Source: Bilabrum cf. latius (lineage: Eukaryota). Taken from it: a DNA stretch of 64,000 nucleotides. The stretch spans positions 930,001 through 994,000 of the forward strand of contig OZ237736.1 in the NCBI GenBank assembly GCA_965178125.1, read 5' to 3'. Made by a program: the position numbers and the translations under genes. The notes beneath the pieces are model-generated. The model saw only the letters and a list, made by a program, of their open reading frames with translations, searched no databases and had not been told where the DNA came from. Below are positions 1-64,000 of this stretch, piece after piece. Within the stretch, counting starts at the first letter, position 1. The number at the start of each line of letters is the position of its first letter.

Positions 1-137
1 AAAAAAGGAACATCAAACCCAAATCTGCAAGCTTTTCTAGCATAGTGTCCTGTTAAGTGCGTCAAGCCAAAGCATCCTTTATCCAATCCGGAGCTGGAGA
101 TATGGATGAACATTCTACGATATGATCGCATTTAGTC

Positions 138-3100
138 ATGGATTTCGAAGATGATGACTGGGACAATGCAAATGAAGCTTCCTTTGAAGAGAGTCTCGAG
201 TCGAACAATGGTGGCATCCCTTCTACAGCGGCAGCGCAGTCTTCGGCAAGTGCGTCATCAATTTTCCCGGGTGCTGCAGCGCTTTACCAAGCCAAACTGC
301 CAGACCTGCAGGGGGCTTCTGGCGAGCAGACTCCATCCAAAATTGAGCCTGTTGCAGGCGCTGCGGGCTAGCGGCTGCTTTCGAGTGCAGATGCCAGCAA
401 CGCGAGTGGTGCCTCAAGCGATGGCGTGTTTCTAGATCTCTCCAGTCGACGCGATCAAAACTTACCATCCCAGCCAGAAGGTGATGCATCTAGAACAGCT
501 GAATTCATGAGAAGGGTCAATCCTTCCCATAATCGCCCCAACCCGAGGTTCGAAAAGTATAAGGAGCAGCTACTCCAGTCATGTCGACGCGACCTGGCAC
601 GATAGACCATTCTTTCAAAGCTGTCTGCAGCATAGGCTCTGCACCGGTCGCATCTGACCATGATGCTCGCATCGTTGGTCCAACGGTCTTCGGCCTCTTG
701 CAATCCTGCCCTGCAGTCCATCCTTCTTTCGTCTATGCCTGCTCGATTGCTCGCTGCAAGCCACAGGCGTCCCGTGCCCGGTGTGAGCCGAGGATTGACA
801 GTAAGTACGCTTCAAACACTATCACTGAATCACATTGGTACATTGACGCGGTGGTTTGGCTCTCAATTCGAGGCGGTCGGGCGTGGGAGCGGTCCTGCCA
901 CTCCACCTGCCCAGCACGTCGCCACCTCTGAATGGCTGCTCGGGCTTGCCATGCAGCCGCTGCCGCAGCTATCCATCGAAGAGCAGCGGGCTATGTAGAG
1001 CGGAATGGCAGTGCGTAGACAAAAGCCCGCTGCACCGGCAGATTTCGTGCAGCTGTTCGCCGCTAGCATAAGAGCAATGGGCGTACCCTGCAGGCTAGCA
1101 CTCATGGGCGATCCGTTCGATGTCGCTGGCTTCATGCAGGGCAAGGTGGCACAAGCTCGACAAGAAGCCGCAGAGGCAACAAAGCGTGCAAAAATCGAAA
1201 GGAATAAGAGCACGAGAGAAATCGAGATAGATTTGCTCGGGGAAGAAGGAGAGGAAGGTGCAGCTGCTGCAGCAAGCTCGAGTGGCTCCAGTGGCGCGCC
1301 GGACTCCTCAAAGTCATCTGCGAGGCCAGGGACAAAGCGAGGCAGGCCTAGCACAGATAGTAGCCAGGGAACACAAAAATCAAAGCGCAGACGGTCCACG
1401 CAGCAGCAGTCAAAACCAGCCGACTAGACAAGGCTGTGCGGCTCGCTAGCACTAGGGTCTAGAACGAGGTAGGCAGAGCAGGTGGCCATGGCAGACTTCT
1501 AGGCAGCTTCCAGGAGAGCGAGTGGCCGCTGCGCGAGTAAGGCGAGCGAACTCAGGGATAAGCATACGGGCATTTCGGGGGGTTCCCGTTCGGGCGCAAA
1601 AGGGGGCAGCAGGAAGAGCAGCAAGCTTGCGCCTAGTTCCATGCCGGCTTGGAGGAGGCTGCTGCCCAATCCGAACCGGCCCCAATTTATGCAGGAGCTT
1701 GCAAGCGCTGGTGTTGTTCGATGGTGGGTCGAAGTTCTCACGCACGGGCCAAGTGAGGAAGAGGAGGAACCGGGTGGGCAGCAGGCTGCCGCTGCAGCTG
1801 CTGGATTGCCACCTCGTGCAGGTTCAGCGTCCTCTGGCGGCAATGCGCAGGCAAGTGGAGGTGCTTCCAAGCCTCGGTGGGTATTCGTGGATCCGATCAG
1901 GCAGCTTGTTGATACTCCTTTGGTACCTGCTGCTCTAAGGGCAAAATCAGATCCAGTTCAGTACGTACTGGCTGCCTCCGGGTCTGGGCGACTGACCGAC
2001 GTGACCCGGCGGTATGCACTGTCTTGGCCTGAAAGCAAGCTCGCCAGGGACAAGTGTGGTGTAGGACCTGCCGAAGTTGCTGCTCTGCTTCGTGCGTTTG
2101 AGCCTCCTGATGCGCACCCCCAGCCACGCCACAGGGGCAGGCAGCAGGATGGCTCGTCTCATCGCAATGCCCTCCAGACCGACCTGACAGGGATCGATGC
2201 AGCCGAGGCACAGGAGCTAAAGCGAGCAGAAGAAAGCGTCCCTGTGCCCACGAGTGTGCAGGGATTTAGAAGGCACGCAGAGTATGCACTGGAAGGACAG
2301 CTGCTCCGCAATCAGGTCGTACGACCTGGTGCAAAACCTGTGACTCTCTTCAAAGGCAAAGCAGTGTACCGCAGAAGGGATATCGCAGAGTGCCTTTCCA
2401 AGGACAAATGGATGCAGTTGCACGCACGTATCGTCAAACAAGACTAGTTAGATCGTCCTGCGGCCATGGTCATGTACAAGCCACGGCACAAGAAATCAGC
2501 AGCCGCGGAGGCTGAGGACGTCGCGAGTGGCAAGGCGTCAGCCTCCAAGGCTGGCCCACAGCCTGACGCTGAAGGTCGGATCCCATTGCCTCACTTCGGC
2601 GAGTGGCAAACAGAGGCCTATCAACCACCCAGAATTACGAATGGCATCGTCCCGAAAAACGATTTTGGGAACGTCGAGCTGTGGAACGAAAAGTGCATGC
2701 CAATCGGTTGCGCCGAGGTTGATCACCCATTGGCAGCCAAGGCGGCTGCCTCGCTCCGTGTGGACTATGCGAAGGCATTTAGAGGCTTTATTAGGAAGAA
2801 GGGGCAGGCACTTCCTGATATTCGAGGCATCGTAGTTGCAAAGGAGCACTAGGACATGGTGTAGCTCGGCGCCATCGAGCTCCAGGCCGAAAGGGACAGA
2901 AAGGCTGCTGAAAAACGTAGCAAACAGTTGGTCAAGCGATGGGAGAAGCTGGTTCACAAGGCGCTTCTTCGGTCCAGGCTACGTGCTGACTACGGAAAGG
3001 GCGGAGCGGCTGCTCTGCTATCCAGTAGCTCAGGTGCTGCTAGTGGAAAGTCAGCAGCTGCCCAGGGGCCTCAGTCTACCAAGGCAAAGGGAATCGCGAG

Positions 3101-3470
3101 GGGCGGTAGCGAAGGATCAGAGACAGCTTCCACTGGTCCTGGAAAACAAGCTGAAATTAGCGCGAGGCTTATTGACAACAGTGCAAAGCTGTCCGCGCTA
3201 CAGGGCATGCTATCCGAAGCAAACACCGCCTAGTAGAGCCGCGCCTCGGGCGGAGCCCAGCGAGCCGCTGTGGATTCGGATGAAGATGACGACGAGGACG
3301 AGGACGAGGTCGAGGATAGTACGAGAGATCGAGAAGCTAGCTAGCGAATGCAGTAGCGATATGAAGATTTCGATGCATATAGCCCTCTGGTGCACACTGC
3401 TGCTGGAGAGGGCAGCAGCAGCAGCTCTGCTGGCGTAGGACCGTCTTCAAGACAGTATGAGGAGCTTTAA
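138..3470 (+). CDS. XPC: XPC/Rad4 DNA damage recognition protein (~1,110 aa, TAG read as Gln)
   Basis: Track ORFs 138, 660, 1005, 1641, 2466 and 2928 share one frame and are separated only by TAG (about 14). Rad4 motifs: WWVEV..WVFVDP, LTDVTRRYA, YALEGQL, VPKNDFGNVELW, RWEKLVHKALLRSRL. Ends ..QYEEL-TAA. Confidence 0.93.
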
Positions 3471-3555
3471 TGCATTTGTGGCAGAGTGGTTGACCATCGT
3501 GCTAGTTGGAATGGATGTTTGCCGTGTTCCACGCTGCCCAGTCAGAGACAGAGGT

Positions 3556-4902
3556 TTAGTTCCAAGTCGCATCGCAGACACATCTGGACCGCCGATGCAG
3601 CACGCAGCAAGGACAATTCGCCCCTCTGTAGTCTTCGCTCCTGCACCAAACGATGAGGGCATGCCTCTGACCCCTTGTGACGTCCTTGACCCTGTGCAGG
3701 TGCTGGCCCAGGTGAATCATGGCTATGCCAGGAATTGCAGGAACAGTGTCCTCCAGCTTGCCTTCATCTTCTGAGCTGCGGAGGCCCCTAAACTCCAATT
3801 CGCCGCCATCGAAATCAAGTCCCAAGCAGCAGTTGAGAGTCACCTCAGAGTCATCTGTGTGCGCGACAAGCCCCTTCCGGCTCCCTGCCTTGGCTCGCAG
3901 GGCCGCCTCAACCTCCACCTCCTCGCTGCTGCCTTCCCCCCCGCACCTGCCAGTGGTAGCACCGGCGCTGCTAGCTCCAGTACCTGCGGCATCCGGTCTT
4001 CCCGTTCCTTCAGCTGATTCCATGCCCATCTCCTAGCTGGTCGTCTGAGAAGATAAAGAGATGGCCCCAGAGGAGGCAACACCCGCTGTGACTGGGCCTA
4101 CCTCGCCGTCGCCCTCGCCCTCGCCCTCGCCCGCGCCCTCGCCCTCATCGCCCGCCCCAGAGGCAGGGCCGCCCGGCTCGGAGCAGCTTGAGCGCGTCTT
4201 GTCGCGGGTGTCGCGTCGTTCCTGGTGCTGATATGACGCGATGTACCCGTGGCGATACTCGAGGAACCCGCCCCCCACTCCAGGAAACAGGATGCCAGCC
4301 AGCGGGCGGACGACCATTCGCATGAGGGCGTCCTGGAACGGCTGCAAGCCCATCGAGTCCAGGACTGCACTGCCTTTGCCAAGGCCCTGCGCCGAGCGTT
4401 CCTTGTCAGACAAGCCAGCCTTCTGGGCGGCAGCGTCGGACCACTTGGAAAAGCTGGCCGACTCTTCGAGCAGTGCATTGCATACGTCTGCCGGAAACAG
4501 CCGAAAGCGGTACACGAAATCTACCGGCTCATCCAAGGCGCGGAGAACTGCCCCGGGATGCCTCTTGGCTAAAGCTTTGAGGATGGTTGGGTCAAACAGA
4601 CTGGCAGGATCGTCTGCAGCCCTGTGCAGTAGCGACCTTGCAACCGGTCTGTATAGGGCAAGCATAGACTTTCGCGCCCTCAAGTCCTCCATGGCCTTCT
4701 TGACACCATCCAATTCTTCTCGCAGAAGTCCGTCTAGTGCTTCGAGATCATGAGCAGTCCATTTTGCTAATGCGTGTGGATAGTGTCTTCTGGCGAAAAT
4801 CCCATGCAAAATCATTGCCAGGGACTTGGCCGGCTATCCCTTACGCCTCATTTCATTGATTTTTGTTTTGTCGATATCTTCAATCTTTGATGGTTCTGAC
4901 AT
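3556..4902 (-). CDS. 2-oxoglutarate/Fe(II)-dependent oxygenase (PLOD/ICU11-like)
   Basis: Motif HTDDSEVTLNCCLG..FDGGEL..HLGQHLH..RHALIVW (HxD..H..R). Single frame from ATG 4902 through 2 TAGs to TAA at 3556. Confidence 0.85.
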
Positions 4903-4994
4903 GTGCTTGCAAGAGCAAGTCTATGCAGTAATACTGCAATTGTTCGGCGACTTGTGCAGTTGCAGTAGGGACGTGTCGTTTTTCGTTTTCTTCC

Positions 4995-7900
4995 TCACTT
5001 TACGGGCGGCGGTCTCAAGCACCCAGCGTCGATCAAAGCGGCTTGCAGTCTGTCTGACTGTCTTTGCAGTACCCTAGCAAAGCCCTGGGTCGGCGGTTGC
5101 GGCAAAATGGCCCCGAGAGCCGCCACATCGTCGGCTGCACTGACAGGCTCTCGGCTAGACGGCCACGCGCCCTCCACCATAGCAGAGGCACCCAGCAGAC
5201 AAGCACCGGCAGCATCTCCCTTCGACTTCCCTTCGGAAGCAGTAGTATCTGCCGCCGCCTCGCTGCTGTTGACACCGGCCCCAGCTCCACCGCCGACGCT
5301 CGTTTCCCCAGTCAGTGCAAGCAGCCCCTGCAGCATGCCAAGAAGCCTGGCCCCGTGGACCGCATAGTGGGCCCTTACAAGAGCCTCCATTCCCCCTGGG
5401 GGTTTCTTGAGGGCACCAATCGCCTGCGTGACCGCTACCACCACCGAGTTCTCGTTGTAAAGCAGTGCCTGCCGCGCGTGCCCGGGCATGTCCTCGCAGC
5501 CCTCGAGCCCTGGCTCGCTGAAGTACGGCAGTCTGCTCCCGAGCAAGAGGCCCTACAGGCTGACTGCCACCTGCAGTATCGACGACTTGCCCGGCTACCA
5601 CCCCTCGCCCGTGGACCCCTCTCCCGTCTCCCAGGTACCAAGCAGACTGAGGCACACCTTGCCCGAGCCCTATTCGTACAGGTTCGGGTGGCCCCGCTCG
5701 CCGGAGAAAGACCGGAAGTGCACGAACGGCGGCCGAGACGGGAAATCGACGGGCGACATGAGCACGTCGAAGAAATGCAGCACGTGTGCACAGGGGCTGC
5801 ACGCCGGCCCCGCAATCGCAAGGCGAAGCAGAGCGATGTCCTCTGCGTAATGGCATGCGTACACGCCGGGAGGCAGCTCCGATCGCAGGATCTGCAGCTC
5901 CCGCTTGATCGCCCGAGCGAATCGCGGGTTGCTGCTCGCGGTCCGCATGCTGTGCGACCGCCATAAGGGGGGTCCTCCCGACTCCATCCCGCCTGCATGG
6001 AAATCGCCCGGTATCTTGTCAAGTGCGAGCAACTGGCTGTCGCGGAAGCCAGAACAGGCACGAATTTCACTTATAGCTGCCTGCATTGCCACGCCGTGCT
6101 TGTAAGTTGTAGTCGGCGAGGCAATCGAACTTGCCGCATCGCTCCCATTCGACACGTCTTCGGCGGGATCGGCCCCGGCCGAGGTCGAACCCGACGAGGC
6201 ACCATCTCGGATAGCCACCCCTAGATCAACGAGAGGATGCACACTGCTGCGCTCGCAGGGCTTGGCGTCTGGCCAGGCGTCCGATGCTGCCCCACTCGAG
6301 GCCTGTGGCTGAGGCGGCAGCAGATCCCCTGCCTGCTAGCTGCCTGCCTCGCCGCCGTCGGAACTCTCACTGCCACCTTTGGCAGACTCTCCCAGCAACT
6401 TCTCCAGGAGCGTGCGAAAAGATGCAAGTGAATCAGATGCACTATCCGCCAGATCACCGCCCTTGCCGTCTGGGGGCTATTTTGATCTTGAGGCTGCGAT
6501 GCCGGATCGCTGGCCGAGAGCAAACACTGCAGCAAGTCCATCCGCTGACAAGACACCAGTATGCAGCATTCGAGATGCCACTATCGCATGCTGTTTGTCA
6601 TCTTCTGAATCGACCTTCTTCAGATGTACGGGCAGGGTAGCCTCCAAAAGTCGGCTGGCGTGTCCCTCACAAGATTTTCCGGAGCCAGACGCGGGACTAG
6701 AGACTTCTCCAGCGCCAGTGATAGGTCCAGCATGTGATGAGAGAAGCTGTGGAGGACGAACCAGAGGCATGCGCATCCCAGCACCCGCCGCCGCTGAGGC
6801 TGACCCTCCCGGGAAAGACATCGCCTCACCCGTTCCTCCTCGCTGCATCCCCTAGAGTCTCACCATGCTGTCAGAGATCTGCGCGGCCTGCTCTCGGGAC
6901 AGCTGAGCCCCGGCCTGCTGCAGAGCGGCCTCGACTGCGGCACGGGCCCTGTCCGGGTCACTGCCATCGACATCGATCGTGATCAACTGCGCACTGGCTG
7001 CGCTGCCGGGCGGTGCCTCCTTGGGGTCGCTGACCGGAGCATCCCCCTGGTCACCGAGATTGTGCAGTTGGAACGGGTGCGTCTTCGAATAGGAGCCATC
7101 GGACCAGCACACGAGAAGCATGCCGTCCGCGCACGTGCGGCGAACTTCACCGAAAATGACGCGCTGAGTCGAGCCCCCTGCCGATGCATCGCCTTTTAGG
7201 CCGTCCGATCCTTCCCTACTGCTGCTGCTACTAGACGCTGGGCGCGCTTCGCCGTCCCCTGCCCCGCTGGAGGGGTCCGTTCCGTGGCCCGGGGGGTCGG
7301 GATCTATCTCTTTCCCACCAGCAGACCCACAGCTGCCCTCATCGCCACCCAGTCGAGCCACCACATCAGACACTCTGAAATTGAGCGTGCGACACAGCAC
7401 TAGATCGTACATGCTCTCTTCGGCATCTGCCCCCCCAGCTGTGGTCCGTTCCAATGGATCCATACCTCCGGCGAAAGAACCAATCTCTAGCTCTTTTTCA
7501 AAGGCAGCCATTTTTCCTCCAACTTCATCCTTGATGCGCTATTCTGGGGCATCTGCGGGTGCCGGCATCCAGTAGACCTGCACGGTGCGCTTGGCATCGT
7601 TGCAGCTCTGCACCACTCCTAGTCTTGATTTGCGAGCCCCACCATCCTCGGAGCTCTCCTCCCTGGGCTGCACGTAGTCTCCGGGCAGCAGCGTCTGGTC
7701 TCCCATCATGTACTCTGGCAGCAGCGCAAGGAGCACGGCGGGCACGGCTTTGGACATGGTCCCGTCTGACCACACCACGTCTACTTTCGACTTGACTTGG
7801 TGCACAAGCACAGCAGCCGACCGCCGATCGAAAGCGACGGGGAACTCAGGCAGGCCCGTGGTGCTGCCTGCCTCTCCAGAAGCATCGCTGTCGCTGCCGT

Positions 7901-9099
7901 CATCTTTCGCTCCAAGCTGGTCCGCTCCAGTGGGCGACGAGTTGCTGGCGCCGCTTGGCGCTGGCGGGCCACTGCCCGCAGCGGAGGCGCCTGCCCCAGC
8001 CCCAGCCCCAGCCCCAGCCCCCACGGAGGTACCTGCGTCCTTGCGTGCCTTGACCCGCTAGGCTGCTGCAACTCCAGAGGGTGTCAGCAGACCAGGAGCC
8101 CCGTACGTCCAGCATATTCCCCGCGGGTCGCGATAGGTCAGCCTATGCAGCTTGGGGTCATCGACAGGGATGACCGGAGGAGGCGGGCCAGCCTCTGTGG
8201 GCGCGAGACTCTGCTGCCAACTGACCATGATATTGGCGGCTCTGGTGCCAATGCAGACTCCTACCTTGTGCTTGTGCCTAGAGTAGGATCCTTTCATCCA
8301 CCTAGCAGAGCGGAGGACCTGCGCGGGGGCGCGGACGGGGCAACCCGCCGTAATGTCGTCGAAATCACCAGACTCGATCTGGAGCCGCTGCTCGTCCTGA
8401 GGCCGAATCGTGCAAACGCTGCCGTCGTCAAAGCCAATCGTGGTCTCTGCCTCCCATGAATCCACCTAGCCGACCCAGCTATCGTAGCATACGACCTGGG
8501 ATTGAATCCAGCCGTCTTGGCCCATGTCGGCGTGCTCGTGCGGCACCCAGGCCAGATCGGCATCCCGCCGGTGCACCGCTTCGAATTGAACCCCAAGAGA
8601 CTGGTGTATAGCAACCACCCTTCCAATTTGATTCAGGAGGGGGTCCTGCCCCTGTTGCTTCGCTACCTACACGTAGTCCCCAGGCATGAATCGCCTGTCT
8701 AGAACGGAGATGTTTTGCGCTTCAACGACAGAGAGCTGATCTGGGTCATCAAATCCGTACTCCTGCGGGGCAACATAACCACTCAGCTCGACGAGCCCCT
8801 ATCCGAGCGCTGGTAGATCGTCGTGGCTTGGTTCCGAGTGGCGGTGGTGTTCACTAAAGCGAGAAGTGTGCTGCGAGTGTGTGAGATGCATTCCTTGCGA
8901 GGAGCAGTACAGAGCCTTAAGGATTTCAAACTTCTACAAGACAACGGCCGTTTCTTCTCACACCCTGCATCCGAACGATAGTGTGGCAATCCAAGTCATC
9001 ATCTCTGCCACAGAGCACGGTGTCTCCGAGATACATGCCACAAACCGAATGGTCGCCCTCATCCAGTTTTCTTCGAGATTCGTGTATAATCTTCTCCAT
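4995..9099 (-). CDS. UBE2O: UBE2O/UBC23-like E2/E3 hybrid ubiquitin-conjugating enzyme
   Basis: N-terminal VLDRRFMPGDYV motif. C-terminal UBC domain HPNLYE*GSGKVCLSLLGTW..ILQVAVSL*GLLL..PYFSEPG with the catalytic Cys. One intron (8961-8871), about 11 in-frame TAGs, TGA stop. Confidence 0.88.
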
Positions 9100-9771
9100 G
9101 ACTCGAGATTGCACGGATTATCTTCCCATACAACGCACAATAGGCCGCAGTTGCCTTAAAATACAGAGATACAGAAATACATTGTTGGGTAAAGATTCCA
9201 TGAACACCCAGATGCACCGTTGCCCCCGAGGGGGTTTGGGTGATCACCTAGATCCAGAGGAGCCCTAAAAACAAAGGACTACAAGACCCCCGGCCCTTTC
9301 AGGCCAAAGGCCCCCCGTTCTCAGCCTATGCCGCCGAGTTCCCATTCTTCGCCATCAGTGTGGTCCCCCACAGGCCCCCAGCCTGTTGCCTTCACAAGGA
9401 GAAAGCATACAGGTGCGGAGCGTGTGCCCGGCACAAGGCGCGGTCCAGTCCCACATCGGGGTCCCCGGTCGAGACCCACCATTTCCTCCTCCATGACCGT
9501 CTCTGCGTCTCACGATCCTTCAGAGAGGCGAGCATGCACGCGCTCATGCCTTTGGCCCATTGCCTCTCTATATCCTTTAGCAAGCCGTGGGGCTTGAAAA
9601 TCCGTCGCTGTAGTCGGGCGTTCGCATTGGTTGCCGCTATCAGCTCCTGCGTGGCCGTGGCGGCTAAGGCAGCCGCCGCATCACCCTGCCTTTCCAATTT
9701 CGGAAGTGGCGTGCGCTTATTGGTCGGCCCAAAAACAAGAGTCTTGGCTGCCGTTGATGCGTTCACTGACC

Positions 9772-11517
9772 ATGGATTCAGCCGGTTGGGGAGAATGGAC
9801 ATTGGATCAAGAGAATGATATTAACTAGATGCTCTAGGTGTGTTTGCCCTAAGTTGTTTTGTCCTCTAGAAAGTCTCTAAATGTGATGCAAGCACTTGCT
9901 CCAACACGTACCTTCGGCAAGACCCCCCGCAGAAGCCTGCCGATGCTTTAGAAGTGCGATATAAGCAAGTTGGAGGAGGAAGCAAGGTGAGAACTCCAGG
10001 AAATACACCCGTTATGCCCCGAGCCTGTCTGGCTTGATGCGCGTGGATCGCTTGCGTTCAAATTCTCCCTTCGAACCTCTTGGCAGGCTGCGTATCTCCC
10101 GAACGATACTGTGATCGCAAACGCAAACAGAATTTTTGGTGGGGCGGGGTGGTCCTCTCGCATACTGGAATGCAGGGTCGAGTTTTGTGAGGCCTCAAAG
10201 TCGGGAGCCTTTAGCGTGGGGTGCTCCGCGCACATTCGGATAACTCTGAAGAACGGCGCCTTCCGTGAAGATATTGGGTTCTGCTCCAGCGAGAACTAGA
10301 GACAAAAATCAAAAGCCATCGAGGTCTCTCGAAAAGGGGCCGTCTCCGACGGAATCAAGCGTTGCCTGCGCCAATTCGGTGACGCGTTGGGCAACTGTCT
10401 GCGAGCCCCCGAGTTTATCAAAAGAACACGAGAAATGCAAAGGCGCAGCGTCGAGGAACGAGCGCGGCAACACGCGTCCTCCAATCAGCAGGCTGGCTCT
10501 TTCAGTGCCCATTCCTTGCCACAGGCACCCCCTGTTCCCGAGTACACAAGGCCAGGGCAAGGGCAGGGGCAGTCCGCCGTGCGGTTGTACTCTGGCGGAG
10601 CTGCCGCACCGCAGGCCCCTTCATCCGCTTCATCGTCATCCTCTGCCTCTGCAGTGGGGCAGGCGCCCCAGATACCCAGTGCAGGGACGCAGGCGGGCGG
10701 CGCCACAGGCCATCCAGTGGGCGGCCAAGCGCCTGGGCTTGCCGGCGGCAGCAGGCAAACGCCGGCCTCCTCATCTTCATCCGGGTCATCCGCCCGGGTG
10801 GCAGCAGCCAAGGCACGCACCCCCGATCCCCCAAGGGGGCGAGGTCCCCATGACGGGGGCATGCAGATAGTCGACATCGAGGCTGCGGCCGTCCTGGTCA
10901 TGTCTCAGGCAGCCAGGGAGGCCGAGGAGCAGTTCGCTGCAGGCCACGGGGCGGGTGCGGGGGCCGGTGCGGGGGCGGGGGACAGTCGGAGCGGCGAGGC
11001 GGCAGGTGGTCAAAGTGGCGGAGGGGACGACCCGGACGCACCGCTGCTCGACCTGTCGCTCCCCGAGGAGCTGGTTACTGACCCTGACGCCGACGTGCTG
11101 GACCAGATCCTCAAGCAAGCCGACTCGCCCGCGCACGGACCGGGACCGGGACAGGGGTAGGGGGCAGGTGTTGTGCCCGCGGGTCCAGCAGGGGCATCTG
11201 CTGCGCTGTCTCCTGCTGGCAGCCACGCTCAAAAGCAGCCACCCTCGTCTGCAGGAAGCGGTGCGGGGCTTCGTGAGGCGAGCTCTGCGACCACCAACGG
11301 AGCAGTTGCTTCGGACGCACCGGCCTCAGGCTCGTTGAACACGAAGAAACGGGAGGCGATGCGGCTGCGGAGGGAGGCTGCGCTGCGCAGGAAGCGCGAG
11401 AGGGAGGCTAGCGGAGCCCCCGGCGCGCAGCAGAAGCAGGGAGCTGGGGCCGCTGGTGGCGTGTCCCAGGCCTCCAGCACCGCATCGCGCAGCCCGAAAA
11501 GGGCCCGGCTTGCCTGA
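9772..11517 (+). CDS. RAD52: RAD52 DNA repair/annealing protein
   Basis: Motif ANANRIFGGAGWSS..HIRITLKNGAFREDIGF..KGAVSDGIKRCLRQFGDALGNCL. Exons 9772-9837, 9933-9986 and 10087-11517. 4 TAGs, TGA stop. Confidence 0.9.
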
Positions 11518-11724
11518 AATGGGAACTTTCTCGTCGGAATTAAGCGTATGGTAGGTCTGACAGTATCTATTTAGACGATGAGCGAGCCGTTTGGGGCGTC
11601 AAAAGCCTGCGCTGCTTGCGGCCGTAGACTTCCCGGTTCGGTGCCACAGTGTGACCAGTGAAGAGACGCAATCCGTTTTTTTAATTGGTGCACCCTCTCT
11701 TTGCGAACAGTTACATCAAGCACA

Positions 11725-13506
11725 ATGTCAATGAAAAGGCAAATGGAAGTCATGACAAAAGTCCGGTAGGATGCTGAAGATTTGTCGGGGTTCATGCGAG
11801 ACTTGGAGCAGTGGCACAAAAAGGTTCGAAAACAGGATGATGCTCTCAGGCAATCAACCAGGACCAAGATGCCAATTCGCACTAAGATCAGTAAATCAAA
11901 CGTGCGCTAGCTAGATGTGTCGCCCCTTCAGCCATCGGAGGGCACCGCTGCTGACCACACGCACCAGAAGTATAGCAAGTGGGAAAGGTTCGACCCGGTA
12001 AGTTCGGATGAGCAGCCGAAATGCCTGCAATCGCTACAAAGTTGATACGTCCAGCACTCTTTGTATCATTAAGCGCCGTCGCAGGAGACAGCTGAATCAG
12101 AGTCTAGGGAGGTCTTCAACACGACCGCTGCCGGTGCTGCTCCTGCCAGACTGACGCCAGCCTCAATAGCATACCTTCCTCCGGAAGCAGTAGGATCTAT
12201 TCCGAAACCCAGCGATAGCACATCTAAAGCAACGATACGATCTGGGGCGTCTAACCCCGTACTGGACCAGGCAGAGATCGAGCGGGAGCGCGGCAACGAG
12301 AGCTTCAGGAAAGGCCAGTTTGATTCCGCCTTGCGAGCGTATTCGAGGGCAATCGGGATGAATCCACTTGACTTTAGGGCATTGAGCAATCGATCCATGG
12401 CTCATTTGAAGCTCAAGAACACACAGGCAGCAGAAGACGATGCCACTGCTGCACTCGCGATCGACAGCACCCACGTCAAGTCGCTCTACCGCAGGGGGGT
12501 CGCCCGAGTAGCACTTGGTCGACTGCGGGACGCAATTGTAGACTTTTAGGACGCGCTACGTCTAGATCCCGCCAACAAGCCAGCAAAGGCGGAGCTCAAC
12601 AAGTGTATCGAGCAGCGGAGGACCGCCGTGAGACGAGCACCGAAGCAACTGCTCGCCGGCGGCACAATCGCTCTGGACGCGTTCACACAGGCAGGTACCG
12701 CCAACTCTGCCAAGGAGGAATATGATCCCGCAATGTCCTCCCAAGAGGTTCCGCATACCTCGGAGGCACGAATCGCAGCTACTGCCTCGGAACCAGCTGA
12801 GCCGCAACAGCCGACTGAGCGAGCAAGCAGTGCGGTGCAATTGCCCGGTTCCTTAGCCAGCGAAGCAGGTGCTATAAGTAGCAAACGTAGAGCGCTTGCC
12901 CGCGACACAGACCAAAGGCCACCGCCCGCCGTAGCTTCCAGCAGCAGATCCAGCCCTCCTGTGTCACCACATGCGAAGCGGGCATTGCCTTCAACGGCTA
13001 CTACATTTGAGACGCTGTGGCGATCAATTGAAGACGAAGCCAGAGGGGCAGTGGGTGCAGCTGGGGATGCTTCGAAGATATCCGGCTCTGCAGCAGCTGG
13101 AGGTGCATCCGATGCCTCGGCCGCAGATAGCGTGCGAGGGTAGCGGCAGGCGCTCTTGCTTCGACTGGGCCCAAAGAAGTTCGGAAGATTGTATTCGGCC
13201 GTCGCCCCGGAGGCGGGTTTGCTCGGTGCAGTTGCATGCTGCGCGTTTCAGGCAGTTTAGGTGCTGCTGCGGACTTCTGGAGGAGACAAAGCAGCACAAA
13301 GGATGTCGCAGTGGCTTGGAGTGCTTGCGTCGCTGCCTAATAGATCGACCATATCGATGATGATGCCTACTGAGCTTAAGGCTGCAATGAAGTAGGGCAT
13401 AGTGCGCGCTAGAGACGAGATTGTGCCGAGAGCTACCACAGGTGCAACTGCAACCAAGCTAGGCAAGGCTTGTGAGGCGTTCATCCAGGTTTTCTCACTC
13501 GATTGA
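11725..13506 (+). CDS. RPAP3: RPAP3/Tah1-like TPR co-chaperone
   Basis: N-terminal VR*DAEDLSGFMRDLEQW matches RPAP3 VKQNAEELQDFMRDLENW. TPR motifs ERERGNESFRKG..SNRSMAHLKL..KSLYRRG, and an RPAP3_C-like tail. Intron 11998-12084, 6 TAGs, TGA stop. Confidence 0.85.
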
Positions 13507-13649
13507 TGAAGGACTCGATCATGGAGCTTGCATTCCTCCAGTCTTTGGACTATTCCATCCGAATGTTTTGAACTCATCAAGGTGATGTGGAGGAGCAATC
13601 TAACTACAGGTGGGGATAAAGCATACACATTATTTCGCTTCCAAGACAA

Positions 13650-14785
13650 ATGTCGCGCGATATGTTCTTGTCTTTGAATCTATCAGTAGTTGCTTGCCGC
13701 CACCCTGAGACAGGAAAGCTTCTATGCGTGAAAGAAAGAGGGAAACGCGGTGAGAACGTTAACATGCAAGATCCGCCGGAACGAACTGCTTGCATCGTTC
13801 CACAGTTCAGCTTCCATATCGCTATTTATTAGCCCTGGTTTGCCAGTTTGCTACAAGTGCAGGCTGGTGGCTGCCAGCAGGGGCAGTGGATGCCGGCGAG
13901 AAGTTCGAGCAGGCGGCAATTCGCGAGTGTTACGAGGAAGCTGGTCTCACACCGAGGCTGTGCGGGCTGCTGAGATGCGAGCACTCTGTGCAATCCAAAG
14001 GGGAGGGCCGATCACCATCCATGCAGCGAATGCGGACAGTATTCTTCGCGGAGCCTCAGACCGGTTCGACGGGCGCGTTCCTGGACACAGTTAAGCAAGA
14101 AGCTGATAGCGAATCCCAAGGCGCCGCGTGGATGTCTACTCGATAGATCGCAGCATCTGCAGCGATAGGTGCTGGACATGATCCCTTTGTCGTGGATGTT
14201 TATGAGCGCCTGTGCAAGGCGAGAGGGGCACTGACCTCAATACTATCATCTTCTACGGCTCCAAGCTCTGCCAGCAGGAAAATGAAGAGATACGACTACA
14301 TCCTCTAGCACACGTTTCAAGATTTTCCACGCAGAAAAGAAAGCGAGTTTGGACGCCGTGCCAAGTCGTTCGAGTACGCCAAACAGGTCATGGCGTGGGG
14401 CGAGGCCATCGCAGCAGAGCCAGGGTGCCCCCTTACTAGCTTCGGAGAGCACATCTACCTTCGCGGGAGCGAGCCACTCGACTGGGCTATATACTTGGAC
14501 TGCGGCGGTTTCATCGGACCGCTCAGCATGATGCAATCCGAGGGTACCCCGGTAGACGTCGTAGCAGAATATAACCCATTCCAGCTGCCTCTGTCGAGTG
14601 CAGACCCAGGAGTTGCTAGCGGTGGTGCAGAGGCGGCAGGGAAGACTGTTAGGGCGGGGTCTTCTGGTCCAGTTCCAGCAGGAGCAGCAACCGGAGGAGC
14701 CGCCGCGGAGGCAAGCAGACTTTCAGCCCCTGCGGTGGCTAAGTCGGATTCGAGTGGGACTGAGGGGCCTGTGGAGGAGTTGTGA
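13650..14785 (+). CDS. Nudix hydrolase (NUDT18-like)
   Basis: Nudix box GAVDAGEKFEQAAIRECYEEAG and C-terminal LRGSEPLDWAIYL. Intron 13750-13862, 2 TAGs, TGA stop. Confidence 0.85.
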
Positions 14786-14943
14786 TCACGTTTTTAAGTT
14801 TATTTGGCTCAAAATCTCTTGGCTTGGCCTTCCAGTGAAATTCTTAGCTCAAAGTCAATCAGTGTGCCGTGGTATGATGTGTATTTAGCCCAGATCATCG
14901 CAAGCGACTGCACGATTCAGCTGCATGCATCAATCGCAGTCCG

Positions 14944-17900
14944 TCACAGTGTCCCGTTCAGGATGGCTCGCACTGTCGCATCAGCAGCCTGAGCCTCCGC
15001 CTCAGAGTAGTCGTGCTCGTCTCCAGTTCCCTCTGCCCACCAACGCTTGAGGTTCTGCTGGGTCTCTGAAGGGAGTTGCTTGAAGTTCAGTGGTGCTGGT
15101 TGTTTGTCCCGGCTGCCTCTGCCCCCGGCAGACCCGCTTCCAGCCCCGCTTGCCGGCCCGTCTGGGATTTCCGACACACTTGCAACATGTGCAGCCCCGT
15201 TGCTCCTGGCCTAGAGACCAGCTCGTACCCATGTCCAATGTCCAGATCCCCACGCCTTCAGAGGCTCCTGCTCCTTACCTTCGGAACTCTTGGATACTGC
15301 GTCTGCGATCTCGGGCATGATCGCACCCGCTTCAGAGCTAGGCAGCAAGATGCCCCAACCCCTCCTAGCCCCGTTCCTGGCCAGCTCGCCTAGATGGCTC
15401 GGCAACTGCATGTTGCACACTGGACAAGAGCCTTTCATTAGCAACCATGGATCCACGCATCGGGAATGCAAGTTGTGGCCGCAAGGCAACGAGCGGCACA
15501 CGTGGTTCGGCAGCTAGGCCTCCATGCACACCGCACAGCTGGGCCCGTCTTCATCCTCGTCGTCCGATTCGTCTTCAATACCTGGCGGTACGCCCTGGCT
15601 GTGCCCATGACTGTCGCAAGATTCTCCCACTGGTGGCGGCTGGGCCGTGCCCTGTGCCTTGGATGGATCTGCTGCAAGCGATTCCGATTTCGACCCCTCC
15701 GCTGTTGTCTAGTCCTGGTCAAGAGGATGAGCCTGATATCGCAGTCGACCCCCCTTGGACCTGCACGGGCGGCGCCACAGAGGCAGCGCATCCACCACAC
15801 CGGGCTCTGCACCGTTCGAGTACGAGTGCTGGAACACGGTCCCGGTCAGCGACGATGAGTGTACCAGAGCCTGCAGCAGGCCAGCGCCCTGCGCGCCTTC
15901 CTCCAAGCCACCGAACCCGCCCGCATCAACACCGTTTGATTCACTATCATTAACGCCCTCGCCGCCCTCGCTCTCTCCTTTTGGATCTGCAGTAGCCCCG
16001 CCTGCCCCAGACCCGCTACCTGTGCCCGCCTCCTGGCCCGAGCCCTCGCGCTCTGCCCGAGTTCGAAACCCGCTGCGGCGCGGCGCATGCGTCGCTAGCG
16101 CGCTGGCTTCTACCTCAGCACCATAGCCGTTCTCCTCTCGCATTGCTTGCCTCCTTGCGGCGGTGTCTCGCGTGCAACGGTCGCCAATGCGCTGCATGAG
16201 CCTTTGCGAGTCCACGCCGTCTTCTTCGTCGATCTGTGCCTGCAGAGCAGCGGCGAAAGCAGCGTCCTCATCTTCTTGCTGCTTAGCCTTGAGTTCGGCT
16301 TCAGACTGCTGTTCTGATTCAGCTGCACCACTTGCTTCTTCTACTTGCGGAGATGCTGGATCATCTTTGATTCTCTCTGCTGAAGCCCGAGCAGCTGGCC
16401 TCCCTTCAGCTACAGTTCGGATTCCAACGCTTCTGCGGTGACTGCCATGGGATTTCTTCTTTGGCTTATCTCGCGGGCGCCTGGATTCGATCACAGACAC
16501 AGCCTGTGCCACCATCTCGAGAGAGCCGCCTGACCTGGCCATCTGTCGTAGGACGCGGCGGATGAGCCCCCGTGGGACTCTGAAGAAGCTCTGCTTGAGG
16601 TTATCCACCACCTAGTCCTCTCTCTGCCGCCTCTGTGCCCTGGCTCTAACTAGCATACTCACACCCGCCCCAGAAGCTGCAGAGTCCTCTGCATTGCCTG
16701 CCAGAGGGTGCCAAGCGTCCTCGGCCTCTACGTCCATCTCGTCTGATCCTGGTGCAGCTCTCAGCGTTCCGTCAAGGCCATCGTCCTCCCCAGATGCGGA
16801 TCCACGCCGCCACGGTCTCATTATCGTGTCCATGTCGACTCCAAGGGCACACAAGATATCAGTGGCTGAGCTTGCATCACAACCCCTGGCATCCACCGGC
16901 AAGTGCGCGGCCAAGGCAGCTCTCAGGCCTCCCACTGGCCACTCTGGGCACCCGACCGAAGTGCTAATTGCATGCGACACGGTCGACATTGCAGCACTTG
17001 AGCCCAATGCTTGTTTCTAACAAAGATCCTCTTCGTCCCCAGCTGGTACCTCGAGGTGGCCCGCGTGCTCCCACCACCACCGGCCTGCACCGCTCACGTC
17101 CCACCCACCCTTCAGCTGCCACCCCTTGTTGTTGCAATGCGATGGAGTATCAACCGCAAGTTTCTGGGCAGATGCAAGCTAGCCCGTGACATCTGCAGGG
17201 TGAGTCGTGCCGCTCGCGAGCCCAATAGCTGGTGCATCGAGCGGTATGCGAGCACCGCATGCGTGGCACGACTGGCACATGCCCTGCGCTCCTCTAGAAC
17301 TAGTGCCCAACCTCCCTGCCACCCAGACATGCGCCAAACCATTAGTTGACGCGTCGCCTGCGCCTCCAAATTCACTATTAAGAGCTATTGATGCCACTGC
17401 ATCCGCGCGATTGGCAGGCGGGCGGCAAGACGATAGTGCCATGTCCGCAACTTGGCCAGCTCCCATTGCGCGCCCTTGACCAGCCTTGTGGAGTAAGTCT
17501 GCCTTGACGGTGCTCGACCACGCTTCTTCATCGGGTACGGGCATCGCTGGAGGCTACACCTTGACAGTCGCCGTGACGCCGCCTTTAACGCAGATACTGT
17601 CACGTTGCACTGCAAGTGCTTCCCTGCTATCGTCACCGTGAACTGTCGATGGTACTGCCAAACTGTGGCTCGCAATGCCGAATGCCTTCTCTATGCTCTC
17701 AATGCCCAGCTGTACCTTAGAATGTGTATCAATGCCATCACCGGCACATCCTCTCTTGGTCTTGTCTCGACTGCTTGCTTGCAACCTCGACGATAGGCTG
17801 CTAGGACCCTTGTTCTGGTGCGAATCGCTGTCTTCGTCTGTTGACTGGAAATTGCAAAGATGCTGCTCAAGTATCTCAGTCATCGCCGAACAATCGGGAT

Positions 17901-20900
17901 CTGGGCAAGCGACCAAGCAGGCTCCGGCGCAAGTGGCTGACGGAAGCCTGAGTGATTGAGGGTCGAGCGATGAAAGCACCGCCCCAGCCGCTTCCCGCTG
18001 TTGCTGAAGAGCATCGAGGGCAGAAGACACAGTGCGTTTACAGTCATCGACGACTCTTTCCACTGACTGAAGCACGCTCAAGATGTTGCGGAGATGCGCG
18101 ATACCTGCCGATGCAGCTTCGACGGCAGACTCTGCGAACCCAGACGGTAGCTGCCTGGAGTGGTCTAGGTCTAATTCCCATCGCACAATCGCCACTTGCA
18201 ACATACTAACGCTTCTATCCAATCCTTTGCCACCTGAGCAGGCGATCATGACGGAGTTGCCAAAGGAAGACATGTCAGGAATGGCTGCTGTTCCTGCCCA
18301 AGCTCTCGCTAGGCATGCCGCTGAAGCTGCTAGGCCGGGGCTCGCCATCATTCGCATCGAGGTAGGATCCAGGCACTGGGCAGCTGCTGCCCGCTCCACC
18401 CCGCCAAACATAGCAAGCCTTTTGGCCCATTTTGCCAGCGGCACACGGGACACTGCAATGGTGAGCCTGAAATCCGGGGGGAATCTGTCGTCGGCTGGAT
18501 GGATCCCTAGCGAAGCCCCAGTGAAGGTGACAAGCACCGCGCTCGGGTCATTGGGGTCTCTCGTCGATGTGCTGCCGCTGCACGCTCCCGACAGGATCGC
18601 CTCTGGCACAAAGTCAAAGGAAAGCACCCGAGCCCTGCTCTGCTGCCCCCTCTGCAAGTGCATGTGGGCAGAGTCTCTAGCATGCCCGCCACCACCTGAC
18701 CTGGCCTCCCTCGCATCTGCAGGCACTTCAGAGTCAGGCACCGCTCCTGATTCGATTTCATGGCGGAGGGGCGGCTTCAGCACAACCTCTTCGTCGTCTG
18801 CCCCCAGTTCGTCGTACTCGTCACCTCGCAAACCGTGCCCCACGTCGTACCCCCGACGATGCAGACTGCCTGGCTCGTCCCCTCCCCGGAGCACCTCTGC
18901 CTTGGCGGGGGGTTCTTGCCAGCAGTGGTAGAGGGTGATCGTGATGGTGTTAGGCACTGGCACGGTGGGGCCGCCTTCGCCAGCCACTTGCACCCGGCGT
19001 GGAGGAGGTACCACCACGCCAAGAGGAATGAGGGCACGCTCGAGACCTGCGGGGAACTCTGCCCCGCCGCTTGACTCGGCTGACCCAATGACTCGAAGCA
19101 GCGTCGTGGCCCCACCCGAGTTACCGTCGGCTCCATCACTCGAGACAAGTACAGCCGGTCTCAGGCCCAGCGGGTGGGATTCGCCGACTGAGCACCGTTC
19201 TAGGCTTCGCTAGCCTGCACGGCTCAGCTTCGGGCGGCACGCGGTTGCAACAGGCCGTGCAAGCGGGAGAGCAGGTACGGGTCCAACACTAGCCCACAGC
19301 ACGCAAGCAGGGGGCTTACTTGCATCGATATCGTCATCGCTATCTTCATCACTTCCATCGCTAGATCCTTCCAATATCTCGACTGTGGGGCGATCACCAA
19401 CTTCACCAGGCGAAGCAGCATCAGCAGACGTAGTGGCAGCAGCGGCCTCAAAACTGCCATTGGCTGCGTCTGACTTCACATTCGTTCGATCACCACCGTG
19501 GCTGCTTGCACCGGAACCAAGACTGGGCTCACGCGCGGCGGCGCCTAGCAGATACCAGATAAGAATCGGGACTGCTGCAATGTTAGATCGAACCTGAGGC
19601 CCGAATGGCGAGGCTTGACTAGCAAGGGCACGCGCTAGACGCATATGCATGCTTTGCCCGTCTGTACCCCTGAGTACAGACTCAGCGAGCGAGGTGGCGA
19701 TGGATAAGTTTCGTGCCGTCCGGAGGACCATGGGCGGCAAGATAGGCGCGAGGGCAAGTCGCATAAGGGTGCTGTTCGCTAGGACTTGCCTTCCGTGCGC
19801 ATGCGACTGCGAAGCGGACTTGCCAGCTCCTCTTCCGTCTGTTGACGCCCCGCTCGCTGACTCGTCTCGCGCTTGATCGTCACCCGCATCGGCCGCAGCT
19901 TGATCGTGGTCTCCAGAAGGCCCATTGGACGAACCTAGTAGGTATTGGAGCACCCCCGACAGCTGACCAGATTCACCGCCAGCACCAGATTCCCCACTGC
20001 CAATCACTGCAGCGGACGGGGCCGCAGAAGGGAAAGCCGACAGCATGCTGGGTGACGCGAGACACAGCGGGCCGCAGCTCGGCGACGGCCCCCGTAGGTC
20101 TGCGCCAAGACTTGTCGGCACGCCCACCCCAGCGATGGCATGAATTGGTGCCATCCACCCCCCTACAGTACCTGCAGTGCTCATCAGCTGCTCCACATGG
20201 CTGTATAGCCCAAGTGGAGGAACTGTTGTTGATCGCGGCCACCTACCGCACAGTGCCAGTGAAAAGGCTAGATGAGCGTCCGGAGACACGGCATCAACGT
20301 CTGCAGATTCCATAAGAGCATTCCAAAATGCTGATCGATCCAACTCGTGGCTTTTTCGTCGATCGGCATCTGACTGAACCGACCCTACTTCAGCTTGGCC
20401 CACTTCTTCGGATTGGTGCCCACCCGACTGCCCACCACTAACAGAAAGCGAGTCAGCTTGCTCAGCACCGATACGCAGCTGCACCCGAGTAGGGAGCCCA
20501 CCTCGATTCGGCCACCCGCCCGCAAGCAGCAAGTCAATAGCTGCGTCAATGTCGTCTGGTATGGGCCGGCCCATGTCCTCAGCAGGCGGGCCTCCTTCCG
20601 CGGCATTGGCCCTATACTGAGCGAGACACTGCATCCATAAACCAGCAGCCCACGCAGTAGACATCATTTGCCGACTCTGCGGTGCAAGGACTGCAGCCTG
20701 CGATCTGCTACTTTCTTGCGGAGCGGCTTCAGTGCCCAAAGCGGGGGCCCTCGGCGGCCTGGCAGCTAGCACGCCGGGTGGTAGTAGGGGCGAGCAATGC
20801 AGAGCCCAGTCTAGAGGCGAGTGGCCCGCGACAGAGTCTCGATGGGTCTGCCTACGTGGTGGTGGCCAGGGCGCACAGTCAGGGATAATCGAAGCGCCAA

Positions 20901-23001
20901 GCGCCCGACCAAGAGAGCCTCCCTGCATTTTGTCCGACTCGTCGTCGACTCTACAAGAATCACGTGCCGTTGCAGCAGTAAGCGATTGCTGCAGCAGCTA
21001 TCCAGGCTCTGGCAGCTCAATGGATTGCATCCATTTCGGCACTTGGCTGCACATGAGCCGGACCGCCTCAGATGACTCTGACCTCGCCTCTCCCTCGCCC
21101 ACGATGGACACGACGCGCTGCCTCTTTGGCCTTGCCTTCTCCCCGGAGCTCGCAAGCAAAAAAGCAACGAGCTTGCTCGCAGCAGCTGCAGAGACGGCCA
21201 GATGCTCCCTTGGTTCGAAGGCTTGCTTGGCCTGTGCAACGCGCCGCTTCCTGCTGGACGCCCGGCCAGCCGCTGAGGTGGCTCTGCTCGCCTGCTACTT
21301 CCATAGGGCGCTAGGATCGTAGGTGCCGCCACCCTTGGCCTTTGTTTCAGCCGATGGCAGGTCAGAATAATCCAAGGCAGCTCGGACCATGAGATCGACA
21401 ATGGCGGGTTCCTGAAAGCTGGCCTCAACGTTGCTATCCTGCCAGCCCGGCGTCTCCAGTAGAGCAACCGCGTCCGAAGGACCGCACATGACCCTCGCTG
21501 CCCATTCAATGTCGTCCAATGTAGACTCCTCCTGTCTCGCAGCGCAGCCAACAGTAGCACCAGCGTCCGCCCCTCGCGAGAGCCATGGCACACGGGCCCC
21601 GGCCACCGCGCTGGCTCGCAGGCTCTGCCTCGCGACAGACCCGAGCGACTTCGCCATGGAGACGCGCATGCACCTTCTCGACACCCGAAGGAGCCCGGCC
21701 GCAAAGGCAACGCTGTGGCTTACGGAGGGCGACAGAAGCAGTGTCACCCCCAAATACAAGCTACCCCCTGACTCTTCACACATGTGCTAAGTGTGGGCGC
21801 CCCACACAGCAAGACGACGGGCATACGACGAGACTGCAGCCAGGATCAGACCAGCCGAGGGCGGCAGAGCTGTGTCTGCGTCTCCGCTTCCCAGTTCATC
21901 TACGACACCAGATATAGGGTCCTATGGGTGGGGAGCTGAGGCCGACTTGTCGCTCCCCGCAGCAGTGGATTGCTCGCTCCGTCCTGTGGCACCAGAAGCA
22001 GCAGCCGCCGCGACCGGAAAGTCACGTGACGATTGTACCGCTTCTGATCTCACCGCGTCGAGCGGTCCCTCGAGAGGAGATGCACCGCTTGCGCTTCTAC
22101 ACCGTGCAGCATACCCGCAATCAAGCACTGACCACAGGGCCACTCTTCTTCCATGCGAACCGTCGCCCTGTCCCAACAAGCCCGATCCTCCACCTGCACC
22201 TGCACCTGCATGCCCTGCACCTGCTAGGGATCCACCCGATTTCTCCGAGCCGACAGAAGCGTCACTCTAGCTGCTTGTCCTGGTTTCGGCAACCCCACCC
22301 GTCCCTCCGTCACCGCTTGACGTGTGCTCCCTTGCAGCTGGTTGCGCAGATGCCCTGTGCGCGGCTAGGCGAGCGAGCCCAGTGAGCATCATCCAGAGCA
22401 CGCCCTCGGCTGCGGCCACGGCGCTACCCGCGCCCTTCTTGCCCCCGCTGCGTTTCATCCATTTCATGCTTCCAGCAACGGCGGGTGACCTTGGCGGAGT
22501 GGCCGGCGGTGGCTCGTCGATTGCAGACGCTGCGGCTGCGGCTTTCGATCTCAGCGGCACCGTTGATGTACCCCCGGCCTGGGCAGCAAGACTTGCACTT
22601 CCCCCCAAATCTGTTTTTCTCCATGCTTCTTTTGCTTCCAGACTGGTCTCAAGCTCCCTATAGCTTCCTGTCGGGTGTAAACTAGCACTAGCTGCTGCAA
22701 CCAGTAGCATGGATGCCTCTAGCGATGGAACTAGCATTCCCTAAGACACAAATCGCATCCCATGCTGCCTCGCTATATCGTATTCTTCCACTGATACTGT
22801 TCGAAGTGTCATGCTAGGATGTGATGCTAAGCTTTGTGCCGCTGACTCTGACGGCTTCGCTGACCGAACACCAGGTACGGCGCTGCTGCTTTGCCCAGCA
22901 GTGTCTGGCAGGCGACTTGCCCTCCTCACTCTTGGTCCAGAAGCTTTTGGCTTGCTAGCAACTGCAGGTTCGCCTGACATCCACGATAAAAGGGATGACA
23001 T
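14944..23001 (-). CDS. Giant (~2,685 aa) protein with C-terminal RING-H2 finger and possible CUE-like domain; putative E3 ligase
   Basis: Consecutive track ORFs from 22737 down to 15177 share one frame. The gaps were read and contain only TAG (about 14). RING motif CAVC..LPCGHNLHSRCVDPWL..CPVC. TGA stop at 14944. Confidence 0.8.
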
Positions 23002-23712
23002 GATGCCACGGCGCCCAACCGCAACTGGATCGTGGAGGTGACTGGACGCTCCTGAGAGGTGCTTTGGCGGGCCCCGGTGACAGCCAGGCAATACTTCGAT
23101 TGTTTTGAATCAAACTCTAAATGTCGGGCTGCTTCACACCGCACTGAATCAAATGCTATTGTTGCGTCACCCCTTGCGATAGCTTTTAGTCTTCATCTTC
23201 GATAATTGTGCCCCTGAAGCCAGCACGATAGTGATGGATTTGACTACGTAGGCCAAGGATCGAAGAATTTCCACATATTCGTGTCGGCACCACCCTCGGA
23301 AACTACTCTGGAGCTGGGCCTGCATGCTCACCAAGTACAATGCCCCCGTGGGCAGCCCAGCCCTGCAATCGTCGAGGTGGCTCCCTCTCCGGAGCCTCAC
23401 ACTCGATACCCTAATTAGGCACCCCTTCGGGGCCTGCTGCCCACGGCAATGTACCCTAGAATTTCACCGTGCGGGCTAAATGCAGCTGGCACTGCTCTCT
23501 AGCATTGGTGCTGTGTCCGACACCCCGGCGCCTGCCTGCAGATTCCTCAGCCCCAACCGCTACCGGTTGCACCACATCGCTGCCAGAATTGGGGGCAAAG
23601 AGACGGGACCTCTGTACATCATGAAATTACATCAATGAAACGTCCTAAGGATCAAGGATTAATTAAAAAACAGTGTGCCTATACATTCCAGTCAAAATGA
23701 CACCAGCACGTC

Positions 23713-26700
23713 TCAGGCCAGCACGATCGAAAACCGATACTTATAGGTCGTCTCATGCTTTCCAGGCACCGTTCGGTCAAGTGAACCGATCCACTGCGGG
23801 TAATTCGTACTCCAGATGTTGTTCCACAAGTTGTACCCCGCCCCTTCCGCCGCGATCCGAGCTCCATCATCTGCCTACAGAGGCAGCGGAAACATTGTCA
23901 TATTGCCCGCCACGGCCACATTCGCATCCAGCGAAGCCACGCCGATCCTTGGAGCTCCTTTGCTGCTTGGAGGAAGCGGTGCCATGAGGCGCGTGCCGCC
24001 CGAGCGGAGAGCATCCCGGGTAGTCACTGCGTACTCGAGCGCCGGATCGCTGTAGCCTGCGCCCCAACCCCCATCAGACCGCTTGAACGGCCCAGACGAC
24101 CGAGTGCTGTTGCTCGACTCCGTGCCGGGGGACGGCCATACGCCCTTGGTGGCTGCAATCCCGCTCTGCGTGACGTGGTACTCGTTGTTCCCCGCGATGA
24201 CGACGTCGGCCGGCTCCATCCACTCCCCGATGGTGTGGTACCTCCACCTAGACACGGTCGAGCTGTTCGGGGACGGGCCTAGGTCCGGGTTGAACCTGAC
24301 GAACATGGCTTCGGGCAGCCTACTAATCGTCTTGTTGATCGTTGTGACATCTAGGGGCATCTCCACGGCGGAGGCTGCCGCGCTGCTTGCAGCTCCCCAC
24401 CTCGCGACAGGATCGTTCTTCTCAGCGCTGGATGCAGTGAGGCCAGAGAGGCGCCCCGCTGCACCTCGCGGGCGAACTGAAGCCGCGTCTAGCGCGGCAC
24501 CATCTTTGAGCACGACGCTGTCGGCGTGGTGGTGCGGCGAAGGCGACGCATCCGCGGGCTGCCAGAGAGCAATCTCTGACACCTCGGGCGCACCGTTGTT
24601 GGCGTGTGGGTCTGCCTGCCCGGGCCCTGGCTGGAACCTTACCCGAAGAACCACAGCGGGTGATGCGTGTGACGAATCGTCTGGCAGGCGAATCCAAGCC
24701 GACTCAAGCTCAGTTCCGTACCTCTCATGCGATGCCGTCTCGTTGGGCTTGCCGAAGTCCTTGTACATGTAGCTCGGGGGAGGGTCCGGCTTGCGCGAGT
24801 CGTATTCGCTCAAGAATGCCACGAAGTCTGCCTCAGAGTAGGTACGATAGTCAAGGTAGGCGAGCGGGCGTGAGGCCGAGGCCCAGGACTGCCCCGTGGC
24901 GCTGTCGTCGAACGTGGTGATGTGCCCAGTCTTGCTGTCCCACTTGACGGTGACTCGAGCAGCGGCCAGCTAAATGCCACCGACGTTACTGGTACGGGCC
25001 AGCTTCAGCCACCTGCGACCCAAATGATCCTGCACGGTGGCAGCTCCATCGATGCCGCGTACATCACGCCCAGCACCACCGCGACCTTCTGCTTCGCCAG
25101 GGGCAGCCATGGGGTCACCGCGTGTCGCAAGGTGCTCCATGCTCTGCAGTGATACGGCTGCCGGCTCCAGCTTCTTCCATTCGCTCGTGATGTTGCTCAG
25201 CAGATCGAGAGCCACCTGGTCCTTGTCGGCAGCAGGCACCCACGCCTGACGCAGAGCATCCATGGGGTAGTACAGATCAAAGTTCCTCTGCTCCTGCCAG
25301 GACTCAATCATCGTGATCCAGTTGGGCAGCCCTTGGTCAATGCAGGCGAACACCTGATCGTTGGTCCAGTTCTGATAGTCCTTAAGCCAGGTCTTCACGT
25401 CCTTGCCATCGGTATGCTCGATCAGCTTGATGAACAACCGAGTAAAATTGCCGACCGCGGGGCCGAGCGCATCCGTGACGTCGTGCAAGGAGGGGTCAGA
25501 GGCACCGGCGCTTCTCATCGAGTCGGCTTTGTCCGCCACGGCCGCTGCGTACTATCTCATGACCACTCGACCCATCGCCTGCTTCAGAGGGTCGCTGGCG
25601 ACGCCGTGAGACCACGTCTCGTCAATCTCCTGTTCCAGCACGGGCAGCTTGTCGCGGACGCCATCCAACAGTGCGACAAAGTCGTCAAATTCGGCAGTGA
25701 CCACCTCAGTGCCTGGGAATGTCTTCTGTATGTCAGCGTACGTGGAGAGTACTTCGGCCACGCTCTCAGCGGGCCCTTGGTTGTCCCCTCTCCAATAAAA
25801 GACCAGGGCAGTATCCAGCCCCGGGACCACGACCGCGTCCGAGGTACCATATCCACCGTACCCATGGGAGTGCCACAGCGCCAGAATGTCCTCTTTGCTG
25901 GCGGGGTCCCGCCACACGAAGGCACGAGGCACGGCAGGGGCGGAGGACCCATCGTTGGCACCGACAGAGAAGGCCTTCACGCCCCTGTTTGCCAGCAGCG
26001 GGATGATGGCAGCGCGTGGAATACCGGGGACGTCTCTCTGAGACAAAGTGGCTTTCGGCGGGAGGCTGAATTGCTTGTCGATGTCGTGCGTCCAGTCGGT
26101 GCCGGTGGCCAGGAGCACGGGGTCCGCGATTCCGAGCTCGCTGTTGAACGGGTGAGCGTGCCACGTGAGATATCCTTTTGCGATGCTGTCTTTGAATTGA
26201 AGCAGCTCTGTCGCGCTTGGGCATGCAATTCCCATGCCTGCCGGGCAATCTAGGTACAAGCTGACCAACCAGCTCTGTGTCATAAAGTTCATCCGGGGCT
26301 CTGCCTTTCCCCGCTGCCGCAGCTCTTCTCCAATTGTCCAGGCCCTTGGGAAATGCTATGTGAACCAAAGATTGATGATGTTCACGGTAGAGTTTAAAAA
26401 GCCAGCATCGAAGTGCGATGCTTGCACGACCATAACCTTCTTCAACGGAGTTGCCTTGTACGACGGATACGTGCATCCTGCTGTGCTGTTTTCGCGGGAT
26501 GGATCAAAACAGCAACGCTTAGACTGACATTCTGCTTCCGATGGGTATAAGCTGGTGTACGTTGACGGTCCACACCAAACTCTGCTGCTCGCATCAGGCA
26601 CAAGATCGCAGGTTGCCTGCGCACGTGCATCCACAGGATCAGCCGCACATGCGGCGAGACACAGTAGAAATGAACACTTCAGTCGAGAGATCTGCTTCAT
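23713..26700 (-). CDS. Secreted trefoil (P-type) + DUF5054/GH38-N-like glycoside hydrolase-like protein
   Basis: Signal-peptide-like N-terminus, then trefoil C..RVWCG..EAECQSKRCCFD..C. Core motifs SHFDAGF, TWHAHPFN, DVPG, EIDETWSHGVASDP, IEHTDGKD. The terminal NLWNNIWSTNYPQW..YRF motif lies after the last TAG. 4 TAGs, TGA stop. Confidence 0.82.
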
Positions 26701-26882
26701 CAGAAGCACTAACTTGCTGAATGGAAGTGAAATTGATTCTGTGCAACCGATCATTTTGTTGCGTGTGCTTAAGCATCCCACTGATCCGGATGCCAATTCA
26801 ACGCAGAATTGCCTGTCTTGTGCGCTCATATGTACGTAAACATCCCGATTAGCTGAAGCTTAGAGTAGTATATAGACTCGCG

Positions 26883-29732
26883 ATGAGAGGAATTAGGGCT
26901 AGAGGAGCAGTACTGTGCCGATCCGTGCTCCGGTGCAGACAGTTCATCGTTGAAAGGAGAAGGACTACCCGGCTTGGCCAAGTTACCCTCTCGCAGCATT
27001 GGAATATAATGGATAGTTATCAAAATAGGTTGCTTTGCACGGAAAAAAGGCCGGATGCGTCTGCAAAGAGGTTCCCCGACGCGATCCCTGATACCATGTA
27101 CAACACCGGTAACCACTACGACCTTGATCCTGAGCACAGCGCTATCATTGATTCGCAAACGAGGGCACGCATCGACCAAGCCACAGCGACCTCCACGACG
27201 TTCGCTTCAACTGCGTAGTCGGTGGCAACACAGGCGATCACGAATACAGTGCAGACAGCCCAAGGCGTGGCATCAGCGTATCCCGAAATCGAGACAATTC
27301 TAATGAAAGCGCTTAAGACGGAGCAGCCAATGACGGTGCGAGTCTCCCTGATTTTCGCCTTGGCCGTGCTCTTGCTCATCTCCTTCGCGTTCGGCAGAGA
27401 GATGACGCAATTTTTTAAGGCGCAGGTGAGCGAGACTACGAGCGAAGTTGCAAGCAGTGTGCTGGGAGACGAAGCCACGCAGCGGTCTACTTCGGAGTTT
27501 AGCAAAGCCGTGATCGCCCAGGTCCTTGAGGACGAGGCCACGAGAAAGAGGCTCATGGCCTTCTTGGAGCAGACGCTCACCTCGGACGACACGGCCAAGA
27601 TACTCTAGGGCGTCGTGGCGGGAGTCTTGCAGAGCGAGGCCACCAGGAAGGAGCTGTACGACCTGATCATGGATCCGTACACGCAGAAGGTGCTGTTGGA
27701 CCTCGTGCTCTGGCTGTTCCAGCAGGAGTCTACCACTCGTGACCTCTCCAAGCTGGTTGTGTCCTTGCTCGCAGACGAGTGGTTCAAGGAACAGGGGCAC
27801 GAGATGCTGGTGCAGCTGCTCATGGGCGTGGTCCAGGACCCCCGCGTGATGCAGGCCACTCTCAAGTCCCTCAAAGACATGGTCCAGGACCAGTCTCTGC
27901 AGCAGTCCACGGGGAGTGCCCTCTGGTCTGCTGTGGCCACCCCTTTCCTGCCCTCCACCTGGCTCCGTGGCAAGGCCAGAGAGGCTTCCGACCAAGGGCG
28001 GGCGGTGGAGAACCCTCGAGAGGGAGAAGGTGGGGAAGCCAAGGGAGCAGTCAGCGATGCAACCAGGGCTAGACCTGGTACGAGAGGGCTGCGTCAGGCG
28101 ACGAAGCCCGAATCCGCTGCCACCCAAGATGGCACACAGCAGAAGCCGTCGGGATAGGAATCGAAGAGAAGCTCACCGCTAGATGCACCTGTATAGCCAG
28201 TTGATTGGAAGAAAGAGACAGGAACTGGGTCATCAGTTGTAGCGGAAGGTGCGCACTCTCATGGCCAACCGGGCGCTCAGTCAAGCCCTCCGGCAAGTCG
28301 TGCTCGCGCAGACAAGAGAGATCGTGCGGCCGGCGAACTTGCCGCGAGTAAAGATCATGCAGAAGGCAGTACGGCCCGGACTACTACTGGCACGATCGAC
28401 GACAAGCCGAAGCCCGCCCAAGCCGATGCACAGCCAAGTGCTAGTGCAGGCACTGCGGGGCCTGTAGTGGTCAAGTCTGCTCAGGTTCCCCCCGCCAGGC
28501 AATCAATCAATCGAAAAGCGGAATAGATGAAGGTATCAGTTAAAGGTGCGCCAGGTGTGCCGAAAGTCGAACGGGGCGAGAGCAGGAGCTCCGTGCGTCA
28601 GCCACCGGTAGATCATGTCAGCGTTGGTAAGACCGCCGCTGAAGGTGCTCCTGATAGCGAGCCTTCTGCTGCTTCACAGGGTCCCCAGGCAGACTCAGCC
28701 GCAGAAACGGGCTCTACTTCAGCGAGCCACCCTATTGAGAGTTTGACCGAGGAGCCCTCTGCCGACACCGAGCACACTATGCCGGAGGTGTAGTCCCGTG
28801 ACGAGATAGAGGTAGCTGTGTTCGGTGATGAGCCAGCCGAAGCGGATGAATCGACCGATGCAAGCGAGCCAGAGATTACCGGTGGGAACAGCTAGCCTGA
28901 CTCGAGAGACTTGGAGTCCCCTCCTAGTGCCAACTCTCCTGGTGACCACTCATCATCAATTGCACGCCTGTCGGAAGGCTCTGAACAGGCAGCATTGGGG
29001 ATGCGAAACAGTATCAAGACACCTAGCAAGCAAACCTTGTCCGATTCTGGTAGTGCGGTACCATCTCAGAACTAGCGCAGGGCAGGCAGACCTGAAAGGT
29101 ATAGCAATGGGGGTGATGATGGCGCTGCCACTCGTACCACGAGTGACGGCTCCATGGCAGATGCAGATCCTGCAGCAACCGAACTGAACAGCGTGTCAGA
29201 GCCGCGGGTTTCTCTCTCCGGCGACAGGAGGTACGGATCTGTGCACGAGACCAGGACATATCCAACTCAGCACGGTGGGCCTGGTCGACTTCGGCCTGCC
29301 TTTGGGTTGCAAGAGGAGTTTCAACGAGGTATCGGAACGATTGGGTCCATGGTAGACAGCATTCAGGACGAGAAAATCAAGCGAGGCATTGGCAGGATCG
29401 GCTCTGTGGTTGGCAAGATCTAGGATGCTGCCAAAGACACTGTGGCAAGTGTTAGACAGCAGTCGCGTGCCCCATCTGCGGGCTCCAAGGCCGCGCCGGA
29501 GCACGGCAGCGGTGCCAAGTGGGAGCCTGACCTTCCCACCGAGTTCCTCGATGTGAGTCCGAATAAAGGAACCGGTGCTGAGGGAAAGGGTGTTGGCAGG
29601 CAGCCAGTGCCGCGTCAGACAGCAGCAGGCAGCAAGCGCCTCAGAGGTGCCACGATAGCTCAGGGAGCACGAAGCATCCCCAGTGTTGCTTCAGGCCAGG
29701 CAGAGCAGGCCGCCGGCTGGTAGAGACAATGA
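26883..29732 (+). CDS. Hypothetical membrane protein (~950 aa) with Arg-rich, presequence-like N-terminus and long disordered tail
   Basis: One frame with about 10 TAGs ending in TGA at 29730. Single hydrophobic segment VSLIFALAVLLLISFAF followed by a helical repeat region. Confidence 0.7.
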
Positions 29733-29824
29733 GGTTTTGAGTGTCTGTCCAAGCGCAGACGTGAACAGTGTACAGCAACATGCAATTGACTGAATTACGC
29801 AAAACACTCCACCCTTATGGTGAG

Positions 29825-30415
29825 CTACCCTTATGGTGAGCGGCCTCTCCAGCGGCACTCTAGTCTAGCTTCAGTGCCCCGCGCCCACCACACTGTTCCT
29901 CCCGTGACAAGTCACAGCATGACAATCGGCCCTTTTCCCCCGACCACGAACCTGTCCTGCCCCAGCAAGCGGACTGGGGGCACGGCAAACGGGTCGTTGC
30001 CTCCTCCATCGCCATTCTCGGGCCGCTTGCGACACGCGGCTGCGGCAGACCCTGCCTCCGAGCCCATGCGTGCAGAATGATCCACAAAACCTGGATACCC
30101 TCTTGCGCCGCTAACGCTCCTCGCCGACTGCTTGAGTCCTGCATCCGCCCCAGACACTACAACCTTAGCACTGTTGCCCCGATTCGCAGTTTCGGCACGC
30201 GTGCGCCTGTCAGCCACAGAGTCGCTGGCCTCCATCTCGTGGCGGGTGCGCTTACGGCGCCGCTTCTTCTTCGGCTTCGTGGCGGCGAGTAGCTTCTCCA
30301 CCATGGTTTGCTACTTGGCTCCACTTGCAGCTCTGGGCGGGTCTACGATCACGCTCTGCCCAACGGTCCCAGTTCGGTTGTGCTTGGTTAGACCCGCGAT
30401 GCCCAGCTTGAAGAG
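29825..30415. repeat. ~590-bp segmental duplication, copy A (copy B at 33924-34514)
   Basis: Near-identical direct copy at offset 4,099 nt with only scattered substitutions. Confidence 0.95.
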
Positions 30416-30880
30416 CTGGGATAACCCGTCAGGCACTCCAATTTCGCGAGCTTGTTCGGCAGCCCGCTGGTGACTCAACACTGCGATGAGGTCCGCAGGG
30501 TACATCGTCACTTCATCCCCCTGTTCATCTTCATCTTCGTCTTCATCGCTACCGCTGGGCATGCCTTGCAGAAGGGTGTCACCACCGCCAGCGGTACGGC
30601 CCTTTGCCAAGGCATGGTCCAGCTGGGTCTTCCCGCTGCCCGTGTCAGCCCCCCTGGCAGCGGGGCGGGTGGACGCCGAGCCTACATCCTTGCCTCTTCC
30701 TGCGGCCGCCGGGCGCGGAACTCCTACATCTGCCGCTGCCACACTTGACGATGCAGAGGTCTGCTTTCCGGTCGCAGCAGGCCAATACGATATCGAACTA
30801 GGTATTGCTACCTCGAGACGGTCCGTCCACCTGTTTTTTCTGCCTCTGGGAACCGGCTTACCGTCGCCGCCAGCGCCCAT
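29912..30880 (-). CDS. Hypothetical low-complexity protein sharing its C-terminus with 34011-36242; possibly 5'-truncated or chimeric
   Basis: ORFs 30311-30880 and 29912-30304 are joined by one TAG. Basic KPKKKRRRKR (NLS-like) motif. The upstream frame is closed by TGA near 31052. Confidence 0.5.
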
Positions 30881-31180
30881 CGGTTGGCGTGTAGCGGCAG
30901 TGCCTATATTTTGCCGGACACTCGCCGCTGTCTCGTCGTCGGACCCATCGGTCGAGATCCACTGCGGTGTGTGGGATGATATGGCAGAGGGGATAAGCTG
31001 AGGTGTCGACCGATTGCCAATTGTGCTCCATACTTCCCCACAAGATGGTTCTCACGTCTTCCGGGCCCGACTCTGAATCTGTTTCCCAAAACTCTGGATC
31101 GGACGACTCGTATCCATTCTGCAGGTTCTAATTGAGTCCCGAAATATATACAGATTCACTCAGGCTTCCTACGGCAGCTT

Positions 31181-31322
31181 GGAAGAGCTACGCCACCCCA
31201 AAACCTCACCTATGCACGTGCCATATCGCCGTCGTTTGCTACCCGCCAATCGATACGCAAAAGCTATCCTGCTTGTCAGCAGGAAAGCAATGTGGATGGG
31301 ATAGTCTGTCTGTATGTCTGAA
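31181..31322. repeat. ~140-bp dispersed non-coding repeat, copy C (copy D at 33709-33849)
   Basis: GGAAGAGCTACG..CCCCAAAACCTCACCTATGCACGTGCC..GATAGTCTGTCTG is present twice with few mismatches. Confidence 0.93.
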
Positions 31323-31386
31323 TGTCTGAATGTCTGAATGTCTGAATGTCTGAATGTCTGAATGTCTGAATGTCTGAATGTCTGAA
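31315..31386. repeat. (TGTCTGAA)9 perfect tandem repeat
   Basis: Nine exact 8-mer copies counted. Confidence 0.97.
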
Positions 31387-31442
31387 TGTTTGTAACAAAT
31401 GTGTACGCAACTTGTTGAACTGAGCACAACAATGTATCCGGG

Positions 31443-31471
31443 ATTTCTGTATTTCTGTATTTCTGTATTTC
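31443..31471. repeat. (ATTTCTGT)3.5 tandem repeat
   Basis: Directly visible; related to the TGTCTGAA unit. Confidence 0.9.
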
Positions 31472-31888
31472 ACAAAGTATTATTCTTGTATTCTGGTACA
31501 AGGCCTGAGCTTTTTTCATACTGGACTCAACGCAAGTGAGTTTCAAGGCACAGCCTTAAACATTCAAACACCTTTCCGTTTTGTTCGGCTGGGTGTGTGT
31601 CTGCTTCGTACGCTGCCGGGGGAACTCGTCCACTCTACGTGTTCGAGTCCCTCTCTGGCAGTGCGCCTCCCTTCGGTCTAAAACGCAAGAACACGGTTTA
31701 CTGTGGAATGTCTGTACCGTACAATTAGAATGGGCAGAAATGCTGCAGATTCTGCATTTCAGAAGTGTTCCCGCGTTCTCTTTCTTCGCAGAGCCATCCT
31801 CAAAGCACAGACGCTTTTCATCTCATTTGACGCTGTCTCTTAATACCAATATAAAGCATCGACACGCTCCCTGTTTCGTTGCCCTGGC

Positions 31889-33499
31889 ATGTCAAATCTA
31901 GCACCTGCTGCTTCGCATTGTCAAAGGAAACGGTGCGCCAGCCTCCGATCGAAGATCATGTAGACTCGAAGCGTAGCGGGGCAGGTTCATCATGCCATCT
32001 AGGATATCACCTCTCGCGTGAATGAACTGCAAGCCGGACAAGAGGCAATTGACCTATCGATCGGCCACAAGCACCAAAGGCCCCCAGCTTGGTTTACAAG
32101 CAGCGCAGCAAGCACGGCGAAGCTCCCAACTCATCCAAGACGGGATGTCTAGCATGGAGATTTCGATACGAAGTCTGCCATGCTGACCTCTTGCATCAAC
32201 AAGGTAAACAGGCGCCTCTTTGCCGCCGAGAAGGGCATCCGGGCTCTGGTGCCGAGGATCGAACGCCTGTAGACATCTCAAGGCCTCCTGCTGCAAGGGA
32301 GTGGTCCCAAAGAGTCCACCACTGGCAGAGGCCGGGCTGCCACAGGTCGGCGACCGTAGGTCAGGGAGCAACCCGAAAGAGGCAGAGTCGCGGCAGCGCG
32401 TGTGCCGAGGGAAAATTATGAGATCAAACTTTCCATCTTGTAGAGATCTCTCCGTGCCACGTGGATGAAGGTTAGGTCGATCGAGGCCGAGCTCCACGCA
32501 CTGTCGTAGCAACTTGGCGCGCTTGAAGCGCAGGAGGCAATTGCTGTCGGGTTTGGCCTTTCAATGGTGCGCGCTACCTTTGGGAGAGCGCCGTCGTCCA
32601 CATACGGAGATGGGGCTCTGCGTTCACCTTCTCTGGAGGTCCGGGACCAGACCGCTGGGTCCCGTCCATCAGCAGGGCAATCCCCCTCTCGTTGCTCCCC
32701 CCCACCGACTCAAGATGCCTTGGCAGCGACAACTTTTGCCCATAAACACGCCAGAAAGTAGTCAAGGACCGGGGCGTCGAAGCAGAAATCGGTTCGGAAC
32801 AACAAGCTTGTCGCCAGCAGTCGAGCTGCGGCAGCCGGGCAGCAGGGTGGTGAGGCAAAGACACCTCGAGCTAGTCGTGGCGTTGAGACGATAGGGTCTG
32901 TGCGCAAGAGCGCCTCATCAAAGACTGGGGTGTCAGTACGCTAGGACACCGCAGCGGCGGGTGCTGAGTCACTGGGCCGAAAGCAGAATGGATCCACAGA
33001 TATCAGGCTTAGTGAGTCGCTTGTCGTCCCATGTCTCGCACATAGCCAGCTTCTACCCGCGCGCTGCAACCCACCCGCCTGTGCATCCTATCCACCTGCT
33101 CCTTTCCCTTACGTCGAAGTGTACCCTGGAGCTCTGCAAGATTCTCCAGTTCCAGTGATGCTAAACGGCAACAGCCTGCTCTTCTTCCGACCCAGGGACG
33201 GCGCGGACGCCCCAGCCGATGTAAAAACTAGGCACGGAGGCACGTTCAACAAGACTGGGAAGCTTGCAGTCAAGGACACAACTGCACACATACCCTTCAG
33301 AGAACTATATCTGGGGTAGAAGGGTGGGAGACGCTGCTTTGCTCTGTATGATCCAGTGCGCCATGCCGACTTACCGCCGGGCTGCCCGCAGTTCGAGGTG
33401 ACAATTGACGGTATTGCCCATTTAGCGATTTCCTGTAATCGATGTGGGGTCACCAAGGGCAAGGGTGATGGCAAGGGTGCTCGTAGCACTGCGACGTGA
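31889..33499 (+). CDS. Orphan coiled-coil protein (up to ~536 aa) visible only with TAG=Gln
   Basis: Frame read from ATG 31889 to TGA 33497 has 10 TAGs and no TAA/TGA. A possible frame-preserving intron runs 33012-33149/33155. Confidence 0.65.
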
Positions 33500-33708
33500 C
33501 CCTGGGTGCTTGGTAAAATAGCTTCCTGATACATACTTGTACGTGGCAAGATCCACAGCGTGCGATACAATAGCACCAGACACTGCCAACTGTGCGTTTA
33601 AGAAGCATGCTGTTGAAGCCTAGAAACGATGACAGGCCGGACGCAGAGGCTGTTGCGCCTGGTTGCGACCACTGGCAGCGAAGATGAGTTCTAGAAACAG
33701 ATTTGCAA

Positions 33709-33849
33709 GGAAGAGCTACGCTACCCCAAAACCTCACCTATGCACGTGCCATATCGCCGTCGTTGGTACCCGCCGATCGATACGCAAAAGCTATCCTGTT
33801 TCTCAGCAGGAAAGCAATGTGGATGGGATAGTCTGTCTGCATGTCTGAA
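33709..33849. repeat. ~140-bp dispersed repeat, copy D
   Basis: Matches 31181-31322 but carries only one TGTCTGAA unit. Confidence 0.93.
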
Positions 33850-33923
33850 CGCCTGTGAAAAAGCAAAAATATGGTTTACCGTGGAATATCTGCACCGTAC
33901 AACTCGTTTTGACCCGCTTCTCT

Positions 33924-34514
33924 CTACCCTCATGGCGAGCGGCCTCTCCAGCGGCACTCTAGTCTAGCTTCAGTGCCCCGCGCCCACCACACTGTTCCTC
34001 CCGTGACGAGTCACAGAGTCACGATCGGCCCCCTCTCCCCGACCACGAACCTGTCCTGCCCCAGCAAGCGGACTGGGGGCACGGCAAACGGGTCGTTGCC
34101 TCCTCCATCGCCATTCTCGGGCCGCTTGCGACACGCGGCTGCGGCAGACCCTGCCTCCGAGCCCATGCGTGCAGAATGATCCACAAAACCTGGATACCCT
34201 CTTGCGCCGCTAACGCTCCTCGCCGACTGCTTGAGTCCTGCATCCGCCCCAGACACTACAACCTTAGCACTGTTGCCCCGATTCGCAGTTTCGGCACGCG
34301 TGCGCCTGTCAGCCACAGAGTCGCTGGCCTCCATCTCGTGGCGGGTGCGCTTACGGTGCCGCTTCTTCTTCGGCTTCGTGGCGGCGAGTAGCTTCTCCAC
34401 CATGGTTTGCTACTTGGCTCCACTTGCAGCTCTGGGCGGGTCTACGATCACGCTCTGCCCAACGGTCCCAGTTCGGTTGTGCTTGGTTAGACTCGCGATG
34501 CCCAGCTTGAAGAG
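33924..34514. repeat. ~590-bp segmental duplication, copy B
   Basis: Matches 29825-30415. Confidence 0.95.
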
Positions 34515-36242
34515 TCGGGAGGCTGAGGCCCTCGGCTTGGAAACAGGAGGAGGAGCCTCTGGCGAACTCCAGCTGGCCCCTAGCCCGCATTTCTCTTTTG
34601 AGATGAACTTCCCATTGGGTCTCCGTGGCCGCCAGTTGCCTCGCATTTGCAAGGGCGGTGGGGTGTAGATAGTCGAGAAGGCACTCTTGCTCATCAGCCG
34701 TGCCTCGGGAGAGTGGCTCCCCCCACCCGAGGCTTCCCTCGAGGCAATTGCAGAAAGCTGGCTCCTGGGGGATGACTGCGAAGACGGGGAGGAGATTTCT
34801 TTGGACGGCTGCCGCTTCTCGATCGTGGCAGCTGCGCTTGGGGAGAGCACGGCCCGCCTTGTTCTGTCTGCTTCTGGGGACGAAGCGGCCGCGCTAGCCT
34901 TGTCCGACCGGGGCAGGGCCCCATTGCTCATCTTGTCGGACCGGGGCGGGGGCTCATTGCTGGGCTTGCCAGCATCAACCGCAGTACGACTGGCCGCCGC
35001 TGCCTCCCGAGCCGCTGCAGCTCCCTTCGACGTGTCCCCAGCAAGCCCCTTGAAAATGCCCCATGCACGCCCCTTGAGGTGGACTCCTGCAGCTCCCTTC
35101 GGCGTGTCCCCTGTAGCAACCACGGCAGCTGCGCTACCGCGGTTATTTGGATGATCAGAAGAGACAGAAGTAGTAGAAGCGTGCTCACCCACACGCCGCT
35201 TTTTCGAGACTGGGCCCAAGGCCATTTCTGGGGTGCTTGTCGGCAGGACTGTGCTCGGGCTAGCAGCACCCGCAGCTGCTGAAGTGTCACATTTGACCTT
35301 ATTTGCAATGGCTGGGCGCTTGAATCCATCTGAAACGGTGCGTAGGATCGGAGCTTCGCGTTCGTAATCGGGCGTAGACGCGCGAGCATCCAATTGGAGC
35401 GGGTGCCCCGCCTTTGGCATGGCTGGGGCACCAGCTTGGCTCGATGTAGAGCCAATCATCCTCAACGCGCGATCGTTCCTCTCTGGCTGCTCGTTGTCCT
35501 CCCCCTTGCATGGACCCAGCAAAGGCCCAGCAGATCCACTCTCACCACCACCTGCTGTGTCCTTTTTCGGCGTGCCTTCGGCCGCCCGAGGAGATCTAGA
35601 TTCGCTTCTACTCCTTGGCTTCCCTTGTAATACGTACTTCTTGGTCAAGTACCGAAGCTTTTCGGTCGAAGCGCTCAAAGCCTTCGCTTTGATTTTTCCT
35701 GGAAGCCGTGCCTCCAGTAGCAGCAGCATATCGGTTCGAGAAGCTTGCGCAAGACAGCTAGGGATAAGGTCCTGCCTTGTACTTATAACAGCCGCAGGGC
35801 TGGTTCTCCACTTTCGATAGAAGTACAGCAACGCCTGCATATGCTGTCGCTCCGTCAGAACGCTGCGCTTCGGTGCAAGGCCAAGCTTATTCACGGTTTT
35901 CTCAAGCTTGACCTAACCCCACGAGCATAAATCCTTCTAGCTTGGAATCACGAACGTATTCCGTCGAATTCTCTTCGCCTTGGCCCTCGCAGCATTCGTG
36001 GGCGCATTTGGCAGCCTGCTAGTTGAAGGTCGTTCTCGTGCTGCTAGCTTCGGTGCAACGAGAATTTTCAATCCACCTTGTCCTATGACACTAAACATAT
36101 CATCCAGACTAGCGAATCCTACTATGGGTGCCTCCATTTGTCTGCCTTTGAAGTGTTGCATTGCTGTGCGGGCACTTGTCGTCGATTGAGCAATTCCTGT
36201 CATGCCATCCGGCTGCTGCCAGCAGTGCTCCGCGGATGTCAT
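34011..36242 (-). CDS. Hypothetical basic/low-complexity protein (~743 aa)
   Basis: ORFs 35937-36248, 34410-35894 and 34011-34403 share one frame joined by 3 TAGs. TGA stop. Confidence 0.65.
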
Positions 36243-36663
36243 TGCCAACGAATGTCCAGTTACACAGACTGATCACTAATGCAATAATCTAAAAGCATAG
36301 ATTTATTACATTATGTCAATCTGCTGGGAGTACAAGCTGAATTGATGCTCTGGGGCTGCATTCAAATGCTGGTGCACAGCTGTATCGCAGTGCTGGCTGC
36401 ACCGCAGCCACTGGAGGTGCCAAGATGTGTTGCACCCAATCATTGATTGTTTTGTCTGCATTTAAATGTCAACATGTGGTTCTTGTATCCTGCCGGCGCT
36501 TTCTTAGGCATCCACTACCCAAGTGGTAAATCGAGGAATCTGCTGTCCCGAAACCGATTGCAACCTATTTTCACACAGATTAGCCCAAGCATGAGCGATT
36601 CTCAGCCGTGGCAACTGGAAACCGAGAACCAAATGCAAAGATAAATGAAAAGTCCCGCCAGAC

Positions 36664-39319
36664 TCAGCTGAGCTGGCCTCCTCCGTCTCCATCTGCTGCG
36701 TCGCTCTGTACGGCTCTTAGTGAGGAACCGGCCGCCGTTCGAGCAGCGACCTCGGTGCCCCGTACGAGGGGGGACGGGGGTTGCGGCGACAAAAATGAGA
36801 GCTTTGTTCCTCCCGCCCTCGACCTGCCAGTCGGCGGGCTTCCTTTGGCCCAAGCTGGAGTTGCTTTGCTGTAGCCAACTGGAGTGCCCTCGCGCTTCGG
36901 GTCGGCCCCGACAGAGCTGGACCTCGCGCCTTTCCCCATGGAGGCCAAGGTATCTACGGCGCTCTTTGGGGCCCTTGGTATTTCCCCTGCCGCCATTCGG
37001 GCGGCTGCGTCGGGCCCGTGGGCGAGCACGTCCTTCATCTGAACCACTACATCTACGAGGGCCAAGTGGAAGTAATGTACCTGCCAGAGCAACATATGAT
37101 TGATGCGTCGCAAGAAGAGGCGGTTAGGGCTAAATTGGACTATTCACATGCCTCACTCTTTCGGCGGGACGCCTCAGCTGCAAAGGTGATCAGGTGGGAT
37201 TCGAGCGTTTCCGTAGGCCCTGTTGCTACTAAGCTTGGGTCATTCTTGTAGACCGCGCGACAGAACCTGCGACCTTACTCAGAATAGAAGAGGGAAAGTA
37301 CTGCATCCATGTACCGACAACAAGTCGGTCAGTGGAATTCGCGTGCAAAGTAGGTACGACTCACGTATCGATGAGAGCATAATCTGCTCCATCGTGACCT
37401 TGCAGCGCAGTTGTGCTAGACACGGAGGGGGCTGTTCGCACCTCCGTCTGCCCAGTCTCGAAGCTAAACACCTTGACCTTCGACACCCCATCACCCTGGA
37501 TCTCGCCCATGGTACCGAAGATGCGCGTGCGCCGCTGGCACACAGCCTTGGTAAAGGCAACTGCAGTCAGTGTGGCAGTGGGACCGGCGGATGGCGGTCC
37601 CGGCTTGCTCCCAGCAGCGCCAGCGCCAGCACCAGCACCTGCCGATGCGCCGCCACTAGCCTCGGACACGTACGGCTCGAACTGCATGTTCACAGTCTGG
37701 TGGTCGCACACGTCATTCGAGCAGGCCCATACGCACCTGCCATAAGGGCCCGTCCGGAGGGCATCCTCAACGGCCGCCACCGTCTGCTAGCCGCTCTCCA
37801 GGATGGGCTGCACCGGCCAGCCAAAATACCCGCTCTTGGCTCGCTCGAGGTAGATCTCCTTGGCACTGAACGGACACTTTCTCTCGATGGCCTCGGGGCA
37901 GTCGAGGCACCGGTCGGCAGCGCCCGCTGGCCGACGCCCGGGGTGGAAGTTGAGCAGAGACCCGAAAGACTGCACTGACACGCACCGGCGGCCTGCGGAA
38001 GGAGTTGGATGCAATTAAGATGCAATCGGCGAAGGGGGTAAGAAAACTATAAAAGAAGCAAAGCTAAGCCCGAAGTCAGCTGCAGCCAAGCGGCCGCCTC
38101 TCTCACCAACCATGTGTCGGATCAGATCGACGTCGTGGCAGCACTTGGCCAGCAGCATGAAGCTCGAGGACGCCTCGCTGCTCCACTGCCCCCGCACATA
38201 GCTGTGTGCAAAGTGCCAGTGCCCGATGGGCTCCAGGTGCTGCACGTTCACCACGTCACCGATGGTCCCGTCATCGATGAGACCCTTGATCATCGTCATG
38301 TAGGGCGTGTAGCGGAGCACGTGCCCGCACGCGAAGATCTTGCCGCTCTTCTGCACGGCCCTGCATATCCTAAGGCAGTCCCTGGGATTAGTCGCCATCG
38401 GTTTCTCAAGCAGCATGTGGTAGCCCTGCCTTGCGAATGCAAGCGCAGGCCCGATGTGCTCCGCATCCTGGGTCGCGATGATGACTGCCTCGGCCAAGCG
38501 GTCCTCGGGGAGAAAGTGCCCTCCGGCGCCTTCCTCTGAGTGAGCACCCGTGCTCGCTCTTGACGGTCCGTGCGGGCCTCCAGCGGACGTTCCTGAGTGC
38601 GGCGCGGCGCTAGAGGCGCCCAAGGAGCCTCCAAAGGGACCCGCGCGGCCAGAAGCTCCCGGCATGGTTGGGCTGCCGCGGCCATCCCCGCCACTTGCTG
38701 CAGCAGCGGAGGCTCGAACGCCATGGCCGCCGTCCGGAGAATCACCTGACATGGGAACGGACGCGGGAGAAGCCGCGGAGTCATCATCCAGCACACTTTT
38801 GACCACACTCTTTGCTAGTGGACTGGATGGCATCAACCCTCCCGGTGTTTCGCTGTCCATAACCGATGGCATACTTCGATGCTTTACATTGTGAGCGCGC
38901 TTATGCCGCCGCTCCTCTACGACAGCCACCGCTTCTCGCCAATCTTTGTAGACAGCTGATCCATGAACTGAATGGCGTCGAGCCTGCGAGAAATATTGGC
39001 TGTTCCAATGTCAATGGTGTGCGCCAAGCCAGCTTACAAGATATGCTTCGCTCCGTTCATCTCACCATCATCTCCCGGTGAAAGTCTCGGGGCTCTGCAA
39101 TTGCAACAACATTCATCCTGTCCGGGTGCTCTAGGGCATAGCGGGCGTATATTTTCCCTGCAGTTGACGTGGGAAAAGCGAAAGCTGGGATTTCGGGATA
39201 GCGCTCTGGGCAAACCGAAAAAGCCCCTTCACTAGGAAGATGCACTACTCACCACGCTATCCGCACCCAACAACTAAGACAGTCACTGGGCCACGCCGAG
39301 ACTCGCGCATGCTTTCCAT
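36664..39319 (-). CDS. Gfo/Idh/MocA family NAD(P)-dependent oxidoreductase
   Basis: Rossmann motif VLVVGCG*RG, plus LLEKPM, GHVLRY, HFAHSYVRG, LAKCCHDVD and CDHQTV. Introns 39252-39158, 39065-38984, 38106-37993, 37364-37267 and 37156-37053. 2 TAGs, TGA stop. Confidence 0.88.
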
Positions 39320-39433
39320 GAAGCTGGACTGTTCTGCTCTACGAACTGTTGCGACCAATTCGAATAACGATCGGATCAATGATTGGTTGCGACCGGTTCA
39401 AGTGCAACTGGAATCAAAACACATATCCGCAGA

Positions 39434-42424
39434 ATGGCAGGGCGAAGCATGCCAAAGGAATCATCCTTAGCTAAAGTTCACGATGCTAGACTCACTCTAG
39501 GCAGACGGCAGGACGAGTGGGCCGCAGTACGGCAACGCGAAGTTGCACGAGCAGAAGCCGAATAGGCGCGCAGATCTGGGAGCAGACTTGCAGCGAAGAA
39601 TACCCAATCTCGCAAAGCCGACAAAGAAGGGGGTGTATCGGAAGAGGTAGAGAACAAGAGGGCGAGTCCTCGCAAGTCTGGCAGCCCTTCGCGCCGACGA
39701 AGCAAGTCCCGTTCCCAGGTGAACGGACATCGAAGTCAGCACCACAAAGTGGCAGAGTCAGGCGGCCAGCGGGGCGGATCTACCCACAAGATGTCTCACC
39801 TACTATTGAATAATTCCAGGTTGAGCGGTGAAAATGCTGACCTCGCTGCAGAGCTGCATCGGGCCAAGGCGGAGATCCGAGCCCTTCGGTAGGAAGCGGC
39901 GCTCTTCAGCAAGGAGAAAGACTCGCTGGCAGTGCTGTAGCAGCGTTTCGCAACAGTTTTAAGCGAAACTGCGGAAATGTTTTCTGCCGTCGTACATCTC
40001 GGTGGCATCGCACCTGTAGATGAACCGACTGAAGGAGCACAGACAGCTGCGGCAGGAACGGACAGGCGTGGCAGGGACCGGCAGACAACCGCGATCAAGG
40101 CACAGGCACACGACCTTGCAGTCGCCCAGACCGGAGTTCGCGCTCTAGCCCCCTTCCTGCAGGGAGCTGCTGCTGCTGCAGGCACTGTGGGCAGGGACCC
40201 GACTGGCATCGCCTCCACGGCTGCCTTCACCATGCAGGTAGAGCCCATGCGGGCGTCTGCTGGGGCGGCGGGCGGGCGAGTGACTGCTTCTCTCTCTCGC
40301 TTTGGAGGGGCTCCAGTGGGCGCAAGCGGGTTCTCGCAGACGGTGAGCTCTGGGGCGCTGACTGCCTCTCGGGGGACTAGAGGGAATAGAGGGCCAGCGG
40401 CGGCATCGGGTGTGGGTGCATGGGTCGACGAGTGCCTGGAGCAGCAGCGCACCGCCGCATTCGAGGCGAGTCAGGGCAACAAGGAGATGAATCAGCGAGA
40501 AAAGGTGGCCAAAGAGGCAGCAGACAAGATCGCCGCGGAAAAGGCCAAGGGCAAAGCCGCGCTGGATAGACTCGTTGCGGGCAAGCCCGTGAAGTCCGAT
40601 GTGGCAACGGACGGAAGCGGTGCAAGCACCGGGCGAGCGGGTAGGGGCAGGATTTCCCATGCGGCGAGGAAACAGGCAGCTAAAGTAAGCTCGGGCGTCC
40701 TAGTGGCTCGCATCTTTGACGCATTTGACCTGGATCGGGACCAGGTGCTGGACGCCGTCGAGTTCACCCGGCTGCAGGCTGCCCTGGGCAATACGGCCCG
40801 CCCGTACACGCAGCACTCCCTTCGGCAGCTGTGCATGAAGCTTGAGGTGAAGTGGGCCTCGCCTAACGACAACCCCAGCGAGGTTGGCATGAGCGTCTTT
40901 GACGGCAAGGGAAACCTCAGGCCAGCAGAGGCGCAGGAAGTGGAGCTGGGGCTACGGCCGGGTGGGGCCATGGCGGGGCTGGCCGGAGGAGCTGAGGAAT
41001 CGTACGTGAGAGGAGGCTTGATCGGCCCACCGGGTGGGATCTCCCTGGCTGGGCTGGGCAGGCTGTACTCGATCGTCGGGCGGCCAGCGCTGGAGCGCGA
41101 CGCTGCCAAGCTGGGACTCGTCGGTGGGGACGGGCACGGCGGGGCCGGTCTGCTCGAGACCCTGGGCGCAGGGCTCGTAGGAATCCGACAGCTTCTTGCC
41201 ATTGCTAAGGGCTGGGCTGCTCGCGCCTCGCGGGACTCGGGGAGCAAGATCGAGGGGAGACGGACGCTGCGGCGCATGTCACGACGTCTGCAGCAAGCTC
41301 AGGACGAGCAGTCGGCCGCATCCGGCGAGATCGAATACTTGCGGCGCCGTGTGGTCTAGCTGGAAGCGGAAGCTTCTCGGTGGCGGGAAGTGGCCGGCCG
41401 TCGGGCAGCCGAGTCCCACGCGATCGGGCTTCAGATGCAGGCAGTCGCAGCCGGGATGCCCCTCCATGAGGCACGCAAGGCTGCTCAAGCAAGACTGGCG
41501 TTCCTGCCCCCGCCTGCTCCGGTGCTTGACGACCATCTTCGGCGACAGAGACAGGGTCTCACGAACACCAAGCCTGGCGTCGTGACTGCTTCGTCTCCCG
41601 CATCGCCAGGGGCTTACAGCCCTCTCCGCAGGGCACAAGGGACGAGCGTAGCGGTGCTGGAGGGCCGTGATCTGGTCGCGAATCATCTGCGAGAGGTGCG
41701 CAGGGTGGGCAAACCGAAGAAGGCAGGTATCGCACAGGGCGCAAACCGCCGGCGAGAGGGGTCAGTGCATCAGCCGTCGTCACCGAGGCGCATGGATCCA
41801 ACGGACGACAGGGTATCCGACGTGGAGGCAGAGCAAGACGAGCATAGGGGTGATAGTAGCGAAGTAGCCGACGCCGAGCCCGATGCAGCCGAAGACCGGC
41901 CACTGCCAGCATTCTATGAGACCCTGTACTCTTCGTCTGGCCCATCTTCCGGTGATGAGGCGACGCAAATGTCATCACGACTCGCGCAGGCTGCCTCCAT
42001 GGCTGCGTCGTCTGGCGTCGACACGAGCAACGATTCAGGCCTAATGGGTGGAATGGGAGGTGCGGGCGACGAATCATCGTGGATGATGGCATCGGGTCGG
42101 CCGTACGGCCTCCAGTTCCAGGAGAGAGCGAGGTCGCATCACGGTCCGCCGGGCAGCCCCATGCGACCGGCAAGGCACGAGTAGGCGACGGGCGGGTATG
42201 ATGGCATCGCTGCAGACAGAGAGGAAGACGACACGAGGGGTCTACAGCTAGGGCAGCTGTCAGACACAGATTCTGATGCTGGGGACGGGTACGCTGCGGA
42301 CGCGAGCGGTGCAGGGACGACGCTGAGGAAGCCAATCCAAGCAGGTTAGGTGTTCTCATCTAGCCCCGAGTTCTCGCCTAGGCGAATGACCTCGTCCAGA
42401 ATGCCGGTGGAGGCCTTCATGTAA
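39434..42424 (+). CDS. Coiled-coil protein with an EF-hand motif (~996 aa)
   Basis: One frame with 6 TAGs ending in TAA at 42422. EF-hand-like FDAFDLDRDQVLDAVEF. Confidence 0.7.
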
Positions 42425-42537
42425 CTTCCTGTAATTGTAGGGGGGGGGACTGAGGTCGGCAACTGCTTGCGGCATCCAATTGATCTGACTGCTCTCTAAA
42501 TTTGAATATCTGCGAAATGGGTTTGCGTGCGATGCAA

Positions 42538-45500
42538 TCAGCGCCTGCGCGGGCCCTTGCGCCTCTTCTCTGCCCGCTTCAGACCGCGCATGTCGCTCTT
42601 CATGCGCTTGTCCACTACCTTAACCTTGGCGCCGCGAGCCACACCAGCCCGGTCGTTGCTCGTCCCGCCCCTGCTGGCCACTACATACACCGCCTGTGGC
42701 CGCTTGATCTTGCCACCGGCCTTGGCGTACAGGCGCTGGACCGCCTTCATCTTGGCGGTGTCAGTGAGTTCCTCCGACTGCATGATGCCGTCGGCAGCCT
42801 TCCGTGCCTTGGAATAGGCCTGCACCTGCTTGTGGCGCTTCCTGGCGCGAGCCTCGGCCACCTTGTGGATGGGTCGCGCCGATATCTCCCTGAACTTGCG
42901 CTTGATCTCGTCTACGTCCTCTCGTGTGATGGGCAGCTGAGGCCTGAAGTGCTTGCGCTCATCGTCCACAAACCACGCAGGCAGATCATTCGGGTCCTCG
43001 TGGGTCGAATACCGGTTGTACGAGGCGTCCACCAGGTCCTTGGCAGCCGTGTGCTTCCTCATCTTCTTAGCGAGCGCCAAAATGGTTGCATGCGTGTCGC
43101 TGTCGTAGTCCTCGTCGAACCTAGGGTCGCTCTCCTTCGCCCCGTCGTTGGCCCCGACCTCCTCCTCGCTCTCGTCCTCATCCGAGTCGCTATCATCAGA
43201 CTCGTCGCTGCCGTCCTCGCTGCTACTGCCCGAGTCATCATGAGTCCACTTCTTGCCACTGCTAGCAGCCTCGCCACTGCTGGAGCTCCCGAACCCCTTC
43301 TTGATGAGCTTCTTCCTCGCGTCGTCCTTCTCGTTCTCGCTTGGTACCACATCCGAGATGGGCTCCTCCGAGGTAGCAGCGGCGGATGATGAAGCCCTCC
43401 TAGCCGACTCTGCGGCAGGAGCATCGTAGAAGTCGTCGCCAAGCTCCGTATCCACTCCATCCGCTACTGGTACCGGCCCGCTCTTCTCCTGCGGCCTGCC
43501 GTTTGACATCGATGCTGCAGCTACCTCAATCTCTCTGTCAAGCTTCTTCTTCTGTTTCTCCACCTTTCTCTCGGATCGCTCCCTGTTCCGCCGCAGCCTC
43601 TGCTTCCTCTTCTCTCGGTCGCTCAGAGGCAGGCCAGCCAAAGGATCCTCGGCATCTGAATCGCTCGAATCCTCTCGCTCGAGCCTCCGCTTCTTCTTTG
43701 CTTTGCTGGACGCCTCAAAGTCCACCACCTTGCCGTCGCGGGACGTCGGCTGCGGTTGCGAAATGGAGGAGCGACCGCGCTTCCTGCCAGCCGTGGCTGC
43801 CTTCCTGCCGCGCTTCGGCGCACCCTCTGACTCATCGCTGGCATGACCCGCACCTTCTTCGTCCTCATCCACGTCATCGTCAAGCATGGCACCGGTGCTG
43901 ATCGACGCCAGCAGCGGCCGGCTGGCGAACCACCGGTTTGCCTGCCCCTCGGTCGCCTTGCCGATGTCGTCCTCCTCATCATCATCATCGTCCCCACCAA
44001 GGCGGAGCGGCCCGGTCGAGCCTAGAGCGTCCATGCGCTTCTACCTAGATCCTCCGGATGCAGGCTTGGCCTCATACTCATCGTCCTCCTCGTCGTCACT
44101 GGAGTCCTCGCTGTCGCTGCCGCCAGTGTGCACGGGTCCAGAGGTGCCCTCGAAGCCCTCCTCGCCCTTGACATCGTGCTTCGACGTCTTCGGCTTGCCC
44201 GCCCGCTGCAGTAGCTCCAAGTAGCGCTGATGCTCGGCATCCAAAGCGACTAGCTTCTTCGCCTCGGCTACCCTCGCCTGCATCTGCAGCCTCTCCTTCC
44301 TCTTGAGGCGCGCACCCGTCGTGGGATCAACGCCCGCGAGGATGGCGGCCTCCCTCGCCTCCTTGCCCTTGTTTGCCCTCACCAGCTTCTCTGAATATGT
44401 CTGGTCCAGATCCCGGGCAAGCTTACGAGTGTACGCGTCCTCGCCGCCCTCCTCATCGTCCTCGTCGTCCTCAGACGAATCGCCCGCGATCCTGCCAGAC
44501 AGGCCCACGTTCTGGGCCGACAGCTTGAGCGCGAGCTTGCCGCCAGGAATGGCCTTGCCCCCGAGCCCGGCGTAGGCCTCGTACTCATCCTCGCTGTCCA
44601 TTCCCTCTGCCCGCATGGCCCCGCTGGCCTGTCGCAGCGCAGCTTCTGCCTTCTTCATGTGCTCGGGCAGCTTGCCGTCTGCACCCGCGCCCCTGCCCGC
44701 CAAGATGTCATCGTCATCGTCCTCATCGTTATTGCCTTGTCCCTCGGCATCGTTCGATCCTTTCTTGCTGGCATTCTTCCTGGCATCCTCCTTGGCCTTC
44801 CTCTCCTCCTGCACCATCTCCCTCAGCTTGATCACAGACAGAACGCCCTCGTCCTCCTGCCAGTCGATGCTCGTGGAATCTACCTTGGCGTTCAGCGCGC
44901 GGCGTCGCATCGCCCGAAGGCGCGTCTTCTCTAGCTGTCTCTTCTTCTTCTTCATCTCTGCCTTCGCCTCCTTGGCCAGCCCGAGGGCCAGCTCGTCACC
45001 CTCGTCCTCATCCGAATCGCCGTCCTCCTCCTCCCCACTGCCCCCCAACTTGTCCTCGCCGTCGATGGCACTCGAACCATCGCTATCTTCGTCGCTGTCT
45101 TCCTCGCTCCCGCTGGCTTCGTCATCTCCGCGGAATCGCCCCATGGCGGCGTCCCACCCAGACTGCTTCCTGGCTGCCTCCCGCCAGCGGAGCAGAGTCC
45201 GGAACTCGCGAGGGCCAAGCACCCTAAGATCTCTGCAGCACGCGCGCACCTCCTCCGTCGTGCACGGCAGGGAAGCCACCTGCTTCCCGAGGCCCTGCTC
45301 CTTCTTCATCTTTGACTCTAGCGCGGCCTTGTTCTGCTCGGCGCGGTCCTTCTCTGCTGCGCTGGCACCTGCGCGCGCTCGGGTGGCTGCAAGCTCTGAC
45401 CCATACCTGGGAGCAGCGCCGAAGGTGAGCTCGGTGGCCCCTGCCAGCAGCTCAACCGGGTCCACGTTTCGCTCGAATAGGAAGTCCGACACAGCCACGG

Positions 45501-46483
45501 GCCTCCTCACCAGAGCCGCGTCGTTGTCCGTGTACCCCTTCCTCCTGCTGGACCTCTTCTCCGAATGCTCCCTGAGGGCTGCGACCTTCGCGGCCGTGAC
45601 AGACAGTGGGAGTTCGTGCTTCTTTCGTTTGCTGCCGCCAGCGCCAGCGCCCCCTTCTGCAGCTGTCCCATCGGAGGCCGGGGCGTCGTCGATGCCGCCC
45701 GGTCTGGCGGTGGGGTCGTCCGTGGCCTCCTCGACCATCTTGAACACGTGCTTCGGGTCCAACAGCCTGGGGTCGATCTTGTCGGGCTTGATGTATCCCC
45801 GGCACACCACGAAAATCTCCGCAGACACGTTTCTCGACGAGTGGGGCTTCGTTGCGTCCACCCTGCGGAACAGCTTGTTGAGGACCCACAGGATGGCGTG
45901 GTAGTCGCTCGAGCGGAACACCTTCGTGACGAATGCCCCACCTCGGCGCAGAATGTCCACTGCGAGTCCAAGCGAATAAATTACCAGCTCAGACTGCGAA
46001 TAAGCGTCCTTTGCCCAATCGGCTCCGACGTTTGGGGCTCCGTCGTGCAGAACGACGTCTGCCATAGCTCCACCTAGATCCTTCTTGAGGAGCTAGCGAG
46101 CTCTAGGCGTGGTAATGTCCTCTTGATGCGCAATCACATTTCGAATCGGCTTGATTGGCATCAAATCCATCCCGACAATGGTGCTGCCTTGCGGCATGTG
46201 CCGAGCTGCAACCTGCAGCCATCCTCCCGGAGCCGCGCAAAGATCAACGAGACACCGTGCACTTTCGAGCAACTAGAAGCGCTTGTTGATTTGGATTAGC
46301 TTGAAAGCAGATCGGGCGCGGTATCCCTGCGGTGGTCAACAGCTGAGGTGCAACTGCAAGCGCGGGTCTTCTTGGCTCAATTACGATGGATAATGAGCGT
46401 TATGGCAGTGTTCTTACCGTTTCTCGAGCTAACTAGTAATACTTATCCTTTCTCCTAAGCTTTCCACTCGTTTTCTTGGGCAT
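42538..46483 (-). CDS. SPB1: SPB1/FTSJ3 pre-rRNA 2'-O-methyltransferase
   Basis: Motifs [54 protein letters not shown] and the Spb1_C tail [10 protein letters not shown]. Intron 46417-46327, 4 TAGs, TGA stop. Confidence 0.95.
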
Positions 46484-46681
46484 GGTGCTGCTTGTTGAGG
46501 CGTTTTCTGGTGTTCTCTTTCTGAACTGCTCCGATTAACTTTGAATGCCTCACGGCTTGGCCTCGGCTGTTCCAAGTTGCGCGCTCTCATCCTTGGCGAA
46601 AGAGCGCCATGAGCGGACAAAAAATCGAGTAAATATGAAATAATTCTAAGATTAAACAGTATAGGAATGAATTTGGCTGAA

Positions 46682-48712
46682 ATGGATGGTCCAAATAATG
46701 CGCAACGACGTACGCAAGACGGGAGTACCGTTCATCCGCGGTAGCAACCGCTTCGGCCGATTCCGCTCGAAGAAATCCCTCCTCATGATCTGACCGAGTA
46801 CTTAGATTTATTCAAAAGCATTGATCGTGATGCCTCGGGGGGGATTGAAACTGTGGAGCTGGTATATGCGTTCAACTCGATGGGTGTGGAAGCGAGCTAG
46901 GCAGATATGCATCGGTTGGTGCAAGGCATGGATGAGTCGGGAGACGGTGAGGTCGACTTTCGAGAATTCGCTGGATGCTTGCATGCAGTGGTACTGGAGA
47001 GGCAAAAAACGCAGGACCCGGAGGCGTACGTGCCCCTGCTTGGCGACATCCGCCTGGCACAAATCGACTCGACCGGCGCACCAAGAGCTGGTGCAATGAG
47101 CATGTGCTCAAGACTCAACTTGAACTACGAAACAGCAAGAGCGGCTACGTGGGAGCTGCTAGACGAGGCAGACAGTTCGCTTGCCGCGCGAGCCGTGAGC
47201 ATATGGATCATGCTGCTGATTGCAGTGTCCACTATCGCGTTCGTGGTGGAATCCTACGCTCGATTCTCCGTCCTGCGAGAGGGGGAGTCCTACCCGACAT
47301 TTGCGATTGTTGAAGCATTCTGCGTGATCAACTTCACCGTTGAATTCGTGCTGCGACTGTGGGCTTCCGACGCTCGCCTCCAGTTCATGAAGCAGCCGCT
47401 GAACGTGATTGACTTCATGGCCATCGTCCCTTTCTACGTTGAAATGGCCATGCAGACGTCAGGGGGAGGACAAAGCGCCATCCTTCGATCGGTTCGCCTG
47501 GTTCGTCTCTTCCGCTTGTTCAAGGTGTCGAGGTACCTCGCTTGGCTCAAGATCTTCTACGACACGATCATCACTAGCGCAGCTCCACTCGGGCTCATGG
47601 TCTTCATCCTGCTCATCGGGAATGTGCTGGTCGCATCTGTGCTGTTCTACGTAGAGGGACCTTCGGGGGTTAAGGGTGGGAATCGCGACTTTGTGTCGAT
47701 CCCGGCGTGCATGTGGTACATCCTGCAGACGGCAACGACGGTCGGATTCGGGCGGACGACCCCGACATCGACACTGGGGAAGCTCATCGGAGCGAGCACG
47801 GCCGTACTGGGGGTGATCCTCATGGCAATTCCCATCTCGGTGATCTCCACGAACTTTACGGAGCAGTACGCACGCCTGGAACGGAGAACGCGCCTGCTGC
47901 GACAGAGCGGGCTGATGGAGCAGGAGCAAGAGCAAGAGCAGGAGTCGAGGGATGGCGATACGGTAAGCTCATACGCGGCAAGCTCATATGCGGCGAGCTC
48001 ATATGCCGAAGAATTGCACCAAGACACAGACCATGGGGCTGGAGGCCGGCAACCTGCCGGTCAGCGCCAGAGCGGGTCATTACCCCAGAGACAGGGGCCG
48101 GACACTCCGACGACCGCAGTGCTGCGATTCGGGGGCAGTTCTACGAGAGCGATAACAGCCCAAAAGTGGCACAAAAAGTTCCTCAAGCAAGGGGTTGAAG
48201 CAGTGATTCGTTCGTTCCGCGGCCTGCAGCAGACCATCAAGCACCGCGAGCTGACAAGCAGAGAGACGCTCTCGGACGAGCTTGACGAGTTCGCTCGTGA
48301 TATATACGAATCCGACCGCACCATGAGGGAGCTCACGAACACCCAGACCTGGTTCGACACGGAGGTGCTGGGGAACATGAGGCGCACCAGCTCAAGGGTA
48401 GGAGAGAGGCAGTCGGCGGTGTCACCCGGGTCTGGACGCGACAGCGTAGAAGTAGCGGCCGTGCCAGTAGTACAGTCCTCTCCAGTAGTATTGGCAGGAA
48501 CTAGGGACGCGAGTGATCGGATGAATCCGCAGTGGGGCTCGAATCTGGTTGGACCTTTGACGAATGACGACGGGGCGCCTGCGGTCGCACTGGGGAAAGG
48601 GATACATGAGTCTACAGACGCTGGGCAGGTGAAGAGACCGGTAGGTATTCGACCATTCGCTGATGGGGCACCTACTGATACTGGAACAGCCCATCCGGCA
48701 ACACGCGTGTGA
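46682..48712 (+). CDS. Voltage-gated K+ channel (6TM) with N-terminal EF-hand pair
   Basis: EF loops DRDASGGIETVE and DESGDGEVDFRE. S4 RSVRLVRLFRLFK, pore TTVGFG, S6 AIPIS. 2 TAGs (46742, 46898), TGA stop. Confidence 0.9.
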
Positions 48713-48797
48713 TGGATCTTGGAGTTAGGTATTGGTTCTCTCTCTCTCTCTTGCTTGCGGACGTTCAGCAAATTACCAAAAAGTGGCACCAATAAGC

Positions 48798-51419
48798 ATG
48801 CTTGTCTGCACGTTAATAGCCATATTTAGTGCTAAACTTTCATGCGCATCGCCAAGGATCAGCTCAATTGCCCGAAGTCTGCAGGACAGCCCAAAATCTC
48901 TTCAGGACTTGCGGCATCTCCTTTCCGACTCGGCCATTCTAGAGCCAGTCTCGGCGTTGGGCTCGCTACTTGGACTACGTTCTATTGTTGAAGCGCAAGC
49001 CAAGATGAGTAGGGCGTGGTTTACGCTCGAGAATGGCGGATACATCGGTGCCATTCTTGATGCTCTCCCGAGCAACTTGGGACAGGTCGGAATAGGTGCG
49101 TCCAGCGTGGATTTATTACAACTGGTGTCCCTATCTGGCAAAGCAGCAGATGTTGCCTCGAGTCTTCAGCACGGAGAGCTCGCAGCCTCGCTGCAAAGCG
49201 TTGGCTTGCTGTCGCGACTTGCAGCTGCCCGACAGCCACAGGATAACCAACCTTCTGATGCCGTGGCGGTTGCTCATGCAGCAGTAGCCCAAAACTTTCT
49301 TCGGGCTCGAATGTTTAGAGCTGCATCCCTACATGCCGAAGCAGCTGCTCTGGTTGGTGATGCGAGCCGATTCAGGCAACTAGTTGCATCACAAACTCAA
49401 CTATCTGGGGACACTCGCAAGGCCCTAGGCGTCGTCCCACCCCAGGTGTTGCCCTTTGTTGGGAACGAGGCATCAGTGGAGGCATTTATAAATTGGTTGA
49501 GGCGGCGCAATCCACCGTCAGATGCCACCTCAGTCGTGATCACCAAGCTGCAGGCAGAGCTGCAGGAGTGCGCGGGAGGAGGCGAGCACCGAGCACTTGC
49601 TCATCTCATGCAGCAAGCCGCCGCACGTCGCGCCGGCACGGCGCTACTAGATCCCAGGCAGGCCCTCGGCATCACACCGGAACAGCTCACCGGGCCGGGT
49701 CGTCCTATGCTGGGGCCGAGCGGTGTAGCTGTCATGCCAGCTCCGACCGTGCGGGAGCGGCGGACAGACATCGTACAGGCGATAACCTTAACCCGGAGGC
49801 TGATCGCATAGCAAGTTCGTTCACTGCGGGGCGACATGGATTGGCTAGAAAGCAGCGCTGCCAAGAGCAAGACGACGAGGGAGTCGGACAGGAAGCACCG
49901 ATCTCGAGCTGAGCAGACAGCATCCATGATCGTGTCCATGCAGTCGAGATACTGCGCCCTGCAGCAAGCCATCGCGACGCTGGGGCCGTACAGAAAGGTT
50001 TGCCAGCCGTTAAATGCTCACGTGACTAGTGCAGTCACAGAGCTGGCCCCACCTGAAGCTGTCGCTGAGCTGAATCGCATCTCGGGCAGGTGGCCAGCCA
50101 CTCCGTTGCAGTTGCCAAGCGCTATGTTGAACCTGCGCGAGAGACATGCCCGCTACAGAAACACGCTCTCCAGTGGGCAAGCCACCCTTGTGCCCCGCAG
50201 GCCGGCAGTTTCTTGGTACTCTGATGCCCTCCTTCGAGCGCTGCAGTGGGACCACGTCGTTGCAGCGAGGGATGAATTGGCACTGCACGCTGACGCGCTG
50301 CGGGCCGAATACCACGGACTAGCCAGCGCAGATGCCCGGAGTGCAGCTGCAGGCAGGTCCCTGTGGGATCGCCCTCTTCTGATCGATGAGACCGAATGCA
50401 TCCACCAGTTCACCGCCCGTGACTCCCCCGGATTAGAGACTGGAAATAGTTCACACGGAGCGGTGGAACTAGGCCGCTGGAGGCGATACAGCACGAATGC
50501 GCCTTGGAGACCTCTGAACGAAACCACAGGCTGCTCTACTGAAACGCCGAAAGCGTGTGGTGCCATCGACAGCGTGCTGAAGGCCGCGTGGAGCGCGCTT
50601 GGAAACAGGGGGCGAGCCGTGTTTCCTGGTGGCTTGCGCGTGCTGCGCGCGGGGTACTCGTCGATCCAGGAGGGTGCCTGGCTCAGACCTCACTTTGGCA
50701 CCACCAACGGGCAGCTCAAGATGCACCTGGGCCTGTTTGTGCCGAGTAAGCTCGCGGATGGCGGCCGGCAAGCTGATGCATCGGTTACTTCTTCACCACT
50801 AACGGAAGGATGCGCAGTATTTAGAGTAGGCCAGTCGCCGCTAGATCGGGGCATGGGGCCCACCAGTGCAACCAAGGCAAACGATCAAGGCGTTTCGTCT
50901 CGACCCCCTTGGGGAGAGCCTTCCTGCGGTGCTGCTGGATAGCCCATCTCCAACGATCGTGGGTCTGGTCTCATGCCCCGCGGGGAGTGCTGGGACCATG
51001 CCGGGGGCCATCGAAGATGGAGAAGGGACCAGGTGCTGATGTTTGACGACTCAGTGGAGCACGAGGTGAGGTTTGACGCTGGGTGCCAAGTGTTGGCTTC
51101 GCACAACCACACGGGTACAGCACTCCGGGACGGCGCTAGTGACTCGGTGCCGAGCACGCTGTTGCCGCATGAGACCGGTAAGGAGCGAGTCGTGTTCCAG
51201 CTCGTGTTCGAGCACCCCCTTCTTGGAGTGGTACTGGATAAAACCCATGGTGACAAGCAACAGGGTAAGCAACGCCCACAACCCGCCAGTCAACTGTTTT
51301 CAACGCTTGGCGAGCTGTGGTCTGAAGACCCCGATGCGGAGGAGCGTGTCGTTCCTACCGAGGGCAGAGGGCTGTCACCTGCATCTAGAGAATTCAAAGC
51401 CGCTGTTGCCCCACACTAA
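48798..51419 (+). CDS. Aspartyl/asparaginyl beta-hydroxylase (AspH)-domain protein
   Basis: LRPHFGTTNGQLKMHLGL lies before, and FDDSVEHEV..RVVFQLVFEHP after, the TAG at 50940. Signal-like N-terminus, 2 TAGs, TAA stop. Confidence 0.82.
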
Positions 51420-51588
51420 GGGATTACGTTGTTGTGTTGATCTCGGATGTTGCGACCAGTCTTGGTCAAGTGGTTGCGACCGCACCACAGCGATGAAACA
51501 TTGCAACGAATTCTATTTCTTTCAGAAAAAGCCTGCATCCGCACAGCGAGATAATATCAGTAGACTACAATTCTAACTGTGTGCCATA

Positions 51589-54500
51589 ATGGCTCGTCCA
51601 ATGGCGAGAAGGATGATGATGGCTACGGCAGGACGCGCGACAGCAGATGGAAAGAATTCAGGCCCCCCTGCTGCTGCAGGAGATTCGCAGAGTGATAAGC
51701 ACGGTTATCGATCTCCATCAACACTAGGTCGAAACAGGGGCAGGAATGGTATGACATCCATTGGCTCGTTCAAGATGGGTGGTGGTAGCTCAACGCATCA
51801 GCCCAGCAGAATTTGTGGCGGGAGTTCGTCCTCAGCCAACATGTCCCATGCTCATCCTGGCTTGCACGCTCGTAGAAAGAGTATAACTGAGCTAGTTGGA
51901 CCGGCAAGTGCCAGTAATGCGCGTGCTGGCCCTTCGTGGAATGGTGGTTCTAATCAGGTTGGAGGGGCAGTCCATCGGTCGGCTCAATCGCTTGGGTTAC
52001 CGGTCGATGTTCTAGAGCAAGCCGCTTTATAGCAATCCAAGTACATGTCTGGTGCGCTTGCTAGAGTAAGTCCCGAGTATCGAGCAAGCAGCAGACCACA
52101 AGAGTCTGCTCGGCACAAAGCAACAAGCTTACTTGATCGATTCAGGGAGGCCGCGTAGCAAGTGCAGCAGCGAGTTCACTCTGCCAAGGATGAACACGGT
52201 ATTGATATTGATAATGCTGCCGATATGGCGGCGCAATGGCACGCCTACCGGGTGCTGCGCCGGTTTCTGCTGAGGATGGTCAGGTTCAAGCGGCGCATCC
52301 AGGAGAAGGAAAGGTCGTTTGCCGGGAAAAAGCTTGCGGAAATATGCTGCTACCTCTTCTTCTTGTTGTTCTTTTCGCTTAGTACGATCGTTGTTGCCCA
52401 GGATCAGGCAGTGCTGCACCAAGGGAACCAGATCCGCCGAGAGCTCAACAAGGAGTACACCCCGTACGTCGGTGCCGAGCCGACCAAGCTTGAGGACATG
52501 GTCACCTCCGTCGAGATGTTTGCTTGGCTGCAAGGCCCATTCCTCAACACATTTTATGGTCCCCCGAACGACCTCTTGTAGTCTGTAGATGACGCTTGGG
52601 GTGCCACGCTAGATCCCAATTTCACTTGCTTGGCAACAGCCGACGGGCAGAGCCAGACAGACGGCGACTTGTCTGGAGTGAGTGAATCCGGAGTCTTCAC
52701 TACGCAGTGTCCCGGGTAGACATTCAATGCTCTCGGAAGCTCGCTAGAATCTCGCCCTGGGCTTGTGTTCGGCACCTCGAAGGTAGTCGGGGGTATTCGA
52801 GTCGCCCAGCTGCGAGTCACAGACCAAGGCGGGGATTGTGTAGATACGTACGGCTTCAGATTGGGAGATCGAGAGAGAGCACCCCCTTGCGTGGGTGACA
52901 ATGGCGGTTGGAGCTCGGATGAGGAGAGCTCCGAAAGCTTTGGCCTGATGAACACGACCGTGTACCGATACCCGGGCCCTGGGCGCCCGTTCGAATTTGG
53001 GGGGGTGCGGCAGAACCAATCCCTCATGAGTGTCTCCGTGCAAGATGAGCGCGCAATCCCTATCAACGGCATGCGAACCACAGCGACGCACAGCTTCTAC
53101 CCCACGCCTGCCTTCCCAGTGATACTGCCGAATAACGGCGCTGAAGAGGCTCAGAGACTGCTGCGATGGATCCAAGAGGCAAGGTACTTTGACGAGCAGA
53201 CCAAGGTGCTGAGTCTGCACGCCACTCTGTACAATGCATAGCTGGACTACTTCACGGTCGTGGCGATTCATTTCGAGCAGCCCAAATCAGGTGGAGTCCT
53301 GCCGTCGCTGGACTGGACGACTATTCGCCTATTCACCTACTTTGACTCTAGGGAGGTGCACTTCAGGATAGCTGAGGGAATCGTTGCTGCGTTCTACGTG
53401 TACTTTTTCCTCCAGGAGATTGCAAAGGTGTGGGTGTACGGCCTGGAGCATCTGCTGTCCTTTTCAGCTGTGTTCCACAACCTCAACATCATTATTTACC
53501 TGGCCGTGTGGATCTTTCGTTTCATGTCGGTGCAGGCTGCACCCGACGAGTCAACCATCGTAATGGATAGCGACAACTACTACGAGTTTCGAAGCGCGGC
53601 TAACTTGAAGTACATTTCGGTGCTGCTGAATTCCATCAATGCCTTCCTGGCATGGTTCAAGTTGATTCGCTACTTGAGCTTGATTCCCATTTTTGCCCTC
53701 ATCACTGGGACATTGGCCAAGTCTGCAGGGCCGGTGTTTTCATTTATTTTCGTGTTTATGATCGTTGTCGGCGGATTCTCTGCGGCTCACTTGCTAGCTT
53801 TTGGCACGAAGCTTGAGAGCTTCAGAAACCTGACCACGAGCTCGTTCAGCTTGCTGCAGTCGCTGTTGGGCGACTTTAATTTCACCGAGATGCGCAGGGC
53901 GCAGTGGTTCTTGGCACCAACACTCTTCGTGTCATTTGTCGCGATTAGTGCTTTCTTCTTGCTCAACCTGCTGATCGCCACCGTGGCTGAGGCTTATGGT
54001 GAGATGAATGAGCAGCTCAAGAACGACCCAAACAGCCTCACCCAGGGGCAGAGGATCTACGAGTACGTGCTAGAACTGCTCGCTACAGTGCCTGGCTTGG
54101 ACTGCTGTCTCGAATCGTGCAGCACGACGTGGCGTCGCATGCAGCGCGATAGGGCCAACAGTGCTTTGAGGCGGATGTACGAAGGGACAGCAGGTCGTGC
54201 CATCGCACTGTCACAGCTGGTGGATGCAATGGATGGCAAAGTGTCGCGGGGTCCCGCCGCAGCAAAACACTCTGGTAGCAAAGGCGCCGTGGTACCAACA
54301 AGCGAAGGCACACCCTTGGGCAAGGAAGAGGGTGCGACGGGGCTGGTAGCTGGAGCCTCTCAAGATGGTGATGACCTGCAGCACCATCAATCACAGAGGA
54401 ACAGGGCGTTACAGGCAGCTGCTATGGGACTAGGCAAATTCGTTGCAATTGGCAGGAGCGCAGCATCTACGATGGACCTCACTGAAAACCGCGTGCACAC

Positions 54501-56325
54501 AACCGGGTCACTGAAGAAGCTTCACTCGAGAGAGCTCAATGAAGATGAGAAGGCTGTCGCTCACGATGAAAGCGGGGAGTTGCTAAACAAGAAAAGCAGC
54601 TACTCTGCCGCCGGATCGCGGCGGTGGGAGGCAGTGCAGAAGCAAGTGGCGGTGCAGCCATCTCTGTGGTCTTCATGTGGTGACGCGATACTCCGGTTCC
54701 TTCAGGCAGACCCGGAGCTTGAGAAACACGAGGATGACCCGGAAGAGGTGGGTGGCCCGTTCTAGAGTGCTGTTGCCAGGACCATCAACACTCGGGTCTT
54801 CTTGAAGCGACGCCTTCTTGGTGGTGGTCAATTCGACCGGGTGCAGGCTGACCGCCTCCGTCTAGCAGAGCTAGATTTCTTGAAGCGAAGCCCGTGGTAT
54901 GAGTTTGCTTCAAAAAAGCTGGACGTGGAGTCACCACCCATGCCAGAGTACTGCGGCATGCTGCAGTATTAGAATCCTGAGGAGGTGCAGGGAGCTGGCA
55001 ACGACGTGCCCCCTGAAGCAGCGCGCTCTGGTGGCACGCCCGAGCCGAAGCAAGAGCCCGATCCAGCTGAAGCTAGGAATCAACCAAACGGTCCTCCGCA
55101 AGCATCAGGCAGTAATCGTTTATCTACAACTGAGCGGCACGCGAATGGCAGCGGCAGTGCCGAGGCCACGCTGCCCAACCGATTGCTTTCCACGGACGCT
55201 GGCGACGAGGGGCTAGTGCTTGCTGTGGCAGATCAACATGATGCCGACGGCCCTGGTCGTTCGCTTGCCGAAAGAAGAGGGAAGTAGACGCCCAGCGTTT
55301 TAATTTCAAGTCAAGAGAGCAAGCACTTGGCATCGAAGCCAGCAGAGGTTGCGCCGTCGACTGAGGGCAGGATGCATCGTGAAATGTACAGACCCGACCC
55401 GGCAGGTGTCGGCTTAGGGTCAGCCTCCACTGGTAATAGAGACATGTCGCATGGCTCCGACAGTGAGATGCGCGTGGAAGAGATGTCAGAGATGGGCGAA
55501 CCCATGAACCGACTAGCTATTGCTGGCGAGGCTCACTATTCCGCTAGAGAGATCCCAGAGGCGCTGCGTTCGAATACAGACGAATAGAGACCGACATTCT
55601 AGGAATCATCGCAGGCTGGAAGCAGCCGATCTGCTGCTTCGGGCGATCGCGTGCTCAGCGTGGTCGTCCTGGAGCGGGATCTAGCCACAGGCACAGCCGT
55701 CCCTATCGGTTGGGCTCCTCTACCACGCCACGGTGGAAGAGTCTAGCTGCCGGGGATAGAAGCAGGTGGCGAGCAAGTAGATGCTGGAAGCGTTGTCATC
55801 GTTCCGATACCTGTGCCCATGGACTGCACGCGAGGCCCATAGACTTCTCGGCGGTCACTCAGCGCTGGAAGGGACCGGCGCACTTCTCGCAGCGGGATTC
55901 GGTCGTTGATGCGTTCTCCTCTCGGTGGCGGACGAGCTCCATTCCGCACCCCATCGAGCAACAGCAGGACCGAGGCCGGCTCGTAGGACAGGCGGTCCAG
56001 CCTGCTGCGGCGTGGCTTAGGCGCTGCATCACCACGGGTGACCGGAAAGCGCAGGCCCTCGCGGATCGGAGGAGGCATCATCACCGCCCAGCTGCCAAGC
56101 GTGCAAGAGCACGCGACCGCTGCAGCAGGTAGCATGGAGTATGGGCGCAGGGATGGCGCAGCTGGTATCGAAGGAGGAGGCATGCAGTAGCATCAACACA
56201 TATCTGTCGGCAGGACCAGGCGACCCTCGGCCACTCCTCACCCACCACGAGCCCCACCACCGCCCCCACCTGGAAGGCCAAGGAGCGGCTCTGGTGAGCA
56301 AGATGGTGAGGATGGGCACGATTGA
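51589..56325 (+). CDS. Polycystin-2 (PKD2/TRPP)-like cation channel (~1,578 aa)
   Basis: TOP domain GGIRVAQLRV..YNA*LDYF..FEQPKSGGV, six TM helices, pore LLGDF, S6 LLNLLIA. About 14 TAGs, mostly in the tails. TGA-TGA stop. Confidence 0.85.
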
Positions 56326-56433
56326 TGATTCGAAGGGTAATTCGACAGATCTATGTGGCTTTGAACTTACTATACAGCTGATTGTTGTTTGTGGGTCGGT
56401 ATACCTAACTGGGTGTCGAAGCCACATCGCAGC

Positions 56434-59400
56434 TCAGTCGCTGTCAAGCTCACTGTCGTCGTCGTCGTAGACACCCCCAACACTCTCGGCCTGAGTCTCA
56501 GTCCCAGACTCCTCCGAGTCATGACCTTCGATGATTCCACCGAGCGCCTTCTTGATCGCAGCCTCGTGCTTCTTGCGCTCCTCCTCCACGTGCTTTTCTC
56601 GAAGCCTCTGCCTCACCTCGCGCTGCAAAGCTCGGACACTGCGGAGCTCCATTGCCTTCTTCTTGCGGTATAGAAGCACGCTACGGGATTCAACGCCATC
56701 CATGGCCCCATTTACTTGCCGCTTTGTCTGTCGCAGCTCATCGCGCTCCTTTTCCATCTTGAATTGGGCCGCTCTGCGGTTCTGCTCTTTGATCCTGCGT
56801 GGTAGCTGGCGTCGGTCGAATTCATACGTCCTCTACCGCTCAGACTTGCGTCGTTTTACCGCCAGCAGCATGGCGTCTCGCTGCTGATTCATGGCTTCTG
56901 ACCCGCACGCGATCAACAGCGCCCTGGTGGCCTGCTCTCTTGCTGTGAGCTCGCTGTAGACGGGTGGCACCCCGCTGCGCTTGATTTCCACGTAGAACTC
57001 TGCCACAAGCGGTGCTAGCCGTGGGTCCCATGCTGCTCGCGCGACTCCCTGCAGGGTTGCCTGGGGATGCTTCTACTGGCAACGCTTCCGGACAGCATCA
57101 ACGAACTGTCGAACGTTGAGCTTGCCGTCCATGTGGTCTCCACCGTTCCTCGCCCACTCCTCGCAGGCGTGGTGGAGGAAAGCCGCCCGGAGCATCGCGA
57201 AATCCAGCACCTCTCCTATGCTGTATCCGTTCTAAAACCCTTGCTGATTGAATCGCTTGTCCTTCGAAAACAGCACGTCGTGGTCCATAATGGTGCCACC
57301 ACTGGCACCCTGGGCCTTGGCACGGCTAGAGTGCAGGTCGGACTGAGGCCACTTCGCCTTGGAGCCCTGAAAAGACTTGTTTTCGGACTGCGTCCCGCCA
57401 CCATCAACACCATCCAACTGCAACCTGGGGACATCGTGTGAGTGATGAGACGCTCCACTTGTGCTCTCGCCGAACCAGCCCTAAGCGAAGCCCGCTGCCT
57501 CCCCATGCCCGCCTGCTTGCTCAATCTGTGGTCCCTCCGGCTCGGGTGCGTACTAGTCTTCTGCTGCAAGTGCTGGCGGTCCCGAAGCAGTCGGACCAGC
57601 ACCGCTGTCTGCCACTCGAGTGTCAAGTCCGACTCCGAATGAGTGTGTCCGCACACCATGCACCGGTGCTGGCAGGTGCCGCTTCATCACTGTGAATGCG
57701 TCTGTCCGCACAGCCTCTGCAGCTCGAATGTGGGCACGCGTCATTGGAGACATGGAAGCCAGCCGCTTTCGATCGATCCGTGGTGCTTCCACGGTCTCGG
57801 CTCGTTTTGAAGATCCAGTATGAATCGGGGGAAGAGCACCCGAATGGGCTGTTGGCGACCCAGTTCTGGCTAGAGCATCTGCCACGAGGGCAGTTCCGGG
57901 TCTGCTCCTGCTCCTCGCACTTTGCGCAGATCGTATTGTGCGCGCCTCCTCCGCTTCATCACTACCTGGTTCCAGCAGTGCATGCACTGCCCACTCATCT
58001 TGAACCGCGTCAGGAGACAGGCGGGTGAACCACGCCACGATGCCAGACTCCCGAGGCTCCAACGGGAGATTGGACGGGTGATCCAGCGGCTCTCCTGGCC
58101 TTGGCTTTCCTACCCCACCGAGTCGGTCATTGATTCGCTTGCCCCACGTGACGAGGTCTGGGTGCTTGCCTGCAGCTGCGAGCTGCCCCATGCGGGTGTC
58201 CTCTCTCTCCATTTGGCTTCGCTCATACTCTGCTCGATCGCGCTCGGCCTCTTCCTGCATTTTGTGTTTCCTTTCTCTGTCCTGGTCAATACGACGCTTG
58301 AGCTGCAGCAGGTAGGGCACTGCTTGTCCCTTTCGGCTGAGTCTCTCACCGAGGGCATCCCCGCCGGTGATGTCCTTGGTCGACCACTTACCTGGTAGAT
58401 CGCTGAGGGGATTCCGGGCGCAGTCAAACGAATCAAGTCGATTCGCCAACAGGGCGAACGTCACCGGAATTGACTGCGAGGCAGTAGCATAGTAGGAAGA
58501 AGGCATTATGCGTAGCGAAAGCAAAATGTGGGATCAGCGTGCTGCAATCAGAGCCTCGTTGCCTTACCTTGATCTGGTTGTTGTAAAGGTTAAGGTTGCG
58601 CAGGGACAGAGATTCCCCGAGCGCGTCCGGGATGTACTTGATGCAGTTACAGGAAAGGTCCAATGTCTTGAGACACGGCAATGCTCCGACTGCCCCGTCG
58701 ACTGCCCCGATGCGGTTGGAGCTCATGAGCAGCTCAACCATGCTGTCGCACGTCGCCAGAATCGAGCCGAGCTCCTTGAAGCTGTTGTGGTTCAGATTCA
58801 AGTGCTCCAGTCTAGCCATCTCTGCGAGTTGGTCAGGCACCTTGTCGATCTAGTTGTAGGACAGGTCCATGAATCTGAGCTCATGCATGGCACCAATAGA
58901 GATCGGAATAGCGGGCTGGTGCTTGTCGGATCCCAGCCGGTTGTGGGACACCCGCAAGTGGACTAGCTTCTGCATGGCTGCCAGGTCCGCTGGAAGGCAA
59001 ACCAAGCGGTTGTGATCAACGTCCAGGGTTTGCAAGTCAAGTAGCTTGCCGAGCCCGCGCGGCAGTAGCTACAGCTGGTTGTGCTTTGCCGTCAGCTTTA
59101 GCAACGCAGCACACCCGCCGATAGACTCGGGGATGCTGTCGAGGTTGTTGCTGTCCAGATTGAGACTTCGAAGGCTGACCATGTGACCAATCATGACTGG
59201 AAGCGACCGGATTCGATTGGAGGACACGTCAAGAGATTGCAGCCTTCTGCAACGGCCGAGGGAACCGGGCAGGGCGACCAAGTCGTTGTTGGCGGCTCGA
59301 AGATCTGCGAGTCCCACGCATCGACCAAGCCTGCTTGGAAGCTTTGAAAGCTTGTTCCAACTTACCCAGAGCTTTACCAGCCCTGTCATTGTCTTGCAAC

Positions 59401-61924
59401 CCAGAGTGCTCGGTAAACTCTGCAGGCGGTTGTTGGTTGCGTCCAGCTCAGCAAGCACGGAACATTTGCCGATCGAGTCTGGCAGCTCTTCGATGCAATT
59501 ATCACTGATTCTGAGCGCTCTCAATGATGTCAAGTCTCCCAGGCTGTTGGGTAGCTGCGAGAGCCGGTTGTTTGACACGTTGAGCAGCACGAGCTACTGC
59601 AGCTGCCCCAAGTCTTTCGGGAGCTGTTCCAGCTGGTTGCCGCTGAGGTTGAGCACCTTGAGTGATCTGCAGTAGAAGAGATCCACAGGAAGGTCACCGC
59701 TGAGCAAATTGCTGCTCGCGTCCAGTTTCACCAGCGAGTCCAGCTTGTCAAAGAGCGTGTCCTGCGGTAGCCTGCGGATGCTGTTCGTGGAGACGTCCAT
59801 GACCTGCACGAACTGCAAAGCGTCAGAGGCTTCCTTCATGGTCCACAGGGCACTCGGCAGGCCGGCAAGGCCACGGTTCGACAGATTGATGCGGTCAAGA
59901 CCTCGGCGAATTGCGTCTTCCTTCGTCTTGCGTTCCTGGTCCTATTGATGCTGAAGACGTGCCATGGCGGCGTCGTGCTTCGCTTGGCGGGCCTCCCGTT
60001 GCAGCCTCTCTCGCAGCTCTTGCTCTTGCTGCCTAGCCGTTTGTATGCGTTTCATGTCTGCCTCCGCCTAGGTTCGATGTTCTCTCACGAGCACTGCCTG
60101 CTTCCTTCTCTCTGCCTTCACCTCTTTGGCCCGCTGCGCGTGCGACTTCCTGGAGCTGACCACGCCCCGGATCCTGAATTTGGTCCTCTCCACCTGTGCG
60201 CGCTCGACCGCTTCGGAGAGCTCCGCATCAAAAATTTCCTCCTAAGTTTGCATTTTGTGTACCAACAGTTTTCTTTTCGATGCCGCTTCCATCGGTATCT
60301 CTCGAGACAGCACACCCATGCGCCGGAGTTCAGCCGAAGCATCTACGACCCTGGCGTACATCCGGCGGAACTAGGGGTACGAAAGGGATAAGCTCCCAAG
60401 TGGATCTTCCACCGCGAAGGCATGTTCTATGGCAGATTGCTTCGCCTGCACCCCAAGTGCTCGTGTTGCCTCCAAAGCGCCGACCAGATCCACTACGCCG
60501 GGGTCCTTCCGCTGGCTGGGAATGCTCGGCACGTGGCCCTTCGCAGCTGGACCGGCCGGCTGCGGAGGTTTTGCAAACATGAAAAAGGCGTCCTTCACCA
60601 TTGCTTTTGTTCTTGGCTGCAGGAGTGAGACGATGTACAGAATGTACTGCAGCTCTTCGAGCTCGATCCTGCCTCCCGCGTCGAGGTCACCCTCCACAAA
60701 CCAGGACCAGGCCTGGGCGTCATTGAAGCGGATCTCGACACCCTCCAAGGCGGTCTTGAACTCTTCAAAGACAAGGCTATCGCGTTTAGGGTGCTTCCCT
60801 AGCGCAGCCATGACGTCCGCGGCGACCTGCTTGAGGTCAGCGAAGGACTTGCCGCGGATCGAGTCCGGCTGCTGATCGCCAAAGGCTGCAGCCATCGAAG
60901 TGGCATCCCCGCCGCTCGCAGGTCCCCCCTCGCTGCCACGTAACTGCTTGCTGGCAGCTGCTATTCTTGCTGCGGAGTGCTTGTCCGACCCGATGTCCGG
61001 CAGCGCCTCGTTGCTGAGAGCTGCAAACCCGAACACGACCGCTGGGGCGGGCGCGCCAGACATGGACACGTAGTTTGGCCTGGCAATCACAAGAGAGTTA
61101 AACTTCGAGATCTGTAAAAATGGCTGAAACGACTTGCCAGCGCCGGATTTCTCGCCTCGTGTCTTCGCTGCGATGCCTGCGCTCCCAGCGGGTGCACGTG
61201 CTGTCTGTGCAGCCTGAGGCGCAGCATTTGGGTCCTCTCGCACGACTGCAAAACCATCACTTGGGAACTTTGCCGTGTCCAGTGGCAACATCAACTCATC
61301 TGGCATCACTGGAGGCAAGCTTCCGAATTCTTGCTGCTCGCAAACCAGCTAGGCGCAATCTCTCAGCTCCCCGTCCACATCGGAGGCCGAGAGGGCCGGG
61401 CTGAGGTACGCAAACACCGTGTCGTTCGCCGGATTGTTGAACACCTTGACGTTCTCCAACCGAATCCATACACTTCCATCTACTTGGGCGATCGATATGC
61501 TGCCCTGGCCATCGGGTGCATTGGGAAATCCTCGAAGCAGCCCTCGCATTACCATGCGTTTGCGGGCAACCGCAAACTCTCCATCCCGCAATCCGGTTGC
61601 CGTGCCATCTTTTCGAAAGGCAGCCTTGCTTTTTTTCCCTTTACCTGCAACTTTCTCAAGCGCATACAGGCCCATGAGTCTACGCTTCAGCGTGACCTTT
61701 CTGCTCTTGCTCGCCTCCCGCGGGTTTTCCTGCGACTCGCCGGAAGCGGCCGACGCCGGTCGTCTCTCGTCCGAATCAGGCGGTGCGCGAATGAACTGGT
61801 CGATATCATCCTGGAGGGCCTCGCCGATGCGAAACGCAATTGATTTTTCCTGCTCGGAATGGCCTGCTGCTCGAAGCAATTCAACGGGATGGATAGACAC
61901 TTTACTAGCCAGCTAGTCTGACAT
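56434..61924 (-). CDS. Large leucine-rich-repeat protein with EF-hand-like and coiled-coil regions
   Basis: Many LxxLxLxxNxL repeats at about 58.4-59.9 kb. Intron 58567-58474, about 14 TAGs (first at codon 4), TGA stop. Confidence 0.82.
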
Positions 61925-62487
61925 TGTACACAGACAGCAATCGATCGAATTATTTCTGTTTATTGTTTCATGCCCTTTTGTGGGGTGGTTTGCCCCGTTT
62001 ATCGTGCCGATAGTAATGAAAGGATCTGATGCGAGCGCGGCTGTGGCGACTGCAGCCCACGGTGGCGAGGAGCTGACTGCAGCTACACGACGGCGCACAA
62101 TGAAATGCAGCAGCTGCCGGCCGAAGAGGAAGCTACAAATACATACGAGGATGCCGGCATACGCAGCACGATTGAATGCCAGTGGCACTGGGCGAAACGG
62201 CATGGCTTCATTGTGCATGCCCGCTTGTCTGCCGGTGCGCTCCACACAGCTAGGGTGTGCCCGCCATAAAAACACATGCAGGAGCATGTTTGCATTTGGC
62301 CGCTGGGCATATGAAATGGTGGGTGTAATAGATCACTCGATGCTGCGTATTGCGCTTCTCATCTCTGGTCTTCAGTAGCAGGCACGCATCACTAGGGCGC
62401 CTCCCCCTTGTGCAGACTAAGCACAAATCCCGCCATCGCTGACACTAAATAACAGAGAGCGCTACCGCCTGCAATCCTGCAGGCTGC

Positions 62488-62891
62488 TCATCTGAGACGG
62501 CGTGCCTCACGCTCCCACTCAAGAAGCACCAACACGTCGCCCTTCTTCACGGGTCCCTTCACGTTACGGATGATCTTACGGGCGGTGTCATCGATGAACT
62601 CCACCTTCACCTGGGTAACGTTACCGGTGCTGCCGGTCCGGCCCAAAACCCTGCGAAGGCGAAGAGAGTAAAAGGCAGCGGATGCAACTACCGATAAATC
62701 GAGTGAAGGCGCCAACCATGCGGTAATGCAAGCCCTCAAAGACAACAAACACAACAAATAGCCTCACTCAGTCACGCGAGCAAGCTTGGTCTCGACGTCC
62801 TGCGATATTTGAGAGGCAAAACAGCGAAAGCGATTCATAGGTACGATATTATGAGGCAATTCTCTGCCATACTAGCTCCCACAGGAACCAT
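62488..62891 (-). CDS. RPS28: 40S ribosomal protein S28 (eS28)
   Basis: [36 protein letters not shown]. Intron 62767-62651 is clear. The ATG-only first exon (62891) and intron 62888-62800 are tentative. Confidence 0.93.
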
Positions 62892-63104
62892 TGACTTTGA
62901 ATTTGGGATATTACATCGACGATGACAATCATGGGCCAAGGATTATTGCCCAGAACTAACCATGACGGCTAACAACCCCTGATATGTTGCTGCTGTGGCT
63001 CCGTGGTAGGATGGATCGGATCATTTCTGTGGGTGCCGCGCGAAACTGGTTCCGCTGCAAGGCAACGGATCGATCCCGACCAAAGATCATTAAAAGTTCC
63101 CCAG

Positions 63105-64000
63105 ATGGACGACATTCTCGTTGACGGAGAAAAACCACAATATACAGCGAAGGGTGCAAACACACTGCGCGGTGGAAAGCGCCAGTATGGATGCAGAATA
63201 TTGCAAGGAAACTTCGAGGAGCAACGGTATGAGCCTGGAATCTATGAAGGCAGGGAGTATGGGTCATTTGTCACCGAAGAAAGCGCTCGGTAGGCAGCAG
63301 GTAAGAACATTGACCAGTACTACTGAATTGATCGCCATGATTTCCCCGGCATGGACTCATGCTTGGAGTCATTTGATTCATTTGCGCAGTTGCTGGAAAG
63401 AAGCCCCGCGTGTTCGGACAGAGAGTCATGGAGCGCTTGGAGGAGGACGAAAGGGGGTCGAGGTACGACTACAGAAATACTATTCTTCCAGACAAGGCCG
63501 CAGACCCCACGAAGTGGACAAGCACCATCAAAGCCTCATACCGGCCGACAGGTCAGCCCGCGGATGAAACCGTCAGGGCAACCTCAGGAACCTTTCAAAT
63601 GCCATTGCATCCTCTCAAAGATGACAAAGAATAGAGAGAAAAGTACAGGCTGCGCTGGATCACCGGGTAGCTCCCATCTGCGACGAAGGGGCGGTTCCAG
63701 TCATCAATGGCCGAGGCGCAGGCCGGGGCCGTCGCGCCGCGTTTCAGGCCCCCACCGACACGAAAGCTCGTGGCAGTGCCAAAGTCAATGGAGATTTTGC
63801 GAGAGCGAGCCATCACCCGCCATGGGGCGTGGGCTCCGGTGCTGCTGCGCCGAGCCTTCGAGGTCGCCGAAGTGTCCGACGGGAGGGCCGGCCTGAGCAA
63901 GGAGGAGCTCGTCACACTGCTGCAGGACGCGGGGCTGTCCATGTCGGTTGACGAGGCGGACGAAGTATTCCTCTTCCTGGACTCTGACGGCTCCGGCTCG
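63105..64000 (+). CDS. Calcyphosin-like EF-hand protein, runs off the window end
   Basis: Intron 63301-63389 and 3 TAGs. Ends in the EF loop FLFLDSDGSGS. Start codon uncertain. Confidence 0.6.

Follow-up and report, generated by a model that had tools for sequence, protein, structure and literature searches.

UAG as a probable glutamine codon in a eukaryotic nuclear contig that retains UAA and UGA as stops

Throughout the window, which is the whole stretch of 64,000 nucleotides (64 kb) analysed here, UAG is very probably read as glutamine in the cytoplasmic translation of the contig, and UAA and UGA probably remain as the only stops. The contig is eukaryotic and nuclear, and its UAG=Gln-only code is a variant already known in a few other protists. 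The novelty is apparently an additional host lineage for this variant, which seems to be unrecorded in the relatives of the organism; in the literature searched, no stramenopile nuclear stop reassignment was found. The original prediction gave no amino acid for UAG, and glutamine is assigned in this work.

Under the standard code, the longest stop-to-stop ORF of the window has 683 aa, and seven ORFs reach 500 aa or more. With TAG as a sense codon, the longest ORF has 2721 aa and 18 reach that size, summing to 18,413 aa. Taking TAA as sense brings no gain (still seven such ORFs), and TGA as sense yields 16, yet with a maximum length of 702 aa. The gene frames counted here are the 17 stop-to-stop frames of at least 450 aa obtained with TAG as sense, which contain 122 TAG before trimming. 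For the codon counts these frames were trimmed to credible coding starts, giving 16,929 codons with 115 in-frame TAG, 0 TAA and 0 TGA, so that TAG represents 0.68% of all codons and about 14% of glutamine codons. In the two out-of-frame readings of the same DNA, TAG occurs 170 and 157 times, TGA 242 and 402 times, and TAA 46 and 77 times; all three stop trinucleotides are therefore common out of frame, and only TAG is present in frame. The frames are terminated by TGA (13 of 17) or TAA (4 of 17), and every one of them carries from 2 to 14 TAG.

These counts bear out the original prediction that UAG is a sense codon across the window and that no TAA or TGA occurs internally; systematic recoding, instead of pseudogenes or occasional readthrough, is supported, as it had proposed. 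Its estimate of 125–130 TAG in about 20 genes was right for the number of genes, while the TAG total is lower, about 120. Outside the 17-frame count there are two TAG in RAD52 exon 1, two in the NUDIX gene and one in the ORF at 29912-31051.

The genome has about 58% GC with TGA as the main terminator, and the contig is gene-dense with short GT..AG introns. The following genes were recognized:

126..3470, plus strand: XPC/Rad4, stop-to-stop frame with ATG at 138, ending in TAA; 14 TAG including a TAG-TAG pair; Pfam Rad4, BHD_1, BHD_2 and BHD_3.
3556..4896, minus strand: OGFOD2-like 2OG-Fe(II) oxygenase, ending in TAA; 2 TAG; Pfam OGFOD2-like.
4995..8870, minus strand: main exon of a UBE2O-type E2, ending in TGA; 11 TAG; Pfam UBE2O SH3 domains and UQ_con.
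9772..11517, plus strand: RAD52, ATG at 9772, ending in TGA; 4 TAG; Pfam Rad52_Rad22.
12085..13506, plus strand: last exon of a TPR protein, ending in TGA; 4 TAG; Pfam TPR.
13862..14785, plus strand: exon of a NUDIX gene after the intron 13749-13861 (joint 13748>13862); 2 TAG; Pfam NUDIX.
14944..23109, minus strand: giant RING-finger protein, 2685 codons from ATG, ending in TGA; 14 TAG; Pfam zf-RING_2.
23713..26859, minus strand: DUF5054 protein, ending in TGA; 4 TAG; Pfam DUF5054.
26721..29732, plus strand: gene without Pfam family, ending in TGA; 10-11 TAG, the last one two codons ahead of TGA.
29912-31051: ORF with 1 in-frame TAG.
31844..33499, plus strand: gene without Pfam family, ending in TGA; 10 TAG.
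34011..36272, minus strand: gene without Pfam family, ending in TGA; 3 TAG.
39383..42424, plus strand: gene without Pfam family, ending in TAA; 6 TAG.
42538..46335, minus strand: SPB1/FTSJ3 rRNA methyltransferase, ending in TGA; 3 TAG, two of them in the FtsJ domain; Pfam FtsJ, DUF3381 and Spb1_C, and PDB alignments.
46613..48712, plus strand: channel with EF-hand and ion-transport domains, ending in TGA; 2 TAG; Pfam Ion_trans and EF-hand.
48633..51419, plus strand: aspartyl/asparaginyl beta-hydroxylase-like protein (AspH), ending in TAA; 2 TAG after trimming; Pfam Asp_Arg_Hydrox.
51577..56325, plus strand: polycystin-type cation channel, ending in TGA; 14 TAG; Pfam PKD_channel and Polycystin_dom.
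56434..58533, minus strand: gene without Pfam family, ending in TGA; 5 TAG.
58433..62332, minus strand: leucine-rich-repeat protein, ending in TGA; 9 TAG; Pfam LRR_8 and related families.

The 3' part of the gene at 34011..36272 is duplicated at 29830-30425, and the TAG is retained in both copies. The genes given as examples in the original prediction have the lengths and TAG loads it described: XPC, with 1110 codons plus the stop, measures 3,333 nt, its TAG-TAG pair lying at residues 1036-1037, and the RING gene, with its stop, measures 8,058 nt. Should translation of the leucine-rich-repeat gene begin with the ATG of ORF residue 137, its fourth codon would be a TAG (M-S-D-TAG).

Twelve of the 17 frames match Pfam domains, and TAGs lie within these domains; for this reason the genes are regarded as real. 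TAG is found at residues 21 and 81 in the FtsJ domain of SPB1, 103 in the RAD52 domain, 1096, 1121 and 1135 in the UBC domain near its HPN/Cys region, 2532 in the RING domain and 159 in the TPR domain; for these five, Pfam agrees with the earlier claim that TAGs fall within essential domains. Others lie in the XPC BHD (residues 774 and 909) and in the polycystin domain (residue 555). The AspH TAG corresponds to ORF residue 770, downstream of the sole Pfam-matched AspH stretch (668-706). The conserved domains downstream of TAGs suggest that the proteins do not end at these codons.

An ambiguous code, in which UAG would mean glutamine within genes and also termination in some contexts, for example near the 3' end, as in Condylostoma and karyorelict ciliates, is unlikely. 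The late TAG of the gene at 26721-29732 would agree with such a code, as would six more genes whose last TAG lies 24–59 codons from the end (derived by hand from the positions). However, no frame needs a TAG stop, all 17 reaching TGA or TAA, and a single TAG within three codons of the end among 17 genes is near chance (about 0.3 expected, given that some 0.7% of codons are TAG). The sequence downstream of the late TAGs also looks conserved, and the known UAG-only reassignments described in the excerpted text of PMC5304391 retain UAA/UGA as dedicated stops.

Contigs of public runs from four studies (X4, X5, X6 and X7) were compared with positions 1-20000 of the window. The DNA contig pieces of X4 cover all 45 in-frame TAG of this part with 0 other letters, and the listed pieces of X6 cover 44 of the 45; the sole listed differences in positions 1-20000, at 9200-9647, are in an intergenic repeat. 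X5 and X7, from two further studies, are labelled 'probably DNA' and 'RNA?', respectively, and the RNA nature of both was judged from their intron-skipping joints. Their listed pieces include 33 (X5) and 24 (X7) of the same 45 TAG sites. Both skip the canonical introns 8871-8961 of UBE2O (joint 8870>8962) and 11997-12083 upstream of the last TPR exon (joint 11996>12084), and the same contigs bear the UBE2O TAGs and all four TPR TAGs with 0 other letters. In addition, an X5 contig spans XPC at 140-3551 with 0 other letters, and joints in X5 define the RAD52 introns 9838-9932 and 9987-10086, one TAG abutting the first splice donor. Since X5 and X7 skip GT..AG introns yet keep the TAGs, these codons persist unedited in spliced RNA. 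Two objections foreseen in the original prediction, assembly errors hiding CAG and removal of TAGs by editing or splicing, thus find no backing in positions 1-20000, where independent DNA contigs show no other letter and intron-skipping contigs retain the TAGs. For positions 20001-64000, the independent support consists of the ORF ends of relatives in the polycystin gene only.

It is hardly conceivable that the TAGs are untranslated, whether as assembly or sequencing errors, as pseudogenes or through removal by RNA editing or splicing. Against this stand the agreement of the four studies at all checked TAG sites of positions 1-20000, their retention across spliced joints, the fact that TAG is the sole in-frame stop in 17 of 17 genes, and the independent assemblies of relatives, whose ORFs are broken at the same places.

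The amino acid inserted at UAG is almost certainly glutamine, as indicated by the residues of close relatives and by a conserved column of the E2 domain. At 14 TAG positions of the UBE2O and polycystin genes, the nearest fragment from a relative supplies an aligned residue, and at seven of them this is Q; with Q at a background of 5.0%, the binomial P is 2e-6. Relatives have Q at UBE2O residues 97, 164 and 1121 and at polycystin residues 381, 555, 1063 and 1237. The other seven of the 14 are D, L, S, H, R, G and K, once each. Of 77 CAG/CAA positions of the window, 55 are matched by Q, and other residues align to Q in 0–15%. The UBC column of TAG residue 1135 holds Q in 119 of 146 homologues and lacks E, K, S and Y altogether; four of the five PDB alignments shown also have Q there.

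A meaning other than glutamine for UAG (Glu, Lys, Leu, Ser or Tyr, for example) is highly improbable. Several TAG columns do hold N, K, L, E, S or T in distant homologues. Polycystin TAG 555 corresponds to N in PKD2 and PKD2L1, and human XPC has E, K and L opposite XPC TAGs 774, 909 and 913. UBE2O TAG 1121 is mostly S/N/D, and the SPB1 TAG columns are variable among homologues. The RING TAG sits at a position which we take to be usually hydrophobic in RING-H2 domains. On the other hand, no residue other than Q occurs more than once in the close relatives, the E2 column favours Q, and the non-Q residues K, R and H are each one base change from CAG, as expected at diverged glutamine sites. UAG=Leu, Ser and Glu each occur in other eukaryotes, according to the excerpted text of PMC11687900.

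The standard-code ORFs of relatives stop exactly at a window TAG at six distinct positions, and at CAG/CAA glutamine codons of the window at two further positions; in the polycystin gene they end at residues 1063, 1337 and 1342. Because the predicted proteins of relatives break at window TAG positions, at least one sister lineage, about 90% identical, appears to use this code too, and more distant relatives may also share it.

The closest named SPB1 homologue belongs to Cafeteria roenbergensis/burkhardae, a bicosoecid stramenopile; its SPB1 shows the highest similarity, at 72% for the methyltransferase domain and 46% across 887 tree columns. In the SPB1 tree, a quick tree of one marker with 28 rows, long branches and flagged composition, the window is sister to Cafeteria with an SH-aLRT of 96, and the clade around it includes a sequence labelled Symbiodinium. 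The best full-length UBE2O matches are from plants and the green alga Tetraselmis. The description of the organism as stramenopile-like is favoured by SPB1 and not by UBE2O, and we tentatively suggest a bicosoecid-related stramenopile from these sequence comparisons. The long branches imply that Cafeteria is not a close relative, and its SPB1, annotated as intact at 1167 aa in NCBI, would fit a standard code, unlike the TAG-bearing SPB1 of the window.

The nuclear code of Iotanema spirale (Fornicata) has UAG=Gln with UAA and UGA as stops, as given in the excerpted text of Panek et al. 2017 (PMC5304391). As in that code, UAG alone has passed to glutamine here, decoupled from UAA, which is still a terminator, and the need for a tRNA(CUA) and an eRF1 neglecting UAG, proposed for Iotanema in the same excerpts, would apply. 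The primary stop differs, being UAA in Iotanema (PMC5304391, as excerpted) and TGA in 13 of 17 frames here. Iotanema is a metamonad, and the present organism, SAR or stramenopile-like, belongs to an unrelated lineage, represented by genomic DNA with introns plus transcripts. Several features expected of a code of the Iotanema type are present here: in-frame UAG in conserved genes and in mature mRNA (positions 1-20000), Gln in homologues, and UAA/UGA terminating and absent in frame.

Ciliates have many code changes and nuclear dimorphism. In contrast, the window belongs to an ordinary nuclear contig, densely packed with genes; its GT..AG introns are short, and its SPB1 is nearest to that of Cafeteria. 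Codes with UAR=Gln (NCBI table 6) occur in many ciliates, hexamitin diplomonads, ulvophyte green algae, Streblomastix and Amoeboaphelidium. They resemble the present code in the change from stop to glutamine, probably via tRNA-Gln derivatives, but in them UAA is also Gln, whereas here UAA is found at 0 of 16,929 in-frame codons. The table 6 code was ruled out for the window: TAA as sense opens no extra ORF, there is no in-frame TAA and four genes terminate with it. Programmed readthrough of individual genes, which concerns few genes, usually with one leaky stop in a specific context, was likewise ruled out by the 2–14 TAG per gene in all 17 genes.

Protocruzia tuzeti and some phyllopharyngean ciliates have UAG=Gln only in the excerpted text of McGowan et al. 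2024 (PMC11687900). As in these, it is UAG and not UAA that became glutamine here, and they represent independent origins of the same variant. UAG is split from UAA in other nuclear genomes, as Leu in Rhizarian exLh, Ser in Scotinosphaera and Glu in ciliate PL0344, where UAA is Lys (excerpts of PMC5304391, PMC11687900 and PMC10553269). In contrast to these three, the support here goes to Q rather than to L, S or E.

For the mechanism, a dedicated tRNA-Gln with anticodon CUA would decode UAG, and its simplest origin would be a mutated copy of tRNA-Gln(CUG). UAA would have stayed a stop because the CUA anticodon pairs with UAG and not with UAA. An accompanying eRF1 may have weaker recognition of third-position G, as proposed for Iotanema spirale in the excerpted text of PMC5304391. 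The GC content and the TGA-led termination could have left TAG stops rare enough for capture, and new TAGs may then have arisen from CAG by C-to-T change.

No tRNA or rRNA genes were found within the 64-kb window, nor was eRF1 among its Pfam-annotated genes. The tRNA(CUA) therefore remains a predicted component, which leaves place for a reading we consider unlikely: the ordinary tRNA-Gln(CUG), possibly structurally changed, would read UAG as a near-cognate together with an eRF1 poor at UAG. In excerpts of the respective papers, tRNA-Gln reads stops as a near-cognate in canonical-code organisms (PMC13192750), and an altered tRNA-Trp(CCA) of Blastocrithidia, with a 4-bp anticodon stem, reads UGA (PMC12153298). 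However, near-cognate decoding would need very high efficiency for 115 UAG in 16,929 codons, with up to 14 per gene. The UAG/UAR=Gln lineages with known tRNAs covered by the excerpts of PMC5304391 have tRNA-Gln(CUA), and the absence of tRNA genes from a 64-kb window is uninformative on the genome. A dedicated tRNA-Gln(CUA) is thus the preferred reading.

Protein fragments of relatives that are 89–98%, 68–79% and about 40% identical break at, or align Q to, TAG and glutamine sites of the window. With chances that we place somewhat below even, this could be the first stramenopile nuclear code change, an independent and clade-wide UAG=Gln with UAA/UGA kept, in a Cafeteria-related, GC-rich heterotrophic lineage with several species at graded divergence. 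If so, the graded series would allow the order of tRNA(CUA) gain, eRF1 change and TAG spread from CAG to be reconstructed, and the capture of UAG would have been prepared by GC-rich composition and TGA-dominated termination, not by AT pressure.

In the 64-kb window, which is gene-dense and has a GC content of 56–63%, UAG serves as a sense codon and behaves like a codon for glutamine, whereas the stop codons are UAA and UGA. With the standard code, no stop-to-stop ORF of the window exceeds 683 aa and only seven ORFs have at least 500 aa; with TAG alone as a sense codon, the maximum rises to 2721 aa and the number of ORFs of at least 500 aa to 18. Reading TAA as sense changes no ORF in the window, and reading TGA as sense yields none longer than 702 aa. 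The 17 largest stop-to-stop frames contain 122 TAG in total. After these frames were trimmed to credible starts for codon counting (16,929 codons), 115 TAG remain in frame, with no TAA and no TGA. The other two frames of the same DNA hold 170 and 157 TAG, 242 and 402 TGA, and 46 and 77 TAA. The comparison of in-frame and out-of-frame counts therefore indicates that TAG is tolerated in frame while TAA and TGA are excluded. The observation is real, and the original prediction of a systematic recoding of UAG is right. The terminators of the 17 frames are TGA (13) and TAA (4). That UAG additionally terminates in a context-dependent way is an alternative of small probability.

Pfam matching of the 17 frames, carried out on translations with X at TAG, found a family in 12: XPC/Rad4, OGFOD2-like, UBE2O, RAD52, TPR, RING, DUF5054, SPB1, an EF-hand ion channel, AspH, a polycystin channel and an LRR protein. 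Two smaller genes, for NUDIX and GFO/IDH/MocA oxidoreductase proteins, are present besides. Pfam matches and TAG positions agree with the earlier placement of TAGs within the SPB1, RAD52, UBC, RING and TPR domains; the counts of 14 TAG in XPC (3,333 nt) and 14 in the RING gene (8,058 nt) were reproduced, and the TAG-TAG pair is present. Among glutamine codons, with 484 CAG, 209 CAA and 115 TAG, the share of TAG is about 14%. Five genes, of 536–996 codons, have no Pfam family:

26721-29732, gene without Pfam family
31844-33499, gene without Pfam family
34011-36272, gene without Pfam family
39383-42424, gene without Pfam family
56434-58533, gene without Pfam family

These genes rank among the most TAG-rich, with up to 10 TAG per 536 codons; the 536-codon gene has 10 TAG against 9 CAG and 11 CAA. 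There is a hint that faster-evolving genes accumulate more TAG.

Part or all of positions 126-9000 is present in 11 public runs from six studies, and four runs from four studies were compared with window positions 1-20000. In this region, the only stretch for which differing letters were listed is the intergenic high-copy repeat at 9200-9647. Contig pieces of the DNA run X4 cover each of the 45 in-frame TAGs, with no other letter, and listed pieces of the DNA run X6 cover 44 of them. Thus, the possibility that reads carry CAG at these sites was not borne out on the contig pieces. The contigs of two further runs, X5 and X7, skip the following stretches:

8871-8961, CT..AC (GT..AG on the strand of the gene), skipped in X5 and X7
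11997-12083, skipped in X5 and X7
13749-13861, skipped in X5 and X7
9838-9932, skipped additionally in X5
9987-10086, skipped additionally in X5

The skipped stretches are canonical introns, and therefore these contigs derive from spliced RNA; this is judged from the intron-skipping joints only, the run type being a guess and no run being labelled RNA. The spliced contigs keep the UBE2O and TPR TAGs unchanged, which speaks against the removal of TAGs by editing or splicing in window 1-20000. The listed pieces carry 33 of the 45 in-frame TAGs in X5 and 24 of 45 in X7, with no other letter; no weight was given to the parts of 1-20000 that lack cover in X7, nor to 4096-4153 and 7980-8028, two stretches passed over as repeats. 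Direct inspection of RAD52 exon 1 revealed two further TAGs, one adjoining the splice donor. This in-frame TAG (9835-9837) forms the final three bases of the exon and is directly followed by the GT donor of an intron with RNA support (TAG|GT), and the reassigned codon therefore lies within a splice-donor context.

Distant homologues tell only part of the meaning of TAG, and one TAG column is strongly conserved among them. In the UBC fold of UBE2O, the TAG at residue 1135 aligns with Q in 119 of 146 homologues (L in 21, H in 3, R in 2 and V in 1); of the 5 PDB alignments shown, 4 have Q in this column. The SPB1 TAG columns are too variable among the 120 listed homologues to name an amino acid. 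TAG 555 of polycystin pairs with N in animal PKD2 and PKD2L1, human XPC has E, K and L opposite the XPC TAGs, and the residues aligned with the RAD52 TAG are E or L/K; in the PDB alignments of RAD52, XPC and polycystin, the non-Q residues are at variable or lineage-specific columns. A homologue search with full-length XPC gave only three matches (23–52% identity), which were of little use. A comparison by eye among the repeats of the window's LRR protein was uninformative, since each of the three TAG positions varies from repeat to repeat.

Fragments of close relatives are the decisive evidence. They were obtained by a HMMER all-against-library search with UBE2O and a search for shorter proteins with the polycystin gene, which returned short predicted proteins from Logan, ENA and JGI assemblies with 89–98%, 68–79% and about 40% identity to the window proteins. 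The closest relative has a residue at 14 window TAG positions, and seven of these are Q (UBE2O 97, 164 and 1121; polycystin 381, 555, 1063 and 1237); the other seven are D, L, S, H, R, G and K, one each. With a background of 5.0% Q, the binomial probability is P=2e-6. As a control, window CAG and CAA codons correspond to Q in the relatives at 55 of 77 positions, and all other residue types do so at 0–15%. Since TAG aligns to Q at 7/14 positions against 55/77 for CAG/CAA, it resembles a somewhat less constrained glutamine codon. UAG is almost certainly read as glutamine. Another amino acid is very unlikely, and so is an artefact.

The relatives' proteins were predicted with the standard code, and the ends of their ORFs coincide exactly with six different TAGs of the window (UBE2O 300, 473 and 702; polycystin 1063, 1337 and 1342). 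Two further ORFs of relatives end at a window CAG or CAA. We infer that the terminating codon of these ORFs is TAG; the simplest reading would be that the relatives too carry in-frame TAG, partly at the same sites and partly at sites that are still CAG or CAA in the window. Metagenome contig scans with the window UBE2O and with P0129, a protein fragment of a relative, gave no confirmed locus. To judge by these protein ends, the code appears to be common to the relatives.

For the placement of the organism, the best of 5528 SPB1 homologues was that of Cafeteria roenbergensis (72% identity, methyltransferase domain). A quick IQ-TREE phylogeny of 28 rows from the 120 listed matches grouped the window sequence as sister to Cafeteria (SH-aLRT 96). 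Both are inside a non-fungal SPB1 clade, in which one sequence bears the label Symbiodinium. The placement is weakened by long branches (1.0 and 0.84), by flagged composition and by a mixed taxonomic signal: the best full-length UBE2O matches are from land plants and Tetraselmis, whereas SPB1 points to Cafeteria. This contrast may simply depend on the lineages for which the library contains intact proteins. "Stramenopile-like, nearest bicosoecids" is a reasonable working label rather than a result. The Cafeteria SPB1 is annotated as an intact protein of 1167 aa; if the affinity is real, the code change postdates the split from Cafeteria.

Nuclear code changes are rare in eukaryotes, and those separating UAG from UAA are rarer, with a handful of lineages since 2017 (PMC5304391, PMC11687900). 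Reassignment of UAG alone to Gln is known from Iotanema spirale (PMC5304391), Protocruzia tuzeti and some of the phyllopharyngean ciliates (PMC11687900). In other cases UAG became Leu, in a rhizarian (PMC5304391) and again among phyllopharyngeans (PMC11687900), or Ser, in Scotinosphaera (PMC11687900); one ciliate reads UAG as Glu and UAA as Lys (PMC10553269). The codon table found here is that of Iotanema and Protocruzia. It differs from NCBI table 6, in which UAA is also Gln; here UAA was tested and is not sense. The original prediction knew of no such code in a stramenopile-like nucleus, and the literature search agrees: no nuclear stop-codon reassignment was found for stramenopiles or bicosoecids in full-text searches that covered few subscription journals, so an earlier publication is possible. 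The sole stramenopile item, seen as a citation in the sources, was a paper on mitochondrial codes of Labyrinthulea. The code variant is already known, and the lineage appears to be new.

Following PMC5304391, the decoder should have the anticodon CUA because UAA is not read, and it would most simply derive from tRNA-Gln(CUG); a lost affinity of eRF1 for UAG is expected because eukaryotes have one eRF1 for all three stops. In Iotanema, the eRF1 substitution T32G affects a residue in contact with the third-position G. The tRNA scan gave no genes in the 64-kb window, and Rfam gave no match over the whole window at the gathering threshold. Near-cognate decoding of UAG, with no tRNA(CUA), is an alternative of small probability. 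As for how UAG could have been captured, our own suggestion is that TAG stops could turn rare in a GC-rich genome with TGA as the dominant terminator, which would ease capture, and CAG-to-TAG changes would then populate the genes.

A further independent origin would matter in that it is outside ciliates and metamonads, is in a GC-rich genome, and comes with public data on the DNA, on spliced transcripts and on several related lineages. Together, these features make a tractable comparative system for the question of how a eukaryotic ribosome with a single release factor loses recognition of one stop codon. Proteins of the organism and its relatives are already fragmented in public collections by standard-code gene callers, and annotations and phylogenomic matrices with this organism need a translation with UAG as Gln if they are not to contain errors.

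In minus-strand genes, 29830-30425 and 33930-34525 are the two copies of a segmental duplication (about 600 nt), with near identity along most of the segment. Through it, two genes whose N-terminal parts are unlike share a C-terminal region of about 160 residues as well as the 3′ flank. The in-frame TAG is kept in both copies of this 3′ gene end, but at 96% over 300 nt, and for longer in the alignment, the copies are too similar for this to be informative.

Between UBE2O and RAD52, the intergenic stretch 9199-9655 has a word depth about 100-fold over its flanks (thousands against about 40 in a DNA run) and many variant letters, and X4 and X6 contigs break at both edges. It contains no tRNA, and Rfam gave no match in 9100-9750 even at E<=1; the stretch looks like a high-copy dispersed repeat. 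In the 3′ part of XPC, a GAC/GAA-rich acidic low-complexity stretch (3279-3316) draws many partly fitting contigs and a very high summed depth (bin 2669-3335), and false long-range joints occur as well; this signal is a mapping nuisance and no structural variant. The runs X1–X8 contain the 126-9000 sequence (word share 0.57–1.00) under four coded organism labels from four studies, and small shares occur in "algae metagenome" and "protist metagenome". Samples of other organisms may thus include this one as a flagellate in co-culture or as a contaminant, or the run labels may be synonymous.

What the first reader, a model, noticed from the sequence alone, without database searches (positions are those of the whole stretch)
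3468..3558. UAA remains a stop: rare decoupling of UAG from UAA
Seen: no reconstructed CDS contains an internal TAA. TAA terminates XPC (3468), the convergent 2OG oxygenase (3558-3556), the EF-hand gene (42422) and AspH (51417). The other complete genes end in TGA and none ends in TAG. Established: most nuclear reassignments (ciliates, diplomonads, ulvophytes) change UAA and UAG together. UAG-only changes are known from few lineages, such as Iotanema spirale (Gln), a rhizarian (Leu) and some phyllopharyngean ciliates. Inference: this organism needs an eRF1 that reads UAA and UGA but not UAG, plus a CUA-only suppressor tRNA.
Basis: partly seen in the sequence, partly recalled or inferred. Interest (0 to 1): 0.88.

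Follow-up and report, generated by a model that had tools for sequence, protein, structure and literature searches.

The report
UAA stays stop, only UAG recoded
In this piece of a protist genome the codon UAG is read as glutamine while UAA and UGA still end genes, a rare split of two normally linked codons, seen here in what looks like a lineage where it has not been reported.

Summary
TAA ends the four named reading frames at 3468, 3556-3558 (minus strand), 42422 and 51417. No in-frame TAA or TGA occurs in 15,013 codons of 14 long frames, which hold 95 in-frame TAG.

Evidence that does not depend on how I drew the frames:
- All 6 homologues of the OGFOD2-like protein end at the same conserved C-terminal column, immediately followed here by TAA 3556-3558.
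- TAA is absent from 5,163 codons bracketed by Pfam matches and from 5,665 codons covered by transcript-like contigs. About 7 and 12 would be expected if TAA followed the CAA:CAG ratio.
- TAG is glutamine. One TAG sits in a column that is Q in 124 of 146 homologues. In a syntenic relative, TAG pairs with CAG, CAA or TAG in 8 of 12 well-aligned comparisons.
- That relative, a 7.5-kb metagenome contig, also needs TAG as sense and has no in-frame TAA.

The eRF1 and tRNA inference could not be tested, because no genome is held and no tRNA lies in the window. The closest named relative is the stramenopile Cafeteria. I rate it a new member of a known kind of code.

The parts
3468..3470 (+). TAA ending the Rad4/XPC gene (ATG at 138)
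   Evidence: Frame end. Rad4, BHD_1, BHD_2 and BHD_3 Pfam matches (BHD_2 at 26.3 bits is below its 33.5-bit cut-off). The 37 codons after the last TAG score as coding (0.16), while the 61-codon extension past the TAA scores -0.25, below the 5th percentile of coding windows.
3556..3558 (-). TAA ending the OGFOD2-like 2OG oxygenase gene (CDS 4902..3559)
   Evidence: All 6 homologues end at the same conserved column (...CPCC.L.RR..C.C..WN), immediately followed here by this TAA. The 128-codon extension past it scores -0.30.
42422..42424 (+). TAA ending a 1013-codon frame with no Pfam family
   Evidence: Frame end. A colinear transcript-like contig runs 39436-42448 and ends 24 nt past the TAA. This is a weak hint only, because it ends in a run of nine G.
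51417..51419 (+). TAA ending the Asp/Asn beta-hydroxylase gene; TGA follows at 51438-51440
   Evidence: It is not discriminating, because a TGA lies six codons further on.
42538..42540 (-). TGA ending Spb1/FTSJ3, a validated stop
   Evidence: The alignment runs to residue 846 of 847 of human FTSJ3.
11515..11517 (+). TGA ending Rad52, a validated stop
   Evidence: The orthologue in L001 ends at the same position, also with TGA.
5553..5555 (-). In-frame TAG in the UBC domain of UBE2O (residue 1135)
   Evidence: This column is Q in 124 of 146 homologues and Q in human and one further UBE2O structure sequence.
8466..8468 (-). In-frame TAG in UBE2O (residue 164)
   Evidence: Q in four relatives' proteins (P0133, P0283, P0146, P0286). 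The codon is CAA in L001.
10297..10299 (+). In-frame TAG in the Rad52 domain (residue 103)
   Evidence: L001 also has TAG at the same position; 9 of 10 flanking residues are identical.
37993..38106 (-). Putative 114-nt intron of a GFO/IDH/MocA gene; it holds the only in-frame TAA (38015-38017) flanked by same-frame coding-like sequence
   Evidence: It has a GTGAGA donor and a CCGCAG acceptor like three introns seen spliced in contigs. Its GC is 0.52, against 0.61 and 0.69 in the flanks. The three PDB alignments shown end at the donor. Not verified by RNA.

Best explanation
This is nuclear DNA of an intron-poor, GC-rich protist that uses a variant genetic code. UAG is a glutamine codon, about 14% of Gln codons here. 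UAA and UGA remain the only stop codons, with UGA used about three times as often as UAA.

Shown here: UAG is sense and equals Gln; UAA is absent from coding interiors; UAA sits at one true C-terminus and UGA at two.

Inferred from established knowledge (PMC5304391 passages): UAG is read by a tRNA-Gln with anticodon CUA, which cannot pair with UAA. No tRNA with anticodon UUA exists, since that would read both codons by wobble. The single release factor eRF1 has lost or weakened recognition of G at the third stop-codon position while keeping UAA and UGA.
For: 1. Treating TAG as sense turns a window whose longest standard-code frame is 683 codons into one with 9 frames of 1000 or more codons, up to 2721. 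Treating TAA as sense instead gains nothing.
2. 13 of these frames carry Pfam families.
3. There are 0 TAA, 0 TGA and 95 TAG in 15,013 in-frame codons. In a wider set of 18,030 codons there are 120 TAG, with CAA:CAG = 229:506, so about 54 TAA would be expected if TAA were Gln too.
4. Spans bracketed independently of stop codons give the same answer. 5,163 Pfam-bracketed codons hold TAA 0, TAG 28 (6.7 expected, P of none 0.0012). 5,665 contig-covered codons hold TAA 0, TAG 32 (12.5 expected, P of none 4e-6).
5. The OGFOD2-like TAA immediately follows a C-terminus conserved in 6 of 6 homologues.
6. Sequence past the TAA of XPC and of OGFOD2-like scores as non-coding. GC falls after TAA stops as it does after TGA stops.
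7. TAG is Gln: a column that is Q in 124 of 146 homologues; Q in relatives at two further TAG positions; and pairing with CAG, CAA or TAG in 8 of 12 well-aligned orthologue comparisons.
8. TAG persists in spliced, gene-sized contigs of three runs, with no base differences reported.
9. The syntenic relative L001 shows the same code. Its frames of 645, 579 and 555 codons hold 18 TAG and no TAA in 1,779 codons. About 10 TAA would be expected from its CAA:CAG ratio of 23:42 (my arithmetic). Two of its genes end in TGA.
Against: - The sample is only 64 kb plus 7.5 kb. With none seen in 15,013 codons, a sense use of UAA below about 2 per 10,000 codons cannot be excluded.
- One in-frame TAA (38015-38017) is explained by an intron that no RNA data here verify. 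The downstream exon has no detectable homologue to fix the junction. One weak PDB match (4h3v, not displayed) spans that stretch.
- For XPC, the 1013-codon frame and AspH, the stop role rests on the frame end plus codon scores. AspH has a TGA six codons later.
- Contig ends are unreliable. The contigs stop 21 to 40 nt short of the TGA stops of Spb1 (validated by homology) and the LRR gene. The contig past TAA 42422 ends in a G9 run.
- The kind of the three runs is only guessed, and the tool marks X6 'probably DNA'.
- Occasional use of UAG as a stop is not excluded.
- There is no tRNA or eRF1 evidence at all.
Confidence: 0.85

Rival explanations
1. Both UAA and UAG encode glutamine (the common UAR-to-Gln code, with UGA the only stop), and UAA is merely rare because the genome is GC-rich.
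For: The window is 58% GC and TAA is the rarest of the three triplets (456 against 1094 TAG and 1709 TGA). AspH has a TGA six codons after its TAA. One in-frame TAA lies between two coding-like segments.
Against: A-ending codons are not rare: CAA:CAG is 229:506 and GAA:GAG is 341:697. So 7 to 54 TAA were expected and none was seen. A TAA immediately follows a C-terminus conserved in 6 of 6 homologues. Reading through the XPC and OGFOD2-like TAA would give 61 and 128 codons antisense to the neighbouring gene, with non-coding scores. The relative L001 also lacks in-frame TAA.
Confidence: 0.04
2. UAG is ambiguous: mostly glutamine, but also a stop near transcript ends, as in Condylostoma-type context-dependent codes. 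UAA and UGA are dedicated stops.
For: 3' untranslated regions look very short and genes are tightly packed, with 85 to 179 bp between the five convergent stop pairs measured. Several frames have a TAG within 3 to 37 codons of the terminal TAA or TGA, so a terminal TAG would go unseen in frames drawn with TAG as sense.
Against: In the three genes with conserved C-termini the stop is TGA, TGA and TAA, not TAG. The tails after the last TAG of XPC and of the 1013-codon frame score as coding (0.16 and 0.13). With TAG at 0.67% of codons, one gene in 18 with a TAG in its last three codons is within chance (my arithmetic).
Confidence: 0.08
3. The in-frame TAG are not translated at all: they are removed by splicing or editing, or the genes are pseudogenes or assembly errors, so no code change exists and the TAA observation is trivial.
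For: None found. The possibility arises only because the kind of the sequencing runs is guessed.
Against: Gene-sized contigs in three runs skip three GT..AG introns yet keep the TAG, with no base differences listed; 32 TAG lie inside contig-covered codons. TAG sit in conserved domains at Q columns. Relatives share TAG positions. 120 TAG against 0 TAA and 0 TGA in frame is not a pattern of decay.
Confidence: 0.02

Closest known systems
Iotanema spirale (fornicate) nuclear code: UAG to Gln, UAA kept as stop (PMC5304391; passages read)
   Same: The same reassignment and the same retained stops. The same predicted mechanism: tRNA-Gln(CUA) derived from tRNA-Gln(CUG), and an eRF1 weakened for UAG.
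   Different: It is an unrelated lineage (metamonad), known from transcriptomes. There UAA is described as the dominant stop, whereas here UGA dominates (14 of 18 gene models). The eRF1 T32G change reported there could not be looked for here.
UAG-to-Gln codes in ciliates: two phyllopharyngean lineages and Protocruzia tuzeti (PMC11687900; passages read)
   Same: UAG alone is reassigned to glutamine and UAA is retained as a stop. The change arose independently several times.
   Different: Ciliates are alveolates with their own macronuclear genome organisation (from recall). This window is GC-rich, carries spliceosomal introns of 91-95 nt, and groups with Cafeteria in one gene tree.
UAR-to-Gln codes (many ciliates, ulvophyte green algae, Hexamita, Streblomastix, Amoeboaphelidium protococcarum; PMC11687900 and PMC5304391 passages)
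   Same: A stop-to-glutamine change of UAG, probably by a C-to-T change in the anticodon gene of a tRNA-Gln copy.
   Different: Those codes read UAA as Gln too. Here UAA was tested and is not used in frame and ends a gene at a conserved C-terminus.
Other UAG-only reassignments: rhizarian exLh (Leu) and Scotinosphaera (Ser) (PMC5304391, PMC11687900 passages)
   Same: UAG is decoupled from UAA, and UAA remains a stop.
   Different: A different amino acid. Here Gln is supported. Leu was seen in only 16 of 146 homologues at the best column, and Ser in none.
Context-dependent stop/sense codes (Condylostoma, Blastocrithidia; PMC4967479, search listing and abstract only)
   Same: Stop codons used as sense codons, and short 3' untranslated regions.
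   Different: There every stop codon is ambiguous. Here UAA and UGA never occur in frame, and no UAG was found at a verifiable C-terminus.

Membership tests
UAG-to-Gln nuclear code with UAA and UGA as stops (Iotanema / Protocruzia / phyllopharyngean type; from recall, the assignment of NCBI table 15) | In-frame UAG in conserved genes, aligned with glutamine in homologues | tested here: met
   Q in 124 of 146 homologues at UBE2O residue 1135. Q in relatives at residues 97 and 164. Pairing with CAG, CAA or TAG in 8 of 12 well-aligned orthologue comparisons; 23 other comparisons were dropped as unaligned or poorly aligned. Two Spb1 columns were variable and uninformative (Q in 4 and 16 of 120).
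UAG-to-Gln nuclear code with UAA and UGA as stops | UAA absent from coding interiors | tested here: met
   0 in 15,013 codons, 0 in 5,163 Pfam-bracketed codons and 0 in 5,665 contig-covered codons, and 0 in 1,779 codons of relative L001. This is window scale only. One TAA lies in a putative intron.
UAG-to-Gln nuclear code with UAA and UGA as stops | UAA found at true C-termini | tested here: met
   Shown by homology for 1 gene (OGFOD2-like, 6 of 6 homologues). Supported by codon scores for XPC and weakly for the 1013-codon frame. AspH is not informative.
UAG-to-Gln nuclear code with UAA and UGA as stops | UGA is a stop, not a sense codon | tested here: met
   0 in-frame TGA. TGA sits at the conserved C-termini of Spb1 and Rad52.
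UAG-to-Gln nuclear code with UAA and UGA as stops | UAG never terminates | tested here: inconclusive
   Only three C-termini could be fixed by homology, and none is at a TAG. The frames were drawn with TAG as sense, so the rest is circular.
UAG-to-Gln nuclear code with UAA and UGA as stops | A tRNA-Gln with anticodon CUA and no tRNA with anticodon UUA | not testable with these tools
   No tRNA in the window or in L001 (ARAGORN; Rfam). No whole genome is held.
UAG-to-Gln nuclear code with UAA and UGA as stops | eRF1 N-domain changes (GTS, NIKS, YxCxxxF region) that weaken UAG recognition | not testable with these tools
   eRF1 is not in the window, and there is no genome to search.
UAR-to-Gln code (ciliate/ulvophyte/aphelid type) | UAA used in frame as glutamine alongside UAG | tested here: not met
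   No in-frame TAA where 7 to 54 were expected. A TAA immediately follows a conserved C-terminus.

The most novel reading that the evidence does not exclude
A whole clade of Cafeteria-like (bicosoecid-related) stramenopiles reads UAG as glutamine while keeping UAA and UGA as stops. The clade would include the window's organism, its 89-99% identical relatives seen as protein fragments cut at the same TAG positions, and a metagenomic relative only 43-58% identical in three syntenic genes.

That would be the first nuclear stop-codon reassignment reported in stramenopiles. It would also be old enough to span deep divergence. Because a genome assembly and transcript-like data exist, the predicted tRNA-Gln(CUA) and the eRF1 changes that separate UAG from UAA could be read off and tested directly.
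Probability: 0.45. Interest if true: 0.75.

Novelty: new member of a known kind. Interest (0 to 1): 0.62.

Why it matters
UAA and UAG almost always change meaning together, so each lineage that splits them is a natural experiment on two questions. How can eRF1 be made to ignore G but not A at the third stop position? How does a CUA-anticodon tRNA take over one codon only?

The known cases are few and mostly rest on transcriptomes or single cells. Here there is assembled genomic DNA, transcript-like data, and at least one divergent relative with the same code. The order of events (tRNA first or eRF1 first) and the age of the change therefore become testable.

It also matters in practice. Standard gene callers cut this organism's proteins at every TAG. 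Fragments ending exactly at TAG positions are already in public protein collections.

Tried and rejected
- Whole-genome tabulation, eRF1 and a tRNA inventory: impossible, because no genome is held.
- Earlier notes of this scan: nothing found in four look-ups.
- The look-up of sequencing runs: no RNA holder listed. Three runs guessed as RNA were laid. Parts without cover, and contig ends, were not used as evidence beyond a weak hint.
- XPC homologue search: only 6 distant hits (27-31% identity), so I did not attempt to align the tails and the XPC C-terminus could not be fixed by homology.
- Spb1 TAG columns: too variable to name the amino acid. The Rad52 and XPC structure alignments gave mixed residues (E, L, K) at variable positions.
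- A 591-bp duplication within the window (97.8% identical): TAG is conserved in both copies, so it is uninformative.
- GFO/IDH/MocA intron: the downstream exon alone has no Pfam or PDB match, and the codon score does not separate intron from exons. The intron therefore rests on splice-site likeness, a GC dip, and the three displayed alignments ending at the donor.
- Aphelid origin (Amoeboaphelidium, published as UAR to Gln): considered because small-share holders were labelled algae and protist metagenomes. Rejected because in a Spb1 tree the window groups with Cafeteria, one transcriptome sequence and 8 unnamed sequences (SH-aLRT 97), apart from fungi (31 of 120 hits, chosen by me).
- Frame 62849-63535 (-) ending in TAA: no family and an odd composition, so probably not a gene. 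It was left out of the stop tally.
- Slips. One search used out-of-frame coordinates for OGFOD2-like, so its TAG positions there are void; the right ones are residues 23 and 290 of 448. One search trained on one mis-framed interval, so its scores were redone.
- Literature: four searches of the held library found no paper linking stramenopiles or bicosoecids with a nuclear UAG reassignment. Supplements are closed and subscription journals are not held, so a report may exist unseen.
- The transcriptome prefix of the best OGFOD2-like hit could not be traced to an organism.

Full report
**What the window is.** The 64-kb window is 57-63% GC and holds no tRNA or other Rfam family. Under the standard code its longest frame is 683 codons. 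With TAG read as sense and TAA and TGA as stops, 9 frames reach 1000 or more codons, the longest 2721. Reading TAA as sense instead changes nothing.

Thirteen of the long frames carry eukaryotic Pfam families:
- Rad4/XPC
- OGFOD2-like 2OG oxygenase
- UBE2O
- Rad52
- a TPR protein
- NUDIX
- a giant RING protein
- DUF5054/trefoil
- Spb1/FTSJ3
- an EF-hand potassium channel
- Asp/Asn beta-hydroxylase
- a polycystin channel
- an LRR protein

No whole genome is held for this window.

**The observation.** Of my 18 gene models, 4 end in TAA and 14 in TGA.

In 14 long frames (15,013 codons) there are 0 in-frame TAA, 0 TGA and 95 TAG. In a wider greedy set (18,030 codons) there are 120 TAG, 229 CAA and 506 CAG. 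TAG is therefore about 14% of glutamine codons. About 54 TAA would be expected if TAA shared TAG's meaning and the CAA:CAG ratio.

- 'None ends in TAG' is circular.
- The 'EF-hand' label for the frame ending at 42422 has no Pfam support.
- The AspH TAA is followed by TGA six codons later, so it cannot discriminate.

**Tests that do not depend on how the frames were drawn.**

1. Homology-bracketed spans. Between the first and last Pfam match of each gene (5,163 codons) there are 0 TAA, 0 TGA and 28 TAG. 6.7 TAA were expected, giving a Poisson probability of none of 0.0012.

2. Transcript-like contigs. I laid four public runs on 39001-59000. One (X1) covers it in a single flat piece, like DNA. 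Three others give gene-sized colinear contigs that skip three GT..AG introns of 91-95 nt (39157-39251, 46326-46416, 58474-58567) while keeping the TAG. No base differences are listed. Their kind is only guessed, and the tool marks X6 'probably DNA'. Codons covered by the X6 contigs (5,665) hold 0 TAA and 32 TAG, with 12.5 TAA expected and a probability of none of 4e-6.

3. A conserved C-terminus. The OGFOD2-like protein (4902..3559, minus strand) has six homologues in a 5.8-billion-protein search. All six end at the same column of a conserved cysteine-rich tail. In the window that column is immediately followed by TAA 3556-3558.

4. Codon scores. Past the TAA of XPC and of OGFOD2-like, the same frame would run 61 and 128 codons antisense through the convergent neighbour. 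Those stretches score -0.25 and -0.30, below the 5th percentile (-0.05) of 388 coding windows. The 37 codons between the last TAG and the TAA of XPC score 0.16, near the coding median of 0.15. GC falls from a mean of 0.61 to 0.49 after stops, and it falls after TAA stops too.

5. Validated TGA stops. TGA is a true stop for Spb1, whose alignment runs to residue 846 of 847 of human FTSJ3. It is also a true stop for Rad52, whose end matches the orthologue's.

**What TAG means.** An exhaustive profile search with UBE2O returned 150 listed hits. In the 146 that cover the UBC segment, the column of the TAG at residue 1135 is Q in 124, L in 16 and H in 3.

The same search returned three short proteins, 89-99% identical to the window. 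They end exactly one residue before the window's TAG at residues 300, 473 and 702. This is what a standard-code gene caller would produce in a close relative that shares those TAG. The same proteins read Q where the window has TAG at residues 97 and 164.

Variable columns in Spb1, Rad52 and XPC were uninformative.

**A relative with the same code.** One scan of metagenome contigs found L001. It is 7,459 nt, GC 0.54, and carries UBE2O, Rad52 and the TPR gene in the window's order. These are 43%, 58% and 57% identical in protein.

- L001 also needs TAG as sense: its frames of 645, 579 and 555 codons hold 6, 8 and 4 TAG, against a standard-code maximum of 277.
- It has no in-frame TAA in 1,779 codons. 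About 10 would be expected from its CAA:CAG ratio of 23:42 (my arithmetic).
- Its Rad52 and TPR genes end in TGA.
- Codon by codon, 12 of 35 TAG comparisons lie in well-aligned context (at least 5 of 10 flanking residues identical). In 8 of these 12, TAG faces CAG, CAA or TAG. The remaining four face CCT, GAG, AAA and GAC.
- The other 23 comparisons were dropped: 9 unaligned, and 14 in poorly aligned stretches, of which 3 were CAA or CAG.

**The one awkward TAA.** In a GFO/IDH/MocA oxidoreductase gene on the minus strand, TAA 38015-38017 lies in frame between two segments that both looked coding in a first, approximate score. The rescore of 38-codon stretches put the flanking exons and the intron alike near zero.

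The surrounding 114 nt (38106..37993) start with GTGAGA and end with CCGCAG, like the three introns seen spliced. Their GC is 0.52, against 0.61 and 0.69 in the flanks. The length is a multiple of three, which explains the shared frame. The three structure-sequence alignments shown stop at the proposed donor.

I could not verify the splice. My single read-laying run did not cover this place, the downstream exon has no detectable homologue, and one weak match that I did not see in detail spans the stretch. I put the intron reading at about 85%.

**Mechanism.** Shown: UAG is sense and equals Gln. UAA and UGA do not occur in frame here, and each ends at least one gene at a conserved C-terminus.

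Inferred, following PMC5304391 (passages read):
- A tRNA must read UAG but ignore UAA, which leaves CUA as the only possible anticodon. It most simply arises by one change in a copy of tRNA-Gln(CUG).
- A UUA anticodon would read both codons by wobble, so it must be absent.
- eRF1, which normally reads all three stops, must have weakened recognition of UAG. Iotanema carries T32G in the GTS motif.

None of this could be examined here.

**Who it is.**
- Of 5,564 Spb1 hits, the best named one is Cafeteria roenbergensis, 73% identical over the methyltransferase domain.
- I built a quick maximum-likelihood tree of the window plus 31 of the 120 listed hits, chosen by me. The window falls in an 11-row group (SH-aLRT 97) with Cafeteria, one transcriptome sequence and 8 sequences without an organism name, apart from fungi and an ichthyosporean.
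- This is one gene, with no other stramenopiles sampled, so it is a lead and not a placement.
- It argues against an aphelid origin, which I had considered because Amoeboaphelidium is published as UAR to Gln.
- Those Spb1 relatives are full length under the standard code, so the code change seems confined to a subgroup.

**Known or new.**
- UAG-only reassignment with UAA kept as a stop is known from a rhizarian (Leu), Iotanema (Gln), Scotinosphaera (Ser), Protocruzia tuzeti (Gln) and several phyllopharyngean ciliates (PMC5304391 and PMC11687900, passages read).
- The kind of code is therefore known. From recall, it is the assignment of NCBI table 15.
- Four full-text searches found no paper linking stramenopiles or bicosoecids with a nuclear UAG reassignment. 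Supplements and subscription journals were out of reach.
- I rate it a new member of a known kind.

**Verdict.** The finding is real and correctly read at the scale of 64 kb plus a 7.5-kb relative. Confidence is 0.85 that UAG is Gln and that UAA and UGA are the stops. What stays open is very rare sense use of UAA, occasional stop use of UAG, the intron at 38 kb, and the whole tRNA and eRF1 side.

Noticed in passing
L001:1-7459 (metagenome contig) against window 4995-13506: A syntenic relative carries UBE2O, Rad52 and a TPR gene in the same order, at 43-58% protein identity, and also needs TAG as sense. The code change is therefore shared across a fairly deep divergence.
   Followed up: yes
window 29825-30415 and 33924-34514; also 31181-31322 and 33709-33849: A 591-bp segment is duplicated at 97.8% identity. 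It forms the 3' ends, and 87 nt past the TGA, of two otherwise different ORFan genes. A second 142-bp repeat at 95% identity lies nearby.
   Followed up: partly
window 39157-39251, 46326-46416, 58474-58567 (all minus strand): Three short introns (95, 91 and 94 nt) are skipped in contigs of two or three runs. All have a GT donor and a (C/T)GCAG acceptor. The third joins frames 58433-62332 and 56434-58533 into one LRR gene of about 2000 codons.
   Followed up: partly
window 3470-3556, 14785-14944, 29732-29912, 42424-42538, 56325-56434: Convergent gene pairs have only 85 to 179 bp between their stop codons. Contig ends suggest 3' untranslated regions of a few tens of bases. This is a very compact genome.
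   Followed up: partly
proteins P0133, P0134, P0192 (and cluster members P0283-P0285): Public protein collections already hold fragments 89-99% identical to this UBE2O, cut exactly at TAG positions by standard-code gene calling. Proteins of this lineage are likely fragmented in public protein collections.
   Followed up: partly
window 42440-42448: A run of nine G lies in the 113-bp spacer between two convergent genes. A transcript-like contig ends exactly at its last base, so that end may be an assembly break and not a poly(A) site.
   Followed up: no
window 51420-51460 and 56381-56400: T/G-rich motifs (TTGTTGTGTTG, TTGTTGTTTGTGG) lie downstream of two stops. From recall, they resemble the TGTTTGTT signal near Blastocystis 3' ends.
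   Followed up: no
window 14944-23109 (-): A single uninterrupted 2721-codon frame whose only recognisable domain is a C-terminal RING finger. It holds 14 in-frame TAG.
   Followed up: no

What the first reader, a model, noticed from the sequence alone, without database searches (positions are those of the whole stretch)
5553..5672. The amino acid encoded by UAG is most likely glutamine
Seen, compared with recalled family consensus. UBE2O ILQVAVSL*GL (TAG 5555-5553) sits at the near-invariant Q of LQVLxSIQ[GS]L. SPB1 NKRF*LL (46275) and RAR*LLKK (46095) match FTSJ3 NRRFQFL and RCRQALRK. RPAP3 VR*DAED (11767) matches VKQNAEE. LRR LSYN*I (58852) fits NQL/NQI, and Gfo GCG*RG (39259) fits GAGQRG. 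TAG also often neighbours CAG/CAA codons (39938, 46742, 52030, 52156, 56188, 59942). One site, RING CMEA*LP (15516), has an aromatic residue in many homologues and is not supportive.
Basis: partly seen in the sequence, partly recalled or inferred. Interest (0 to 1): 0.92.

Follow-up and report, generated by a model that had tools for sequence, protein, structure and literature searches.

The report
TAG codon read as glutamine
In this protist-like nuclear DNA the usual stop codon TAG sits inside many ordinary genes and is most likely read as glutamine, a rare but already known kind of genetic-code change, possibly seen here in a new lineage.

Summary
Confirmed. The window is eukaryotic nuclear DNA (58% GC, short GT..AG introns). 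Its genes are open only if TAG is a sense codon. The longest ORF is 683 aa under the standard code and 2721 aa with TAG read through; reading TAA through adds nothing. ORFs end in TGA (15) or TAA (4).

The span 5553-5672 holds three in-frame TAGs in the UBC domain of a UBE2O-like gene. The one at 5553-5555 lies in a column that is Q in 124 of 149 homologues.

Evidence for Gln:
- A ~91%-identical relative has Q at 2 of the 3 TAG sites its gene fragments cross, and L at the third. Its fragments stop exactly at three other TAG sites.
- The nearest homologue has Q at 5 of 18 TAG sites, against 2.0% at non-Q residues (P = 2e-5).
- An empirical likelihood puts Q 10.9 ln units above the next residue.

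Column log-odds alone cannot separate Gln from Asn. No tRNA, eRF1 or whole genome could be examined.

This is TAG-only reassignment to Gln, as in NCBI table 15 (number recalled). The kind is known; the lineage may be new, since the best named match is Cafeteria. P(Gln) about 0.92.

The parts
5553..5555 (-). TAG codon, UBE2O-like residue 1135, in the UBC-fold motif after the catalytic Cys
   Evidence: Column is Q in 124 of 149 homologues, L 19, H 3. It is Q in 4 of the 5 PDB UBE2O chains shown and M in one.
5595..5597 (-). TAG codon, UBE2O-like residue 1121
   Evidence: Variable polar column: N 35, S 32, T 25, D 23, Q 6 of 150. A hand-picked 50%-identical homologue, P0139, has Q; the rule-chosen nearest hit, P0208, has I.
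5670..5672 (-). TAG codon, UBE2O-like residue 1096
   Evidence: Column is D 55, N 27, E 11, T 8 of 114. Polar, with no Q.
4995..8870 (-). Main exon of the UBE2O/UBC23-like gene, ending in TGA; intron at 8871-8961
   Evidence: Pfam tSH3-B_UBE2O, SH3-B, SH3-C and UQ_con. A contig of run X6 skips 8871-8961, CT..AC on the + strand.
8667..8669 (-). TAG codon, UBE2O-like residue 97
   Evidence: Close-relative fragments P0283 (93% identity) and P0133 have Q here.
8466..8468 (-). TAG codon, UBE2O-like residue 164
   Evidence: Close-relative fragments P0133 and P0283 have Q. The 46%-identical P0147 also has Q. Distant homologues have mostly R (47 of 80).
20998..21000 (-). TAG codon, residue 704 of the 2721-aa RING ORF
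   Evidence: Close-relative fragment P0287 (89% identity) has L here, and the residue before it also differs. This is the one close-relative site against Gln.
46273..46275 (-). TAG codon, Spb1/FTSJ3 residue 21
   Evidence: Q in human FTSJ3. Among 120 homologues: S 37, A 31, N 26, D 10, Q 3.
46093..46095 (-). TAG codon, Spb1/FTSJ3 residue 81
   Evidence: Q in human FTSJ3 and in Cafeteria P0001. Among 120 homologues: N 85, Q 11.
26356..26358 (-). TAG codon, DUF5054 protein residue 168
   Evidence: Nearest homologue P0121 and P0123 have Q; the others have T, S or K.
25552..25554 (-). TAG codon, DUF5054 protein residue 436
   Evidence: Nearest homologue P0121 has Q. The 12 homologues read L 6, Q 2, H 2, V 1, A 1.
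11767..11769 (+). TAG codon in exon 1 of the RPAP3-like TPR gene
   Evidence: Human RPAP3 (6fo1_G) has Q at the aligned place. The exon is joined to 12084 in a spliced contig of run X6.
15514..15516 (-). TAG codon in the RING-H2 finger
   Evidence: Aligned with L of RNF165/ARK2C in all 5 alignments shown, which are variants of one protein. Does not support Gln.
53239..53241 (+). TAG codon in the polycystin domain of the PKD2-like channel
   Evidence: Aligned with N in PKD2L1 and PKD2. Does not support Gln.
58850..58852 (-). TAG codon at the N-x-I position of a leucine-rich repeat
   Evidence: The same position in the other 17 repeats is R 6, Q 3, S 2, C 2, L, K, D, N.

Best explanation
In the organism this window comes from, UAG is an ordinary sense codon for glutamine, while UAA and UGA still end genes. 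About 120 in-frame TAGs occur in roughly 18,400 codons. If TAG is Gln, that is about 14% of all Gln codons.

Shown here:
- TAG is in frame in conserved genes.
- It is kept in spliced transcript contigs.
- It aligns with Gln far more often than with any other residue.
- A sister lineage about 9% diverged has in-frame stops at the same places and CAR (Gln) codons at others.

Inferred from how other UAG reassignments work, not seen here:
- UAG is decoded by a tRNA-Gln with anticodon CUA, one base away from the normal CUG.
- The release factor eRF1 has lost efficient UAG recognition but keeps UAA and UGA.
For: TAG is sense, and only TAG:
- ORF lengths and Pfam domains across TAGs.
- ORF ends are 15 TGA and 4 TAA.
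- ORFs of up to 2721 aa are unbroken by TAA or TGA, although CAA (244) is about half as common as CAG (522).
- The Rad4 transcript contig ends 81 nt after its TAA.

TAG is not edited or spliced out:
- Contigs of run X6 lie on 140-3551, 4975-7979, 8029-9128 and 11704-13512 with 0 differences.
- Two of them skip GT..AG introns. By my own count from the coordinates they cover 31 TAG codons.

Close relative (896 aligned residues, 91% identical):
- Window TAG sites crossed read Q, Q, L.
- Window Q is kept in 46 of 48 cases and L in 65 of 69.
- Three fragments on one 2761-nt contig end just before window TAGs at residues 300, 473 and 702.
- A fourth fragment ends just before a window CAG.

Nearest-homologue test: Q at 5 of 18 sites against a 2.0% background, P = 2.3e-5. 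Likelihood: Q best by 10.9 ln units.

Column tests:
- Log-odds on 13 columns: Q 0.73, N 0.27, all others at -8 ln or lower. Calibration was 95% correct overall and 93% for Q.
- Cross-entropy: Q best. Q was called falsely in 1 of 5,700 control draws.
- Reverse test: P < 0.01 against C, D, F, K, L, N, P, V, W, Y.
Against: - One of three close-relative sites has L.
- Three of 18 nearest homologues have L and three have D.
- Raw column likelihood, without correction for residue abundance, ranks S > A > Q. That scheme also mis-% of true-Q control sets.
- Adding seven columns known only from PDB chains moves the log-odds to N by 2.6 ln units (RPAP3 Q, PKD N, Rad52 E/L, Rad4 E, K, L, RING L).
- The reverse test cannot exclude A, E, I, M or S.
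- Enrichment of Q next to TAG is weak, P = 0.04-0.07.
- No tRNA gene is in the window, and no eRF1.
- No whole genome is held and there is no peptide evidence.
- Run X6 is labelled 'RNA? (probably DNA)'. Its cDNA nature rests on four intron-like joints.
Confidence: 0.92

Rival explanations
1. UAG encodes leucine, as reported for three uncultivated phyllopharyngean ciliates (abstract and introduction of PMC11687900) and, from recall, for Rhizaria sp. exLh.
For: - Close relative has L at RING residue 704.
- L in RNF165 at the RING-finger site.
- L in 19 of 149 at the UBC column and in 6 of 12 at DUF5054 residue 436.
- Nearest homologue is L at 3 of 18 sites.
Against: - Close relative has Q at two sites, while window L stays L in 65 of 69 cases and is never Q.
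- 0 TAG in 101 majority-L columns against 4.9 expected, P = 0.006.
- L is -16.8 ln units in the nearest-homologue likelihood, -11.2 in the raw column score, below -13.5 in the 13-column log-odds and -17.3 with 20 columns.
- Most TAG columns are polar.
Confidence: 0.03
2. UAG encodes another polar residue: Asn, Ser, Glu or Ala.
For: - N is second in the 13-column log-odds (0.27) and first once 7 PDB-only columns are added.
- S and A lead the uncorrected likelihood.
- The reverse test does not exclude A, E or S.
- N is conserved at the PKD site.
Against: - The UBC column has 0 N, S, E or A among 149.
- The close relative has Q at two sites. Under this reading that needs two specific replacements in a 91%-identical protein, whereas TAG to CAG is a single transition.
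- Nearest-homologue likelihood: E -10.9, S -16.7, A -21.3, N -25.4.
- 0 TAG in 30 majority-N columns, P = 0.005.
- To my recollection no nuclear UAG to Asn, Ser or Ala code is known.
Confidence: 0.03
3. UAG is glutamine inside genes but still terminates some genes (context-dependent dual use), or is decoded by near-cognate tRNA-Gln(CUG) without a dedicated tRNA.
For: - One unknown ORF has a TAG three codons before its TGA (ORF 26721-29732).
- TAG density is lowest in the most conserved genes, as expected for a poorly decoded codon.
Against: - All 19 long ORFs run on to a TGA or TAA, though ORFs were defined that way.
- 0.66% of codons in essential genes such as Spb1 and Rad52 is far above any natural read-through level (established knowledge).
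- A TAG within three codons of an ORF end is expected by chance in about a third of 20-gene sets (my estimate from the frequency).
Confidence: 0.1

Closest known systems
UAG-only reassignment to Gln with UAA and UGA as stops: Iotanema spirale (PMC5304391, search listing and start of abstract only), the ciliates Hartmannula sinica and Trochilia petrani (PMC11687900, abstract and introduction read), and the code filed as NCBI table 15 (number recalled; 'genetic code 15' = TAG to Gln is named in the abstract of PMC9523058)
   Same: Only TAG is a sense codon and it aligns with Gln. TAA and TGA end genes. TAG is in wide use across many genes.
   Different: The host lineage is neither a ciliate nor a fornicate. 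The best named match of one gene is the stramenopile Cafeteria roenbergensis (72%; sister in a single-gene tree with support 0.59). TGA is the main stop here (15 of 19), whereas UAA is the preferred stop in the phyllopharyngeans (PMC11687900 abstract). The tRNA and eRF1 were not seen here.
UAR (UAA and UAG) to Gln codes of many ciliates, hexamitid diplomonads, some green algae and Amoeboaphelidium (NCBI table 6; taxa recalled, ciliates from the PMC11687900 introduction)
   Same: A stop codon is captured by glutamine, presumably through a mutated tRNA-Gln anticodon.
   Different: TAA is not a sense codon here. Reading it through lengthens no long ORF, and ORFs of up to 2721 aa hold no TAA.
UAG to Leu codes (uncultivated phyllopharyngean ciliates, PMC11687900; Rhizaria sp. 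exLh, recalled)
   Same: UAG alone is reassigned and UAA kept as a stop.
   Different: The residue: Leu is rejected here.

Membership tests
UAG-only Gln code (NCBI table 15 type) | TAG occurs in frame inside conserved protein-coding genes | tested here: met
   122 in-frame TAGs in 20 stop-to-stop ORFs; a few at ORF edges lie in introns. Pfam domains run across them.
UAG-only Gln code (NCBI table 15 type) | TAG positions correspond to glutamine in homologues | tested here: met
   Q at 2 of 3 close-relative sites. Nearest homologue Q at 5 of 18, P = 2.3e-5. Q best by 10.9 ln units. UBC column Q in 124 of 149. Caveat: column log-odds with PDB-only columns prefers N.
UAG-only Gln code (NCBI table 15 type) | TAA and TGA remain terminators | tested here: met
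   ORF ends are 15 TGA and 4 TAA. TAA read-through adds no long ORF. Spb1 ends 8 residues after its C-terminal domain. The Rad4 transcript contig ends 81 nt after its TAA.
UAG-only Gln code (NCBI table 15 type) | A tRNA with anticodon CUA carrying Gln identity | not testable with these tools
   No tRNA gene in the 64 kb (ARAGORN, Rfam). No whole genome is held.
UAG-only Gln code (NCBI table 15 type) | eRF1 altered so that UAG is not read as stop | not testable with these tools
   No eRF1 gene among the window's ORFs.
UAR to Gln code (NCBI table 6 type) | TAA is also a sense codon | tested here: not met
   TAA read-through leaves the longest ORFs unchanged. Four ORFs end in TAA.
UAG to Leu code | TAG positions correspond to leucine | tested here: not met
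   0 of 101 majority-L columns hold TAG, P = 0.006. L is -16.8 ln units.
Codes with all three stops reassigned or context-dependent (Condylostoma, karyorelicts, Blastocrithidia) | TGA and TAA also occur in frame | tested here: not met
   TGA read-through raises the ORF total, as expected at 58% GC, but gives no ORF longer than 702 aa.

The most novel reading that the evidence does not exclude
This is the first nuclear stop-codon reassignment in a stramenopile: a bicosoecid-like relative of Cafeteria. It is a UAG-only change to Gln, shared by at least two lineages about 9% apart in DNA. These lineages turn up in sequencing runs filed under several other organisms' names. The clade would then be a GC-rich, nearly intron-free model for how UAG can be uncoupled from UAA outside ciliates.
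Probability: 0.4. Interest if true: 0.75.

Novelty: new member of a known kind. Interest (0 to 1): 0.62.

Why it matters
UAA and UAG nearly always change meaning together, and cases where only UAG is reassigned are few (introduction of PMC11687900). Another independent case, in a lineage far from ciliates and fornicates, would add a data point on how UAG can be uncoupled from UAA.

There is also a practical consequence. Gene callers using the standard code cut this organism's genes into fragments; the public protein collections already hold such fragments (P0133, P0134, P0185, P0287, P0288, P0289). Its genome and its relatives need to be annotated with TAG as Gln.

Five literature searches found no report of a nuclear UAG reassignment in stramenopiles. 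Subscription journals and supplements were not searched.

Tried and rejected

Searches with little or no yield:
- Read laying lists only 40 of 2,288 differences, so I could not tabulate which letters the ~91% relative has at the window's TAG codons. This would have been the decisive count.
- The search for related loci in metagenome contigs, with TAG-free residues 705-1299 of the RING ORF, found no relative.
- The 'shorter' protein search on the RING ORF gave only one relative fragment.
- Cluster look-ups of P0287-P0289 gave no further members.
- No RNA holder is listed for the stretch.
- The UBE2O top deep hits are plants and say nothing about taxonomy.

Tests that were too weak:
- PDB alignments are mostly copies of one or two proteins and add few independent columns.
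- The neighbour-composition profile of TAG was uninformative: F, M, Q and L lie within 2 ln units.
- Raw column likelihood (S > A > Q) was set aside because in calibration it mis-% of true-Q sets.

Readings rejected:
- RNA editing of TAG, and TAG lying in small introns, are rejected by the colinear, difference-free contigs of run X6.

Rows dropped:
- Close-relative fragments P0133, P0134 and P0185 were left out of the deep-column tallies.
- Columns with fewer than 8 aligned homologues were dropped.
- Domain hits under 40 aligned residues were ignored.

Full report
**What is at the coordinates**

On the minus strand, 5553-5672 lies in the UBC (ubiquitin-conjugating) domain of a 1320-codon stop-to-stop ORF, 4995-8957. 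The ORF carries the UBE2O-type SH3 domains and UQ_con. It holds three in-frame TAGs there: 5672-5670, 5597-5595 and 5555-5553.

**TAG is a sense codon, and only TAG**

- Under the standard code the longest ORF in the 64 kb is 683 aa. With TAG read through the longest are 2721, 1582, 1320, 1299 and 1265 aa.
- Residues in ORFs of 300 aa or more rise from 8,820 to 27,035.
- TAA read-through leaves the top lengths unchanged. TGA read-through gives nothing longer than 702 aa.
- The long ORFs carry Rad4, UBE2O, OGFOD2, Rad52, TPR, NUDIX, RING, DUF5054, GFO, Spb1/FtsJ, ion-channel, Asp/Asn-hydroxylase, polycystin and LRR domains.
- In 20 ORFs (about 18,400 codons) there are 122 TAG, 522 CAG and 244 CAA.
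- 15 ORFs end in TGA and 4 in TAA. A few TAGs at ORF edges lie in introns, for example UBE2O 'residue 8' inside intron 8871-8961.
- If TAA were also read as Gln, the 244 CAA codons would be expected to have yielded many TAA. Yet ORFs of up to 2721 aa hold none.

**TAG is kept in transcripts**

Run X6 gives contigs that match the window with 0 differences over 140-3551, 4975-7979, 8029-8870 joined to 8962-9128, and 11704-11996 joined to 12084-13512. The skipped pieces are 87-113 nt with GT..AG ends, so at least these contigs are spliced cDNA, although the run is labelled 'RNA? (probably DNA)'. By my count from the coordinates they cover 31 TAG codons. This excludes U-to-C editing and TAGs hidden in mini-introns.

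**Which amino acid: close relative**

The protein collections hold fragments of a relative that was gene-called with the standard code.

- The fragments are P0133/P0283 (92-93% identical), P0134/P0284 (89-90%), P0185/P0285 (97-99%) and P0287 (89%).
- Runs X9-X11 hold about 5% of the window's 31-mers and lie on all of 1-20000 at about 91% identity.
- Over 896 aligned residues, 814 are identical. Window Q is Q in 46 of 48 cases and window L is L in 65 of 69.
- The fragments cross three window TAGs. UBE2O residues 97 and 164 are Q in the relative; RING residue 704 is L, with the neighbouring residue also changed.
- Three fragments that lie on one 2761-nt contig end just before window TAGs at UBE2O residues 300, 473 and 702. 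The relative therefore has in-frame stops at the same places and shares the code.
- P0287 ends just before a window CAG. That fits TAG in the relative, but a contig end cannot be excluded.

**Which amino acid: deeper homologues**

I aligned 120 Spb1, 147 UBE2O and 12 DUF5054 homologues. This gave 13 TAG columns with at least 8 aligned sequences.

- The UBC column is Q in 124 of 149. The others are variable and mostly polar.
- Raw likelihood ranks S > A > Q. That scheme fails on 37% of true-Q control sets.
- Log-odds against residue abundance gives Q 0.73 and N 0.27. Its calibration is 95% correct over 300 draws of 13 columns per residue.
- Adding seven columns known only from one or two PDB proteins turns the log-odds to N by 2.6 ln units. 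This test alone therefore does not separate Gln from Asn.
- Mean share of Q in the column is 0.135 at TAG and 0.217 at our own Q codons. It is at most 0.056 elsewhere. The cross-entropy classifier calls Q, with 1 false Q call in 5,700 controls.
- TAG sits in 1 of 23 majority-Q columns, 0 of 101 majority-L (P = 0.006) and 0 of 30 majority-N (P = 0.005). A, E, I, M and S are not excluded by this test.
- With a fixed rule, the most identical hit covering each site has Q at 5 of 18 TAG sites. The others are D 3, L 3, A 2, and R, T, I, S, N 1 each. The Q rate is 73 of 3613 at our non-Q residues and 67 of 130 at our Q codons; P = 2.3e-5.
- An empirical likelihood, using the same tables binned by identity, gives Q 0, E -10.9, R -14.4, S -16.7, L -16.8 and N -25.4 ln units.

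- The Spb1 matches hold for human FTSJ3 but not for most homologues.
- Q next to TAG is only 1.5-fold enriched, P = 0.07.
- The RING site pairs with L and the polycystin site with N.
- The Gfo comparison was not tested.

**Mechanism**

The code itself is shown: TAG is Gln, and TAA and TGA are stops. How it is decoded is inferred from other UAG reassignments: a tRNA-Gln(CUA), which should not read UAA (PMC11687900 introduction), and an eRF1 that no longer reads UAG. Neither gene is in the window, and no genome is held.

**Who it is**

- The only taxonomic hint is Spb1. Its best named hit is Cafeteria roenbergensis at 72%. In a single-gene tree it is sister to the query with support 0.59, inside a clade of 9 with support 0.85.
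- The UBE2O deep hits are plants.
- The placement is tentative.

**Comparison and novelty**

- UAG-only reassignment to Gln is known from Iotanema spirale (PMC5304391, listing and abstract start) and from two phyllopharyngean ciliates (PMC11687900, abstract and introduction). It corresponds to NCBI table 15 (number recalled).
- This is therefore a new member of a known kind.
- Five literature searches found no report for stramenopiles. A sixth, on sense-codon TAG in heterotrophic flagellates, returned only unrelated papers. Supplements and subscription journals were not seen.

**Verdict**

P(Gln) is about 0.92. The remaining doubt is mainly Leu or another polar residue, and possible dual use of TAG.

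Noticed in passing
window 1-10000 (runs X1-X11): Near-identical DNA is held by runs filed under four different coded organism labels in four studies. A ~91%-identical relative is in runs labelled protist metagenome, algae metagenome and a fifth organism. The organism seems to travel with other cultures or samples.
   Followed up: partly
8871-8961 (-), about 9836-9930 (+), 11997-12083 (+), 13749-13861 (+): Short GT..AG introns of 87-113 nt are skipped by contigs of run X6. Several stop-to-stop ORF starts used here (UBE2O, TPR, NUDIX) therefore include intron sequence.
   Followed up: partly
9158-9697: This 540-nt intergenic segment between the UBE2O-like and Rad52 genes is absent from the relative's contigs in all three runs X9-X11. 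It is 58.5% GC. It is either an insertion here or a deletion there.
   Followed up: no
29825-30415 and 33924-34514; 31181-31322 and 33709-33849: A local duplication, 97.8% identical over 591 nt and 95% over 142 nt. It carries the tail of an unknown ORF. The in-frame TAG is kept in both copies (30311-30313, 34410-34412).
   Followed up: partly
whole window: TAG density is lowest in the most conserved genes (Spb1 3 in 1265 codons, GFO exon 0 in 331, ion channel 2 in 699). It is highest in low-complexity or unknown ORFs (31844-33499: 10 in 551; Rad4: 14 in 1114).
   Followed up: no
3278-3317: An acidic GAC/GAG-rich low-complexity stretch near the Rad4 C-terminus attracts many unrelated contigs, false joints and loose ends in all four runs.
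   Followed up: no
26721-29732 (+): This unknown ORF has a TAG three codons before its TGA. It is the only place in the window where TAG might itself be the terminator, and chance is a sufficient explanation.
   Followed up: no
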